Assembly: GCF_028641065.1 (NCBI RefSeq)
Contig: NC_073416.1
Span: forward strand, 6,262,001-6,326,000
From: Leucoraja erinacea
Lineage: Eukaryota
Length of the DNA stretch: 64,000 bases
Direction: 5' to 3'
The position numbers and the translations under genes were made by a program. The notes below the pieces were generated by a model that was given only the letters and a program-made list of their open reading frames with translations, had not been told where the DNA came from and ran no database searches. Numbering within the stretch: the first letter of the stretch is position 1; each line of letters starts with the position of its first letter. Positions 1-64,000 of this stretch are shown piece by piece.

Positions 1-347
1 TTTTCCAGAGATGCTGCCTGACCCGCTGAGTTACTCCAGCACTCTGTGTCCTTTCGTGTAAACCAGCATCTGCAGCCCCTTGTTTCTGCACCATCCCTAT
101 CTCAATTGCTCTTTCGTGATTTAGACAACGGCAGAAGACCTTCCTATTTATTTCTGGATTTGTCGATTTAATTTGTGATGTTCCACGATCTATTCGCGCA
201 TTTTTGCAGAGTTCCCGAGTTCGTGGTCCACTTGCAGGTGGTGGACGCGGCAAGTAATGAGAATATGGTTCGGGATGAAAGAGTTAAATGCAATGACAAA
301 CTAGCCAGGTCCCTCCCCCAGATAATGTTGTCAGATTCAGAGTCCCC

Positions 348-353
348 TATAAA
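348..353 (+). promoter_or_regulatory. Candidate TATA box of MIP
   Basis: TATAAA about 120 bp upstream of the MIP ATG at 475; position only, no TSS data. Confidence 0.5.
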
Positions 354-474
354 TACTTCATTCTGTGCAATTAAAAATTGGGGAAAACGTTTGAGGAGCC
401 GGGAGACAATTTCATCCTTTGTTTTTTCATTTTCTGTTATTTTGTACTAGTCTGCTTTTTCGAAGACCGGGAAG

Positions 475-834
475 ATGTGGGAGTTGAAATCCATCGCGTT
501 CTGGAGGGCAGTGTTTGCAGAGTTTTTTGCCACCATGCTCTTCGTGTTTTTTGGACTGGGCTTTACGATGCGATGGTCTCCGGGCCCCGTGAACGTGCTG
601 CTGGTGTCTCTGGGCTTTGGCTTTGTCCTGGCTGCCCTGGTGCAGGCGGTGGGACATGTCAGCGGGGCGCACCTCAACCCGGCTGTCACCTTCGCTTACC
701 TGCTGGGGGCGCAGCTGAGCATGTTCCGCTGTGTGATGTACATAGCAGCACAGCTCCTGGGAGCGGTGGCGGGGGCAGCTGTGTTGTATGGGGTCACCCC
801 TCCCACTGTACGGGGCAACCTAGGGCTCAACACG
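475..834 (+). CDS. MIP: Lens major intrinsic protein / aquaporin-0, exon 1 (aa 1-120)
   Basis: [20 protein letters not shown]...[10 protein letters not shown] (first NPA)...RGNLGLNT, followed by the donor ACG|gtaaat; 360 bp, phase 0. Confidence 0.97.
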
Positions 835-2429
835 GTAAATATACTCACTGTTGGCAAAACTAGCAAGCTGTAAGAAGAGTTAAAATGTGAACTGGTACAA
901 GCTTAACACCTCGTTTTGAAAAATAAAGTTTGAAGCAATATGGTAAATGTCCTGGAAAATCAAAAATAGTGCAAAAATAGTAACAAAGGCAATGAATTGG
1001 TAAATGCAACGAGTGTGAAGGCAGAAAGTCCGAAAATGTAACTTAACGTTTGTGATATAAAATATATTTGAGATGGGTTGAAGTGACATTAACACATTTT
1101 AAAAAGTGATGATTCGGAAATGATTTAAGACCGTTCCAAATTCTAATACCGTCTAAACTCTGGGACTTAAACATTTACCCAAAGTTAAGAGTCCGAATTG
1201 AACGAAGAATTGAAGCATATTATTTTCGCTGGGAATTAAATGGGTTAAAATAAAAGCCGGTGTTCAAAGAATATAAATCACTTCAAATTGAAGTTTCCCG
1301 TATCACGAAATATTATTTAAAAAACGGTCTGTCAAAAAGCAGATCTGATTCTTTTAGACTTTAAAACTTGTGTATACAACTACAGATTGGTTGGAAGTAT
1401 TCTTAAAATAATTTTCAATAGTTTATTCCACGAGCCATATATTTTGAAACATCAGGACATAGAGTTCGTAGAATTGAAATTGTTGAGATAACAACGTGGA
1501 CTATATAGTTAATGAGAGTCTGTTAGGTTTGATCTCGTTTAGTGTTTCGCGTGTCTTTCGGGGGAAAGGGCGTAATATTTCTGAAAACTGCTTTTCAAAA
1601 CTTTCTGAAGACGCCTCAAAGGTTCGAGTTTGCACATAATGGTGCAAATGCCAACCTTTCTCACCAGCCCAACGCGAGGAAGGTAGGAACACCGTCACGA
1701 TGCTCGCTTTAGTTTCCTTCGCTCCATAGATGCTGCTGCACCCGCTGAGTTTCTCCAGCATTTTTGTCTACCTTCGATTTTCCAGCATCTATGGAGCGAG
1801 GGTAGGCGTTTGTATCAATTGTTTTGTAATGCAAGATCTGGCGAATTCCGAAAGTTTTTGTTGATTTCGTTTGATTAGTTTGAACTGAATATTTATCTGG
1901 ATAATCCAAAACGGCAGATGCCCCGCCCGTTCACAGAATACCAACATCATAGGATTTCAAGCGAAGAATCGCGTAAAGGGAGAGTTAATTTCTATTTTAA
2001 TGCATGTCCAACTTTTAAAAAGTGGCGTGGTTTTATTTGTGTTATCACTCTTATCTTGAGAGTTGTTTTTAATGTGATTCGAAAGTTCTGTGTGCTAAAT
2101 CTATAAGATTTTTAATCTATAAAATCTATCAGGCTTTTAGAAATGGCCTTTGATTGATTGACGAGCGGCCACATTCCGGAAAATAAAACTGGCAAACAAA
2201 TTAAATTCCACTTGCAAGCAGCGCTCTAGTCTATTGTAAGCGCGTCTCCGTTTCGCTGTCAATTGTGCCCTGCGCTATTCCCAGTGTAATCTGTACTCTG
2301 GGGCCACTTTGTCAGCAACGTGGCCGGAGGGCGACAAGAGGGCAGGAGGGGCGCGAACACTGATCCGGCTGCTCTTTGGGCAATGTCGCTACACGCAAGC
2401 TAACAAAGCGGGCCAAGCGGTCACTGGCA

Positions 2430-3200
2430 CTGTTATTTGTGGGGTCTCGCTGCGCGCAAAACACCATGAGAAGCAAACTGGGTCATCGATCCTGCAGTTC
2501 TGTGCGCAAAGCATCAAAAACGCACCGAGGCGCAGGACAACGCAATGTTGCTCCTACTTTGCGCAAAACGTCGCCAAACATGGATAGAACAGGGTTGGAG
2601 GGATATGGGCCAAATGCTGGCAGGTGGGACGAGTGTAGCTGGGACATGTTGGCCGGTGTGGGCCAGTTGGGCCGAAGGGCCTGTTTCCACACTGTGTCAC
2701 TCTATGACCCTCTGCTTAAAACTGTTGTTGGATCTTGCTGTGCGCAAATGACCACCAAAGCAGACTAGGCAATCACTGATGCTTGTGACAGATTGCTGTG
2801 CCAATAACATCTTCAGTGCAGACTAGGTGGCCGAGATTGTACTTTTATTGTGATCTTGCGGTGCGCAAACATCACCAAAGCAGAATAAATGGCCCAAATT
2901 ACATGTTAACTGGAGTCCTGCTGTGCGCAAAACATCACTAAGATGGACTAGGTGTCCACTAAGTCAATTTTCTTGTGACATTTTGCTGTGCGCAAAACAT
3001 TTCCAGAGCAGGCTAGCTGGCCGTAATTATATTTTATCTGGGATCTTGCTGTGTGCAAAGCATCGCCAAGATGGACTAAGTGTCCATTGAATGTCTGCTA
3101 TTTTCCTGGCATTTTGCTGAGCGCAAAATCACTGCCAAAAGGCTAGTTGTTGTTCGTGGGATCTTGCGCTATGCGTAAACATACCCAAGCAGAATAGCCT
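2430..3200. repeat. Degenerate tandem array (~60-65 bp period) in MIP intron 1, interrupted by a short CR1 3' fragment (~2585-2707)
   Basis: About 10 recurrences of (ggatc)TTGCTGTGCGCAAA...CCAAAGCAGACTAGG. Confidence 0.8.
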
Positions 3201-5762
3201 GTCGTTGGCCGAACGCCCACTGCACAAAACACTGTCCAAACACATGATCTCATGTGGAATAATCTGCGCTGCTTGTCATTAAATGTAGCACCTTGTCTGC
3301 AAATCATGGTCAGATAATCATCTGCTCACTGAGTTATTGCTAATTTTGGGATATTTCTATGTGTGCAAAACTAAAACCAATCAAGAGATAATTGTGTTGG
3401 AAGGAACTGCAGGTGCTGGTTTCCACCGAGGATAGACACAAAATACTGGAGTAACTCATTATTGATGTCATGCCGGATTCAACATTGCCTTGAAACAAGC
3501 CGGGCATTGTTCTTCCTGCTTTCTGCAAGAACTCTGCTGTGCACAATATATTGGCAAAGACCATTGCTTGTTCGTTGACTTTTTTGTTCTTTGTGAAATC
3601 AAGTAGAAACGCGATGTTACATTTATCTAACGTTGATTGAATTCGGAATGCTTTGTTGTATCTAAAGCATTTTGAGATTCGTTGAAAGGCATGATCATGT
3701 AGACACAAAGAACTGTGGCTGTTGGTTTATATATTTAAAAAAAACACAAAGTGCATGATAAGATGGGATACATTCTAGTAGCGCTTTAAAAGAAAGCAGT
3801 TCACTCATAACAAGCACTATGTCTATGAAACTTTGCCATGTTTCTACCAAAGCTTTGCATGTTCAGGTTTTGAATCTTTTCTGGCTACTAGGAACAATGG
3901 CTGAAGTTCGCTCCCTTCTCTACTCCCAAGGATACTCCCTATATACAAACATTAACATTTCTTTGAATGACTACCTCAACTTCAGATAATGGTGACACAC
4001 CACAACTAGTCCTCCAAGAACTAAGTGAATGTATAATGCCCAACTAGTCTGTGAATAACCAAAACCGTTAGCCAGGACTGCACTTTATAAGCTAGCATGT
4101 ACCTTCCTAGGATTAAATATACATTTAGCCACAAGCCCACCATGGAGTAGATGCAAAATTCAGTATTTGCTTGACAAGGTTAAGTTGTATATTTTACTGT
4201 ATTATTGTACTTTACTATATACTACGTCGGATCTACATACAATCTATTGACATAGCTTTGGACACTTTCCAAAATATCACGGAAAATTAATTGAAATGCA
4301 TTTTCTACCAAAGAAGCGCAAATTAGATGCAAATTAGATGCAGTGACATTTAATGGTCAATCTTCTCAAAAGTACTACTAATCTCAAAAGTTAAAATGGT
4401 GACACATTAAGAATACTGTTGGTTTAGTTTTAGGCATAAGCTGCAGACTGAGATAATACATAAGAAATATATTTTGCCTTTCTAAGCAAGATGCATCAAT
4501 TGCTGAGTTAGAACATAGGACGGTACACTTTGCTTTTGACTGTGTGGCATCATGATGCATTCAGATTAATATTGTTTGATTTAGGAATTCTGGAAGAACC
4601 GTCCCACATGCTCAAGCAAGGCCCATCTACCTGTTCTGGTATTACAAGTGTACTTTGTAGCTCCCATGAGATCCCGCATTCTACAAAACTTTCTCAGACA
4701 ACTTCATCACAAGCAGATTAACGAGTCATTCATCGCGTTGGTGTTTGTGGGATTTTGGCGTATACAGTTTCCTACAAGACAACTGCACATTTCAAAGTAA
4801 CTCCCTCAGCTTGATATTATTTGAGCAATATAATGAACTAGTCTTATTTTCATATTTGTTTGAATCATTTTGCATTTCCAATTCAACCTGGCATTGATGT
4901 ATTCCACTGCAAACTTCGTAAACCATAGAAACTCATTTGTTTGGGTAAACTGTTTTAACGATAGGGAGTAAAATGTTTTGCACATCAGCTGTGAACACCA
5001 GGCAATAAAAAACATGGACAAGTCAAATGCCTCTGGCTTAAAGCAGCATAAGGTGGCTGCATGATGCATGCACACTATGGATAAGAGCTTATGCTAGACG
5101 CAAGTGTTAATGTTGATAGACTGTGCAATAGTGTGTATGTGGAATGGGAGAACCACATATTTGAATGATTGATTTTTTAGACTATCTTTTTTCTCCCAAG
5201 CAATAAATAGTGATTTTTTTTTGGCTCAGTTGTAAAAACGTCACGTCGTAAAACGCACAAGAATGAAAAATGAAGAATTAGATTCGCAAGGACATTTATA
5301 TGTTGTACAATGTGAAATATTTTGCATATATGTGCAGAAAACAAGTATACTTCCTAATTTTTGGAAAATGCGTAGGCAGTCGTGACTAGGATTTCACGAA
5401 GAATAGATACTTAAAACTAGTAAAAGTAATAGTTAAATTTAGCTAAAATCCATCGTTGATATAATTTAATTATAGGATGTTAAAAGTTTCCTACATGCTG
5501 AACAAAGCCCCAGCTTTTCATGTAATACATTAATCCAATATTGAGTTCACAGGCGTAGATATTGACAGTTGTGGAGGAAAGTCATAATTCAACTCTTTTT
5601 CCAGTGGGAGGTAGGTTAAAACAATATTTATAAAATATTTGCCTTTGTTCTAAATTTAGCTTTCTGAAATCATGACTCATTGCAGATTATTGGCTATCCT
5701 ACTTGAAGCACTCTCAATCTAATTCCACGTGAATATAGCTTCATGTCTCTGAACTACACTTA

Positions 5763-5961
5763 TGCAGGAATGAACTGCAGATGCTGGTTTACACCAAAGA
5801 CAGACACAAAAAGCTAGAGTAACTCAATGGGACAGGCAGCATCTCTGGAGAGAAGGAATGGGTGATGTTTCGGGTCCAGACCCTTCCCGAAACGTCACCC
5901 ATTCCTTCTCTCCAGAGATGCTGCCTGTCCCGCTGAGTTACTCCAGCATTTTTTGTCTATC
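5763..5961. mobile_element. Penelope-derived short repeat, inverted pair
   Basis: aactgcagatgctgg...gagtaactcaatgggacaggcagcatctctggagag...cccgaaacgtcacccattcc...gagttactccagca; same family dispersed through the window. Confidence 0.75.
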
Positions 5962-6620
5962 TACACTTAATTAAGAATTGGTTGCTATTCTCAAAAGGCA
6001 ATGCAAAACCATTGTATGGAAAATTGAAGCACTTGAACGTTAAGGCCTACTGTTGGGCAAAGTAGAGATAGCTTTGGTTTACTCCAATATTTTATAGTTT
6101 CAAAACTGGAGCAACCCCATTCTCCATTAAGCAAATAAATCACAAAACTGATGAACACTAAAACGCAAAGGAAATCTTTCAGCCTTTATGCTCATTGCTT
6201 GCTCCTACCTATTGGGTATTTGATTCACAAAGGAAAGGTGGAAACGAGATTTAACGGAGATTAAGGGGAATAAAATAGTGACTTTTACTCCTCTGATCAG
6301 GTTGAGGTTTTTCAATTAATTGATTGCCAAGTACGTGAAGGAATGACACAATATTGATCCCTCACTAAGCAAGTGTGCACTGTTTTAAGTAGTGTAGCAT
6401 TCTGTGAACATTAAGAATCCATGGTCTAAGAAGGCATTCAAACATAAGTATAAACTCAGACCTAGAGGATTGTACAATCTCAGAGTAACGTCATTTGTTG
6501 ATAGCAGGCAAATATATCCCGTGAAACACCGATAAATACACCATTTTACATTCATTTCTGGTCTTTTCTATTTGCAGGTCTTTGCCATTTCTAATAGTGA
6601 TGTTTTGTTTCATTCTTTAG

Positions 6621-6785
6621 CTGCATGCTGGAGTGGGTATTGGCCAGGGCACGGCTGTAGAGATATTCCTTACTCTTCAGTTTGTCCTCTGTATTTTTGC
6701 CACAACAGACATTCGCAGAAATGGATTCATGGGCTCAGCAGCTGTGATCATTGGCTTTTCACTCACTGTGGGTCACTTCTTTGGG
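6621..6785 (+). CDS. MIP: Aquaporin-0 exon 2 (aa 121-175)
   Basis: ctttag|CTGCAT...TTTGGG|gtaagt; 165 bp; [35 protein letters not shown]...GHFFG. Confidence 0.96.
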
Positions 6786-7084
6786 GTAAGTCTGCAAATT
6801 TCTATCCCATTTGCCAAAGCGTTAGATGTGGAACATATCCTCGGCTCTGGACTCAAAGGTAAAAAGCACTGTTCCAACAGATACGTTGCAAAATGCAACT
6901 CTCCGTGGTGCTGCCGCTAAACATTGCTAAACAGGTATTTTTAGCAATTCTGCTAAATTGCTAATTCAATCCAAAATGATAATTACCCTTGGAAGAGTCC
7001 ATGCCATTGTGAAAAGCATGAGGGTTGATTTTCAGCCAGTTGAATTGACATTCATGCGATCTTTGCCACCTTGTTATGAATCCA

Positions 7085-7390
7085 ACTCCACTCCTGTCGA
7101 CCAAGCAACTGAACCATCCTACCATCAACCAGAGAGCAGGCCTGGGCTACTTTCTACCTCATTGGAGACCCTTGGACTATCTTTAATTGGGCTTTACCTT
7201 GCACTAAATGTTATTCCCTTGTTCTTGTAATATAACACCAAAACTGCTTCAATTACCACACATAAACCGAATCCTTCAAGTAACCATGGGCATGTGGGCA
7301 TGTATTGTCTTTCTGCTGAATGGGTTGCACGCAACAAAAAAGCTTTTCACTGTGCCTCGGTACAAGTGAAAATAAACTAAACTGAACTAG
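7085..7390 (+). mobile_element. LINE (Rex1/L2-like) 3' tail fragment carrying a 71-bp foreign insert
   Basis: Ends gcttttcactgtgcctcggtacaagtgaaaataaactaaactgaact (AATAAA plus short-repeat tail), similar in style to the 3' end of the RT element at 50776. Confidence 0.55.
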
Positions 7391-8066
7391 GAAATGAGAT
7401 AAGCAAATGGTTTGTTTTGCACAACCTCCTTCTGTTGTAAATTTGTGACTCATTCTGTATTGAGAGCTGCACACCATTTCTAAAGCACTTACCCCTTCTG
7501 GCAAATCAGCCCCCTAGAGATCCTTAAATTTAACTAGGATCCAATTTGAAGTTTGGGTGCTGACTGCTTGGCATAAACGGAGGGCAAGATTTGGCCAGTT
7601 CCATGGGTGATGGAAGAGAAGAGGCTATGCAAAGGTAAGGTCTGAATTATTTTTGAGGGCTTCTGGTGCCCACAACAATAATCTGGGCTACTGATGCCCA
7701 CCCGGCCCAGTCCGCCCCCTGTAGCTGGCTCAACTGCTGCCAGGTGTGGACGGTTTTGCTTTTAAATCTGGTGGGCTGCTGGGATGGCTGGTTGAGGTTA
7801 TTTTTGCAGCTCTCCTGGTGAATATATTTGAAGCCCGAGTCTCAGAAACACAATCCGAAAAGTCATTTGTGATCCTGTGTGACTAATTAGCAAATGTTTT
7901 TATGTTCTTTCATATTTTCTTGCATAGTATTGATGATTGACAGGAGTTTAAACTCAGGGCTCTTAATACTCAAGTAGTGATGAATGGCAATTAGTACCTT
8001 TCCTTCTTGTAAACTGATCATTGAAACTTTTTTGACATATAATTATCTCTCCACTGTTTTTTCCAG

Positions 8067-8147
8067 CTTTATTACACAGGGTGTGGAATGAATCCAGCCA
8101 GGTCCTTTGCACCAGCGGTACTCACTAGGAATTTCAAAAATCACTGG
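8067..8147 (+). CDS. MIP: Aquaporin-0 exon 3 (aa 176-202), absent from the ORF track
   Basis: ttccag|CTTTAT...CACTGG|gtaagc; 81 bp; [27 protein letters not shown] (second NPA plus ar/R Arg). Confidence 0.97.
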
Positions 8148-8343
8148 GTAAGCACAAACTGATTTTGACTAAAACAGAGTGAGCAACTGAACAAATTGCT
8201 TCATTTTTTAAAATATTAAAGATCTTGTAATATGACACCAAAATTGCTTCAATCACAACACATAAACACAATCCTTCAAGTAACTATGGGCATTTTCGTA
8301 TGCCAAGGATTTTGTATAATTAGTTACTGGCTGATCACCTAAT

Positions 8344-8780
8344 TTACAGAGAAAGTTTGAACAAGTTAGGTCTTTATTCTTTGGAGCACAGAAGGTTAAG
8401 GGGGGACTTGATAGAAGTCTTTAAAATGATGAGAGGGATAGACAGAGTTGACGTGGATAAGCCTTTTCCATTGAGAGTAGGGAAGATTCAAACAAGAGGA
8501 CATGACTTCAGAATTAAGGGACAAAAGTTTAGGGGTAACATGAGGGGGAACTTTTTTACTCAGAGTGGTAGCTGTGTGGAATAAGCTTCCAGTGGAAGTG
8601 GTGGAGGCAGGATCGATTTTATCATTTAAAAATAAATTGGGTAGGTATATGGACGGGAAAGGAATGAAGGGTTATGGTCCGAGTGCAGATAGATGGGACT
8701 AGGTGAAAGTAAGTGTTCGGTAAGGACTAGAAGGGCTGAGATGGCCTGTTCCCGTGCTGTAATTGTTATATGGTTATATG
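8344..8780 (+). mobile_element. CR1-type LINE 3' fragment (MIP intron 3)
   Basis: LGLYSLEHRRLRGDLIEVFKMMRG...TRGH...FFTQ motif; near-identical to 56340-56768 and 57316-57758. Confidence 0.9.
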
Positions 8781-9139
8781 ATCGAAGGATTCTTCAAATA
8801 CAGCTAAACAAATTCAACTACACTGGGAACAACATGTGCACTTCATGAGGGTTTGTCTGATCATATATTCTGTTTAATTTGAAGCACTTTCAAAAGGTTA
8901 AAAACTGTCTATAATTTTTGAAGAGGATCTGTCGAATCAGAACACTGTAGTTACACCACCTGTATAATGTAAACAAAATTCAGAAGTTCTGCTAAGCTTG
9001 TATATTCTAATTAGGAGTAAGATTTTCCTGTTTTAAATATAACATGTGTTTTATGCACCCCCTTGATTGTGAGTAATCTGAATAATAAAAGTAACTTGTG
9101 CAGGAAAAAGTAAATGAGAATATACATAAAGTTCTGATT

Positions 9140-9536
9140 TATGACATCAAGTTCTAAAGCACTTTACAGCCAACAAAGTAGTTTTAAAGAGTATTTATGT
9201 TTATATGATAGGAAATTAAGTAGGCCATTACACACTGCAAGCTCCCATAAATGTCAAAGTGATAAGGATAAGACATTGGTTTATAGTGACACTGAAACTG
9301 GCCTGGCCATCTGGGATAAAACTACTTCCTGTGTTTAAAAATTCTGTGGCCTTTCACACCTACCTTGGAGAGCAGATGTGGCTTCATCTGTTCCCTCAAG
9401 TGGATGTCTCACCCAAAAGACACCTTCAACAGTGCAGCACTTCCTCATTTACTGCACTGGAGCACCATCTAAGAATCGAGAGTGGGACCTAACCCACAAT
9501 TATTTTGTTCAGCGGCAAGGCTGCTACTAACTGAGA
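9140..9536 (-). mobile_element. Old Deu-domain SINE (SacSINE/AmnSINE-like)
   Basis: Reverse strand has a tRNA-like head, the central cagtgcagtaaatgaggaagtgctgcactgttgaaggtgtcttttgggtgagacatc block and an L2-like tail ttggctgtaaagtgctttag; family assigned from memory. Confidence 0.6.
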
Positions 9537-9974
9537 CCCTATTAAGAGCTGGTCAAAATAGATGTTTTGATAACCTCAGGATCTGGCTCATTTGTGATGC
9601 TGCCCTGATGAAATTGCCAGATTGTCCAGATTCATGCTTTGATAGTCACGGGTGAAGTTAGGATGGGATGTTAGGACCTATGGCACCATGCCCTGGCTCA
9701 GTCACAAGGCTTAGGAAAGTAAAACAATTGAGGGGATTGTATCCACCTATCACTTGCCAGGCTTTGTCTTGCCCCCTCCTCTCTTCCAGCTATCTCCCTC
9801 ACACCACAATCAGACTGAAGAAGGAACCCAACCCGAAACATCGCCTCTCCACAGATGCTGCTTGACCCGCTGAGTTCCTCCAGCACTTTATGTGTCTTCA
9901 TTTGAGGGAATGCTCATTTCTAATCAGTTATCACTATTTTGTATCTGAACTACGTTATTTCTGTATCTTTGCAG

Positions 9975-10160
9975 GTATACTGGGTGGGCCCTCTGATAGG
10001 AGGTGCTATTGCAGCTTTGGTGTACGATTTCATCCTGTTCCCCAGGATGAGAGGCCTCTCGGAGAGATTGGCTATTCTTAAAGGAGCTCATCCCCCAGAA
10101 GCAGAGGGGCAGCAGGAACCCCGGAGTGATCCCATTGAACTCAAAACTCAAGCCTTATAA
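9975..10160 (+). CDS. MIP: Aquaporin-0 exon 4 (aa 203-263, stop)
   Basis: ttgcag|GTATAC; VYWVGPLIGG...LFPRMRGLSERLAILKG...IELKTQAL-TAA. Spliced total is 792 nt = 263 aa, with the AQP0-type C-terminus. Confidence 0.97.
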   Translation, partial: VYWVGPLIGGAIAALVYDFILFPRMRGLSERLAILKGAHPPEAEGQQEPRSDPIELKTQAL

Positions 10161-13100
10161 GAGTAGTTGTCTTTTTAAAGAAAGGGGTTTACAACACAAG
10201 AACTATCCTATCATCATGAAGTGACATTGTGAAATTTACTGTGTTGTTACTGAAGGTGTGCTTGAAAGAATATGAATGCTGTTAATGTCCCTGAGCAGGG
10301 AATTATAGAACAGAGGGTATATCTAAATTACTGTACAGACAGGAAGCTATCAGGAAAAAAAAAAGGCAAATGGAGATAAATTACTTGGCTTTTTTCAATA
10401 TTTTAATATTCTTCAAAATCAGGGTTTGAATGTTAGAATTCACTCATTAATTGGAAAAAAAATCCCCATGAGCTTACTTAATTATTAATCATATTTTACA
10501 ACAGTTACATAAAATTTATAACCTGCTGTTTTTAAAATGCTTGCTAATTGCAAATGCTTTAAGAATAATATAATGGGTTGTTTTGATGGGACAAAAATGT
10601 GTTTGTTTTTTTTTAATTTCTTTAAGTTCATGAAAAACATAAGCAAGTTTACATTTTACAGCAGTGAATTTTTAATCTAGCTGCTTGAATCTACCTTTTC
10701 TGAAGTAGGATGGATTTTTGTCGTTCTTAAAACTTCCTTTTTTTTTAAACTGCTCCCCATACCATCACCCACCCTACACTCTCACTACACAACTCCTCAA
10801 AATAAATTGGAAGTTTACTTTGAAAAATTGTGAAATAAGAAAGTGCCATCATGGGGGACTTTACTGGAAATCTTATTTTGTAGCCAATAGATCTTATCAC
10901 AGATCGTGTTTGGTCACGCAGCAAAGTTTAAAACCCTACCCTGCCACTCCAAATAGTATATAATATTTCCGTAATCTTTGTAATCTTTTTCACATGATCC
11001 CAAACCAGCAACATAATGGCACTTTCAAAATATGTATACATAGATTAAATTGTCTTTCAAGACAATTTAACTCTTTTAAGATGACTATATCAATGAGCAA
11101 ATTGATTTTGTCACAAAGGACAATCATCAGCAGAATGAAAATTTGTACACACAACTGATCATTATCATCCTTTTATTTTGCAAAATAAATGCTAGAATAT
11201 TCAGCAATTTAATTTTTTAATTAGTTTGGATTCACTTCATATTTTTGCCTTGCCCACACACAAGCTGATTTTGGGTACATGCCCTTCTTTACGATTGTTG
11301 CATCGCATTTTAGATTTGCAAGTATCTGAAATTTCAATAGTATTTTTTATAAAGACGTAGAATAACATTTTATGGTACAGGTACTAGCAGTTTTTTTCCC
11401 CACAAAATATGTTGCAGAACTTGCCTGAAAAGGAAAAAATAGTTGTCCAATAAACCTTTGTGGAAAATGCAACACTGGTCCTTAATTTTCACATAACATC
11501 TAAAGCCCTCTTGCTAGTCTCAGTAACTCGGCACTTTTCATTTATTAGCGAGGAACAAAGACGCAGAAGGAAAGAATATAATTTTGAAGATTTATCAGTT
11601 GGCATAATAATTTGCATTTGGAGAATTTGAAAGGCTTAAGCCACATCTTTGATGGTTTTTGATGCCTCATCAAACTCTACAAACCAGAATTTCACAAGAA
11701 CAAGTTCTGAATGTTCACGAGAAGATATTTGTGGTTTTGCCATGTAATCTTTTGAAAACATCATATTTTAAACTAAGTTCAGGAAATCTGCCAACAATCC
11801 TTTATTATTCATTTCTAGGGTTGTCTGAGTCTTCCACTCAGTGTACATAAAAGTGGCAGCAGTAACAATAATTCTTCGAGATTTTTCTACTTTGCTGCAT
11901 GAAACACTTAAGTCGGCGAACAATTTTGGTGGGAAGAAAAGCAGAGTTCTGTTTCTTAATTTATTTTCTGTTGACCCTTTTTATTGTAATCTCTAAACTA
12001 AAACTCAACTTGCTTAGAAAATCCAATGGTCCCAATGCTGATATTGTGAGGAATAGTGGAGCAATGGGCTCACAAAACATGAGAGTTGCAACTCCCAATC
12101 CACACTAGCATACAAATACAGCACTGGGTAAATTCTGTCCATTTCCTGTCGAAGCTGCTACAAATGATTATTAGATTATTCAAATATTAGCTTCTTGAAA
12201 GATGAAGGGATGTATGAATATTTCTACCTCACGAAGTTAATCACTAGGACATCCACTGGTAGCACCCACAAAATGAGCACAGACCTTGTCGATCACATGG
12301 CTGCAGTAAAAGCAGCATGAGGCAGAAGGAAGAGGAAAAGATACAAAAAATAAAATAGCTGTGATTTAATAACAATAAATGAACTGAAAGACTAATGTCC
12401 ATTTTGCACTCCGCATTGTGCTAAGCCTAATATTATAAATTCTACTGATTTGACAATTTATTCCTTATTGTGAATTCCTTCGACTGCAGTGAATGGTAAC
12501 TGGAACACAAAATAAGTAGGGGAATATTCCAATAGCATTTAGTTAATGAAGATTACTGTAAATGATTTCCCTGTAACAAACCTCTGGATTTGCACACATG
12601 GATTTTTTTTTTTTACAAGGTGTGTGGGATTTATGCTTTGTGGTGAAGTTTTTGGAAATTGATTTTAGAAGGAAGAATACTGCCCCAATTTGTTTTGGAA
12701 TGGAAGTTCCCCCTCACATCCCCCTCCCCGTCACCTGAAATAAAGTGTTCATTTAACATTGCCACCAGTACTAGGATCAGTTCTTGTATTCAAGGGCAAA
12801 CAGTTTGGACTTTTTTGCCCCGTTAAAAGCAACTTCTTGTGTGTAATCACTTTGGTCTTTTCAAGCACATTTTTTTTTTGAATTGGGAGTGATGCTACAG
12901 TTGTTAAAGTAGTGCATCTTTGTGGTATTGTTCAGGCATTATATTTTGAATAAAATAAAATTTGAAAAGTGACACAGCATTATTCAGTGAAAGTTTAAAT
13001 GGGTTGTCGTTGCATTTGATAAAATTCATGGCACATCAAATGGAAGTAGACTTAAAATGGCAAAACTCTGTTCATTCTTAAAATATTTTAATGTAATTTA

Positions 13101-14159
13101 GAATGCAGGTGGCCTCCTTACCTCAAACTTTGCACGGAATTGACATTAGTGCAAGTCAGTCATTTGAATTCTCTGAATTGTTCAGTGCTTAAATTTCCCC
13201 TTTTATAATCTTTGTACCACTATAATTATTTCTGTGCCTTCTCAAGCAAGATGCCAAAGGAGACAGAAGCCTCTGGGAAACAGACTTGCTGAAATTGTCA
13301 TGGGTGACATACCAAAGGTGGTGAATGGGATGCTGCTGTGATACTTTCACATCCAACCCATCACTCGGGAAATAAAATTGGCAGTTAATTCAATTGTGTT
13401 GTTTTTTTGAATTTGAAACTTTATTAAATTTAAGGCCAAGTTAAATTTACCATATGAGATTTTTGAGTTGTTTTTTTATTTGTTAATTGTCTGCTTTAAA
13501 ATAAAATGTGCTCAGACACACGGCACATGATTGCTAAAGCACTTGTGACCAAAATGAATTAACTTCTACAAGTTACAGAAACACAATACCAACGCCCTAT
13601 CTGCACACACAAGTATGTACGTGCTAGACTTTACAATATATACTTTATGTACTCTTTGGTTGTTATAATAGGTTAATGTAAAGGTTCAAATTACCTTCAT
13701 GTTTACCAGTGTTTGTAACTTGGCGAGATCAACAAAGACAAAAGAAAAATAATAAATCCTACACAAATTGAATTGTGACAAGTTTCCTCTCATGCCAAAT
13801 GGACAAGTGACGTGATATGTATTTGGTCCGCTGTAGGTGGTAACCCACAATAAAAATCTACAATGGTTTTAACCAAAACCTAAAAGGATATTTATACGCA
13901 CTAAACCGATTCTTTGATCCCTCATTTGGTCCTATGTTCTCCACAGCCTAAAATTTCACTAATAATAACTATTGCTGCTAATATTACTCTGTAATGGCAT
14001 ACCTGTTGTGATGTCCTTTGGTTTTTGTCTTCCCTGAGCGATTCTTCAAGACAATACAATCAAGAAATAAGAATCAGTCCCCCTACCATGCAACAAAAGC
14101 ATCCATAGCTCCAACACCTTGATGAAGTAAAAAAATCACATGCCACTCATTTACAATTG

Positions 14160-14379
14160 TTTAAGAAGGAACTGCAGATGCTGGAAAATCGAAGGTAGAC
14201 AAATGTGCTGGAGAAACTCAGCGGGTGCAGCAGTATCTATGGAGCGAAGGAAATAGGCAACGTTTCGGGCCGAAACCCTTCTTCAGTCTGAAGAAGGGTT
14301 TCGGCCCGAAACGTTGCTTATTTCTTTCGCTCCATAGATGCTGCTGCACCCGCTGTGTTTCTCCAGCACTTTTGTCTGC
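14160..14379. mobile_element. Penelope-derived palindromic repeat
   Basis: Two inverted arms meeting at ...cccttcttcag-t-ctgaagaaggg... (centre 14287). Confidence 0.8.
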
Positions 14380-14696
14380 ACTCATTTACAACATCGCTCT
14401 GCTTAACTCTGGTACCTCAATTTGAGTCAACATTAAAGGGATTCATATATATTTGGCAGTTTTGAGATGTTGTGGTGGGATCTTAAGTGAAACGAAACTG
14501 ACCAAGCTCAACCTAGTTTTCAGTCAGCACTTTCTTGACACACCTTCTAGATTGTGGATAGGTCTGGGGAGCCAATTGCCGTGAGATTCACAGTGCCCGA
14601 TCCACTCTAGTGCGCATGGTAATTTGGCGTAGCAGGCTCATTTAAGTTTGCAGTCAGTGAACCATAGGATGAAAATAGGGATCGCCATCGGCCACA

Positions 14697-15080
14697 AACA
14701 TAAACATAGAAACATAGAAATTAGGTGCAGGAGTAGGCCATTCGGCCCTTCGAGCCTGCACCGCCATTCAATATGATCATGGCTAATCATCCAACTCAGT
14801 ATCCCGTACCTGCCTTCTCTCCATACCCCCTGATCCCCTTAGCCACAAGGGCCACATCTAACTCCCTCTTAAATATAGCCAATGAACTGGCCTCAACTAC
14901 CCTCTGTGGCACGGAGTTCCAGAGATTCACCACTCTCTGTGTGAAAAAAGTTCTTCTCATCTCAGTTTTAAAGGATTTCCCCCTTATCCTTAAGCTGTGA
15001 CCACTTGTCCTGGACTTCCCTAACATCGGGAACAATCTTCCTGCATCTAGCCTGTCCAACCCCTTAAGAATTTTGTAAGT
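14697..15080 (-). mobile_element. CR1-type LINE 3' fragment
   Basis: ORF 14796-15059 (DRLDAGRLFPMLG...GHSLRIRG...FFTQRVVNLWNS) and (atgtttct)n tail. Confidence 0.9.
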
Positions 15081-16235
15081 TTATGATATAAATGGGTTAT
15101 AAATGGGCCTGCCGCCTCAAGATACTGTGGGCATTAGTGTAGGTCAGGCATTGTCGACCCCAAGGCCACTAGAGTGGGTTAGACACTGAATTCTATGGCA
15201 AGTGACTTCCCAACTTTGTTGGGGAGAATCATTGCCTGATTGTGCAGTGGGAACAAAAAATTGCCACTTATTAGTGCATATCTGAACTCTGTCTAGATCA
15301 TGCTTTATCATAGGGTTTGTAAATGGAATTAAACATTGGTGTAATTCAAATATCCCCACTTCCAACCTTGTACTGGACAGAAGCTGAGGATCGTTGGGCT
15401 GAGAAAACTACACAGAGGGACACCTACATCGATGAGGTGAAGCCGAGATAATTCACTGCCAACAACGATAACTATCTTCCTTCGTTGGGATGATTCAAAC
15501 TAGTGGAGAATTTCCCCCTCAATTCTAGTACAATGTCTAAATTAACTGTTCAAAAACATTACCCATAGTCAATTGATCCTTCAACAACAGTGATGCTTCT
15601 TAAATTCTCAAAGGTGCAAATTTAAAAACATTTTACCCACCAATTATTTTAATGTGGAATTGAAAATAAATGAGAGGTCAATAGATGGTGCAAGCTAAAA
15701 TTAAAATGTCCTTTATTGTTCTTCATTTGACAGCATTTCATACAAATAAGTGCAAATACTTTTATTTCCTTTTAAACAAAGCGTTTTCTTGGACTTAATT
15801 AAGATCTACCGCGCTGGAACCCAGCATCAATTGAAACATTAACCTACTGTTTAGAAGAATTTTCTAAAGGTAAATACATGTTTTAAAAACCTGTCAAACA
15901 CAGCATAGCAAACAATATGTACAATATGTACATAATATTAATCCTATCAATTTATAAGATGATGCTGTTTGCAGTACTGGTTGTTCATTTTAATATCCTT
16001 AAATAGAGCAAAGTATAAGAACATCAAAATCATCTGTGGTTTGGTTCTTACATTTACAAATAAGCTCTATGGAAGTGGTAGGAAAATAATTGCCAATGAA
16101 CATTTTGAGTTTTGGACATTAGGGTGTATGCTTTGGAATAATGTTAATGTGATGACTTGTGTCCAGGAGGAGGTATCTAGTTTCAGCAGTGGAACCTCCT
16201 GAGTATGGCCCAACTGACAGCAGGAACTTGAACTA

Positions 16236-18060
16236 AAAACAAAAAATGTTGGAAACACTCAGCAGGTCAGGCAGCATCTGTGGAGAAAGGGAGGTAGGGT
16301 TAATGTTTTAGATCTCTGACATTTCATCAGAATCTAAAAGACATTACAGAACAACAGCTCCTGAAGAGGAACAGAGCCAGGGAAATGGGGTGGAAAAGAA
16401 ATGTCCATGCACACAAGGAAGATAACTTGTACACTGATGAGCTGGAGACCAAGAGTAAATTAAAGGGCAAAAGAAAACTCACTGTGTGAGATGATAAGAG
16501 AAAACAAAAAAAAAAATAAGAGAAACAAGAGAGGACAAAGCGCTGGAGTAACTCAGTGGGTCAGGCAGCATCTCTGGAGAACATGGATAGGTGATATTTC
16601 GGATCAGGACCCTTCTTCAGAATATCCACGTTCTCCAAAGATGCTGCCTAACCTGCTGAGTTTTTTGTAATCCAGCATCTGCAGATCCTCATTTCTACAG
16701 AAAAACAATAGACCCAGATATGTGTGAAAGATAAAAGCAGTGTTATGGAGAGGGAGAGATAAATAGAAGATGGCCCAAACAGAAGGAAGGCAAAGGCAGT
16801 TAGACGTACATACAGGTGGATTCACCTTTCATGCACTTGGTCAGAACCATCCTTGTTATCAGAAATACCAGTGCATCTATTCCAAATTACCTCTGCTATC
16901 TTGGGAGAAAATCAAAGCGGTCTTATGTTTTGAAGTTAAAAGACTAGTGTAAACCCAAAAGGGTTGAAAAGCATGAATTAGAAAGATGAGATGCTGTTTC
17001 ATGAACTTCCACTGGAGCAACACAAGAGGCCGTGTGAATAGAGATTGAAGAAGGAATAATATGGAGGTTTCAAGAGCAAAAATAACTGGAACCCGTGGGA
17101 CCAGACACAAAGGAAGCACTTAATAAAGAGATCACCCAAATCAGACTTCCAAATGCAGACCCCCATCCATTGTGGAAGCAAAAAGAGTATAAGACAAACT
17201 GTCTTACCTGGAACCTGTTTATCTGTTTGGAACTGTGTACAATAGAATGGAAACATTCATAGACTTGAATGTAAAGATGAACAAGGTTTATGGATGGAAG
17301 AGCTGTGGTTTAAGGTGTCACAAGGGAATTGTCCCTTCAAAATTGTAACAGCAAGGGGTGGGAAATATTTTTTGCTGTTGGGGAGATAGAAGGCATGTCA
17401 TGTTGGAAGTGGCAGAGATTGTTCTGTCAAATGGTGATGGGGTGCAAGGTGAATTTTGAGATAGATAAGTGGAGTAAGTGCAGGAAGTAGGGTGGATTTG
17501 ATTTACAAGATTCTGTAACAACAGAATGCAGTCTCTGGAAGAGAAAACCAGGTAGATATTTCAGAAGCTCTGGCATCATCAGGGTGGAGACAACTGAAAA
17601 AGAAAGACGCAGTTGGATGAAGTATAAAATTGAGGTAGCTTTGGAAGTCACTAGGCTTACAGTAATCAACTGACAATCATTCACCAGATTTGAGATACAG
17701 ATGCATTAAGGATGAAGTGTATTAAAGTAAGCAGCATGTGAATGAAGGTTAAAAGCAAATTTATTGATTGATTAATTTCTGTAATACAAGTAGGAACAGG
17801 AAAAAAACCCAGAAAGATCGGGGCAGAGTATGAATGGAAGAACATTAATTGGGTGATAGTAAAAAATCTGGCACAACGAGAATCCATGTGGACTCTCCTG
17901 GTAACTTCTACTATTTGGAAGAAATGTGGAAAATTCAGCCAGAAAGAGGAAAGTGGGGGTGGAAAAAGATTGCAGTCACTGACCAAGGAAGTGAATCGAT
18001 TACCAAAAAGCTATCCAGGTCTTCTTTTTAAACATTGAGGATCACAATAGTGAGGAGGTC
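16236..18060 (-). mobile_element. Highly degraded Penelope-like element with a nested short repeat (~16530-16700)
   Basis: KFMKQHLIF...QP remnant of the GIY-YIG C-terminus in ORF 16877-17119, purine-rich spacer and terminal repeat; boundaries approximate. Confidence 0.5.
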
Positions 18061-19164
18061 TTTTGAGATTAAGTTATCGAATGAACGACTGCAGGTGCCA
18101 ACATTAGAGCATCGTTCACCAAGGCTGAGGTATATCACACCTTCTGCAGAAATTTGTAAAGCAAATCTTGTGTAAAAAGCATGACATTAATTTGAAAATC
18201 TCAAGTGAATTTTTACTGTAATTTGTTCTGTAATATTAAACACTTCCGCCTTGGCTCAGGTGCTTAAGTACAGCAATTAGAAACCTTTGTTATAAATATT
18301 GTTATTATTAAGGGAGTAAAGTTGAGTATTTCATGAGCAGATATGAAGGCAAAGCATAGTTAAGTGTACGTGATGCACCGTAGATTTTGAAAGACATTCT
18401 TTCATCTGACTGATATTTCTTTTGAACATTACCATGAGAGCTGCGGTTTTTGTTGCCATGCAAGGTTATTTTGCTTCAAATTGTATATCAATTACTCAGA
18501 AATATTTATGTCGTTGGTCTTTTTATTCCAGCATTGTCTAGGTCAGGAAATGGTTGGTTCATAATGACCATTTAGAAAAATAATTCTTTCATTTTACACA
18601 CAGGAATAAATAAATCATTCGAGCAACCAAGTAAATAGTTTTAACAGCAAATTAGCTTAATAGGCAATGCTGAATTTTTTTTTTTAATGTGATAAATCAC
18701 ATTTTTATTCAGTGCATCAACCTTTACCAAATTATCAGTGAACCTCATGTAACAGTAAGTTTCAATAATTATACAAATATCAGCCGTTATTAATTCTTGT
18801 CCCAAGCAGGCATTTACGAAGGACAAAATAAAGTTGTCACCATTGGAGACAAAAATTATTTTATAAAAATGTAGCTCAATTGTTTTTCATAGACAGAATA
18901 TTAAATTAAACAAATAATTAGAGAAAAAAAATTGGACAGAATTCAACCTGCCAGGAATCAAAAAATCAAATTTACAAATATGATACATAATAAGAAAATT
19001 CTTAATCTAAGCAAATGGTTTTACATTTCAGTTTTTTCTGACTGTACAATTTTCTGACAATTTATCAGTACTGGTTTCGCGATTCCTGTTTTATGCAAAT
19101 ATGTCATATTCAAACCCATTATATCCAACAGACTTCTACGGTACATTGAATATTTTTGCAGCTC

Positions 19165-19650
19165 TATGAAAGGCCACATTTGGAATATGGCGTGCAGGTC
19201 TGGTACCCCATTACAGGAAGATGTGGAGGCTTTGGAAAGGGTGTAGAAGAGGGTTACCAGGATTCTACCTGAATTAGAGGATATTAGCTGTAAGGAGAGG
19301 TTGGACAAAACTAGATTATTTTCTCTAGAACGTCAGAGGCTGAGGGGAGATCTGATAATCTCTAACCTTAGGAGAGACCGTCAGAACCTTTTCTCCCTCC
19401 AGGGTGAAAATGTCAAATACTGGGGGCTTAGCTACAAGGTCAGAGGGGGGAAAGTTTAAAGGAGATGTGTGGGGTAAGTTTTTGTGTGGGGTGCACTGCC
19501 AGGGGTGTTAGTGGAAGCAGAAACAATAGTGGCTTTTTAAATGGTTTTTAGATAGGCACATGAATTTGCTGAGAATGGAGGGAGGATTAGTTTAATTTGG
19601 CACAGACACCGTGTCCCAAGGGGCCTGTTGCTGTTCTGTCTATGTTCCAA
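19165..19650 (+). mobile_element. Degenerate CR1-type LINE 3' fragment
   Basis: ccacatttggaatatggcgtgcaggtctggtacccc...gaggctgaggggagatctgata, similar to the CR1 copies. Confidence 0.75.
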
Positions 19651-21132
19651 TACTCTTAATTCCTCATATATGTCAATCATATATCTGACAGACTAGTTTG
19701 AAAAGTCCTTAAAAATAGTGCATCATCTAGCATTTGCACTATTTTAACTGTTGCTGTTACCATTACTTGGTGATATTATTAGTTTACAGTAAAGTCCACC
19801 TTATGCTTAAATGAAACAAACTGGGTCAGCCTCTTGGTTTTGAATGTTTTACAACTATATAGACAATATTGTACTTGAGCTAATTTCAGTCAAGGGAATC
19901 CTGGAGGTTTGCAATGGTAGCATAGGGAAATGTTGCGGAAGGTTGCCCAGAGATTCCCTCCACTCCACCACTCCCTTCATTACCTTAATGTAAATTGTAG
20001 CACAGCAGCTGAAGAGCTATTACAAATATCTAGTAGCATAACAATGGAAACACTGCAAATAATACATTTGATCATTTAAGTGTCTTTCAATTGTGCAAGA
20101 TTAGTTCATTGGTTCTAATTTCCAGACCTCAAGAACGTGACGAGCATCATTTGAAATGAAAGCTACTCTATACAAGTTGGAGACAAGGTTAACTAAAAAG
20201 CAACAATTGAGGATAAATCCCCCCCAATAACTAGCTGATGAAACAGCTATGTAACTAACCTTTGGGTTCAATGTCACAGCTACTCCTTGAAAAATAGTCA
20301 AGGAGCACTGAAATTGAACTGCTGCAGTCACATCAGGAGTGTCAACAGTGAATAACTAAAAGCCATATACACTGTTAACTAATTGGTAGGTAATTTTGGC
20401 ACGGTTCAGGAAAATGAATCATCTGGTCACGTGGGTCAGAACATTGAACGCAAAGTCCCAATAGATTCTATCTTAATCTACGGATTTCCAGCAGTTAATC
20501 AAAGTTAAAGAAAAAAAAGATAAACTGTGTTCAAAATGGCTTTAAGGTTCTTATCTGGTTTGAAGCCAAACTAGCCAGGAAAGGCTAGTGCTGCTCTCAG
20601 TGGAGCTGGTTACGAGCTTGCTTTGAAAAGGAGAAAGGATTTTCAGTGTGAATGTGCACGTACCCTACCTTGAACAGCTTGGCTCAGCAAATGTCAAAGA
20701 TAATGTGCAAACACTTCCATTCTGGTCCCAAATGGGACATCTCAAACTGTTTTAGATTAAAATGTTCCACACAGTTCATCAGGCAATTGATACATTTCTT
20801 GAACCTGCATACAAATTACAGTATTTTGTTGAAATAGAATGTCCATTTTCACCCAAGGGTCTGAAAAAAGTTTGCATTTCTTGCATTGCTGACCCAAGCT
20901 GCATGCAGAAGAACTGTTTTGACAGTTGTTTTTTTTACCGACTTTACTCAACTACCTTTATCCAATTCAATCCTCATTTCCCTTATTGCCTTTTCTGTCA
21001 CCATCAAGTAAACATGAAGAAATGTGCCTTGCTGAAGCTTGGGTGAATTCACAGCTCAAGAGAAGGGACACCATGCCATCAAACAGCTGCAGGCTAGATG
21101 CAGAGTCACATTCCATCTGTGTTTTCTGGACC

Positions 21133-21290
21133 AAAGATAGACACAAAATGCTGGAGTATCTCAGCGGGACAGGCAGCATCTCTGGAGAGAAGGAATGGCA
21201 CCTTCTCTCCAGAGATGCTGCCTATCCTGCTGAGTTACTCAAGCATTTTGTGTCTATCTTTTGGTTTAAACCAGCATCTGCAGTTCATTC
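21133..21290. mobile_element. Penelope-derived palindromic repeat, probably within the ZC3H10 3' UTR
   Basis: aaagatagacacaaaatgctggag...ctctggagagaagg / ccttctctccagag...cattttgtgtctatcttt. Confidence 0.75.
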
Positions 21291-22278
21291 ATATCCATTA
21301 TGTTTGCTTGACCTCATGCACAGAAGGGCATCCTTCCTGAATGTGGGTGTCCTCCATCCACTTCTATGAAACTGACTCCAGTAAGAATGCCAACCTGTGG
21401 ACTTTTGTGTTGGACACTGCTATCCATCAGTAAAAAGAGTTCAAATTTCTTTACCTCATATCATTCCTGTAGATGGCAAAGAGCCCATTGTTGTGGATTT
21501 GAACAGATTCTTTCATACACTGAGCATCCAGTGCGACAAGAATGACAAAGCTGAAAGTACTTTAGGTTCAGTCAGAAAGAAAATCTTTGCAATGGCTTCC
21601 AAGTTAGACACTTTGGTAATGCAATGTATTTTTCTCATGTTGTGAGGATTAAATTGTAATATGTGGATATTAAAGTTTAAAAAGCATTTGTATTCATCAA
21701 GGGCCATCTCATCTTCAAAACGTTTCACACAAAGAATTACATTCCGACGTGCAATGGCTACTACCTGGGAAAACACAGAAATTCATTCAGCGCCAGTAAC
21801 ATCCACAAAAATGTTTCAAAGTAATCCTTTTTTGCTCGTTGTTGCTAGAGAAATTTACAATTTCATGTGCTACTAGATTTCAGCTTTGCGTCAAGAAAGC
21901 AAACGGTCGAGTGTGGGAGACAAAGGAGAAAAGTAGATCTGAATATTTGCGCAGCATCGCAGCCCAGTGATTTGTTTATTCCAACACATAAACCTTTATA
22001 CATAAAAAAACGTTTGTGTCATTTGCACTCATTTTAAGTTAAATTAGACAAGGAATTAACAAGAGTTGATGAGCTAAGCATAATAATAGGAGGGGAAAAA
22101 ACAAATGGTCAGAATATACAATGAATTGGAGAGGAATCGTTTATAGACACAAAAAGAACTAAAGGCTGGGTCAGAATCCTATTTGGCTTTGGCGTGCATA
22201 TTTATATAACACACGTCATTGGAAGCAACATGGGAACGCTGAATTTCTTCTCTTTATATTTCTTTCTATCAATGCTTT

Positions 22279-23475
22279 TCAGTGAGGAATTGCCGTTATT
22301 CTCATACTCTGTGACGCAATTGGATATGTAACCATTGGAGTGGTGGCATGGCTTATGGTGATTCCTGGCAGTGCTTGTGCAATTGACACTGCCACTGGTG
22401 CAACAGAAACAGCCACCGGGGCCATGGATACTGGAGGTGCCATTCCCTGGGCGATGGTCTGGGCCAGTGCAGCAGGGAGGGAAGCAATTTCCGGGTTAAG
22501 ATGTTGTGCTGTTGGTGCAGCATTGCTAGGCGGTGCAGCAGAAGCAGTTGCCACTAGATCTTGCTGGATGACTGGTCGTGGTTGAAGTGCATGGCTACTC
22601 AATGTGGTGTGAGTCTGTGCTATACCATGGTTGTAATTGGTCAGCGTAGCCACAGCTGGTGCTGCCAGTATTTGCTCTGTGGCTGTGGGAGTGGAAGTCA
22701 GTGTCACCACCTTGGTTTGGTTGCGGAAATGTGCATTTTGCTCCAAGAGCACCTCATTAGTTGCCATCAAATTCGAGATCTGCTTTTTCAGTTCCTCAAC
22801 TCGCTTTCGGAGCATCAGATTCTCCTCTTCTAGAAATCGATAGTCCACAGGACGCGAGTTTGAGATGCTAAAATCATAACTTTCAAATCGTAAGCCATCC
22901 ACTCTTCTCCTCTTTAGAATATGGTCATAGTCAATATAGCGATCAGTCTCATAGAGGTCATCAAATGGGTCGTATCGTCGCACGACAGGAGAGAGCACTT
23001 GATCTCGTGCCAATCTCTCCAAAGTTCTATTTTCATACTCGTATTCATCACGTTTTAAGTGCCGAAATTTACATTTAGATCCTCGTTGACAGTCCCCTTT
23101 CAGGTAATCTCGGCAGATTGGAACCTCGCCTTTTTTAAAAGAAAGGTCAGAAGGTGAAAGGCCAAGACCCATGGCCACCGTAAGGCGTAGACGTTGGGGA
23201 AGCTCTCCTGATTTTTTGTAATGTTCCTCATCTTCCTTTGTCCCATGAATAAACTTGCAGTTGATACGAGTGCACTCCTTGTTCTGATAATCATGGCAAA
23301 AGACAAACTCATTTTTTTTAACACCCAAGTCGGACACCTCGTTAATGTCGGGGTGGTAGAACTTGCAGCGCTTGCCACGTTTGCAGACATTGCGCAGGAA
23401 GTCACGGCAAATATCATCTGAGCTGTGGCCAGCCTCGTCATTACCTCTGTTAAATAAATTATCTTTATCCGGCAT
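22279..23475 (-). CDS. ZC3H10: Zinc finger CCCH domain-containing protein 10 (398 aa, single coding exon)
   Basis: MPDKDN...CRDFLRNVCKRGKRCKFYH, CHDYQNKECTRINCKFIH, CRDYLKGDCQRGSKCKFRH, KRRR basic motif, coiled coil LEEENLMLRKRVEELKKQISNL, C-terminus VTYPIASQSMRITAIPH. True ATG at 23475 (the track starts at an upstream GTG); acceptor-like AGs near 23508 and 23523. Confidence 0.96.
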   Translation of the reverse strand: MPDKDNLFNRGNDEAGHSSDDICRDFLRNVCKRGKRCKFYHPDINEVSDLGVKKNEFVFCHDYQNKECTRINCKFIHGTKEDEEHYKKSGELPQRLRLTVAMGLGLSPSDLSFKKGEVPICRDYLKGDCQRGSKCKFRHLKRDEYEYENRTLERLARDQVLSPVVRRYDPFDDLYETDRYIDYDHILKRRRVDGLRFESYDFSISNSRPVDYRFLEEENLMLRKRVEELKKQISNLMATNEVLLEQNAHFRNQTKVVTLTSTPTATEQILAAPAVATLTNYNHGIAQTHTTLSSHALQPRPVIQQDLVATASAAPPSNAAPTAQHLNPEIASLPAALAQTIAQGMAPPVSMAPVAVSVAPVAVSIAQALPGITISHATTPMVTYPIASQSMRITAIPH

Positions 23476-25714
23476 CTTCACAGACTATTATTGTGCTTCT
23501 CAGCAACTGTATAGAAAAACATCTGAAAAAGAAAATCAAGGTACGTCTTTACAGAGAAGGAGGAAGTCACCCACAAAGCAAGTGTCACTTGAACCACTGC
23601 ATTTTGAGCTCAGCAAGCTGAACGACATTTGCGTGGGAAAAATAAAGGCTTCTAATTGTGTATGTCTGGTGCCAGCATCAAATATTATTACAAAATTAGT
23701 TGTAGAAGTTAAATACACTTCCCTTCGATTTGTCTACTCTAGATATTTGGGTAAACAGGTCCCATTGTAGCAGTGACACAATTTACTTCCCCAATAATTG
23801 GTTAATTTATTTTAGTAAATTATAGATTTTATTTTTGCAGCTACTTATGCCCATTAAGATTTTGTTTAAAATTTGCCATACTTATTTCATTTTGAACAAC
23901 ACAACTAAAAAAAGGTGTGTGTGTGTGTGTGTGTGCGCGTCTGTGCGTCCCCCCTCCCCCCACTTGTGGGTGCCCGTGTCCCCAACGCTCCCACATACTG
24001 CCTTGATAAGAGTTTTACGAGAAAATGTTTGCATCTTCAGCCAGCAAATATTTCCTGCCGTTATGGTCGCAGGGCTAAATATGATGCTAAGCTTACATAA
24101 TTAATTAAAGATGAGGCCAACTTGTACTGATTTTAATTGCAGTTGTCCTTAGCCCAAAGTAAAGGGGAAACATAGCCGGAGTTCCCCTTTCTGATTTCAA
24201 CTCAGTTATTTCTGCTGGGAAATACACAACTGTACACTGAAGATATTTTCCAGTACATTATTTCCATTTTAATACTTGAAATTTCACATGACTCCAGAAG
24301 CCAATCAAAACAAAATAGCCAATAGAGCGCAGAGCAAGCTTGCTTAAATCGCAATTTGATAATGACCGGATAATTTATTATAGCGAGACAGGTTAATTGA
24401 TAAATATTAACTACAATTGCAAGGAATTACAATGCCTGACAATAGTTAACACAACTTGGAAGAGGACTTTGGCACCCAACCAACAGGCAAGTGGAAGCAG
24501 TATCGGGACATTCCCTCCTTCTCTTTTCTGGGAGCTCTTTCCATCCAGTCGACTCCAACACAGCAAGATGTGGAGTACAGCATCATTAGATGTCAACATT
24601 AGGCCATAACTACCATGCCTCAAGATCACTGCAGTCTGCCAAGACAGCAAGAGATGCAGGGAGCAAGCAGTCTGATTGCTTTCCAATATTGTTTAAGGGT
24701 CCCTATTTAAAGTAATCTGTGGTCTCTGATTTACCAATAGATCTTGGCAGAAAATTTCACATCATAATCATGCCCTATGTAAAATTGTATTTCATGATTG
24801 TTTATTTATGCTCTCATTGTTATCTCGCTGAGCAGTAGATAATCATATTTTAGCTTAATCGTAATCCCCCATGATTCTGAAAACCTCCAAGGTTGTCCTT
24901 TGTCCTTCTATATTCTATCAGAAGGCTAGCATCCCAAATCCCCTTTTTTATTTAAAGAAGAGACAAATTGATAAAAAGGACTTATTTCAGAGATTATTTG
25001 CACAATTATCAAGGGTTGAAAGGTTTGAGATGTGGAGTTGAAACCTTTGTGTTCACTCAAGAGGGGCGAGATATTCTGAAGTGGCTGGAAGTGTGGATTT
25101 CTATAAAACGTTGAGCAAGATCTACCTCCCTTATCTGTACTTCTGTCCAAATGAATTGCAAGGAACCTTCCCAGAAGCCTTTGCTGCTGTTCCCTTCCTG
25201 ATGAACAAGCCTGCTACATCGGATCCTGACACAGAGCAGTCATTAAGACTTACAGTATTTTCAGAAATAATTGAGAAGTTGCTGCAGAATTCTGCATTCA
25301 TTTCTGTACAAATAAACAGTACAACAGCATACAAGATCAAAAACATTGGCAATTAAAAGCAGTTGCTTGAAAAGCACAACTTGTCAGTGACAAACTGCCT
25401 GTGCACACTGCTGACTTCTATGGCAAGTTTAAACTTACCACTTCTGGATTTGCCACTGGCAACTTGTCACCACTGGCAAGACGAACATTTACTACCCATC
25501 CTTAATAGACCCCAACAAGGTGGAGGCGAGTCACCTTCCAAACTTCTACAGTCCTTCCAGTGGATACAAGCCCACAATATTTAGGGTAGAGAGTTCCAAG
25601 GTTTAGACCCAATTAGTTTGAAGGAACTGCAATATATTACCAAGTCAGGATCGCGGATGACTGGAAGGAACCTGCAAACTATGGTGTTCTCATAAGTCTG
25701 CTGTCCTTTTGCAG

Positions 25715-26280
25715 GGGGCGTTGCAGAGGGTGGTCAAATCTGCCCAAACAAATCACAAATAACTGCGTCCCTGCCATTGAGGACATTTACATCAGCAGGT
25801 GCAAGAGCAGAGCCTCAAACATCATGAAGGACCCCACCCACTGGACTCTTCCCCCCCCCCCCCCCCCCCTCCCCTCATGGAGAAGGCTGCACAGCATAAA
25901 GGCCAGGACAACAAGGCTTAAAGTCAGCTTCTTTCCCGAGGCCGTGAGACTTTTAAACTCCCTACCTCACTGACTGAACCCTCACTACCTCAGTGAACTG
26001 TCTGCTGCTACTGCTGCTGCTATGGTCATTATTATGCTGCTGTCTTTTAACCATGCTGCTTTTTACCTTTTACTATTTATTCACAGGCTCATTATTATTT
26101 GGATTTTATTGTGGAAGGTTTTATATAAGTTAGAATTCATTGATGTCTTTACTGCACTTTATTGATGTCTTACTGCACTATTACGCTGCTCGAACCCGAG
26201 TACAAATTTCGTTCATGATTCATGTGGAAGCATGTTTTTATCGAATGATAATAAATAAATCTTAAATCTTAAAATCTTTT
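25715..26280 (+). mobile_element. Rex1/L2-like LINE 3' fragment
   Basis: ALQRVVKSA-like coding remnant, SFFPEAVRLLNS, and aataaataaatcttaaatcttaaaatctt tail. Confidence 0.75.
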
Positions 26281-29200
26281 CCATTTTGGTGATATAGGTC
26301 ATGGGTTTATAAGGTGTTGCCCAAAACTCCAAAATGGCGAGGCCCTTAGCAGCAGGACAGTGCACTAGGTAATGGTGTCATGATGGCAATATGGGCTGAT
26401 CTGCCTTCCTTGCTTGTTCTATTGTCTAAATACTGTGCATTACAGGAAGCCTTCGCACACAATACAAATAAGCATTCTTTCAGAATTTGGAGCCATTGAT
26501 CAATGAAGAAAGGCAGCAGCTGGTTAAACCACACATCCAGGCTTAGCTGACTGTCAAAACTGTCAAGAACCAAAATCTCTTGAATGTCACTAACATTCAG
26601 AGACATTCAAGAGCTAGAAAAATAAATGAAACCATATTTGAATATCAAAACACTTAACAAACTTGATTAATTAAAAATAAATTACACTTTAGCTTTTACT
26701 GCCTCTGTCTCTCACAGCCCCATGCTGGAGAATTAATGAATCAACATTATTACAACAATTTTGGGCTCTGCTACTGGATTTCACAAATAGTTCAACATTG
26801 GAGTGCAATCGCTGAAGAGAGACCAACATATTCAGGCCTCCAATTCTGCGCCCTCATTCCCCCATTGCAAGACTCATTGTAGCAGAAGTAGAGGGTGTCA
26901 GCTTTCAACTTGATGAACAGTAATCCCCGTAAATTTATAAACTCTTGTAGTTTGTTAAAGACAAGTTGTATTGGTAACACTTGCTTGAGATTGGGAACCA
27001 ACTTGATATCATGCACGTATCTGCTCTAAAGTGTTAATACATGCATATTTTGGAGGAGCAAAGCGAGAAAGAAAATCCAAATTAATATTTGATGTCTTGT
27101 GATAAATCAGGTGTGACCTTATCATCATCCTTATGGTTCACAATCAGCGAAAGATCCAAAAGAAGTCTTTAAAATAAAGCTTTCCCCATGAACAAATGAA
27201 ATGCATAAACCTGACAATAACTGTCCTAAATTTTGCACTTCAGAGAACAAAACCTCCTTAATCAGGTTCAACTACATCCAATCAAAAGTGATTTCTAAAA
27301 AGTGCATATCATTAATTAATTAAGACATCACCCACCATAAACATGACCTGAGCAAACCTGCCTCTCTGCCCAAGGTAGGGTAGTGAATTTGCAACCTTTG
27401 TCTAGTATCCAAACTTCCACATGGCTATTACGATAAAATATCATAATTCAGAAATATGGAAATAACATCATGCTAAGTAACTATTTATCAAATGACTTAC
27501 TATATTCTGAAATGCCACATAACAAAATATACATTTCTAGCAAGAAAACTGGTCTGAAATTCTGGATAAACAGGAGGGGTCTGAAGACGAAGGGCTCCTC
27601 CAGTGGGTTTGAATCCATTGATTAAGAGAGTCAGAAGGTACACAAAAAAGCTGGAGAAACTCAGCGGGTGCAGCAGCATCTATGGAGCGAAGGAAATAGG
27701 CAACGTTTTGGGCCAAAACCCTTCTTCAGACAATCATATGGGCCCATCAAGACTCGGGATTGATCCCCAGTCTGTGCCAAGTTATTTGTCCATGACCAGG
27801 TAAACAGCAACTGTAGTATAATTGGCCTCAGAAAACCTGGTGAAATCAATTACTGATTGACAGAGTACTAACATGTAGAACTACTGAATGTAGATTCACG
27901 CCAGCAAATGCTCCATAAGTCAAGTTTCTGATCTCTTACCAAGCAAAAACCAGGGTCTTCTCAGATTGGAGAGGTGAACAAAATAAAACAGAAAATAAAC
28001 CACTAGCACATTCCTTCTGGCAATAGTTGCATCATAGGATCTGCCATGGTTTGGGTGTTTATAGTATTTTTGAATACAAGTATCTAATTTAACATACACT
28101 TTGAATATGCATTTCCACTGCTGATCTCTACATTTTTCCATATGATTCCTCACAAAGATCAAGCCACCATTTTAGTAGCAAGGAACAAAGGACAGGAATG
28201 AGCAGAGCATTTCACACAGGAACTGCAGCTTTCCCTAAACTGAATTTTAGTTGCCAACTTTAAGCAAAAAGGAAAATGTCTCTCACTATAAGATATAAGA
28301 CACAGACAGTAATGTTGCAGGTTTAAAGTCTAATACTATAATGGGTAGTAGCGTCTCCAGAATGGAGGCATTATACATCCACCTTCCTATCCCTGAATAT
28401 TACTTGGCTGGACTGTTAGAAATGTGCAGGTTTGACTATAATATTGTTCACAGACAAAAACCCTAATGCTATGAACTGCTCAACTCACCCATGAAGAAAG
28501 TCTCCTTTGTTGGGACACTGAAGTTTCCCGCACCTATGGAACAGTACATCCAGATAAGTTACTGTTTTCAGGATAGGGTTGACATAAAAGGATAGTTTTG
28601 GGAAGAGATTGTCAAGGATGGGATTGACCTCTTTGGACAGAGGAAGCGTCAAGATGTATAACCAGTTACGCCCAGACAGGAAGGACCAATTTTCTTTGCA
28701 AGAATAATAACCAGGTGACATAAATTCAAGATAATGTGCAGAAGGATTAGAAGGGAATGGAGTATTTTTCTGCATTCAAATTGCTGACAGTCTATAACAC
28801 ACTATCTGAAAGGGTGACAGAGGCAGAAAGCCTCATGTTTAAAATGTACATGTAAGAGCCACACAAATTGCCACCGTCTACAAGGGGCACAAACTGAAGT
28901 CAGATTAAATTATAGTTTGTTTGTGTGGTTACTGGCAAGGAGAGGATAAGCGACATCACCTCTTTCTATGCCACCATCTTCTACAATTCTATATGGAGAG
29001 GGGAAGGGGGGGGGGGGAAGGGAAAATAACTGGTTAAAAAACATTACAAATATGTATCATGGTTATGATATTATTCCATTATTAATTTCACGATGTAAAT
29101 TAAGGATTCATCTCTTTTTTCACAAGCATCTAATCTGCTTTAGAGCTATTCTATCAAGGTGATGCACAGAGATTATGAATTATTTTATGTAACAGAGAAA

Positions 29201-29525
29201 TTATATGGATTTGTTCATCTCAAATGCCTAAAATAAATGGTTATTACCTGCCTCACTGCCAACATTTCTCAAAGTCCAAAATAAAAACAGAAAATGCTGC
29301 AATGCTTTGTCGGCTATGAAGTGTCTACAACTTGAAACATTAATTTAATTTCTCCTTCCACAGCCAATAACTGACTTGCTGAGTGGCTCCAGCATATTTC
29401 CAACATCTGCAGTTTAATTTCTTTCCTTAATTTTACCTTTTGCTTTCATACATTCTGCTCCTTTGAGCTTAGCATACTTTTACATCACAGACACATCCCA
29501 ATGGTGAAATCCATAACTATAAATA

Positions 29526-30226
29526 AGGGTTTTCGGCCCGAAACGTTGCCTATTTCCTTCGCTCCATAGTTGCTGCTGCACCCGCTGAGTTTCTCCAGCA
29601 TTTTTGTGTACCTACTATAAATACCCATGTTGGTAGAGGCAATTATGATAGTAGCATTTAAGAGGTTTTTAGATGGGAATATGTATATGCTGGGAATGGA
29701 GGGATATGGATCTTTTGCAAGCAGAAGAGAGCTGTTCTTGGCATCATGTTTGGTATGGACATTGTGGGCTAAAAGGCCCATTTCAATGCTGTATTGTTCT
29801 ATGTTCGATCAAAGAATGGAGCGACTGGGCTTGTATTCACTGGAATTTAGAAGGATGAGAGGATATCTTATATAAAATTAAGGGATTGGACACACTAGAT
29901 GCAGGAAACATGTTTCTGGTGTTGGGGGAGTTCAGAACCAGGGGCCACAGTTTAAGAATAAGGGGTAGGCCATTTAGAACTGAGATGAGGAAAAACATTT
30001 TCACACAGAGTTGTGAATTTGTGGAATTCTCTGCCTCAGAGAATCACTGGATGTATTCAAAAGAGCTAGACAGAGCTCTTAGGGCGAGCGGAATCAAGGG
30101 GCATGGGGAGGAGGCAGGAACGGGGCATTAATTGGGGATGATCAGCCATGATCACATTGAATGGCAGTGCAGGCTCGAAGGGCCGAATGGCCTACTCCTG
30201 CACCTATTGTCTATGTTTCTATGTTT
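29526..30226 (+). mobile_element. Cluster of a Penelope-derived tail plus two CR1 3' fragments
   Basis: ORFs 29627-29875 and 29886-30131 with CR1 C-terminal motifs; (atgtttct) tail. Confidence 0.8.
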
Positions 30227-30890
30227 GTAGATTCTATTATGAAATCGATTTCACCTTACTACCTCTTCTCCCAGTTCCAAAACCTCTCATAACTTGGCTT
30301 CAAATCACACTTTGAGCCACCTCATTTAACTCTCTCCGAGAGTCCAGTCTCCTCTCTATTATAGACTAGTCTGGTGAAAGGTCTCGACCCAAAACATCAC
30401 CTGTTCCTTCTCTCCAGAGATACTGCGTGACCCGCTGAGTTACTCCAGCATTTTGTGTCTATCTCCTCGCTATAAAGTTTATTGGGACATTTTATTATAT
30501 TAAAAAGGTTTGACATAAATACGAATTAATGTACTAACAAAAAATAAAGCATTTTAACCGCAGTCTTACTCCAACTATTAATAGCAAATATCGAATATTT
30601 TGTGACTCTGGAGCAATCCAAGAATTCTTTAAACAATGTTTATTAAGTTTGTTACTATGAATCAAACCGCATAGAGTAACAAACTTGCTAAGGAAGGTTT
30701 CGAAGGCTGTTATGGGATTTCTAGGCCTCAGCATTCTGTTGCAGGGAACAACTCCATACGCAAGTAGAACTAAATCCCGACTAAAAATATTTAAATTATA
30801 GGCGTCATTAACAGAGTGGATTGGAACAATTACAAAATTGACAGAAACCAGGGACATATTTACAAACACGGTTAAGCTCCTTTTACTCAC

Positions 30891-30958
30891 TCCTCCAAAC
30901 ACAACGAGTACCACACAGGTCCTCCCAGACAAGAGCGACTTAGAGTCAAATAGCTGCA
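30891..30958 (-). other. ZC3H10: Putative non-coding first exon of ZC3H10
   Basis: Minus strand reads gtcgctcttgtctgggaggacctgtgtggtactcgttgtgtttggagga|gtgagt (strong donor); homologous to 31124-31177; 5' end unknown. Confidence 0.6.
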
Positions 30959-31123
30959 CTTGGCTGGAATGCTTAATTTCTCACAATGGGATGATGTATT
31001 TCAAGTTAACGTTGTTCAATTGAATATCCTCAAGATATTTTTTTCAAAGTAAACGCCTGAGCATATTGTACTGGAATACACATCGATAACAGATGCCTGC
31101 AGCTCCCAACAGCGTCTTCTGCC
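30940..31123. promoter_or_regulatory. Putative bidirectional promoter between ZC3H10 and its paralogue
   Basis: Short spacer between two divergently oriented homologous exon-like blocks, in a locally CpG-retaining region (~30550-31900). Confidence 0.5.
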
Positions 31124-31177
31124 GTCGCTCTTGCCTCGGAGGACCAGAATGGAAGCTCGTCGTGTTTGGAGGACCAA
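31098..31177 (+). other. Putative non-coding first exon of the ZC3H10-like paralogue
   Basis: gtcgctcttgcctcggaggaccagaatggaagctcgtcgtgtttggaggaccaa|gtgagg; inverted homologue of 30891-30939. Confidence 0.55.
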
Positions 31178-33765
31178 GTGAGGAGGGAGAGAGGGGAGAG
31201 GGGGGGGGGGGAGGCTAAATAGTGTAAGTGAATGCGTTGTCCTTTCTCCTTTTGTTATTGATCGAGTTTATTCCAATGTCGGTAAACTGTTTCTATCAAT
31301 ATATATATCTTTGAGAAATAGAACAATGTTTAGTTTCCATCTGTGCGCTGGAATATATCGGTCCGTGTGAATCACTTGAGGCCTAGGAGCGCAGTTGAAG
31401 CCTCGCGCCAAGTTCGAGAACTTTCCGTCGCAACCCCACCAAAACTGTCAACATCCAGGTTTCCTCATGGCGGTAGCCTAAGAACAAGGATTGTTTAAGG
31501 AAGAGAAGTCACGTCTAGTGGTTAGGTTAAACCCTATGGCCGTCTTGGAAAAAATGGAATAGTGAAATCCGGACACAGAATGAAAGTCCAATGAATGAAC
31601 CATTACAAAATGTCCAAGATGAGTGTAGTTTACCCATCACGGGATTCCCACAGAATTTATAAATCCGTATCAAGATATGTCAGTTTTTAAACCGTTTGCT
31701 CCAGGCGCCGGCTTCTTTTTGATATCATGGACCGATGGTGCTGCCCATCTTCAACCGAGTGGTTGTGCAGCATTTGGAGCAGTTGGGAATGTCGCTGAGT
31801 TTGGGGCAAAAGAAGATCACCGCTGTTCAGTCAGGTGCTAAATGCGTTGTTAAAATGAAAGTGGAGATTTTGCCGCCTGCCATGTTGTAATTCAGCAGTG
31901 TTTGGCGAGTGAAGTTGAACCCTTCCCATTCCATCATGTTGTGCAGTCTGAAGAAGGGTTTCGGCCCGAAACGTTGCCTATTTCCTTCGTTCCATAGATG
32001 CTGCTGCACCCGCTGAATTTCTCCAGCACTTTTGTGTACCTTCGTGCAGTACTTTCACCGGTTGTGTTTAACCACTTAATCAATGGGACTCAAACTATGT
32101 TCTGTACATGTGATTGAACAATAAATGTTTAACCAGTTGACTTTTTAAAAAGAACATTGGCTACTGGATTTAAAAAAAACAATTTCCCAATGATCGCCAC
32201 TTTGACATTTACCGTCTTCCTCCTTAGGTCACTGCATCTTCTATCTCTCAAGAGGAATAATCAGCAAGGTTCACTTGGCCACTTGAAGGTATGAGGGATG
32301 GAAAATGATCAGATTTTCTTTTCTCTTTGCTATTCTTTGAGGCAATAACAGATTTGTATTTTGTTACCATTTCCATTTAGCGATTAACATTGGCATTTCA
32401 CGATGTGAACACTTTTATTCTTCCTCCCTCTTTGTCCTGCTTGGTTTGGCTCCTTAATGCTCCTAAATGTGATGAATTGTGAGAGGTATAGCCTTTCACA
32501 TAGGAGTTACCCAAGCGATCATGTTAAACTAGGTGCACATATTGATTGCTACAGAGGCGCACAGCCAGGGTTAATCCTGCCTTTGCCCGGTGCCCATATG
32601 TGAGACCGCCTTTTGCCTGAGCAGATGAGATATTATACATTGATGGTCAGTACCCCATTATGCATTGCTTGGTGCGACACAGGAACCCACTAAAGTCTGA
32701 ATATCTCTGCGACACTTGCTGTAGGTGAAGGTAGTGCGCTGAGAAGATGCAAATTTGCTCATCTCTGTTTTCTCTGACCTCAAAACTAACTGGACTTGCT
32801 GCTTGGGGTTGAGAGGGAAAAATAGATCAGCTATGATCGAATGGCAGAATGGCCTAATTCTGCTCGTATGTCTATGGTCTTATGCTGCTCTTTGCTTCTT
32901 CCATTGCCCTTTTGAACAGTTGACCTCTTGAGATCATGACTGTTTGTGGCTATTTCCAAATTGCTGGTGCCCACCATCATCATATTGTATTTGCAATTAT
33001 CCTTGTTGTGGCGATATGGACATCAGCTGGTTGTGACCCCATGGACAATTTGTCATACAAAAGTGTTGTTGAAAATATTGCTATCATCCATCTCACAAAG
33101 ATAATTGCTCTGTTGCAGATGTAGTTAGTTTAGTAACAAATGTTTGTGGATGAACTTGGACTATTCCGGGCCCTTTGAGTACCCTTGTCCTGCCAGAACA
33201 TGCCAAGAATACATCTGTATAAACGTAGCTTTTGTGCTTTTGATCGGGCTGTATTGCTACACTATCGTAAAAACAAGTAACGGGCAAGTACAGTAGTACA
33301 ACATACTGTGCCATCTGTATTTATAAGGTGAGAAAATGATCCTCCCTTGCCTGCTGTGAGTTCAGAATCACAAATTGGATTAGAAACTAGTTGGGATTAG
33401 TGACCCAAATACTGAAAATTTAAAACTCGCAAAAGCACAACACAAAATAAAATTTCACCATCCAATATGTCAATGTTATTTTGGGGGGAAAAAAAGCTAA
33501 GTATACTGTTCTTGGAAGGTTGAGTGATACTTTAAATAGTTTGTCAGATATTTATTATGTTCTGTCCATCTTTGAGAAAATAGACCAATAATTTATATAT
33601 TTTATTTCAGTCAATTCAGATTTCATGCTTTATCATTCAGACAGTAACAGACCTCTTAGAAGGATGTAGAGTCGTGTATTCCTCTCAGATATGGTGTTAT
33701 CGGACTCATCCTCCTGAATACAAATAGAACTAGTGCAAGATAATCAAAGAGGAAAGATTAGGTAT

Positions 33766-34048
33766 GTGTAGGAAAGAACTGCAGATGCTGGTTTAAATCG
33801 TAGGGTAGACACAAAATGCTGGAGTAAATCAGCAGGACAGGCAGCATCTCTGGAGAGAACGAATGGGTGACGTTTCGGGTCGAGACCCTTCTTCAGGAAA
33901 GAATAGGTCTTATTGGAGACCAATTAACAGCCTGAGATATCTGAGATGAGCAGTCTGAAGAAGTGTCTCGACCTGAAACGTCACCCATTCCTTCTCTCCA
34001 GAGATGCTGCCTGTCCCGCTGAGTCACTCCAGCTTTTTGTGTCTATCT
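33766..34048. mobile_element. Penelope-derived inverted pair with a ~55-bp spacer
   Basis: Two opposed copies of the gtaggaaagaactgcagatgctgg...cccttcttcag unit. Confidence 0.75.
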
Positions 34049-34247
34049 GAGATATGCAAAGTTCCATAAGAATAACTTGTAGCTGTTCAAGGAAAACTGG
34101 TGTTATATGGGCATTGACATTGAGATAGAAAAATGTGGTATTGGAAACATTGAACATAAAGAAGTAGAGGACGTATTAAAAAGGTCTGGCAAAAGTGGAT
34201 AAATTGGTTGATCAGGATAAAATGTATTTCAAGCCCTTTTATTAGGT

Positions 34248-35278
34248 ATGTTACAAAACCTACCTGAATCGTGGCTGAGAATCTGCCCCACCCCGTGTGC
34301 GCGATTTTGGCGCTGTTTAGAGGGGGCGGGTTTAAAACGCGATTTTTACTAGGCTGTTCCAATCGAAGATGTTCAGCCTAGTAAATCATTAACGAAAAAT
34401 CGCTGAAAGACCCCGTCGCAAAAGGTATTATTAGTTTTTATGGCCTTGTATAATAGTTATAGTAGTTTTAAAATCACTCTCTCAACCCGCGACCTCTCGC
34501 AGCCCCAGGGTTTTATAAAGCAAACAATTAAAGGTATGTACCTTATTTTTACATTAAAAGGGGCTTCTTAAGAACCCTGTATATAAAGTTTTCTATAGCG
34601 AGTAGTTCATTTTGGGCTCTTTATATCCCGCAGTATTTTTCTGGGCATTTGAGGGCACAAATCCAGCGCAATGTGAACGTTCTAAACCAGCGCGTTCACA
34701 GGATCCCAGTAGAAAGCTGAATTTAAAATGGACTTTAATTTACAGCAATTGAACACTAAATTCCTTCCATTTGGCCTATAAATTGATGTAAATGAGATTT
34801 TAAAATCATGTTTTATTGTGAATTATTTGTGAATATTATTTGGACACTTAGGCTATTTAAAAGTGTTAATCATTTATTAAGAAATGGATAGATGTTTAGA
34901 TCTAGTAATTGAAGTTTGAAATTAGCTACAATTGGGTAACTAACTAATTATATGCTTTAATTTCAGGTCATCCAAGTAAGATTATTTTATATTTGTTTCA
35001 GAATGGTTCAATCTATGATAACTGAACATTTCATTCAGTTCTCTTAATTTTTAAGACGGTTATGGGCTTTTGACTGTCCACGATCACAGCTTTTTTGTTA
35101 TGTCCATAGTAAATCAATAGGGAACAAGATGCTAATTTCCGAGTATGAAAATGGCCATAACTTTTTTATTACTTGAGATATGAAAGTGAATTAGGTGTCA
35201 AATTAAACTTATTTTTATGCTTTGTCTGATGGGATAAATTGCAGACTTGATTTTTTAAATCTCAAAATTTTGTAACAT
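34248..35278. mobile_element. Probable non-autonomous DNA transposon (~1 kb)
   Basis: 11-bp terminal inverted repeats ATGTTACAAAA / TTTTGTAACAT; CpG-rich left part unlike the flanks; no ORF. Confidence 0.5.
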
Positions 35279-35356
35279 TGATATTAAAAACATTTTTTTT
35301 TAAATTAAAAAATGCAGCAGCCGACATAAATCAGGCTCTGACTATAATTTTCTAAT

Positions 35357-35572
35357 GAAGATAGACACAAAATGCTGGAGTAACTCAGCGGGACAGGCAA
35401 CATCTCTAGAGAAGAAATGGGTGATGTTTCAAGTCGAGACCCACTGAAGAAGGGTCTCGACCCGAAACGTCACCCATTCCTTCTCTCCAGAGATGCTGCC
35501 TGTCCTGCTGAGTTACTCCAGCATTTTGTGTCTATATTCGGTTTAAACCAGCATCTGCAGTTCCTTCCTACA
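35357..35572. mobile_element. Penelope-derived palindromic repeat
   Basis: Inverted arms; contains CTGAAGAAGGGTCTCGACCCGAAACGTC at 35444-35471. Confidence 0.8.
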
Positions 35573-36554
35573 CTATAATTTTCCAGTGCCTTGAGGACTG
35601 GAAGATTGTTACTGTGGTATGATTTTTTTTAAAGAGTAAAAGGCATATACTGACATCCACGGGTCAGTCGGCTTAAATGTCAGGTGAAGTTATTGTAAAT
35701 TTGCATGTCTGCATTTAGAGAGGAAATTTGCATATGTCTGCACCAAGTTAACCGCAGACACTTTGCATGGAAGACATATGACTTGCGAACTTAGTTGCTT
35801 TTCTTGAGGAGATTGTTAAGAGCATTTGATGCACTACAAATGGATTTTGGAGTGGTGTTTGATAAAGTCTCACATAACAAGTCGAGCAGGAAACTATATG
35901 CTGACACGATCCAAAGAAAAGAGGCAATTGAAGTATTAATCTTATAAGAGACCTAGAAAGAGCGAGGGTAAACACAAAAAAAGAATGTGACTGGAGAATT
36001 TCCATTGGAGACCAATAACTTGAGGCATAGATTTAAGTTAATTGGTGAAAGGATAGAAGGAAATTAAGAAAAAAATCATTTAATCAGTGGTGATCTGAGC
36101 TCATTGTCTGAAAGACACCATCAGCACAGGAGAAGGTAATTCAGTTATTTGAGCCTGCTCCACCACTCATGACTGATACAACTTTTATCAAGTCCTCTCA
36201 ACCACCCCCCCCCATCTGTTTCCTTACAACCCTTGTTTCACGTATTGATTAAAAATCCATCTCTCATCTTTCAACAATTCGACCTCAATGGCTTTTTTAG
36301 GTGAAAAGTTTCCAATCTTTTGGGAGAAGAGATTCTTCCTCATCTCTATCTTAAATGGGCAGTCCTTTATCTGAGACTTCTGGTCCTAGACTCTGCCATG
36401 AGGGGGCTTCACAGCATTTAGTCAATCAAGCTGCCCAAGAACTTTGGATATTTCAATGAGATTGTCTCTTGTTCTTCAAAACTCCAATGACTTGACCCAA
36501 CCTGTTCCTGCACATCAATCCCTTTGAATGCGATAGGATCAAAGAAGGTGAAAT

Positions 36555-37390
36555 AAGATACAAGATACATTTAATTGTCATTTGGACCCCTTGAGGTCCA
36601 AACGAAATGCCGTTTCTGCAGCCATACATTACAAACAAATAGACCCAAGACACAACATAATTTACATAAACATCCATCACATCGCTGTGATGGAAGGCCA
36701 AATAAACTTATCTCTCCACTGCACTCTCCCCCCCCCCCCGATGTCAGAGTCAAAGTCAAAGCCCCCGGCTGGCGATGGCAATTGTCCCGCGGCCATTAAA
36801 GCCACGCCGGGTGGTGTGAGGTCGCACACCGGGTCTTGGTGTTAGAGCCCCCGGCGTGCGCTCGCAGAGTCCCGCGGCCATTCCAAGCCGCGCGGGGCGG
36901 TGATGTTAGGCCCCGCTCCAGGAGCTCTTCGACCCCGCAACTCGGGCGGGAGAAGTCGCCGTTGCGAGAGCCCTGAAAAGCGGTCTCCCTCCAGGGACCC
37001 GCGGGCTCCCGGTGCCGCCGTCCGCAGACCTGCAGTTGAAGCCTCCGACTCTCCGGTCAGGCCGCAGCAGCAGCAGCAGCAGCGCGCTCCTCCACTGCTC
37101 CACCCGCTCCGGACTCGGCCAGCTCCGCGACGGTGAGGTGAGTCGTCGGCACCAGAGTCCCCGGTCTCTTCCTGTTGGAGGCCGCTCCTCATTGCAGCCC
37201 CAACGATAACGTAGACTGGACGAGAAAAGGTCGGGTCTCCCGTGTAGGGAGAGATTTAAAAGTTTCCCCCTCCCTCCCACCCCACCCCCCCACACACACC
37301 CACACGAGCCCCAACAACAAATAACAAAAATTACGTAAAAACATAGACAGAAAATAATAAAACGCGGACGGGCTGCAGAGGCCGCTGCTG
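36555..37390 (-). mobile_element. GC/CpG-rich non-autonomous retroelement with a LINE-type tail
   Basis: Abrupt GC-rich block in AT-rich intron; the minus strand ends atgacaattaaatgtatcttgtatctt, resembling the tail of the LINE at 51473. Confidence 0.6.
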
Positions 37391-38459
37391 ACTCTTTTTC
37401 TTTGATTTTGAGGTCCTGAGATAGAATTACAGTAAGAAGCGGCGCAATCAGTTTTGAATTCTCCAAGTGAGGTTGCAGGAGTCTAGGAGGAACAAGAAAA
37501 AATTTCACAAGACTACTGAATATATCAATGTAAATTTTGCTTTTATTAAAATAAATAGAAAATGAGTGGTTAAGAGAATTGACAAACAGCAAACTTTTTC
37601 TCGCATCATATCTGGAAACCTGCAAGGAGAATCAACTCCTTTTACAATGGGATCTGCACTCAAAAGTTGTTTGATACACATGATGTTAATAAAGAGTTAA
37701 GAGCTAATAAGGAGGGAAGAGGGGCGCAATGTTTTACGAATAGCCTTGCTATTTGTGCGGGGTGGTAGGCATAGTTTAAGATCGGGTAATATGGAACATT
37801 TAAAAAAAATTAAGAATAGGGAGCTATCAATGATAAAGGGGGGAGTAACACGAGTCAGACATTGCAATGGAAAAGGAACGTGGATTACAGCATGAGAACC
37901 CGTGGCCTTTAGTCCTGAAAACGATGCAGCTTGCAATGAAGTTGACAATATATGTTGAAGAGAGCTTTTTTTTTTTGACTGTTTTATAAATCATCATTCA
38001 AGATTGCTTCTTTAAAGTTATCTTGACATTGTTTCTATTAAAGTGTATATTTTGCTTAAATTGGCTTTTACAAATAAAAATGTTAACCTTTTTCAGGGTC
38101 TTCACTTCAATAATACTCCTTTGTGCGTATATATTTCAGCAGTATGTCTTGATTTGTCTCTAACATGCTAATTTGTACATTTAAAGATATTCGTTTACTG
38201 TTCAAAACATACCTGCCATTTTTAATTTGTTAAAGTCGATATTTACTTTAGCATCTCTGGCATTGTACTTGCACACAGATGGCAGATCAAAATGTGTGTT
38301 TGAAGTAGAATTTAAGCGACCAATTCTGAAAGGATTATTTTTTTAAATTCTGCTGCATAGCAAAAAATTTCCATAATAGTTACGGTAATTACATCTGCTG
38401 TGGAATTCTATGTGAAAACAAAGATCAGCTTTTCAAGTGGCTATGCTACCGTTTTAACG

Positions 38460-38680
38460 TGATAGACATGAAAAGCTGTGGTAACTCAGCGCGTCAGACA
38501 GCATCTCTGGAGAAAAGGAATAGGTGACATTTTGGGTCGAGACCCTTCTTCAGAAGATCCATAGGGTCTCGTCCCGAAACGTCACCTATTCCTTTTCTCC
38601 AGAGATTCTGTCTGAGCCACTAAGTTACTCCAGGTTTTTGCGTCTACGATTTAAACCAGCATCTGCAGTTCCTTCCTACG
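38460..38680. mobile_element. Penelope-derived palindromic repeat
   Basis: Same unit as 5763 and 35357, inverted pair. Confidence 0.75.
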
Positions 38681-39200
38681 CTTTTAATGAGGTCGGCTGA
38701 CTCTGAGTTTAATCAGCACTACTTCTTCATAATCTTCTTTAACATGTTGCTTCAGGAATTTGTTTCTAGTACTGATTCTAACGTCCTGCATTTACAAATT
38801 ACTATAAAAATCACTTGCAGTATGAATTTAATTTTTTCCATGCGTGTACTGTCTGGAGTGCAATAATCGAGAAGACATGTTTACTTTGTTATGCCGGTGT
38901 CTTTTTCAGGAAAACTCAAAGCATTGGTATTTGCGATATTAAAAGCAAAACTGCCGACTTAATACTGCTTATCTCTTTTTAAATATTAATATAAACCTTG
39001 ATGTTCCACTGGTAACTTGCTGTAAGTATTTTCTATTGAATTAACGATGTAGGAACAGCTACAATATTTTGTGAGAAAGGGATTAAGCTAAATTACTTTG
39101 TAGATGAATCTCTTATTTATTGTAAAAGACCTGGCTTCTTTTTCTTTTACAGTTGTTTATTGAGAGCCTTGGCTGAGTAGCGCAGAAATATTCTGGAAGC

Positions 39201-40739
39201 ATGTCCGAGAACGACACTGATAATTTAGTCAACAGCGGCAAAAATGAGCCTGGCAAGAGCAAACGGAATGTTTGCCGAGACTTTCTGCGCAATGTCTGCA
39301 CTCGTGGTAAGAATTGCAGGTACTTCCACCCTGACAATGTTGAGGCCTCCGACCTTGCCGACATAAGGAACGACACTGATAATTTAGTCATCATTACCAA
39401 TGACGAAGCTGGCAAAAACAAATCGTACATTTGCCGAGACTTTCTGCGCAATACCTGCAGCCGTGGTAAGAATTGCAGGTATTTCCATCCAGATGATATT
39501 GAGCCCTCTGTCCTCGCTGATGTAAGAAACGACATTGATAATTTAGTCAACTTTGGCAATGATGAGGCTGACAAAAGCAATCTGAATATATGCCGAGACT
39601 TTCAGCGGAATCTCTGCAATCGTGGTAAGAATTGCAGATATTTTCACCCAGATGATATTGAGGTCTCCAACCATGCTGACCTAAGTGATGACGCTGATAA
39701 TTTCGTGAATAATAGCAAATTTGATGCGAGCAAGAGCAAAAGGAATGTTTGTCGTGACTTTCTGCGCAATGTCTGCACCCGTGGTAAGAATTGCAGGTAT
39801 TTTCACCCGGATAATGTTGAATCCTATGATGTAGGTGATATGCGGCATGAGTCTATCTTTTGTCAGTACTTTCAAAATAGCAAATGTACCCGTGAGAACT
39901 GCACGTTCATTCACGGGACAAAGGGTGAAGAGAATTATTACAATAAAACAGGAAAGCTTCCTTCCCACTTACAAAAGACAGTGGCTGTGACATTTGGGCT
40001 CTCGCCCTCCAATTTGCCTCTTATTACAAAGGAAGTCCCATTCTGCCGTGACTTTCTAAAAGGCAAATGTCGAAGAGGATCCAAGTGTAAATTCCAGCAC
40101 TTGAAACGCGATGACAATGATAAGACCAGTATAGAAAATGTGTCACAAAATAAAGAAGCTTCTCCTGAGATCTGTAGATATGACCGTTTGGATGACCTGT
40201 ATGAGACGGAGAAATGTGATGTTGACCAAACTCCAAAAAGGAAAAGAACGGAGGGTCTACGGTTTGAAGTATTTGATTACAGCATCCCCAATCTGCGTCC
40301 AGTTGAAATGAATTTTTTGGAGGAGGAAAACCATATGCTCAGAATGCGCAATGAGGAGCTTAAGAAGCAGGTGTCAAGCCTAAAGATTACAAATGAGGTA
40401 CTTCTGGAGCAAAATGCTGATTTACGCAAGCAAGTGAAACTGGGGATCCTGACCACAGGGACTGACCCAACACAATCACCAGCTATGCACGCTGTTACCA
40501 ATTATAATCATAGTATAGTGGAGACTCACACCACCCTGAGCAACCAGGTCGTGAGATCACAGTCTATTTCTCATCAAGAATTGATAGCGCAAGCTAGAGC
40601 TCATAATGCTTTATGTTCTGAAGCTACATCCCAAAGTCCACCCTGTCTTAGTGCTGCTCTCTCGACACCTTATGCCCAAGGGGTGGCTTCACCAGTTTCA
40701 ATCGCACAATTGCCATCTCAGTTGCACCATTGGCAGTGA
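39201..40739 (+). CDS. ZC3H10-like paralogue with six CCCH fingers (512 aa)
   Basis: Four C-x7-C-x5-C-x3-H fingers, then CQYFQNSKCTRENCTFIH, CRDFLKGKCRRGSKCKFQH, PKRKR and coiled coil LEEENHMLRMRNEELKKQVSSL; acceptor ttttcttttacag| ending at 39152. Confidence 0.9.
   Translation: MSENDTDNLVNSGKNEPGKSKRNVCRDFLRNVCTRGKNCRYFHPDNVEASDLADIRNDTDNLVIITNDEAGKNKSYICRDFLRNTCSRGKNCRYFHPDDIEPSVLADVRNDIDNLVNFGNDEADKSNLNICRDFQRNLCNRGKNCRYFHPDDIEVSNHADLSDDADNFVNNSKFDASKSKRNVCRDFLRNVCTRGKNCRYFHPDNVESYDVGDMRHESIFCQYFQNSKCTRENCTFIHGTKGEENYYNKTGKLPSHLQKTVAVTFGLSPSNLPLITKEVPFCRDFLKGKCRRGSKCKFQHLKRDDNDKTSIENVSQNKEASPEICRYDRLDDLYETEKCDVDQTPKRKRTEGLRFEVFDYSIPNLRPVEMNFLEEENHMLRMRNEELKKQVSSLKITNEVLLEQNADLRKQVKLGILTTGTDPTQSPAMHAVTNYNHSIVETHTTLSNQVVRSQSISHQELIAQARAHNALCSEATSQSPPCLSAALSTPYAQGVASPVSIAQLPSQLHHWQ
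39210..39845 (+). repeat. Coding tandem repeat, 4 x 159 bp (53 aa), one CCCH finger per unit
   Basis: Units start at 39210, 39369, 39528 and 39687 (NDTDNLV / NDTDNLV / NDIDNLV / DDADNFV). Confidence 0.95.
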
Positions 40740-41639
40740 CGCAATCGCTCCCAGAAATTGCCATGAATTATACCATCACTCAAATGGTCAGTTATCCAAA
40801 TGCATCACAAAATATGAAGTTCCTCTGTCGTGCAGAGGATAGTTGAGATTAGAAGGCATTTAATTTGAAGCTTTACAAGAGATTTCTATTTCTTATTGGT
40901 TCCCAGGGCAATTGCAAAAAGTGAGTCAAGTATGATTGTTAAAGAGGGAGTCTCACCATCACCAACCCTTTTGCAAAGTCAAAAATGAAATGATGAGAAT
41001 TTGTGTTTTCTGTCTCGTTTGTTGCTGTTTAACTCGTCTGGAGAACAGGTTGCGCAGAATTGTACCTCAGCAGTAGTAGCAAATGGAAGTTGAAACGTGC
41101 TTCAATTTGCAGCCATATATGTCGCAAATTTCTTTTGGTGGGGGGGAAGAAAGATTGAATTGAACTCAAGTTTTTGAATTCTTTGAAACCTTTTTTTGAT
41201 TTGCTCATGTTGTAAGCTCTGGTGCAAATGAAAGCAAAGTCTTTGACAGCGCATTGCAATGCCCACACCAACTCAAGCTTTCCAACTGCAGCAGCAGTGG
41301 GATAAGGTTTTGTCTGCAAATATGGCTGCTTTCTTTTGCTCATGTAAAATTGGTTTCAATCAACATCAAAACATCAACTTTCTAAAAACACTTGTACATG
41401 CGCTTAAAGAGCATTGTGCCTTTACAACTTTTTTAATCGCTTTTTTTTAAGACACAAAATTATTATAAAACTACAAAAAATTTACCCTCATTCACTTCTT
41501 CATACCACCCAACCAAAAATATAATCCTCTGCTGCTTTGATTGTGGTCAGAGCAGAAATTAAAGAATGCAGAAAATGACGCCATGGCTCCCTTTTCTCCC
41601 TCTTGTTGGAGAACTGTCTTGCAGCATAAATGCAATTAG

Positions 41640-41897
41640 TGTAATGGATGGGATTTATATAGCGCCTTTCTAGATACTCAAGGCGCTTTACATCGCATTA
41701 TTCATTCACTCCTCAGTCACACTCGGTGGTGGTGAGCTACTTCTGTAGCCACAGCTGCCCTGGGCAGACTGACGGGAGCGTGGCTGCTAATCTGCGCCTA
41801 CGGTCCCTCCGACCACCACCAGTCACTCTCACACATTCACACACAGGCAAAGGCGGGTGAAGTGTCTTGCCTAAGGACACAACGACAGTATGCATTC
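41640..41897 (-). mobile_element. 5'-truncated SINE with L2-type tail, resembling teleost AFC-like SINEs
   Basis: gtgtccttaggcaagacacttcaccc core, cagggcagctgtggctaca, and tail tgtaaagcgccttgagtatctagaaaggcgctatataaat on the minus strand. Confidence 0.7.
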
Positions 41898-44800
41898 CAA
41901 GTATGACAGTTTTACCCACAGATGGAGGGAATGCAAAACTATAACATAATGGTGTCTTTGTTTAAATGTAGCAATGAGCCAGGCAACCACTTGGGGCTAA
42001 TTTCCATTGAGGGTACTGGAAGTAAGATCCCTAATGCACCTTGGGTTAATAAGAGCAGCTACCGATGATCATCAAGTTCTTTTCAGATGTCTTGCTCCAA
42101 AATTTCTCAAATTTCTCACTCTAAACTACAAATTGTATTAATAATTTATATGAAGCAAAAAAAACAACGTTATCTTCTACAAGGTATACTGATGGCAAGA
42201 CTTCATATAAGTCTGTTAAATACAGAAATCTGCAAAAATAACTGATGGAGTGAGGGGCTGTGTCAAAACAGACAATTCAAAGTGACCGTGAATAAACTTT
42301 CCCATCCTCTTAACATTGTAAGATTATTTTTTTTGGTTGATTACTGATGTATTTTAAAACATTTTTAAACTGATCCTATGCCACAAATTTCTCTTTTTAA
42401 TCTGAAATTACATTTGGGATTATTACTGGGAACAAAATAGTAATATCCCCTACTTTACCAAGTAAAAGTATTCTGATCTTTTCAAACATTTTTGTAACCA
42501 GCCCATTTCTCAGTAAACGTGTGTGGAAACGTTTTTTTAAGAAAGTCATGTACGTTTAGTGTTTTCCTAATTAAACACTCACTGTGCTTCTCAAGTCTTC
42601 AAGTAACACGTTATATTTTTTGCAAATAGTTTTTCTCTAATCATTGCATTTGTTATTCACACCTTGACTATATTTTTTATTTCAAAGCTGTGCAAGTCCT
42701 CTGTAGATTGGGCTACAAAAAGCATTTTCAGAAATAAAATGAGTACATGTTCACCATAAACAGTCACTGAGGCCACCAAGGATATTAAAGTGAAGCAAGA
42801 ATAATTGGGGTGCAAGCTTCGAAAGCAGAGTTAAATGTAAATGTAATACATACAGATTTGGTTTGGTGCCTGGAACGTGGAGACTAGGTGTTGGTCAATA
42901 AATAAGCAGGACCAGAAAAGCAGCAGAAGATGTGGAGAAACAATTGCTAGTTTCTTATATTTGATGTATTATTGGAAGGTTGATGCTCAGCACTTGTAAA
43001 TTGCCATGCCGTTTTCTCATCTGGCTGGGATGCTCCCTGTCAGATGCCTCATTGTACTAGCTCATTGTCAGTCAGGATTCGGGGGGTGTCTGCTGTTTCC
43101 TGCGTTCACTGTGTAACAATTAAGTTGCAAAACCAATGAGAGAAAATAAATACACATTCATATAAAAACTCACTATATAGATGCTATATAGTATATGTAA
43201 ACGTGTATATATGTGATTTGTATAAAATATATTTTATTCATGGACAGTATAAACATGCATCAACGGTTATTATCTAACTATTCCTGTTGAAAATGCTTGT
43301 GGATGGTGAGGATATAATCTGACTCTGCAAAATATGCTACCTGGGCTCATGAATTTAAATAGCTTGACCACATTGTGTCTGTACCTTTTGAATGAAAAAT
43401 ATGATAATAGAAAATTGCCAGAGAAAAAAGGGGAAGTCTTGTAATGAAGCACACATTAGAAAAGCAGAATGCAGCAAATAACCTGGCATTTACTATAATG
43501 TCCTGACTGGTTCTCAATTTAGGTGTTAATTTATGACTGATTTGCATGACTAGTGCATAATTGTGCCCATTTAATTTTTCCTTGCTCAAACAAAATATAC
43601 CAATGAGTAAGTTGTAAGGAGGAGGTATGAGTTAGTGATATTCTAATGATGAACCTATTCCTGCATATTACTGTCATAATGTTAATTTTGCAATTTTTTA
43701 ATTAAAACTTTTAATCAATATTTTTGACTTGGAAGACAATAGATTTCTAACTTACCACAATGTGCGTGGGAAGTTATATGTGATGGTATTTCTGCCAGTC
43801 AGTCAGTGATATTGAAAATAGACTTTGTGGGGAGGGATTAAAAGGCCAACACCAACAGTGAGATATTTGGCACATGTGCTTCTGTAAACCATGGTTTTAA
43901 AATACAGCTAACACTTTACTATATTGAGAATCCCTGAGATTTTACAACACAGCAACTAACGTCCAAGATTAGTTAACTGCGGCCAAAAAATCCAAAACTA
44001 CAGCAATTCAAGATATGTTTTAAAAGCCCAGTAAACCCATTTTGTCCGTTTTTGAACTGATGCATTGCTATTGTAAATACCTATTGTCAATGATGCCTGA
44101 TGTTCATGAAAAGTTATGATTTATTGAGAACTTGCAGATGTTTTACTGTTGGTATCCTGCAATTGGTGAACACTATGTGTAAATACTATAAACTATGTAT
44201 TAAAGTGAATGTACAGTGATGTTGTCAGTTATATTGTTTGGATTAAAACTGATTCAGGACCAGAAGTGGTGAGTTTACATTCTTTTTGAAGGATTCAACT
44301 GGACTTGGAAGACATGTTTTAATTGTGTTTCTCCATTGGGGTACACATGATGTTATTTTTGAATGAACTTTGAGTACAACTGTAGCTGACAGTTTTCTTT
44401 TGTATCTTGATATGTGTAAATTGTAAATGTATTTAAACACATTATGATAACATTTAAAAAGCACTATTTCCACAGAGTATAACGAGTACACATGTTGTCA
44501 GTTAATTTATTTTTAGCCCTTGACATTGGTAATTATTTCAATTTATGAAGGGTATTTTCACATGAAGCAGAAAAATAATCTGGGCTGTTTCGCAAGTCTG
44601 CTTTGATTTTGATCTTGAGAAAACCCGCTAACTATGGTTCAATGTCCACATGCTATATACGGACACAATCATGGAAGGTGTAAATTGGGGGGGAAAACAA
44701 CAAAATCTGTATAGAGAAAGAAACCTGTACATGCAGTCTTGCCCCCCACCCCTCGTACAAGCCATAAAACCGAGAGAAGGAACTGGACAGCGATCAAATG

Positions 44801-45240
44801 CTTCCTCAGAGTGAAATTATATGGGGTCAGCGGAAGAATATGTCTCCAAGATGTTCTGTGTGCCAGCACCAGTTTCAGCGCAGTACAAGTAAACGCTGGG
44901 CGCAGGACATTCACTTTTTAATCTATAGATGCTGTAATGCACAAGACCTTTTATAGAAAAATCAGTTTCTTGCTGAACAAATGGAGAAACAAATTGTACT
45001 TCTGTTGGATGCTGGTGTGTGTATTTCCGTTTTTAATCACACCATTCTCATGAAATTGATTCACTGGATTTCAAAGTATTGTAAATAATTAATTCCATTT
45101 ACCAATGTTCTGAGATGCCTTTTTGGTTTTCTACTCTGCATATGAAATCCACTTATTTGTATTAACATATTTATACTTTTTCTTCTGGAATAAACTTGAA
45201 TCCTTGCATAAGCCGGGGTCAGGGAGATGGCTCAATTAAT

Positions 45241-45430
45241 TGACACAAAAAGCTGGAGTAACTCAGCGGGACAGGCAGCATCTCTGGAGCGAAGGAATGG
45301 GTGACATTTTGGGTTGAGACCCGAAACGTCACACATTCCTTTTCTCCAGGGATGCTGCCTGTCCTGCTGAGTTACTCCAGCTTTTTGTGTCCATCTTCAG
45401 TATAAACCAGCATTTGCAGTTTCTCCCTAC
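45241..45430. mobile_element. Penelope-derived palindromic repeat
   Basis: gacacaaaaagctggagtaactcagc...gctgagttactccagctttttgtgtc. Confidence 0.75.
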
Positions 45431-48203
45431 AAATTACTCCATCTATAGTCTGGCCTAAAATGATAGCTGTGTACCCTTATTGTTTGATAATGATTCCTCT
45501 TGTTGCTTGCATTGTGCTTTGAGCTGTAGCCGGATGTACTCCACCGGATAGGAGGATAGCATGATGTGGTTGTTGCAGTGAAGAACATTTTACCAGTTTT
45601 ACCTAACCCTGCTCTTGTTCATAATCTTTGCTTTGTTCTTGAATAGAATTCAAATCAATCCCCACCAAAATCTTAGCAAATGGCCAGGTAAAAGTCAAAG
45701 CAAATATCAAATTTGTTATTCACTGCAAATTTAATAATACACCACGTCAACATCTATGCAATTAACAACTTCAGTTTAGAATATAGTAAATCCACTACAA
45801 AAGGAGCTGGAAGATTGTCAAATGATTGAAATTTGCAACATTTATTCTTTGCTTCTTGTCTTTGCACATTGGAGCATTGCTGATAACATTGCTCCAATGT
45901 TACCAGGAAAGAGGATGCTGTACAAGTTGCCAGGTGTCCGCTTTTCTTTTTAAAATATTCTGATATGTACAATAAAAGACAAAGTATTCAAGTAACTCAG
46001 CAGGTCAGGCAGCATCTCTGGAGAACACTGATAGGTGATGTTTGAAGTCGGGACCCTACTGAAGAGTTGCTGTCTGTTCCACTGAGTTATTCCAACACTT
46101 TGTGTCTTTATTTTGTACACCAGTATCTGCAGTTCCTTGTGTTTACTTCTTGTAAGTTGTGTGTACTTCATGTTCATGAATTGGGTAAGAATTAAAGTTC
46201 AACTTTTAAGATTTAAGTGCACAATCTCAGCTGACACTGCAGCCACACTGGGGGAATAAACCCTGTTGATTCGAATAGCCCTGGACCCCAATAATCCTAC
46301 CATTCTTAAACAACAGGCACCTATTGCATCCTGTTACATTTTGTTAACCATCTTGCTGCAGCTCTTCAAATGTTAAATAAATTTGAGGATTAAAATCAAA
46401 TAGCAGGGTTAAAGAATATATACAAAAAAAACAACAATATATCATTATAGAATTGTGAAAATAACAAAGTTTTTATTGCAATTCCCCAAATCCTAGTACA
46501 AGTCATGCAATATCATGCAATGAAGATTGAATTTGATTTATTCAGTCACTGTACATACCCTGGAATAAGTATTTTTTAAAGAATAAAACATTGAACTCTC
46601 AGCCGCACATGGATCCACACCTATATAATCTATCTATTACATGATCGTGTATGTACCATAGTTTAAATTAAATGTTATTCCTACAATGCTTAAAATACAA
46701 ATAAGTCAAATGCGTTTCATCAGCCAAGTTTCCCATTGTTAATTTGCACAAATATTGATGTGATTAAACTGGCAAAAGCTACTGCTATTAATCAAGAACT
46801 GTGAGCTTGCACAGAGTTGGACCATCTGAAAATTAGGGCAAAACTAACAATTTGTACTAATAAATGTAGTAATTTTTTGATTTTTAAATTTTCCAAAAAA
46901 TCCTACTGGATTTTTTCCTGAAAAAAATAGATTTTAAAACTGAAAGATGCCAACAGGTATAGAAATCGAGTTTCATCCCTTGAGTATATTTTCTCAAATT
47001 TCATTATTAAGCAAGGATACTGTGACAATTAAGATAATTTTATTTGCAACTTATATGTACACTCCAATGTCTTCAAACAAATATTTTACCAATATCAAGG
47101 TTAAAATGGCTTCTGCAACTGCATGATGTAAAGTTTTTTTTTCCCCACTATGCATGAAATGAATCGGGCGCCAAGCAAGCCAGCACTATTGATTACCAAT
47201 ATTGTATACGTTTGGGGAAATTGACATTTCCATCCAAATAACATCCAAACGCTAGAAACAGTTGTCACAAGTACGGTGAGAGTTAATCTGATTTTAGTAC
47301 AGATCTCGCCTACAAACTACAGGTGGATTTTGATATGCTTTTGAGTATATAGCTGCTTTAAAAAAAAATTTTTTAAAGTGCCTTTCCTTAATAGATCTGT
47401 AGAGAAGACCACTGGAAGGAGCAGAATTGACTGGTTTGTCTGTTTGACTCTTTACTGAACCGATAGGGTTACTACATTGATTGCTGTGACTTGAGAACAA
47501 TTTGTTTATTTCCCCCTCATTTCTGTTGATGGATCTCGACAAATAAATATTTGATCATTATGCCTGTCATATAAGTGTCTAGTGTGACTTGTTAATAATT
47601 TTAATTGACACATTTCATTTAGATTCCTGCAATGTAATCCAAAAATAAATGAGATGTTTCTGCTCCAAGAGACTACAATCCCTGGGTACTTTGACTCAAG
47701 GCCTTCATTCAGGTCACAGGAAGTGCAGACCTACGTATAAGTACTAGCATTTGCAATGGATGTGACAATATATTTAGAGTTCCAAATCGTCATATAAATA
47801 TGAAAGCAGGAGAAGGATAATTTGCACTCCTAAACCAGGTGCTTAAATTGGAAGCTGCAAAACAATGCAAGGATCCACACAAAATAAATGTGAAAAAGAA
47901 AGCATATGCATATTTAAAGCTAATGGAAACTGGATGCAGTGGCAGCAAGAACATGAAGGTATATTAACTTCTCAAGGAATTTCAGGTGAGTAAAAATACC
48001 ACAGTTCAAGCCTGTGGTCTGGTATGTATGGTAAATTATTATTTGGGGCGCTAACACAAAATAAGCAAAAGTAAATCGGCTGCCAATTTTTTTTTTTCTT
48101 TCCCCAAGTTGTCAGGCCATTTGTGGCTCATTCTAACCTGAGTGGAAAGGTCCTGGATTAAAACTTCATCGCAGTACTAAGGGAGTACTTCATGATAAAG
48201 GTT

Positions 48204-50956
48204 GTAGGAAAGAATTGCAGATGCTGGTTTAAATCAAAGGTAGACACAAAATGCTGGAGTAACTCAGCGGGACAGTCAGCATCTCGGGAGAAAAGGAATG
48301 GGTGACGTTTCGGGTCGAGACCTTCCGACTAATGTCGGAGTGCGCGGGACAGAGATAGAATGTCGTCAGAGACAGTAAGACTGGTGGGAGAACTGGGAAG
48401 GGGAGATTTTAATAAATCAAACCTCAAGGAGGTCATGCCGAACTTCTACCAACACATCACGTGTGCCACCAGGGGGGAGAGAACTTTGGACCACTGCTAC
48501 ACACCGTTCAGGAAAGGCTACAAGGCCGTTTCACTCCCTCCCCTAGGAAAATCTGACCACGCTGCTATTTTCCTGTTGCCGGTGTATAAACAGAGGATAG
48601 TTCGGGGAGCGGTAGAGACGAGGGACGTAAAGCGGTGGTCCGACCAGTCAGAGGCCATGCTGCAGGATGCACTGAGTGATGTCGACTGGAATATGTTCGA
48701 AGCAAGTTCCAGTGACGTCAGTGAGTTCGCGGTAGCAGTCATGGACTTCATCGCAACAATAACCGCCAACATCGTCCCCACGGTAAGGGTAAGCACCTTT
48801 CCGAATCAAAAACCCTGGGTAGACAGGTCTGTTCGTGTGGCCTTGAATGCTCGCACCGCTGCCTACAACTTGGGCCTGGCATCAGGAAACATGGACGTCT
48901 ACAAGGCAGAGTCCTACCGACTGCGAAGGGCGGTGAAGGACGCAAAGAGAAGGTACAGGGACAAGATGGAGTTACAGATGGAGCAGCAGGACACCAGAAG
49001 CCTGTGGCAGGGGCTACGGATTGTAACCAACTACCGAAGCACCCCTCCCTCACCCGCATGTGCCGGCACCTCCCTAGCTGACGACCTGAACTCCTTCTAC
49101 GCTCGTTTCGAGAGGGGCAACACCACTCCAGGTCTGCCGACTATCGACAATACCGCCAGGGGGCTGGCTACCGAAGCTGAAGGGAGGAGTGTGCACACAT
49201 TCTCGCTGTCCGAGCACGACGTGAGGAGGGCACTGACACGGGTGAACACGAGAAAAGCTGCAGGCCCCGATGGCATCTCGGGGCGAGTACTCAAGTCCTG
49301 TGCTACGCAGCTAGCTCCAGTGCTCACTACATTATTCAACCTCTCCCTGGACAAGTCCGTGGTCCCTGCCTGCTTCAAAAAATCCATCATTGTACCGGTA
49401 CCAAAAAATGCCTCCCCAGCCTGTCTGAATGACTACCGTCCGGTGGCCCTTACCTCGGTAGTCATGAAATGCTTTGAGAGGCTGGTGAAGAATCACATCT
49501 GCGCCTTCCTCCCTCGGAACATGGACCCGTTGCAGTTCGCATACCGTCCGAACAGGTCCACGGACGATGCGGTCTCCCAGGTCTTGCACACCGCTCTCTC
49601 CCATCTGGACAGCCAGAAGGGGGGCTACGTGAGGATGCTGTTCATAGACTACAGTTCAGCCTTCAACACGATAGTCCCCACCAGACTGGCCGGGAAGCTA
49701 ATGGAATTGGGGCTCAACACCTCCCTGTGTGCCTGGGTCCTGGACTTTCTCACTGCCAGGCCCCAGGTAGTCAAGATGGGAGGGAATACATCGAAGTCCC
49801 TCACCCTGAGCACAGGATTGCCCCAGGGTTGCGTTCTCAGCCCCCTATTGTACTCCCTGTACACACATGACTGTGTGGCTAGGTTCAGCTCCAATTCAAT
49901 AATTAAGTTTGTTGATGACACTGTGGTGGTGGGCCTGATCTCAGACAACGATGAGAAGGCCTAACCGGGAGGAGGTGGCTGATCTAGCACTCTGGTGCCA
50001 GGATAACAGCCTCCTCTTGAACATCAAAAAAACAAAGGAGCTGATCATGGACTTTAGGAGGGCACATCATCCGAGGACGTACACTCCATTGAGTATAAAT
50101 GGGGATCCTGTGGATAGGGTGAACTGTTTTAAATATCTGGGAGTCCACATCTCTGAGGATATGACATGGGCATCACACGCCTCAGCACTCGTGAGTAAGG
50201 CAAGGCAGCGCCTTTACCACCTCAGGCAATTGAGGAAATTCAGAGTGTCTCCGAGGATCCTCCAGTGCTTCTATGCAGCGGTGGTGGAAAGCATCTTGTC
50301 CGGTAACATTACCATCTGGTTTGGGAATTGCTCTGCCAAGGACAAGAAGGCTCTGCAGAGAGTAGTGCGTTCGGCCGAACGCACTATGGGAACTTCACTC
50401 ACCCCCCCCTGCAGGAACTATACAACAGGAGGTGCAACTCCAGAGCAAACAAAATCATGAGAGACCCCTTCCACCCCTGCAACGGTCAGGCAAACGCCTC
50501 CGTTGCCATGCGGTGAGAACGGAGAGGTTGAGAAGGAGTTTCTTCCCAGAGGCAATTCGGACTGTAAACGCCTATCTCACCAGGGACTAACTCTACAGAA
50601 CGTTTTTCCTTCTATTATTTATTATGTAAAAGAATATGTGTGTTATGATTGTGTTTATAATTTGTTTGGTTGTTTTGTTGTTTGTCTTTTGCACAAAAAT
50701 CCGCGAGCATTGCCACTTTCATTTCACTGCACATCTCGTATGTGTATGTGACAAATAAACTTGACTTGACTTGACTTGAATGGAGAGAGGGAGGGAAAGC
50801 AAGGGCTATTTGAATTTAGAGAAGTCCATGTTCATACCACTGGGTACAAACAAGCTACCCAAGCGAAATATGAGGTGCTGTTCCTCCAATTTACGCTGGG
50901 CCTTCACTCTGACAATGGAGGAGGCCCAGTACAGAAAGGTCAGATTGGGAATGGGA
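48204..50956 (-). mobile_element. Penelope-like element 3' end (48204-48400 plus 50777-50956), split by a LINE insertion
   Basis: The minus strand of 50805-50955 encodes SHSQSDLSVLGLLHCQSE/QRKLEEQHLIFRLGSL/PSGMNMDFSKFK* (with frameshifts), typical of the GIY-YIG C-terminus; continues into the dispersed terminal repeat. Confidence 0.75.
48401..50776 (+). mobile_element. 5'-truncated Rex1/Babar-type non-LTR retrotransposon (end of APE endonuclease plus RT), frameshifted
   Basis: GDFN...LDHCY...SDH, KAAGPDG, NDYRPVALTSVVMKCFERLV, FIDYSSAFNT, PQGCVLSPLLYSLYT, KFVDD; frame break at ~49962 and at the poly-C near 50402; AATAAA(CTTGA)n tail. Confidence 0.93.
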
Positions 50957-51472
50957 GCGGAGTCCACTCAGTCTGTATTAACCTACCTGATCTCCCGGTT
51001 TATGTCTTAACATACGGGCTGATTTTATTGATTTAAGTGCTTAACCTATTGCTAAATTATTTTAGACTTCCACTGTTGCATATACGACCTACTCCAGTGT
51101 TTAGAAGATAATCCCTTTTGTCCTTTACAAAATAATGCTATTGATGTATATGGCATTTATATAATGAGAACTCTCCCAAGTGTTCTGTGCAACCAGTGAA
51201 TTTCCAATTTTTGTTTAGGACTTTGGTCACATGCCTTTTCCACAGTGTAAGAGAGTGTGGATATAATCAACGGCATTGATTGTACAATGTTTCGATATAC
51301 TACTTCATGAAAAGTTTTGATAAATTGGTATATAGCAATCTACATGAGATTCAGTCCCAATTTTTAGCAGTGTCTTCCTTACTAGAAATGCCCTGCAGAT
51401 GGCAGTACAGGGGAGGTGCTATCTCACTATTCCATCCAACAAATGACTCGAGCTGTCATTGTAGGTTGCCTT

Positions 51473-52450
51473 GAGTCAAGAGTGTTTAATTGTCATAAGT
51501 GAGAGAACAAGGACATTTTTGCTTGCAGCAGCACAACAGGTTTGTAAATGCAGTACTCGATAAATAACATAATAAATGAAAAAAAAGTCACTATAGTGCA
51601 AAACAAAGCAAAAGCCCAAAGACTCGAGTGCAACCAAGATAGTTTGTAGTCTTGGTTGCATTACAGACTTGGTGTTTGTAATGTTCATAACCTGATGATT
51701 GTTGGGAAAATTTTGTTCCTTAACCTGGACATTAGAGTTTTCAGATTCCTATACCACCTTCCTGATGGCATGAGTGAAATGAGAGTGTGGTCAGGGATGT
51801 GTAGGTCCTTGATGATGCTGGCTGCCTTTCTGAGGCAGCGCCACCTATAGATCCCTTCGACGGTGGGGTGGTCAATACCCATGATGATCTGAGTGGTGTC
51901 CACCACTTTTTTGTAATCTCCTTCGTTCCTGAGGGTTTGAGTTGCTGAACCATGCCATGATACAACCAGTCTATATGCAGTCTACCATACACTTGTAGAA
52001 GTTTAAGAGAGTTTTCGTCAACATACAGAGTATCTTCAATCTTCCAAGGTAGTAGAGGCATTGATTGGGTTTCTTTATGATTGCATCAATGTGCTGGGTC
52101 CAGATCGAATCTTCAGAGATATGCACGCCTAGGAACTTGAGGTTGTAAACTCTCTCCACCACCGATCCGTTGATGGAGATAGGTTTGTGGATCCTTGGCC
52201 TTCCTCTTCTAAGGTCAACAATCAGTTCCTTGGTTTTACTAATGTTGAGAGCAAGGTTGTTCTGCAACCATTCAATCCGACAATCGATCTCCCTCCTATA
52301 CTCTGATTCGTTATTACCCGTAATTCGTCTAACATCAGCGAATTTAAAGATGGAGTTGGAAATGGGTCTGGCTACACAATCATGGGTATAGAGCAGGGAA
52401 CTTACCTCACAGCCTTGAGGTTCCCTTGTACGGGTGGCTGTTGAGGAGGA
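51473..52450 (-). mobile_element. Older Rex1-type LINE 3' fragment
   Basis: ORF 51971-52480 PQGC...LLYTHDCVA...KFAD...LNISKTKELIVD...KFLGVHISED. Confidence 0.85.
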
Positions 52451-54189
52451 AGTGTTGTTACAATGATTGGGGCTCAGCAAGTGGCAGCATTCTCATTGTT
52501 AGAGTAGTCCTACTCTTTGGATTAGATACTAAAAAGAGCAGCTATTTTGACTTTTCACTGTTTAATCTGGCCCTTGTTTTCTCCATATTTCTTCATGGCT
52601 ACTGTATCTATCTTGCTGTCTTGAGTCAAGATTCAGTCGGTAGTTTATAAAAAAATTCAAAGTTGTGGAAACATGCCTTGAGCATTAGTCTGTTTGACTA
52701 CCATTCGCTCCAATTCCTAACATGATCATGATTTTTTTTTTCCTGATGCACTTCCAATTGTTGGATAGCTGCTACATTATGCCTGCACAGGCCCCTGGTA
52801 CCTTCCCAAAAGCTACTACTACACCACAACTTGCCTGCACTCACTTTTCTTCCTTGATTATTTTTATTACTAAGAACAGTGCTGTCTGCACTTAGTATAT
52901 ATTTTGTTAGGGCTGACCACCATTTGGATCACAGCCACACAGAATCCGATGGTGGAGTTCCTCGCTGCTGAGATCGCAATTTAAACTGAAATCACCATTC
53001 AAATTCTGCAGCTCAGAATCTGGGACACCACTGGAAAAGGGAAGATGAGTCATTTTTAAATATGTTAAGTTTGGTTCAGTAATAATTTTAATTCAATTAT
53101 ATATCTATTTTTATATTTTTACTTGAATATTCTTAGTTTTGAAACTCATAAAATCAAAGCAACAAGAAACAGGAATAGGACAATTGACGCTTTGACTTTG
53201 TTCTGTCGTTCATCAAGATCTTTGTTAATTTTGCATTTTGTCTTCATTTCCCTGAGTTATATTCAGTAAAATTTCGACAATTCAGCTTATTCATTGTTTT
53301 GATAGTGCTGAACTGGCAGAATTTACAGACTACTGAATGTTATTGATATTAATTACTTCAACATTCTTTCCATTCACTTTTTAAATCTTATACAGTATGA
53401 CAAACGTTCTAGTGAATCAGGTAAAGTGAAAGGGAATGTGGGAACTGGGGCCCAGGTGAGCATAAGGGGAGAGGGGACCTTAATGAGTGAGAGAGAGCAT
53501 GGAATCTGGGGCTTGGGTAAATGAAGACGAGAGCAGGAATCCAGGCCCCAGTGAATGACAAATATTATTTGGTGGGCCAGAAGCCGAATCAAGATTTCTG
53601 AATGGTTGGATCGCAGGTTATTGGTTTTGCTGTAGATATCCATAATTCTCTTATTATCCAGAAATCTATTGATCATTTTGAATGAACACATTGACTGAGA
53701 CCCCAATATCTTCAGAATGGAGTAATTTATCATCTTGGTACTAAATGACTACCCCTTATTCCGAGAGTTCTATTTCTTATCATGAATACAAGAACGGCTC
53801 CTTTAAACATTAACAGTTCGTAAACTGTCATGATTTCAAAAGTACCTAGCATTTCTGTTTTATGCATCAAAGTTTATATTACAACATAGAGCAGTTGGGG
53901 AAAAAAAGGAGGAAGGCACATTCCAATTGGGTTTGCTTTTGCTATTTTAACACGGGTAGTCAAAATCGATGTTTAAATAAACTTCAGTGCTTGCATTTTC
54001 CTGTTTAAAATGTGGAAGGATTGGTTATATTGCAGAGAATACATCTGCACTCTAGATTTAATCTAAAGGGGGTTCACTGATTTAAAATATTATTGGAAGG
54101 TCACATAGAAAATAATGCATTTTTAAATGACCGATCCAAACTTCATTAAAGTTGGCTGTTTGTCATTTCTTTGGTATTGCCAGGCAATG

Positions 54190-54650
54190 CCAGGCTTCAC
54201 TGTGTCTGCCGTCAAAGGTGTTGGTGTTGCCTTCAGCCGGCGGGCGGCAGGGGGCCGGGGTTTCCTCTTGGCTCGGAGGACCAGTCACGAAGTTGCCCTT
54301 TACTGGGAGGACCTGCGTAGAGCCTCTTTGTGTCGGAGCTGTGAGGGAAGAAGCCGAGCCGAAGTGTATAGGTATCCCAGCCCTGGTTTGTGAGTTTTCA
54401 TGCACTTTAATGTACCCGTGGCATTCTCGATTTGAATGTGCAAACGTTGTGCGGAGAGAGTCCGCATTTGTCTGCGGCCGGGAGGCGTTTTAATTGTAAC
54501 AGGAAGTCGAGGCCTAAAGGCGCCATTTGCGGCCTTAAATCCAAGCAAAGCGATAGTGAGGTTCCTGTTGCTTCTCACAGCTACAATCTGGAGCGACTGA
54601 GTCTGTGTTCATCAAAGCACATGCTTAGATATGTAGATCGACGATAACAA
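54190..54650 (+). promoter_or_regulatory. CpG-rich putative promoter / first exon of the third ZC3H10 copy
   Basis: Contains ctcttggctcggaggaccag...ggaggacc (54265-54313), homologous to the two exon-like blocks near 31 kb; ETS-like CAGGAAGT (~54500) and YY1-like GCGCCATTT (~54520). Confidence 0.5.
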
Positions 54651-54729
54651 TTAAGAGCGACAATAGCTCCTATTTTGATTGTACCCCTGATACTGTAACC
54701 CCCTTTTTTCGAATGCATTTTATTAAGAG

Positions 54730-56768
54730 AAATGGAGGACATTTAAAGGGGAAATTTTAAGAGTACATAATCTTTGGAAAGAGCCCTGGTTTTCAAGGGA
54801 AATTGGACATCTTGTTCGGAAAAAGAGGGAGATCTACAATAATTATAGGCAGCATGGAGTAAATGAGGTGCTTGAGTATAAAGAATGTAAAAATAATCTT
54901 AAGAAAGAAATTAGAAAAGCTAAAAGAAGATATGAGGTTGCTTTGGCAAGTAAGGTGAAAGTAAATCCAAAGGGTTTCTACAGCTATATTAATAGCAAAA
55001 GGATAACGAGGGATAAAATTGGTCCATTAGAGAGACAGTGGACAGCTATCTGCAGAGCCAAAAGAGATGGGGGAGATATTGAACAATTTATTTTCTTCGG
55101 TATTCACCAAGGAGAATGATATTGAATTATGTGAGGTAAGGGAAACAAGTAGAGTAGCTATGGAAACTATGAGAATCAAAGAAAAAGAAGTACTGACATT
55201 TTTGAAAAATATAAAAGTGGATAAGTCTCCAGATCCTGACAGGATATTCCCTAGGACATTGAGGGAAGTTAGTGTAGAAATTGCAGGGGCTATGACAGAA
55301 ATATTTCAAATGTCATTAGAAACGGGAATAGTGCCGGAGGATTGGCGTACTGCACATGTGTTCCAATGTTTAAAAAGGGTTCTAAGAGTAAACCTAGCAA
55401 TTATAGACCTGTTAGTTTGACTTCAGTGGTGGGCAAATTAATGAAAAGGATACTTAGAGATAATATATATAAGCATCTGGATAAACGGGGTCTGATTAGG
55501 AACAGTCAACATGGATTTGTGCCTGGAAGGTCATGTTTGACTAATCTTCTTGAATTTTTTGAAGAGGTTACTAGGGAAATTGATGAGGGTAAAGCAGTGG
55601 ATGTTGTCTATATGGACTTTAGTAAGGCCTTTGACAAGATTCCTCATGGAAGGTTGGTTAAGAAGGTTCAATTGTTGGGTATTAATGCAGGAATAGCAAG
55701 ATGGATTCAACAGTGGCTGAATGGGAGATGCCAGAGAGTAATGGTGGATGGCTGTTTGTCAGGTTGGAGGCCGATGACTACCTCGGGGATCTGTGTTGGG
55801 TCCACTGTTGTTTGTCATGTACATCAATGATCAGGATGATGGTATGGTAAATTGGATTAGTAAGTATGCAGATGATACTAAGATAGGTGGTCTTGTGGAT
55901 AATGAAGTAGATTTCCAAAGTCTACAGAGAGATTTAGGCCATTTGGAAGAATGGGCTGAAAGATGGCAGATGGAGTTTAATGTTGATAAGTGTGAGGTGC
56001 TACATCTTGGCAGGACAAATCAAAATAGGACGTACATGGTAAATGGTAGCGAATTGAGGAATGCAGTTGAACAGAGGGATCTTGGAATAACTGTGCACAG
56101 TTCCCTGAAGGTGGAATCTCATGTAGATAGGGTGGTAAAGAAAGCTTTTGGTGTGCTAGCCTTTATAAATCAGAGCATTGAGTATAGAAGTTGGGATGTA
56201 ATGTTAAAATTGTACAAGGCATTGGTGAGACCAATTCTGGAGTATGGTGTACAATTTTGGTCGCCCAATTATAGGAAGGATGTCAACAAAATAGTGCAGA
56301 GAGATTTACTAGAATGTTGCCTGGGTTTCTGCAACTAAGTTACAGAGAAAGGTTGAATAAGTTAGGTCTTTATTCTTTGGAGCGCAGAAGGTTAAGGGGG
56401 GACTTGATAGAGGTCTTTAAAATGATGTGAGGGATAGACAGAGTTGACATGGATAAGCTTTTCCCATTGAGAGTAGGGAAGATTCAAACAAGAGGACATG
56501 ACTTGAGAATTAAGGGACAGAAGTTTAGGGGTAACATGAGGGGGAACTTCTTTACTCGGAGAGTGGTAGCTGTGTGGAAAGAGATCCAGTGGAAGTGGTG
56601 GAGGCAGGTTCGATTTTATCATTTAAAAATAAATTGGATAGGTAAATGGATGGGAAGGGAATGGAGGGTTATGGTCTGAGTGCAGGTAGATGGGACTAGG
56701 GGAAAATAAGTGTTCGGCACGGACTTGTAGGGCCGAGATGGCCTGTTTTCGTGCTGTAATTGTTATAT
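54730..56768 (+). mobile_element. 5'-truncated CR1-type LINE RT region, multiply frameshifted
   Basis: KSPDPDRIFPR, NYRPVSLTSVVGKLM, QHGFVPGRSCLTNL, YMDFSKAFD, LGPLLF, KYADD. Confidence 0.93.
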
Positions 56769-57113
56769 GGAGAGACCACTTCCAATGTGGTCTCCATGTA
56801 ATGGGCAAATGGATCTTCGCCAGGAGGGAATACCTGTTTGGTGATGGAGGGAAGGAAGTATGTGATACTTGGATCATCGGAAAATGAACGTAAAGGCTTC
56901 ATTAACCTGTTGTTGTAATATTTAGAATGGGAACATTTTATTGGTTTCTATGAATTGCAGGTGATCTCCTCTGGCGTTGCTCATTTAAAGAAAAATTGCA
57001 ACTGAGTCTGCTTCTTTCCCTGTCTTATCCTCTCCACCTGCCACTCTATTGCCTCCCTTTTGTGTGTGTGCCACATCTTGTATTGTTTTTGCCTGTTAAC
57101 ATACAATCTTTTG

Positions 57114-57758
57114 GCTTTTGGTGTGCTGGCCTTTATAAATCAGAGCATTGAGTATAGAAGTTGGGATGTAATGTTAAAATTGTACAAGGCATTGGTGAGG
57201 CCAATTCTGGAGTATGGTGTGCAATTTTGGTCGCCTAATTATAGGAAGGATGTCAACAAAATAGAGAGAGTACAGAGGAGATTTACTAGAATGTTGCCTG
57301 GGTTTCAGCAACTAAGTTACAGAGAAAGGTTGAACAAGTTAGGCTTTATTCTTTGGAGCGCAGAAGGTTAAGGGGGGGACTTGATAGAGGTTTTTAAAAT
57401 GATGAGAGGGATAGACAGAGTTGACGTGGAAAAGCTTTTCCCACTGAGAGTAGGGAAGATTCAAACAAGGGGACATGACTTGAGAATTAAGGGACTGAAG
57501 TTTAGGGGTAACATGAGGGGGAACTTCTTTACTCAGAGAGTGGTAGCTGTGTGGAATGAGCTTCCAGTGAAGGTGGTGGAGGCAGGTTCGTTTTTATCAT
57601 TTAAAAATAAATTGGATAGTTACATGGACGGGAAGGGAATGGAGGGTTATGGTCTGAGCGCAGGTATATGGGACTAGGGGAGATTATGTGTTCGGCACGG
57701 ACTAGAAGGGTCGAGATGGCCTGTTTCCGTGCTGTAATTGTTATATGGTTATATGGTT
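57114..57758 (+). mobile_element. Second CR1 3' fragment of the same subfamily
   Basis: Near-identical to 56144-56768; (atatggtt)n tail. Confidence 0.9.
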
Positions 57759-58601
57759 AATCCTTTTGTTGCTTGGGATTACAAAGTGTAATTATTTGTG
57801 GTAATGGTAAAAATACCTTGCACCTTTATTACATAATTCCCTCGTCTTCAATTGTCGTTATGACCTTTGCTGTGTAACTCTGAATTCAACTTCTCGTCCC
57901 AGGTTTGAAGTGGAAGTAAATGTTTGAAATATACATGTTTCTGTAGCCTTTGCTCTCTATTCTGGCAGTGTATTTTGGCCATTTACTATGGTTCCACTAT
58001 TTTATCTCTGGTAACTTTGGTGACTAAGGTAACTAAATTGAAAGACGTTGGGGTTAGCGTTTGCGAGCGAATCGATCACTCGTGCCAAAATTGAGAATAG
58101 ATTTCTACACTACAAATTTAAAATCTGCAATCTTTTATGCTAGTGTAGAAAAATCACAGTGGGAAAATAGACAAGCCAAATTCAATTAATACCAAAATAA
58201 TTTCCTACCAACTGCATCTGTTTGTGAGTCTTCACGTAAAATTAAAACATTTGTGGCGCAATTATATTCTTTAAAGGCTTATTAGACCAATTTTCTGGCA
58301 TATTTAACCACATTTAAGTATCTATTATTAATGCTGTTTTAGTTCAAAATATCTGTAACATTAAGTAAAACTATTCTTTTCAGAAATTCACTCTTTGCTT
58401 GCCTAATCAGATTTGATAACAAAGGAAGTAGATTGAAGTGTAAAAACTGAAGCAGTCATTTTTCAGTTTGAAGAAGAGTTCTGACCCTGAACATCACCTG
58501 TCCATTTCCCCCTCAAACAATGCTGCCTGACCTGCTGAGTTCCTCCAGCAGGTAGATTATTGTTTTCTCTCCAGCCAACTTTATTTTTGGCTGCATCTAT
58601 A

Positions 58602-59320
58602 GGGTGATTTCACGAAAGGTCACTGGATCATAGATCCTCCCCCACGTGACCGCAAAATTTAACTGGGGTACAAACGTCACTTCCAGTACATGTTATTGAT
58701 GCTGAAAACGCGTACTTTCAAACCAGTTAAAAACCGCGAAAACTGTTAGTTTTTGAGCTGTAAATAACTGTGCCAGTCGGGGTGACTGCGAGGCACAGCT
58801 ATCTTACTTTAGAGTCCAGAAGATAAAGAAAAACGAAGGTAAAGACAAGAGAGCGCTGAAGGGAAAATAACAGCGGAAGTTTTTTGGCCGTGCAGATATA
58901 AAGATTGAAAATATCGGGAATTATCGCGTTTGCTCACTGCATTTCATCAAAACTAAGGCATTATTGATGTTTTGATGAAATGCAGTGAGCAAACGCGATA
59001 AAATCCCGATATTTTCGATCTTTATATCTGCACGGCCAACAACATCCGCTGTTATTTTCCCTTCAGCGCTCTCTTGTCTTTACCTTTGTTTTTCTTTATC
59101 TTCTGGACTCTAAAGTAAGATAGCTGTGCCTCGCGGTCACCCCGACTGGCACAGTTATTTACAGCTCAAAAACGGGCTGTTTTCGCAGTTTTTAACGGGT
59201 TTGAAAGTGCGCGTTTCTAGCATCAATAACATGTACCGGAAGTGACGTTTGTACCCCAGTTGGATTTTGCGGTCACGTGGGTGAGGATCTATGATCCAGT
59301 GACCTTTCGTGAAATCACCC
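58602..59320. mobile_element. Foldback / MITE-like palindromic element
   Basis: ~352-bp inverted arms (58602-58953, 58969-59320), 15-nt loop, termini GGGTGATTTCACGAAAGG / CCTTTCGTGAAATCACCC, flanked by TATA on both sides. Confidence 0.9.
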
Positions 59321-59574
59321 TATATCTTGCTGAATAAAAAAAGTTGATCAGCTAGCACAAATTGATTTTTCTCCCAGGGGACGATTAAAATTTGTAAAAT
59401 ATGAAACACGGGGATAGCAAAAATGCCAATGTCTGGTTGCAATCGCAGCATCTTGTGTGCTTATGGGACAAGGGTTTGCAGTGGTATATGGTTTTCAGAG
59501 ATTTTCTGTCATTTTACAAGAATGGTGATAAGGGAGGATCGGGGCTTAGAAACACTGGCTAATCCACCAATGTC

Positions 59575-59870
59575 ATTAGTTCAGTTTAGTGATACAGCGC
59601 GTAAATAGGCTCTTTCGCCCACCGAGTCTGCGCCGACCAGTGATCCACACACACTAACACTATCCTACACACACTGGGACAATTTACAATTATACCAAGC
59701 CAATTAACCTACAAACCTGTACGTCTGGGGTGTGGAAGAAAATCGGAGATCCTGGAGAAAACCCACACATGTCACGGAGGGGACATACAAACTCCGTTGC
59801 AGACAAGCACCTGTAGTCAGGCTCGAACCCGAGTCTGGCGCTGTGAGGCAGCAACTCTACTGCTGCCTGA
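59575..59870 (-). mobile_element. HE1/V-SINE-like tRNA-derived SINE
   Basis: Minus strand has head gagttgctgcctcacagcgccagactcgggttcgagcctgac, V-domain-like ggagtttgtatgtcccctccgtgac...gggttttctcc, and a CR1-like tail. Confidence 0.75.
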
Positions 59871-62800
59871 CTGCACTCTAAAAGCAAGTTCCAGAATCCA
59901 TCGCATAATAGGAATTGTAGTTTTAATAATATAATTGTAGTGGATATTTGAGATGGGTCAAACCATGGGTAATAAGTAAAAGAGCAATGTTGGAAATGCT
60001 CTGTTGATCAGGCAGCAACTGTGCGGAGAAAGCTAACATTTTGGGTTGATATCTTCTCATCAGTAATTTCTCTCTTTGAATTAATGTGAAATTAAGTTGG
60101 CCTATTCAGACGTGTAGAACAACAAAATGGAAAATATTGAAGGCATTTTGAACATAAACTATATAGCAAAGATTAATAACATTTTTATTTTTAGCATTAT
60201 GTCCATGATCTGCCATGACAAAGCTGTTATATAATTTTAATTTTAAAAAATGTAATTGCTAATCTTGGGTAGGCTCTCCATCAACCCAGCTTTAGGATTG
60301 TAAATTTCCTATTAAATTTGGCAATGTGCCAATATTGCACACCATGGAAAAAGTCCAAATAGGAATTACCAATGTGGCACAGTCTGTGGTTCAGTCTGTG
60401 CATAGTGGAGGAGAATGGCAGGAAACCAGTGGCAATAACAACAAAACTGAAGCACCATGAGTTTTTTTCTTTAATGGTATTGCTACTGATGCATTTGATT
60501 TGGCTACATACCAGAAAATGTGGGAGCATTCACAGATCCATGGCATGAGAAGCAAAAGGCCACAAGATCTGTTTTTGATTATGTCGATTGAGATGAAGAC
60601 GCTGTCTGAATACTGGAAGAATTCATAGTTTCTTGATTATAGTAGCAGGATATTTTATGCTCTCCTGAGACCAGTTAGGTCCTTGGTTTAAGATATTATC
60701 TGAGAGGTTGCAGCATTAATTTAAGCACCTTGGTACTGCACTGAGTAGCCAACCTACTATCTGTGCTGAGGTGTCAACTAAATTATAAATTCAATTCAAA
60801 GATGTAATTGTACGATGATACCTAGTCAATCATCTTTTCTATCTTTCTATTGCCTTCATTATGAAGATTTTACTTCAGCTCCAAATCCATTCAAAACCTA
60901 GATATCTCTGCTACAGATAATTTTGACTTGGTCTTTATTCCAAGTGTACAGCTCAGGGGATCTTGTCCACTGGACTTAAAGCTAAATTGCTAGTAATTCA
61001 ACGCATTGCCCCTATGCTCATTCTGTTACAACATTATAACAGGCAAACAATAAGTCGCGTAATCTCTGGTTGGGACAAGTGGGGTGTTTGGGTACGGAGG
61101 GTGATGGTATGGAATGAGTTTTAAGAGGCTCTCACCTGTGCTTCCTGCTTTCTTTTCCTTTGTACCACCTGCTTCCCTTTTGTGTCGCTTATAGGGGAAC
61201 CAATCAAAAATCGCTTCTTTGTTACTTTAAATGGTTTACTTGTTGGCATTCTTTTCAGTGGAAATAGGAATTGCTTCCACTCGAATATCCATTTAAAAAT
61301 AATTCAGACTGAGCAGCACCATAGGAAATCTGCTGTTTGATAAAATGAGTCTCTTCCACACCATGATCTGCAATCATTTGTCATGGTTATTTGTATAGGT
61401 TGGGCTATGGCTGTTGTGAGTTGCTGTATTGGTTTCTGTCATATATTAGTAACAATGTGACAAAAGATTGTTGGGTAATTTAGGATGGAGAATGGATTGC
61501 AAGCATGTTCCCTCCATGATTCGCCTGAATGTGTTTCTGTTGGATGTCACATGCAGGTAGGTGATAACTGCATTTCTGAAATGTTTTTTTCTTTTGTACG
61601 ATGTCTTGCAATGATACCTACAAAATGAAATACCCTCTGGTTTTCGGCTGTGCAAGATTTTATTATTTGAAACAGATTTCTTTTGTCTGTTGAATTGTTT
61701 GCAATGGAAATTTAATATTGGATATGAGCGAGATTATGTTAGTTTTAATGAAATTTGGCAAAATATGAAGTTGGAATGAAACTATTTACAATGACCATGG
61801 TAATCCCAAATTGCTATGCCAACAGGTACGTCGTGTTTGATCACAATTGTATCGGTGCGACTTATTTACAATGACCTTATGTTCAATTGACTTTCTTCCA
61901 TGGTCACTTGAAATTCCTCAAAGCAGCTGGCATTTGCCTGTCTATAAATATTTTAAGAATGCGGCAATTTGCAAAATAAGTTGTATTTCTGTTTATTTCT
62001 ATCTGTCACAATGCATAAAGGCGCATAAAATACTGATCAATTGAACCAAATAAGATTTAGTTTTTGCAACATATTCAACAGGTCCTAAATATGGCAGCCT
62101 GCTTTCTGCAAGCATTAACAAAACTGCATAGGTTTCTCCTGCTGTTCTTGCCGTTTTTATGCAAATACCACTATTTCCAGACGTGCATATATTTTGTGTT
62201 CATTTAAAACTAATTTTAAATGGTTTATTGAGGCTGCTAATATCTAAAGCCTTAAATCTCTTGATTTCCATTCACCCTTAACAGTGATTCATCGCAATGT
62301 TCCTATGTTACAGGAGAAGAACAAGTTGTTCTTGGGTCATTAGATTTTTTTTTCCCCCGCTTTATTATCTTTGTAATAAGGAAGAGGTAGTATTTCATCT
62401 TGAGTTTTGTAAACAGGCCCATGATTCAACTGTCTTGTTGTACACTTTATAAATGCAATCTTTGAATTGTTACCCTTTTGAAGGGTTTTACTAGAATTGC
62501 TTGGAATGGGTGCTGAAATGGTAGATTTTTACGAGATTTAATGTGATAGGGTACCTATTCTCCCATTTTAATATGGAGCATGTATCTGATTGTTGCTATG
62601 CTTGTAGGATAGCTCATGGACGGGGTCAACGTTGGTGGTAGTGAGCTGTCGGGCTAACATAATGCAGGTTTTGCTTTATTGCGCTACTTCAGTGGGCAAG
62701 TTGTGATCATTTATGATCTTTTATATATTTTTTGAATTATTAAACCCAGTAACTAGTGAGATTTCAGGTTTAATCCTCAGCTTGCTTTGCTATGTTAGAA

Positions 62801-63870
62801 TAGTTGTGGGGTAGTTGTGGTTGGAAGCTGCTGCCTCACAGCTCCAAGCACCTGGGCTCATAGCTGTTTTCAGATTATCTCTTATTTTCCCATGGTAGAC
62901 AAAAATGTTGGAGAAACTCAAGAGGCAGCATCTATGGAGCAAAGGAAACGGGTGACGTTTCGGGTCGGGACCCTTCTTCAATTTCTTCTTATTTTCCCCA
63001 AAGTATTTCTGGTAGGTTAATTAGCTACTCTAAATCACCCCCTAATTATAAGTAAGTGGCAAAGAGAATCAAAGGGAAGTTAATAAGTGAGGAGAAGATG
63101 CTGGAATACGGGGCAAGTAAAGTGGTAGTATGAGACGAGTGACGTTGTCCTCCTGGGAGGTAACTTTATAAGATAAAGTAGAAAGAAATGGGCAAAATTT
63201 TCTGATTTAAAAAAATAAAATTTAAAAAAATTAAAATTAAACTTTCCTCCAAATCTGTAAATTGTACGTAGATGGACTTTTATTTTTCTCTTGTTTATTA
63301 ATTAGACATTCCCAGATGGCTCAGTTTAAGATGACCAGTTGAGCTATATAGCCTATAAGTCCCAAGTCTTATCTCTGTTGTGAGTTATCTAATCACAGCT
63401 AGCTTGGTGGTAATGGAATGTCACGTTATCTTTAGGTGAGTTCTCCAACAGGGAGTGAAAATTGAATCAGTCTCTTTCCAGATCACAATCCAGTGGCCTC
63501 TTCTGGCACTGCATGTGTGAGCATGTTTGGCTTTGATGTCCTTGCATGAGAATAGCTTCCTAATCGTTGATGTTTTGGGGGCCACATGTAGGGCAAAGCT
63601 GGGTGAGGAACAAGAAACACCCTAAATCTAATACACCTATGTTGTCTTCATGAGTGGAAAGAAGAAATTTGAGACAAAGTAGATTGTTGAAATTTTATTG
63701 TTTATTATTGTATGTACGTCTTCCATTAAATTGATGGAAATTTAAGCACTGATATGGGTGAATTGGTAGACTTGCAGTTAATTCCCTTTGTCTTTGTAAA
63801 GATATAACTTGTTTTTCTTTTGCAGTTCCTTGCTGAGCATCTTGAATGAACAGCGCTGAATTAAACTAAA

Positions 63871-64000
63871 ATGTCAGGTACAGATCATGTAGTCAACACT
63901 GGCAACAACATGACTGCCAATAGCATTGATATTTGCTGAGAACTCGTGCAACTTCTGCATCTGCGCCAAGCGCTGCAAGTTCTGCTACCCAAAGGCAAAT
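63871..64000 (+). pseudogene. Third ZC3H10-like copy, 5' part only (window ends); first finger disabled
   Basis: Acceptor ttttcttttgcag| ending at 63825; MSGTDHVVNTGNNMTANSIDIC*ELV then, after a 2-bp deletion, NFCICAKRCKFCYPKAN, aligning to ZC3H10 ...DICRDFLRNVCKRGKRCKFYHPDIN. Confidence 0.8.

Follow-up and report, generated by a model that had tools for sequence, protein, structure and literature searches.

In mammals, ZC3H10 is known as a single regulator gene, whose roles are contested (microRNA processing, UCP1 activation and interferon repression) and have been dissected by artificial deletions of fingers and tail. The vertebrate gene as described in human and mouse, like the genes reported here, has a single coding exon, a basic NLS and a coiled coil and lies upstream of ESYT1; the finger spacing is also the one seen here, C-x7-C-x5-C-x3-H for fingers 1 and 3 and C-x7-C-x4-C-x3-H for finger 2. 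In MBNL proteins the fingers are packed as two pairs, and no coiled coil is known.

As far as the accessible parts of the respective papers go, human ZC3H10 selects AGUGCAG/GCAGCG (PMC11612968), its RNA binding requires ZF1 and ZF2 (PMC6911170), and finger 3 of MBNL1 binds GC steps (PMC9780971). Human ZC3H10 also represses interferon-stimulated genes and requires the NLS, all fingers, the coiled coil and R89 to do so, with loss of any finger abolishing function in one assay (accessible part of PMC13375009). On the need for the fingers in promoter function, the available portions of PMC13375009 and PMC6911170 disagree. Nuclear location and binding to GCAG-type RNA and promoter DNA are on record for the mammalian protein only.

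Here we describe a ZC3H10 cluster in the skate Leucoraja erinacea. We give about an even chance to our overall reading of it, in which an ancient and likely X-linked cluster of four intact paralogues and a pseudogene encodes proteins predicted to dimerize and likely to differ in binding, one of them, copy B, being a likely multivalent binder of GC-motif RNA.

Results

The window analyzed is a stretch of 64,000 nucleotides from contig NC_073416.1 (C40 below). The initial annotation had placed three ZC3H10-homologous coding starts in it (23475 on the minus strand, 39201 and 63871 on the plus strand), and reading the ORFs located all three at those positions. Copy A (22279..23475, minus strand; ORF 23475-22279) is a single coding exon of 398 residues, copy B (39201..40739, plus strand) is an ORF of 512 residues, and C (63783..64000 in the window, plus strand) is a pseudogene whose homology runs ∼540 bases past the window end. 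Searching beyond base 64000 revealed two further intact genes outside the window, copy D (G000:C40:6334732-6335421, plus strand, 229 residues) and copy E (G000:C40:6358483-6359331, plus strand, 282 residues), so that the cluster is larger than first claimed. One conserved, one remodeled and one decayed member had been proposed; all three kinds are present, but the skate cluster holds four intact copies (A, B, D, and E) rather than two, together with the dead copy C.

To the left, the cluster is bordered by the first exon of an MIP-family (aquaporin) gene (475..873, plus strand; PF00230, E value of 5e-38). ESYT-type exons lie on the plus strand 62 to 82 kb downstream of E, as located with the non-ZC3H10 part of the fused gene models P0027 and P0268, and the skate cluster thus shares the synteny of the ZC3H10 family with ESYT1. 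A and B are arranged head-to-head; B to E have the orientation of ESYT1, and A is inverted relative to it. The proposed similarity of the splice acceptors was confirmed as a common pattern, TGTAAA(A)GA followed by a pyrimidine tract and CAG/TT. The shared intron position, acceptor and 5′ exon bear out duplication at the DNA level with one inverted pair, and a retro-origin of B to E was rejected, given that the intron acceptor is kept.

The best named hits for B, D, and E are ZC3H10 or ZC3H10-like, the protein cluster of A itself carries that name, and the tree agrees. A basic NLS and a bZIP-like coiled coil were present in every sequence listed for A, B, D, and E and for a further paralogue, F. 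Compared to the single vertebrate gene, the skate has four intact tandem copies of differing architecture. Copy A has every listed vertebrate feature: ZF1-ZF2-ZF3, the GLSP p38-type site (mouse S126), the KRRR NLS, the coiled coil and the full low-complexity tail with its conserved C-terminal motif. Both the p38 site and this tail are missing from D and E, whereas B retains the p38 site with a tail that has diverged and is cut in skates. Copy D consists of ZF1, ZF3, NLS, and coiled coil, without ZF2 or any tail, while E has three fingers, NLS, coiled coil and a short tail of its own. Three CCCH fingers are found in A and E but six in B and two in D, and B and D are therefore variants rather than canonical ZC3H10 members. 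The arginine corresponding to R89 (numbering of the marmoset protein) is kept in A, B, and E and absent from D.

Copy A is spliced. A processed retrocopy on contig C31 gives the junction of a 5′ untranslated region (UTR) intron of 7,368 bp (23523..30890, minus strand; GT at 30890 and AG at 23523), and a second AG at 23507 is the homologue of the acceptors in B to E. The noncoding exon 1 of A (30891..31080, minus strand) holds a conserved 50-bp block (30891-30939); retrocopy homology ends at 31080, and an RNA-like contig of run X7 aligns to 30899-31079. With 94% identity to Heptranchias and 76% to chimaera, A is by its sequence the conserved ZC3H10 of the cluster. A model of its first 260 residues has a helix at 212-259 (pLDDT of 81 to 96) and no confident packing between fingers and coiled coil (pTM of 0.30).

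Three homologous exon-like blocks had been proposed 7.4, 8.0, and 9.6 kb upstream of the three coding starts. The blocks are real and the distances are right; local scores were 74 for A-B, 67 for A-C and 43 for B-C, each reached by 0/300 shuffles, but the B-C likeness is weak: of 983 random windows, at least 10 equal or exceed its score of 43. The second block (31124..31177, plus strand) is an inverted homologue of the A exon 1 block (84% over 50 bp; E value of 8e-9) and likely represents a putative first exon of B. It starts 44 bp from the mapped 5′ end of A in a CpG-rich, back-to-back arrangement (CpG observed/expected of 0.85 in 31001-31500), from which B would likely be coregulated with A. 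In RNA-like contigs, however, the B acceptor is joined to an exon that seemingly ends in AG and does not fit a donor at 31178; control of both genes from the shared block is thus only proposed.

The third block did not turn out as described. It lies within a 681-bp segment (53967..54647, plus strand) that is a perfect copy (100%) of G000:C40:6332603-6333283, the original outside the window, where the promoter, the first-exon block and the beginning of the intron of D are located; the segment is ∼75% identical to the A block over 57 bp. It is therefore not simply C's own ancient exon. The segment has two copies in the genome, and no homology was found between their flanks; the block at 54.3 kb either arose very recently from the D promoter, by copying or conversion, or reflects an assembly error. 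A profile search with the exon 1 block found no first exon for E.

Copy B was correctly recognized as a six-finger paralogue. Its CCCH fingers lie at residues 25, 78, 131, 184, 221, and 282 and read as finger 1 four times followed by ZF2 and ZF3; the first four, of ZF1 type, fall within a tandem repeat of 159-bp (53-residue) units at 39209-39820, with 77% matches. The 5′ UTR part of the coding exon (39153..39200, plus strand) follows an acceptor AG at 39151-39152, and a splice-like break is observed there: in runs X1 and X7 the match of RNA-like contigs breaks off at 39151, while a contig of run X15 reads through. Near 40709 B carries a 1-base frameshift, through which its final ∼45 conserved residues give way to about 9 others, and the ancestral end remains readable in another frame up to the old stop (40709..40846, plus strand; 82% to Heptranchias residues 504-548). 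An X1 RNA-like contig spanning the frameshift (40530-40771) has no gap relative to the window, and two other Logan proteins are shortened at the end in the same way, which marks the frameshift, at the sequence level, as common to skates.

Orthologues of B were found in 18 named species. Among 18 B proteins, 17 have four ZF1 units and 1 has three, two Hemiscyllium fragments having been excluded from these unit counts. Each unit is 85 to 92% identical to the corresponding unit in other species and 63 to 82% identical to its neighbors. Concerted evolution of the units was considered and rejected, with within-species identity above between-species identity by only 0.5 to 2 points. Skate B is more changed (85%, versus 89% for Rhinoraja), and the epaulette shark annotation splits B into two pieces, of 180 and 335 residues. 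Together with the loss of the conserved tail end in skates, this suggests that B may be partly dispensable.

Several similar fingers reading GC steps make MBNL1/2 a model for B, and among solved structures the B unit aligns best to MBNL1 finger 3 (E value of 1.3e-8 for the chain). B itself is not an MBNL protein: only single fingers align (best stretch, 29 residues), its C-terminal two-thirds are ZC3H10, it has neither the two tandem finger pairs nor MBNL-wide homology, and its four same-type units are 53 residues apart and followed by ZF2 and ZF3. Prediction of the whole of B gave no usable model (mean pLDDT of 32; 5 sequences), and a Foldseek fold search found no match at E values of ≤0.001, which leaves an MBNL-like finger packing unsupported.

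The view of C as a degraded third copy stands as far as decay is concerned, since after its ATG at 63871 a stop occurs after 22 codons (63937), followed by a frameshift in finger 1 and further stops; its origin, however, lies in the two-finger D type, not in A or B. The acceptor/start region of C has one other match in the genome, copy D (67%; E value of 1.4e-10), and C scores 271 against D compared to 100.5 for the best of 100 shuffles. Outside the acceptor, the introns of C and D showed no homology to each other. C may be the orthologue of an intact 248-residue chimaera copy, which fits the gene order, but the bit scores are 42 to D versus 26.

Across species, A, B, D, and E are 85 to 94% identical between skate and the sevengill shark Heptranchias (D, 92%; E, 86%), while the paralogues are only 46 to 61% identical to one another, with synonymous sites near saturation (pS of 0.66 to 0.71 versus pN of 0.23 to 0.33). 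Such identity in a distant shark argues against both misassembly and a skate-specific expansion. The expansion was called lineage-specific, and this holds for cartilaginous fishes but not for a single species, given that A, B, D, and E are kept across sharks and rays; a skate-specific expansion was rejected on the same grounds. In a quick tree, each paralogue forms one clade (SH-aLRT of 100 for B, 100 for E, 98 for D, and 83 for A), and the quick trees did not resolve the relationships among A, F, bony-vertebrate ZC3H10 and (B,D,E). P0067, which groups with axolotl, was excluded from the second tree.

In chimaera, D (73% identical to skate D), the 248-residue two-finger copy and A have consecutive accessions on one scaffold, gene order outside the skate being taken from accession order and contig size. 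Chimaera hits comprised A, D, and this third copy, and hits to B and E came from sharks and rays alone. We infer from these sequences that the duplications probably began before the chimaera split and that the cluster is older than first claimed. Paralogue F lacks finger 2 like D but has a full tail and lies on another contig (C36), beside an Fpg/Nei glycosylase gene; it occurs from chimaera to skates and groups apart from D, and finger 2 was therefore likely lost twice. Annotation of the same cluster across jawed vertebrates had been named as grounds for refutation, and this is half borne out: in cartilaginous fishes the genes carry automatic “ZC3H10-like” labels, while the bony-vertebrate hits contained no cluster except two neighboring axolotl copies, which are further ZC3H10 duplicates.

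The extra copies could in principle be assembly artifacts or recent duplicates undergoing neutral decay, and the dead C, the frameshifted skate B and the perfectly identical 681-bp promoter copy would fit. We find this hardly credible for the cluster: B is present in 18 named species and in independent runs, D and E occur across sharks and rays, and the paralogues have diverged to 46 to 61% identity. For A, B, D, and E, diverged paralogues with orthologues in other species, the earlier expectation that they are not misassembled was correct and the artifact or decay reading may be regarded as refuted; it may stand for the 681-bp block alone.

The cluster block is likely X-linked. All 8 matches of Nramp, a published X marker, fall on the contig of the window, as does 1 of 23 matches of the weak marker IGFBP, so that the cluster shares its chromosome with published X markers. 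In Narcine, the copies are found on a contig of 103,180,129 bp, the exact size of the chromosome with the ancestral X block (10.1101/2025.02.26.637739). The published X range is 16.4 to 28.8 Mb, whereas the corresponding contigs measure 37.8 Mb in horn shark and 12.2 Mb in whale shark, one above it and one below.

Discussion

With the anatomy and conservation of the cluster observed, a history can be proposed in which tandem and inverted duplications at the DNA level beside ESYT1 would have started before the chimaera split. The D/C line would have lost ZF2 by deletion, and the tail would have disappeared from D and given way to another in E. In B, before sharks and rays separated, the 159-bp finger 1 unit would have expanded to four copies, with every unit kept since.

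ZF1, ZF3, the NLS and the coiled coil are kept in all copies, which would therefore reach the nucleus and pair. The intact copies among A to E are predicted to dimerize through the conserved coiled coil, A and B being the pair that was folded. Complex prediction for the A and B coiled coils scored 0.61 against 0.00 for the best control, with at least 92% of contacts shared between runs and a partner pLDDT of at least 81. The mark applied is reached by 51/78 solved and 2/108 mismatched pairs in a microbial benchmark and by 71/105 solved and 2/126 unrelated pairs in a eukaryotic one, neither containing pairs of close relatives. Coiled coils of this kind resemble many solved structures, and the A/B prediction thus shows compatibility, not binding.

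On our preferred reading, the nuclear paralogues would differ in finger set, tail and p38 site and tune each other's RNA or DNA binding by pairing. A would do the canonical ZC3H10 job, the four ZF1 modules of B would confer higher avidity for RNAs with repeated GC motifs, and D (without ZF2, tail and p38 site) and E (without tail and p38 site) may act as tuning or damping partners.

Alternatively, the copies could be biochemically alike, form homodimers and be kept by splitting expression, for example, between germ line and embryo, with the changes in architecture being secondary. Expression splitting is a common fate of retained duplicates and counts in its favor, as do the separate first-exon blocks of A, B, and D, the presence of D on 62 contigs and E on 85, and RNA-like run X1, which covers B but not the A coding sequence. 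Run X7, in contrast, contains both genes, and at similar depth. Neither was covered in raw RNA run X21, of which about 6 in 100 reads were sampled, and this run weighs on neither side. The missing ZF2, the missing tail and the four fixed finger 1 units have all been conserved for hundreds of millions of years and are hard to reconcile with copies that are alike, as is the loss of function on deletion of any human finger in one assay (PMC13375009, in its accessible part). We consider such a division of expression possible but rather unlikely.

A diversified brake on the interferon response, with copies repressing different interferon-stimulated promoters or sensing different RNAs, is suggested by the repression described for human ZC3H10 (accessible part of PMC13375009) and by the arginine equivalent to R89 in A, B, and E. 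D has neither that arginine nor ZF2, and the genes of the cluster are slow evolving and stable in number. Genes in immune conflict usually evolve fast and turn over, which counts against such a brake, and we regard it as improbable.

Likely X linkage raises the question of dosage. X genes are ∼1.5-fold female biased and sex determination driven by X dose has been proposed (PMC12318234, as far as its available text goes), and the cluster could be a dosage-sensitive X unit, with two sets in females and one in males, that contributes to sex determination or sex differences. But the cluster, present in chimaera, predates the elasmobranch X, other X genes have the same bias, and the term ZC3H10 had no match in the searchable supplements of the sex-chromosome papers; a role of this kind is very doubtful. 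Equally far-fetched at present would be a combinatorial ZC3H10 system, lacking in bony vertebrates, of four X-linked subunits that differ in their fingers and heterodimerize via the coiled coil, with B recognizing repeated GC motifs in RNA as muscleblind does and a dimer mix that, the X not being fully dosage compensated, would differ between the sexes as part of dosage-based sex determination.

The RefSeq “ZC3H10-like” models of sharks, rays, and chimaera are the same genes as those of the cluster, their four types undistinguished under one automatic name. At title level and among the matches listed, we found no paper on the cartilaginous-fish copies, although one of these genes may be named among the 29 conserved X genes of a bioRxiv report. 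The advance is therefore one of recognition and interpretation, not of sequence discovery.

Sharks and rays keep natural versions of the finger and tail constructs (finger 1 in four copies, finger 2 deleted, tail deleted), maintained by selection for about 300 million years, with some dating from before the chimaera lineage branched off. These natural variants allow direct tests of the role of each finger and of the tail, and a stable four-gene regulator cluster on a likely X block offers new candidates for the study of sex-biased expression.

Organization of the ZC3H10 cluster

The three coding starts proposed in the initial annotation were confirmed at 23475 (minus strand), 39201 and 63871 (both plus strand). 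Copy A is a 398-aa open reading frame (23475-22279, minus strand) and copy B one of 512 aa (39201-40739, plus strand), whereas copy C opens with an ATG at 63871 (plus strand) and meets a stop after 22 codons, followed by a frameshift within finger 1. In a Pfam search, A and B both scored for CCCH fingers, and a MIP domain was recognized at 475-873. B does carry six CCCH fingers, as claimed, and its fingers 1 to 4 are a tandem 159-bp unit. The alleged likeness of the splice acceptors also held, with a common pattern in all copies, while homology among the exon-1-like blocks about 7.4, 8.0, and 9.6 kb before the starts was beyond chance for A-B and A-C but weak for B-C. Many short inverted-repeat elements occur throughout the window, and LINE-type reverse transcriptase remnants (RVT_1) lie between B and C at 48360-50460 and 55366-57750.

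A whole-genome search gave 12 matches, which fall at A, B, and two more places on the window's contig (C40; the window is G000:C40:6262001-6326000), with single sites on C36, C31, and C14, the last of them weak (E 7.7e-4). Reading past position 64000 for more copies revealed two that are intact, D and E (window coordinates counted on). D, at 72732-73421, encodes 229 aa with fingers 1 and 3 but neither finger 2 nor a tail, and E, at 96483-97331, encodes 282 aa with three fingers and a short tail. ESYT-type exons follow E at about 159-179 kb (plus strand, window coordinates), and the 222 kb examined at the locus yielded no further ZC3H10 copy. A dispersed copy, F (G000:C36:1403483-1404388, plus strand; 301 aa, two fingers, full tail), lies about 14 kb from a divergently oriented Fpg/Nei glycosylase gene and is kept from chimaera to skates; its finger 2 was likely lost independently of D.

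Conservation and history

The best matches of B are 545- to 557-aa proteins (82-87%) of sevengill shark, electric ray, bamboo shark, and sawshark, and by cluster look-up B occurs in at least 18 named species of sharks and rays, with 15 of 19 members shown for the largest cluster. Only the B cluster covered B at full length among the 150 matches listed by a word-free search of 1.84 billion representatives. A, D, and E span the same species range; within one species A, B, D, and E sit on contigs of equal length and have close accession numbers, and in the brownbanded bamboo shark the four are consecutive gene models. Identity between skate and sevengill shark is 94% for A, 85% for B, 92% for D, 86% for E, and 74% for F, while cluster paralogues are 46-61% identical to each other, with synonymous sites near saturation. 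Four finger-1 units are present in 17 of 18 B proteins and three in that of sawfish, and the units keep their positional identity (85-92% for the same unit across species versus 63-82% between units).

In chimaera, D (215 aa), a two-finger 248-aa copy, and A have consecutive accessions on one 5.3-Mb scaffold, F sits on a different one, and neither B nor E appeared among the 120 matches listed. Quick trees recovered every paralogue as one clade, joined B with E (86-87) and then D (91-94), and left the base unresolved. If this grouping is right, and long branches may mislead it, the B/E line is older than the chimaera split, about 410-420 million years ago, and was lost in chimaera. Two ZC3H10-like genes of axolotl (P0194 and P0269; near-consecutive accessions on one chromosome, one with a newt sister) are an independent salamander duplication. 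In Rhinoraja, two slightly different A-type proteins (P0008 and P0009) share a contig, and A may have duplicated recently in that skate.

The skate B protein stops at 512 aa because of a one-base frameshift near 40709, with the ancestral end still readable in another frame. The shortened end recurs in two other Logan proteins, a contig of sequencing run X1 spans the site without a gap, and Rhinoraja retains 548 aa; the shortening is a real, lineage-limited change.

Pseudogene C and a promoter copy

The protein of C matches D best (42 bits versus 28 for A), D is its sole other genome match at the DNA level (67%), and the two have the finger-2 deletion in common. A 681-bp stretch (53967-54647), which takes in the block 9.6 kb before C, matches the D promoter region (70603-71283; G000:C40:6332603-6333283) without a single mismatch. 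A genome search found two copies of this stretch, and a comparison of their flanks found nothing shared. Judged by its sequence, the promoter copy must be very recent, since it is perfect while C has decayed to about two-thirds identity; three origins would fit, namely conversion by D, a new insertion, or a fault in the assembly. Should the copy be real, a non-coding transcript across C could start from it, or it could be a sign that gene conversion is still under way.

Exon 1, retrocopy, and expression

The C31 match is a broken, partial copy inside a haem-peroxidase (PTGS-like) gene (L032, about 5090-5570, minus strand, G000:C31). By its sequence it is a processed retrocopy of A, because exon 1 is joined directly to the coding exon; this joint fixes the A intron at 30890-23523, and the retrocopy demonstrates germ-line transcription of A. 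Its homology to exon 1 stops at 31080, and it is cut off at an A-run within the coding sequence. The 50-bp exon-1 blocks of A (30891-30939) and B (31124-31173) are 84% identical despite near-saturated synonymous sites, a sign either of tight constraint or of gene conversion across the inverted arms, which are separated by 185 bp. Upstream of A, the acceptor stretch 23522-23478 (minus strand) opens with an ATG giving a 14-codon upstream ORF that ends two bases before the main ATG, which a second acceptor at 23507 would bypass.

In X1, which like X7 is an RNA run by guess only, four unique intronic bins have zero depth versus 1.9-6.6 in run X15. Contigs of X1 and X7 cease matching at the B acceptor (39151), preceded by 28 and 25 foreign letters, while an X15 contig continues through it; this is the pattern expected of splicing. 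At odds with a simple picture, AG seems to be the end of the exon joined to B, which differs from the donor at 31178, so that the block at 31124-31173 is a putative first exon of B. An X1 contig covers 31581-31847 (plus strand), where a possible donor after 31834 would suit an AG-ending exon joined to B. At A, an X7 contig matching 30899-31079 carries 141 further letters and, if spliced at the A junction, would overlap the next A coding-exon contig by 30 letters (by arithmetic, assuming 31-letter words). Also against the simple picture, the A coding sequence is absent from X1, and raw RNA run X21 (about 6 in 100 read) covered neither A nor B. That the copies simply divide expression among themselves seems to us rather unlikely.

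Chromosomal position

ZC3H10, ESYT1, and MIP all lie on human chromosome 12. Part of that chromosome is the counterpart by homology of the shark X (PMC10620051), and a study of shark and ray X chromosomes dates their common ancestry to 265-349 million years (10.1101/2025.02.26.637739). In the electric ray the copies sit on a contig of 103,180,129 bp, exactly the length given there for the chromosome carrying the ancestral X block. Copy-bearing contigs of 16.39, 16.41, 28.81, and 73.08 Mb fit the ends of the X ranges published there, but those of 37.8 and 12.2 Mb do not. The five markers that the same study places on every one of 13 X chromosomes include an Nramp2-like gene. On C40 lie 8 of 8 Nramp matches and 1 of 23 IGFBP matches. 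The cluster is likely X-linked at the level of the whole chromosome; a sex-dosage role strikes us as very improbable.

Functional reading of the paralogues

Mammalian ZC3H10 binds RNA through fingers 1 and 2, requires its bZIP region for DNA binding, and has its p38 site at S126 (PMC6911170); its RNA motif is AGUGCAG/GCAGCG (PMC11612968). Its repression of interferon-stimulated genes depends on R89, the NLS, the coiled coil, and every one of the fingers (PMC13375009), and immune diversification of the copies is, in our view, improbable. Fingers 1 and 3, the NLS, and the coiled coil are kept in all paralogues, the Ser-Pro site is kept in A and B and lost in D and E, finger 2 is absent from D and F, and the tail from D and E. 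The B unit aligns to MBNL1 finger 3 with, as we read the alignment, an aromatic residue at the position of Phe202, which stacks on GC in MBNL1 (PMC9780971). The coiled coils of A and B are predicted to fold together in register (score 0.61 versus 0.00 for the best of 3 controls), with contacts agreeing at least 92% and partner pLDDT at least 81; in a calibration made without close relatives, 51 of 78 solved pairs attained the score mark, as did 2 of 108 mismatched ones.

The genes of the cluster are already in databases under the automatic name "ZC3H10-like". Searches of literature listings and of open journal supplements turned up no account of the cluster. It is real, old, and conserved, and apparently unstudied; this analysis adds that it has four genes and roots reaching back to chimaera, what C is, the copied D promoter, the A retrocopy, and a likely place on the X. 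Because of the paralogue domain map, the MBNL1 alignment, and the A-B coiled-coil prediction, we favor over the three alternatives, at about even odds, a reading in which we infer every functional step: the paralogues would form a set of dimerizing subunits carrying different binding modules.

What the first reader, a model, noticed from the sequence alone, without database searches (positions are those of the whole stretch)
30885..31183. Inverted duplicate first exons flanking a ~185-bp spacer: a duplication-born bidirectional promoter
Seen: minus strand gtcgctcttgtctgggaggacctgtgtggtactcgttgtgtttggagga|gtgagt versus plus strand gtcgctcttgcctcggaggaccagaatggaagctcgtcgtgtttggaggaccaa|gtgagg. 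Both end in donor sites pointing toward their own coding exon, and they lie almost at the midpoint between the two ATGs. Inference: this marks the symmetry axis (~31030) of an old foldback duplication, and parent and paralogue share or compete for one promoter.
Basis: partly seen in the sequence, partly recalled or inferred. Interest (0 to 1): 0.75.

Follow-up and report, generated by a model that had tools for sequence, protein, structure and literature searches.

The report
Head-to-head ZC3H10 paralogues in a skate
Two related RNA-binding-protein genes of a skate face away from each other with look-alike front ends only 184 bases apart, probably sharing one promoter, a known kind of layout that here involves a six-finger gene copy kept across sharks and rays.

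Summary
In detail: 30891-30939 (minus) and 31124-31173 (plus) are 84% alike over 50 columns, 184 nt apart, each ending at a GTGAG donor. They face a conserved ZC3H10 (A, minus) and a six-finger paralogue (B, plus). It is far better kept than silent sites (42/49 against 32/72). B has orthologues in 17 shark and ray species, apparently next to A. A relative's DNA contig spans block-spacer-block. Not shown: start sites, use of these donors, co-expression. The one spliced B contig points to a middle exon, not to the joint 31177-39153. The fold-back axis is unsupported: the spacer is not symmetric, intron interiors share nothing, and three copies need at least two events. Verdict: an old head-to-head paralogue pair, probably on one short two-way promoter (about 0.6), like COL4A1/COL4A2; a new member of a known kind. 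A model supports, but does not show, an A-B coiled-coil dimer (0.62, best control 0.00).

The parts
30891..30939 (-). Conserved block A: putative non-coding first exon (3' part) of ZC3H10 copy A; two ~29-nt units with a GGAGGA core; donor GT at 30890-30889
   Evidence: exon use inferred, not seen in reads
30940..31123 (.). 184-nt single-copy spacer, putative shared core promoter; GC 0.39, 4 CpG; no significant symmetry; none of the 10 recalled promoter motifs scanned hit inside it
   Evidence: spanned by one 1511-nt DNA contig of run X19
31124..31177 (+). Conserved block B: putative non-coding first exon (3' part) of paralogue B; two 30-nt units; one upstream ATG at 31149; donor GT at 31178-31179
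   Evidence: exon use inferred
31001..32000 (.). CpG-enriched zone on B's side (41 CpG, observed/expected 0.81, GC 0.45; whole window 0.45 and 0.40); below classical island GC
32228..32288 (+). Candidate middle non-coding exon of B (61 nt, ends in AAG); one of 8 donors and of 6 cassette candidates found by a crude scan
   Evidence: fits X1 record 4 but is not proven by it; no homologue found in the introns of A or C
22279..23522 (-). Coding exon of ZC3H10 copy A: acceptor at 23523, ATG 23475, 398 aa, three CCCH fingers and a coiled coil
39153..40739 (+). Coding exon of paralogue B: acceptor at 39152, ATG 39201, 512 aa, six CCCH fingers (first 53-aa unit four times, 159-nt period); frame shift near 40710 cuts the tail
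   Evidence: spliced at this acceptor in X1 record 4
54265..54345 (+). Third copy of the block (three units), in a GC- and CpG-rich patch with a GC box at 54242; weak donor GCT|GTGAGG at 54341
63772..64000 (+). Homologous acceptor (63825) and start (ATG 63871) of ZC3H10 copy C, broken by a stop at 63937-63939 and a 2-nt gap; cut by the window end

Best explanation
The block is the 3' part of the ancestral non-coding first exon of ZC3H10 with its splice donor. An early duplication in cartilaginous fishes copied the whole gene (first exon, long intron, single coding exon). One copy ended up inverted, so that A and B point away from each other with a 184-nt spacer; a further duplication left C, now broken. 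SHOWN: homology, layout, three-copy correspondence, conservation above silent sites, age at least as old as the shark-ray split, splicing of B at its acceptor. INFERRED: both start sites lie in or beside the spacer, which works as one nucleosome-sized two-way promoter; the blocks are kept by selection on first-exon definition or promoter-proximal signals; B transcripts often carry a middle exon, as mouse Zc3h10 has three exons. SPECULATIVE: the linkage is kept because A and B are dosed together and pair through their coiled coils, B adding three extra copies of the RNA-binding finger ZF1. Whether the inversion came by fold-back or by tandem duplication and later inversion cannot be read from what is left.
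For: Block found three times in 64 kb, each time upstream of a ZC3H10 acceptor, in that copy's orientation, ending at GTGAG; with the three sites masked the best scores fall to 13.5 and 15, the level of 40 shuffled queries (means 13.9 and 13.5, maxima 18 and 19; real C scores 25 and 20.5). Block identity 42/49 against 32/72 at fourfold sites of A and B (binomial 3e-9, not corrected for picking the best local match). The first ~200 nt of the introns are weakly alike for A-B and A-C (17 of 1000 shuffles each) but not B-C (717 of 1000). 31001-32000 holds 41 CpG, a count reached by 6 of 64 one-kb pieces. One DNA contig of run X19 covers 30436-31970 unbroken, 21 other letters and 26 gap letters. 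X1 record 4 leaves the window at the 39153 acceptor, 28 letters lying elsewhere. B orthologues in 17 species, 16 with six fingers, one with five; A and B RefSeq numbers lie within 30 of each other in 13 of 13 species where both were listed, strictly consecutive in 6. Several RefSeq numbers for one identical protein imply untranslated-exon variants (inference). Mouse Zc3h10 has a floxed exon 3 after exons 1-2 (PMC6911170, passage). Complex model of the two coiled-coil regions: 0.62, best of 3 controls 0.00; runs agree in at least 59% of contacts, partner pLDDT at least 68; mark reached by 39 of 65 solved eukaryote pairs without a like complex and 2 of 126 unrelated pairs; close relatives of a partner are untested.
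Against: No start site and no joint at either donor was seen (tables filled by repeats, 8616 joints not shown). X1 record 4 matches the acceptor's AG, so its upstream exon ends in AG, whereas block B ends in CCAA: not a direct joint. In X1, B's coding exon is covered (depth 2.5-4.6) and A's coding bins 22651-23952 are not; in X21 both coding exons have depth 0 (one edge bin 0.06); so co-expression is not seen (holes prove nothing there). The spacer is AT-rich, unlike typical two-way promoters, while broken copy C has the GC-rich upstream. Donors are middling (6, 7 and 5 of 9 consensus positions). X1 record 1 (31581-31847) lies in B's first intron and may mark another 5' exon. Orientation and spacing in sharks could not be checked. 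The complex pass may only reflect two homologous coils, and the controls were not chosen as coiled coils.
Confidence: 0.62

Rival explanations
1. Origin rival: one fold-back event made A and B at once, with the spacer as the loop and the axis near 31030.
For: Inverted copies around a short single-copy spacer is the layout described for fold-back (PMC3907307, abstract and passages). The homologous edge starts at the same motif on both arms. Amniote fused gene models join ZC3H10 to PA2G4 or to a C2/SMP protein (P0061, P0028), which suggests same-strand neighbours there and so a head-to-head state born with the duplication (inference).
Against: Spacer symmetry at chance level; arm homology is limited to the block, perhaps the intron's first 200 nt, the acceptor and the coding exon; junction microhomology cannot survive a silent-site distance near 1.0; copies run minus, plus, plus, with no further ZC3H10 coding copy found between MIP and A, so one inverted triplication does not fit; site patterns do not resolve the order (AB 40, AC 30, BC 26 of 252 columns). 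Tandem duplication and later inversion gives the same picture.
Confidence: 0.3
2. The block is conserved but is not (or no longer) the first exon of both genes: it is an internal or minor exon or a DNA element, and the main starts lie elsewhere, for instance in the CpG-richer 31.3-31.9 kb stretch.
For: No joint at the donors seen; X1 record 4 needs an upstream exon ending in AG; X1 record 1 covers 31581-31847 at the depth of B's coding contigs; CpG enrichment is one-sided, toward B; spacer AT-rich with no scanned motif.
Against: All three copies end at GTGAG in register; no acceptor-like homology upstream of the block; for A any start further upstream would have to cross block B on the other strand; a middle exon explains record 4 without moving the start.
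Confidence: 0.22
3. The likeness of the two arms is kept up by gene conversion between close inverted copies, not by function; one arm may be vestigial.
For: 84% in non-coding DNA against 44% at fourfold sites; arms are 184 nt apart; A and B share more columns with each other than with C (49 against 35 and 30 of 208).
Against: C lies 23 kb away, is broken, and still keeps the block at 75% over 57 nt; 8 differences in 50 columns and a sharp end at the donor suit selection better than recent conversion; B's first unit resembles C's unit 1 and A's resembles C's unit 2.
Confidence: 0.1
4. The block is a piece of a dispersed repeat that happens to sit in inverted orientation.
For: The window is full of inverted SINE-like pairs, which give the higher-scoring axes. 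The bin holding block B has X19 depth 536 against a floor near 45-75, though that bin also holds a G-rich run. No genome was available for a count.
Against: One partner per block in self-blast at E<1e-3 against 26 hits on a neighbouring SINE; three copies only, each tied to a ZC3H10 copy; the X19 contig runs through the block and ends at the flanking SINEs; no Rfam match.
Confidence: 0.04

Closest known systems
COL4A1/COL4A2 and the other COL4A pairs (10.1101/2023.10.18.563013, passages; two-way promoter per its cited titles)
   Same: Paralogues head to head, short shared upstream region, linkage kept over long times, products that assemble together (here only modelled).
   Different: Here the 5' non-coding exons are still alignable, the pair seems limited to cartilaginous fishes, a third broken copy follows, one partner has gained three fingers, and two-way activity is untested.
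Divergent gene pairs under 1 kb with presumed bidirectional promoters (PMC2871058, passages: 924 of 5855 divergent human pairs)
   Same: Divergent orientation, putative 5' ends 184 nt apart.
   Different: Spacer is AT-rich, not a classical CpG island; most such pairs are unrelated genes (recalled); start sites not mapped.
Fold-back inverted duplication with disomic spacer (PMC3907307, abstract and passages)
   Same: Inverted copies around a short single-copy spacer.
   Different: Described cases are recent, large, next to terminal deletions or translocations, with junction microhomology; this is an ancient interstitial single-gene case with no readable junction.
Vertebrate ZC3H10 (PMC6911170 and PMC13375009, passages)
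   Same: A has the three CCCH fingers, basic stretch, coiled coil and tail, 69-76% identical to bony-vertebrate and chimaera proteins; B keeps the same order of parts.
   Different: B has ZF1 four times (six fingers), is about 50% identical to A, sits on a long branch, and in this lineage has a shifted, shorter tail.

Membership tests
Head-to-head pair with bidirectional promoter | Two genes on opposite strands, 5' ends facing | tested here: met
   A minus, B plus; block-spacer-block on one contig in a second data set
Head-to-head pair with bidirectional promoter | Transcription starts within 1 kb of each other | tested here: inconclusive
   Putative first exons 184 nt apart; no start or joint displayed in the lay
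Head-to-head pair with bidirectional promoter | Shared DNA drives transcription both ways | not testable with these tools
   Needs a reporter or CAGE
Head-to-head pair with bidirectional promoter | CpG island over the promoter (typical, not obligatory; thresholds recalled) | tested here: not met
   Spacer GC 0.39, o/e 0.57; 31001-32000 GC 0.45, o/e 0.81
Head-to-head pair with bidirectional promoter | Co-expression of the two genes | tested here: inconclusive
   X1 covers B's coding exon and only A's 3' bin; X21 covers neither; X24 under depth 1 on both
Head-to-head pair with bidirectional promoter | Arrangement conserved across species | tested here: inconclusive
   Neighbouring accession numbers in 13 of 13 species, same longest contig in 11 (2 not comparable); orientation seen only here and in X19
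Fold-back inverted duplication | Inverted copies around a single-copy spacer | tested here: met
Fold-back inverted duplication | Continuous homology of the arms outward from the spacer | tested here: not met
   Only block, weak intron start, acceptor and coding exon align; decay with age could explain this
Fold-back inverted duplication | Short inverted microhomology at the spacer junction | tested here: inconclusive
   Spacer symmetry at chance; silent-site distance about 1.0
Fold-back inverted duplication | Adjacent terminal deletion, translocation or ring | not testable with these tools
   No genome held; event hundreds of millions of years old
Dispersed repeat (SINE, MITE) | Many copies at unrelated places | tested here: not met
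   Three copies in 64 kb, all at ZC3H10 5' ends; genome-wide count not possible
Structured RNA families (Rfam) | Match at gathering score | tested here: not met
   0 matches in the window
ZC3H10 family (copy B) | ZF1-ZF2-ZF3, basic stretch, coiled coil, tail in that order; groups with ZC3H10 | tested here: met
   ZF1 repeated four times
ZC3H10 family (copy B) | RNA or DNA binding activity | not testable with these tools
   Needs binding assays

The most novel reading that the evidence does not exclude
All sharks and rays carry, probably on their ancient X chromosome, ZC3H10 and a six-finger sister gene locked head to head on a nucleosome-sized, AT-rich two-way promoter whose mirrored first exons have been kept by selection since before the shark-ray split; the two proteins are co-dosed and form a coiled-coil heterodimer in which the sister supplies four copies of the RNA-binding finger, a lineage-specific regulator so far undescribed. 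[quoted passage not shown]
Probability: 0.22. Interest if true: 0.65.

Novelty: new member of a known kind. Interest (0 to 1): 0.42.

Why it matters
Paralogues that stay head to head on a very short promoter are few, and here the first exons are still alignable and a third, free-standing copy gives an internal comparison. That makes it a compact test of how a one-way promoter turns two-way after duplication and whether linkage is kept for co-dosage. It also points to a six-finger ZC3H10 paralogue conserved at 82-93% across sharks and rays that databases name only 'ZC3H10-like' and that my searches did not find discussed. If ordinary, it is still a good annotation lead (missing 5' exons, a broken third copy).

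Tried and rejected
Whole-genome search: no genome held, so no genome-wide repeat count and no look beyond copy C. Spacer as palindrome: a first test looked significant (6 of 1000) but used the wrong null; the proper null gave 207 of 2000 and 51 of 347 window pieces; half against half gave 612 and 204 of 1000. Spacer against C's upstream: 454 and 157 of 1000, no signal. Homologue of the 61-nt middle exon in the introns of A or C: none above shuffles (105 and 64 of 200). Run search: no RNA holder on record was listed. Lay of 4 of the 24 listed runs: repeats filled the tables of joints and ends, so it neither shows nor excludes splicing at 30890 or 31178; X21 (about 6 in 100 read) had no depth on either coding exon. 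Recalled promoter motifs: no hit in the spacer. Rfam: 0. Dating: B falls sister to A plus Callorhinchus (86/86, 93/89, neither starred), but A+B without Callorhinchus is not rejected (p-AU 0.11), so before or after the chimaera split stays open; B rows were cut to start at their last repeat, and one search used 18 of the 32 rows. Earlier findings: three look-ups, nothing. Papers: 'ZC3H10'+'shark' 3 hits, +'paralog' 17 hits with 12 listed, +'cartilaginous' 1 hit, none about this locus by title and abstract start; supplements of three shark X-chromosome papers gave no ZC3H10 hit, but only 1 file was held for PMC12318234, which lists two, so a gene table may have been missed. Midpoint argument rejected.

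Full report
Setting. The window is vertebrate DNA of a skate-like fish: copy B groups with Rhinoraja longicauda (98/95; 93% identical). It holds a MIP gene at the left (Pfam MIP on 451-810), many SINE-like repeats and no Rfam match. No whole genome is held.

The observation. Blastn of the window against its reverse strand gives 30891-30939 with 31173-31124, 84% over 50 columns, E 1e-6. The local score is 58 against at most 31 in 1000 shuffles. The spacer is 184 nt. Both arms end at GTGAG, with 6 and 7 of 9 donor consensus positions. The arms face two single-exon reading frames: A (minus, 398 aa), 94-98% identical to shark and ray ZC3H10, and B (plus, 512 aa), about 50% identical to A, with the first 53-aa finger unit four times. 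Their acceptors and the last 60 nt of intron are homologous.

A third copy of the block lies at about 54265-54345 on the plus strand (75% over 57 nt to A; 19 of 20 to the start of B), and 9.5 kb on come a homologous acceptor and a ZC3H10 start with a stop after 22 codons and a 2-nt gap. With the three sites masked, the best match of either block falls to the level of shuffled queries. The block is built of 29-31-nt units with a GGAGG core: two in A, two in B, three in C. So it is part of the ZC3H10 gene unit and was copied with it. A neighbouring SINE collects 26 self-blast hits where each block collects one.

Constraint. Fourfold sites of A and B agree at 32 of 72 (distance about 1.0), the block at 42 of 49 (the binomial 3e-9 ignores that the best local match was picked). 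The 1-kb piece 31001-32000 has 41 CpG, a count reached by 6 of 64 pieces, but GC is 0.45 and the spacer itself is AT-rich with none of 10 recalled motifs. C's block lies in a GC-rich patch (0.59) with a GC box.

Age and spread. B has orthologues in 17 named shark and ray species, 16 with six fingers and Pristis with five (two partial Hemiscyllium models left out; 15 of 19 members of the largest cluster were listed). Among the 120 listed of 437 hits there is one chimaera protein, with three fingers, and nothing between 82% and 50% identity. In 13 of 13 species with both listed, the RefSeq numbers of A and B are within 30, consecutive in 6; the longest contig is the same in 11 and not comparable in 2; one older GenBank pair (Scyliorhinus torazame) is not adjacent. 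Adjacency is inferred from numbering; orientation is not visible. Trees put B with the chondrichthyan genes (96/92) and sister to A plus Callorhinchus without star; the alternative is not rejected (p-AU 0.11).

Reads. I laid 4 of 24 listed runs on 22000-41500. Repeats swamped the joint tables. Usable: an X19 contig of 1511 nt runs from 30436 to 31970, so the layout is no assembly artefact of this window; X1 (RNA by guess) covers B's coding exon and 3' end while several unique intron bins are empty; its record 4 starts at 39151 with 28 letters elsewhere, so B is spliced at that acceptor. The match includes the AG, which means that the upstream exon ends in AG; block B ends in CCAA. A 61-nt candidate exon at 32228-32288 fits, but so do 7 other donors. 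Mouse Zc3h10 has an exon 3 after two earlier exons (PMC6911170, passage), which makes a middle exon expected. X1 record 1 (31581-31847) may be another 5' piece. Starts, use of the two donors and co-expression were not seen.

Mechanism of origin. Fold-back gives inverted copies around a single-copy spacer with junction microhomology, next to a terminal loss or translocation (PMC3907307, abstract and passages). The layout fits; nothing else can be tested. The spacer is not symmetric, intron interiors share only repeats, and minus-plus-plus order needs two events. Tandem duplication with later inversion is as good. I give fold-back 0.3. 'Parent' and 'paralogue' are also unsure by position: A is the slow copy, but which copy holds the ancestral place needs the genes beyond C.

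How it most likely works. One short promoter between mirrored first exons fires both ways (inferred, about 0.6). The exons are kept for donor definition or promoter-proximal signals (inferred). ZF1 and ZF2 bind RNA and the zipper region binds DNA in mouse ZC3H10 (PMC6911170, passages); fingers and coiled coil are needed for repression of interferon-stimulated genes (PMC13375009, passages). B's four ZF1 copies should change RNA binding (inference). A model of the two coiled-coil regions scored 0.62 against 0.00 for the best of 3 controls, with at least 59% shared contacts and partner pLDDT at least 68; on eukaryotes the mark was reached by 39 of 65 solved pairs without a like complex and 2 of 126 unrelated pairs; close relatives of a partner are untested and two homologous coils may pass by likeness. 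It supports a heterodimer without showing it.

Comparison. It works like COL4A1/COL4A2 (10.1101/2023.10.18.563013, passages) and falls in the class of divergent pairs under 1 kb (PMC2871058, passages). Membership waits on start sites. The shark X is homologous to part of human chromosome 12 (PMC10620051, passages) and is shared by sharks and rays (PMC12318234, passages and section 6; PMC11406177, passages, which took the skate X as unrelated). That MIP and ZC3H10 lie at human 12q13 is recalled, so X-linkage is a lead, not a result. Both proteins are in RefSeq as 'ZC3H10-like'; searches and supplement searches found no account of the pair, within a library that lacks most subscription papers.

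Verdict. Observation confirmed; interpretation partly supported. New member of a known kind; interest 0.42.

Noticed in passing
window 40709-40843 (+): B's frame shifts near 40710; the orthologous 45-residue tail continues in the next frame at 89% identity to Rhinoraja. Three Logan proteins (7, 12 and 2 contigs) have the same short end, so it is real and recent.
   Followed up: partly
window 23522-23475 (-): A's coding exon opens with an upstream ATG right at the acceptor (23522); the second acceptor at 23507 would skip it. Several sharks have a 358-aa RefSeq isoform that starts in another frame and lacks ZF1 (P0124, P0127, P0130); that frame is open here too.
   Followed up: no
window 26811-26595 (-): A cassette-exon candidate in A's intron lies in the one unique intron bin of A where X1 has depth (0.64). 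Possible middle exon of A; weak.
   Followed up: no
window 31581-31847: A 267-nt X1 contig in B's first intron, at the depth of B's coding contigs: another 5' exon or retained intron.
   Followed up: no
window 451-10162 (+): Four-exon MIP (aquaporin-0) gene: 451-810, about 6622-6786, 8068-8148, 9977-10162, read; convergent with A.
   Followed up: partly
window 58598-59324: Inverted repeat with 287-nt arms, 94% complementary, 153 nt apart, in C's intron; looks like a non-autonomous DNA transposon (recalled likeness).
   Followed up: no
window 48333-50460, 51741-52492, 54727-57700: Reverse-transcriptase-like frames of LINE fragments (likeness recalled, not scanned).
   Followed up: no
window 34260-35300 and 36600-37400: Two high-copy insertions in B's intron (X19 depth in the tens to hundreds of thousands), the second GC- and CpG-rich.
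   Followed up: no
proteins P0009, P0010: Rhinoraja has two near-identical A-type genes on one chromosome: the locus is still duplicating in skates.
   Followed up: no
proteins P0061, P0028: Fused gene models join ZC3H10 to PA2G4 (rhinoceros) and to a C2/SMP protein (ibis; domain names recalled, likely ESYT1), hinting at same-strand neighbours in amniotes.
   Followed up: no

Follow-up and report, generated by a model that had tools for sequence, protein, structure and literature searches.

In the bony vertebrates compared here, ZC3H10 is a three-finger regulator whose RNA and DNA roles are disputed; binding to GCAGCG-type RNA or to TTTC/TYCCNG DNA is the functional hallmark of the family. The mammalian protein is reported to select GCAGCG and AGUGCAG RNA (PMC11612968) and to bind RNA via fingers 1 and 2 (Treiber 2017, cited in PMC6911170), both of which are described as required for RNA binding in the mouse (PMC6911170). 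According to the same source, the mammalian protein binds DNA through its bZIP-like part (PMC6911170), and it is reported to repress interferon-stimulated genes via its NLS, fingers, coil, and R89 (PMC13375009). The CCCH fingers of MBNL proteins may each recognize a GC step (PMC4176163), and Phe202 of MBNL1 is described as stacking on cytosine (PMC9780971).

The window analyzed here, a stretch of 64,000 nucleotides from Leucoraja erinacea, carries two ZC3H10-type genes: a canonical three-finger gene and a six-finger paralogue whose product is 50% identical to it over 349 aa (Table 1). Tandem Repeats Finder detected in the paralogue a 159-nt period with 3.8 copies, 77% matches, and 0 indels (score 683). 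In frame, there are four units of 53 aa, each composed of a linker and a CX7CX5CX3H finger and closing in RGKNCRYFHPD, which is identical in 4/4 units. An earlier sequence-only reading had proposed that linker plus finger 1 was amplified to 4 x 53 aa with all Cys/His ligands intact and with diverged linkers and synonymous sites. The analysis bears this out, as all four fingers keep the C-x7-C-x5-C-x3-H pattern and the units share 69-80% DNA identity, with a dS of 0.44-1.15. Fingers 2 and 3, the PKRKR motif, and the coiled coil, which the same reading regarded as retained, are all present, but finger 2 is altered at several positions relative to canonical ZC3H10. Pfam recognized CCCH fingers in the 512-aa protein and weakly matched a bZIP-like domain.

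Elsewhere in the window, a MIP/aquaporin-0 gene extends from 475 to about 10100 on the forward strand (exons near 475, 6657, 8088, and 9987), and a further aquaporin-like gene lies ~23 kb upstream of the window; human ZC3H10 and MIP are both presumably located at 12q13. LINE-type reverse transcriptase remnants occupy 48360-50460 and 54700-57750, and the window contains many short palindromic repeats together with an inverted repeat of 730 bases (58598-59324).

Table 1. Coordinates of the six-finger paralogue, its parts and its surroundings in the window.
Feature	Position	Strand	Remarks
Canonical three-finger ZC3H10, 398 aa	22279..23475	-	head-to-head with six-finger paralogue
CpG-rich, mostly non-repeat patch, candidate promoter	31001..32000		CpG o/e 0.77-0.93
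Non-coding 5' exon	32228..32288	+	32259-32288 by contigs; start inferred from upstream AG
GT-AG intron, 6.9 kb	32289..39152	+	contig junctions; GT donor at 32289, AG acceptor ending 39152
Six-finger ZC3H10 paralogue	39201..40739	+	single coding exon, ORF of 512 aa
Repeat unit 1, type A	39207..39365	+	finger 39273-39329
Repeat unit 2, type B	39366..39524	+	finger 39432-39488
Repeat unit 3, type B	39525..39683	+	finger 39591-39647; Gln replaces Leu, 1/71 units
Repeat unit 4, type A	39684..39842	+	finger 39750-39806; distance to finger 2 as in canonical ZC3H10
Finger 2 (C-x7-C-x4-C-x3-H)	39861..39914	+	differs from canonical ZC3H10; invariant among orthologues; R89-equivalent Arg kept
Finger 3	40044..40100	+	CX7CX5CX3H
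PKRKR	40233..40247	+	position matches mammalian NLS region (inferred; PMC13375009)
Leucine zipper	40305..40445	+	d: six Leu; a: N-N-V-N-N-V
One-base frameshift relative to orthologues	40706..40711	+	contigs of five organisms (A, B, E, F, G) lack an indel at this site
Relic of conserved C-terminal tail, out of frame	40712..40846	+	89% identity over 45 aa to Rhinoraja tail

By sequence comparison, the six-finger gene belongs to a cluster of four ZC3H10 genes that is conserved among elasmobranchs. Two further paralogues lie downstream, one of 229 aa without finger 2 (G000:C40:6334732-6335418) and one of 282 aa with three fingers (G000:C40:6358483-6359328), the latter having the zipper Asn and the finger-2 Tyr and Thr changes in common with the six-finger gene. 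Their orthologues, grouped in clusters that number 13 and 16 members, occur in sharks as well as rays, with 86-94% identity to Heptranchias, and in many species these are found on contigs equal in size to that of the six-finger gene. In some species, RefSeq applies "isoform X1/X2" labels to different paralogues (a 548-aa X1 and a 217-aa X2 in Chiloscyllium plagiosum; a 279-aa X1 in several species). These labels may reflect either shared 5' exons with alternative last exons or merely separate isoform sets.

Contigs of runs X10, X14, and X19, which come from three studies, match the locus up to 39151 and then carry loose ends of 28, 13, and 25 bases, respectively. The X10 end has a single exact placement at 32259-32286. 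Since this end maps upstream with the GT donor beyond it and the AG acceptor in place, we conclude that the 6.9-kb intron is removed by splicing, with the reservation that these runs were guessed to be RNA and that only 13-28 bases overhang the junction. Lack of expression had been named as an argument against the sequence-only reading; the spliced transcript in these three runs, taken as RNA, speaks for expression. Contigs of three unlabelled or DNA-like runs and of one possible source run read through the acceptor, and the ~6% of the raw run X24 (RNA) that was searched gave 0 reads. The CpG-rich patch upstream is a candidate promoter, possibly common to canonical ZC3H10, which runs in the opposite direction; a second non-repeat patch between the two genes (34001-34750) lies within the intron. 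The acceptor and the 5' UTR context are common to all four cluster genes, which indicates duplication at the DNA level. A processed retrocopy or pseudogene is ruled out by the shared splice acceptor, the spliced intron, and a dN/dS of 0.24.

Orthologues with the same architecture occur in sharks and rays at 82-93% identity. Among the cluster members listed, 16/18 other named shark and ray species have four finger-1 copies, in agreement with the proposed conserved multi-finger array; Pristis has three, lacking unit 2, and Hemiscyllium is represented by two partial (split) models. A comparison of repeat numbers across batoids had been proposed earlier; the four-copy form is elasmobranch-wide and neither species- nor batoid-specific. 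Units at the same position are 85-93% identical between species, and units at different positions are 61-81% identical, alike within and between species. Because each unit is specific to its position, the array had become fixed by the time sharks and rays diverged; a preprint gives this split, jointly with the X that both groups share, an age of 265-349 million years (10.1101/2025.02.26.637739). The same position specificity rules out a recent or concerted repeat expansion.

No holocephalan orthologue was found among the matches listed (best 120 of 411; best 120 of 191; 2), the short-protein search missing even the 280-aa paralogue; P0177 is a further model of the single Callorhinchus gene. 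Likewise, bony-vertebrate and holocephalan proteins among the matches listed contained no such array, bar P0173, whose two finger-1 copies likely stem from a mis-joined gene model. The best 120 of 411 protein matches are named ZC3H10 or ZC3H10-like, or are unnamed or hypothetical. In the tree, the six-finger proteins form a separate clade (support 100) on the chondrichthyan side (SH-aLRT 95), with the gene at 22279-23475 as the canonical orthologue, and the three derived cluster genes form one clade (SH-aLRT 94). A tree test of the duplication against the holocephalan split gave an AU p of 0.32. That the six-finger gene is itself the canonical ZC3H10 orthologue is ruled out by its six fingers, its separate clade, and its tail being out of frame.

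Several observations concern other members of the family. In carpet sharks, isoform X2 of canonical ZC3H10 (358 aa; P0139, P0142, P0145, P0147) has finger 3 only, canonical ZC3H10 is present twice on a single Rhinoraja contig (P0008/P0009), and salamanders seemingly have their own ZC3H10 duplicates (P0067, P0117, P0171, P0174). A dispersed, diverged 301-aa copy that lacks finger 2 and retains the tail (L022:5483-6385, contig C36) belongs to a cluster of three members. A 311-base fragment with 92% identity to canonical ZC3H10 and a broken finger 1 (L023:5113-5423, contig C31) is likely a recent pseudogene.

Nei-Gojobori dN/dS between units is 0.11 for the fingers and 0.42 for the linkers, calculated from pooled pairs that are not independent. 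Relative to run X19, we counted 18 non-synonymous and 21 synonymous changes, a ratio of 0.24 (binomial p 1e-5) that rests on 39/49 differences without transition correction and may be somewhat low. Both comparisons agree with the purifying selection proposed earlier. Identity to 16 orthologues reaches 95% in the finger-1 cores, 100% in finger 2, 99% in finger 3, and 92% in the zipper, and falls to 80% in the linkers and 76% in the stretch from NLS to zipper, the least conserved region. The tree stem leading to the six-finger clade measures 0.51 changes per site, compared with 0.02-0.05 for the crown branches, which suggests that rapid change came first and constraint afterwards. From these comparisons we infer a real, ancient, and functional architecture that is new within a known family.

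The change from KRCKFYH to KNCRYFH had been read as a sign of altered specificity. As stated, this claim is unsupported: mammals have Arg-Tyr at these positions, and the contact residues of the MBNL type are preserved. Arg follows Cys3 in 140/140 bony-vertebrate finger-1 sequences and Tyr comes next in 10/140, namely in mammals, so the pair is not new; the Lys-Phe of the neighbouring canonical gene represents the chondrichthyan state. The derived changes in finger 1 are two lost basic residues: the Lys that followed Cys2 and the Arg that preceded Cys3. Three residues are kept in 79/79 finger-1 copies, drawn from 20 proteins of which two are near-duplicates of the window's: an Arg after Cys1, another Arg two past Cys2, and an aromatic residue two past Cys3, the last of which aligns with MBNL1 Phe202. 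In finger 2, His-Asp is replaced by Gln-Tyr and Lys by Thr relative to canonical ZC3H10, and these changes are identical in 16/16 orthologues; the basic residue after Cys3 is lost, and the Arg equivalent to R89 is retained. If specificity has changed, finger 2 would be the likelier site than finger 1. The array contains 34 Lys and Arg versus 37 Asp and Glu and is not net basic. Since fingers 1 and 2 are needed together in the mouse, lone finger-1 copies may bind weakly. In the full-length AlphaFold model, the array has a pLDDT below 35. With regard to a compact two-finger fold, a model reached pLDDT 61 and pTM 0.32; its best Foldseek match, to MBNL, was weak (E 0.02, rmsd 11.8), and the fold search gave no match at E 0.001.

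In the reading that we prefer, to which we assign about an even chance, the gene encodes a spliced, long-conserved elasmobranch paralogue, likely a nuclear homodimer, which would act separately from ZC3H10 and bind RNA with multiple GC steps more avidly. The gene would have originated by DNA-level duplication and inversion, and a burst of change with three unit duplications (A-B-B-A) would have preceded the shark-ray split. Each finger-1 copy would read a GC step like the MBNL fingers, the 34-residue linkers would allow variable spacing, and the changed finger 2 would shift the motif preference. It is unlikely, by comparison, that the protein acts mainly as a DNA-binding transcription regulator, as mammalian ZC3H10 does at the promoters of UCP1 and interferon-stimulated genes, and that its additional fingers read repeated ssDNA or nascent RNA motifs. 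The NLS-like motif, the zipper, and the R89-equivalent Arg are indeed kept, and mammalian DNA functions are reported to need them (PMC6911170, PMC13375009). However, the UCP1 function in the mouse is described as dispensing with the fingers (PMC6911170), so this reading would leave their amplification unexplained, and the stretch from NLS to zipper is precisely the least conserved one.

An Asp-Asn pair in the linker is present in 70/71 units and corresponds to the beginning of canonical ZC3H10. Together with the loss of basic residues in fingers 1 and 2, this would suit an array that serves as a scaffold, its units docking several copies of a partner via the linker motif and a finger surface that has become less basic. 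We regard such a role as quite improbable, because the linkers evolve faster than the fingers (dN/dS 0.42 vs 0.11; identity 80% vs 95%) and the stacking residues are kept.

The second a position of the zipper is Val in 13/13 canonical elasmobranch sequences and in 104/106 scored bony sequences (of 146; 40 were unmatched by the pattern), and Asn in 20/20 six-finger proteins and 15/15 sequences of the 279-aa paralogue. Asn-Val pairs are reported to be frequent in non-binders and to destabilize bZIP coiled coils strongly (PMC4335062). The earlier suggestion that the retained coiled coil allows heterodimers with ZC3H10, which the six-finger protein might thereby redirect or dampen, would be favored by the first five d and most e and g positions, which agree between the two zippers, and by the head-to-head genes, which are possibly co-expressed. 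Because a fixed Asn opposes Val at an inner a position, a destabilizing pair, such heterodimers appear disfavored, and we consider this reading very unlikely; the Asn-Val rule derives from bZIP factors, and a single mismatch need not abolish pairing. The homodimer prediction proposed as a check of the sequence-only reading gave a parallel, in-register zipper with Asn384 facing Asn384 that passed with a score of 0.55, compared with 0.01 for the best control; contacts agreed to at least 93% between runs, at a pLDDT of 82. The same mark was reached by 21/30 solved microbial pairs, 0/23 single chains, and 7/16 animal pairs, and a leucine zipper could pass it through likeness to solved zippers. Model and residue pattern thus favor self-pairing over a heterodimer with ZC3H10. 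Under the preferred RNA-binding reading, the zipper would prefer itself, and perhaps also the 279-aa paralogue, over canonical ZC3H10 as a partner, and a six-finger homodimer would present eight finger-1 copies.

Orthologues of the six-finger protein measure 545-557 aa and end in a tail kept in 17 other species, including an intact one in Rhinoraja, whereas the skate protein stops at 512 aa because one base is missing near 40706-40711. An assembly error as the source of the frameshift is ruled out, as the contigs of five organisms (A, B, E, F, and G) agree with the window, although run X1 possibly stems from the same source as the window DNA and is then not independent. Run X19 bears an extra 7-base deletion inside the tail relic, which, together with the agreement of five organisms, shows that the loss is real and shared. 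The C-terminal tail is gone in this skate lineage, and the remainder of the protein is still constrained. That the gene works in other elasmobranchs and the skate copy has been decaying since the frameshift is highly improbable: the missing tail, the rare Leu-to-Gln change in the third finger of the array, and the identity to Heptranchias of 86.5% here versus 89.1% for Rhinoraja would fit decay, but dN/dS is 0.24 between two frameshift-bearing organisms that both have the spliced transcript, the finger ligands are all unchanged, and two sister paralogues likewise end shortly past the zipper.

The chromosomal context points to sex linkage. A preprint places Nramp2-like and igfbp5-like genes on the X of 13 species (10.1101/2025.02.26.637739), and in this genome 8/8 Nramp matches and 1/23 IGFBP matches fall on C40, the contig of the cluster. 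In Narcine, the orthologues are located on a contig of 103,180,129 bases, the size given in that preprint for the X-homologous chr12, a fused chromosome, and the zebra shark X is reported to share homology with a portion of human chromosome 12 (PMC12952989). The cluster is therefore likely X-linked. Dosage compensation of the elasmobranch X is described as incomplete (PMC12318234); the main text and one supplement of that study do not mention ZC3H10. A much bolder proposal, to which we give little credence, is a private X-linked elasmobranch subfamily of four ZC3H10 genes (3, 6, 2, and 3 fingers) with a split dimerization code, in which the six-finger dimer would read RNAs with recurring GC steps, for example CNG-type repeats or pri-miRNA clusters, and its dose on an incompletely compensated X of ~300 million years would help to drive sex-biased gonad regulation. 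A cluster with an altered zipper core on a likely X would provide candidates for dosage-based sex determination in elasmobranchs. The four-fold finger 1, frozen since before the shark-ray split, constitutes a natural test of the role of finger 1 and of the effect of avidity on target choice, with Pristis (three units) and these skates (without the tail) as natural deletion mutants.

We found no study or description of the six-finger architecture in the literature, and no six-finger paralogue in supplements of PMC11406177 (2 files), PMC10620051 (1 file), and PMC8455134 (12/24 files); the supplements of preprint 10.1101/2025.02.26.637739 may list these genes on the X. As stated there, strict one-to-one orthologue screens can miss such duplicated genes (bioRxiv 2025.02.26.637739). 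Among known systems, the multi-CCCH array proteins P0222-P0235 have 7-17 fingers, many spaced 40-60 residues, which indicates that spaced finger arrays recur in nature; they differ in being ~25-45% identical in the fingers only, and 0/14 inspected have at least two ZC3H10-type finger-1 copies. The MBNL1/2 tandem CCCH fingers (PDB 5u6l, 3d2q, 3d2s) are the best sequence match with a solved structure (E 1e-8) and share the contact Arg and aromatic residue. However, MBNL proteins are described as carrying two compact pairs, CX7CX6CX3H plus CX7CX4CX3H (PMC4176163), whereas the paralogue has four single CX7CX5CX3H fingers on 34-residue linkers and a zipper; without two tandem finger pairs, it is not an MBNL protein. 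With vertebrate ZC3H10, it shares the spacing of fingers 1-3, the NLS-like motif, the zipper, a GLSP site matching mouse S126, and a single coding exon. The finger of unit 4, finger 2, and finger 3 form CX7CX5CX3H, CX7CX4CX3H, and CX7CX5CX3H in ZC3H10 spacing, followed by the basic NLS and then the zipper. It differs from ZC3H10 in the four-fold linker plus finger 1, the changed finger 2, the Asn at the second a and the Leu at the sixth d position of the zipper, an Asn in finger 1 where 137/140 bony sequences have Arg, and the tail lost in the skate lineage. The RefSeq/UniRef entries named "zinc finger CCCH domain-containing protein 10-like" (XP_067832662.1, XP_078287714.1) are orthologues at 82-93% identity with the same four units, which differ in having 545-557 aa with the tail and are automatic predictions. 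The gene is already predicted by RefSeq as "ZC3H10-like", and what is new is the array architecture within a known family.
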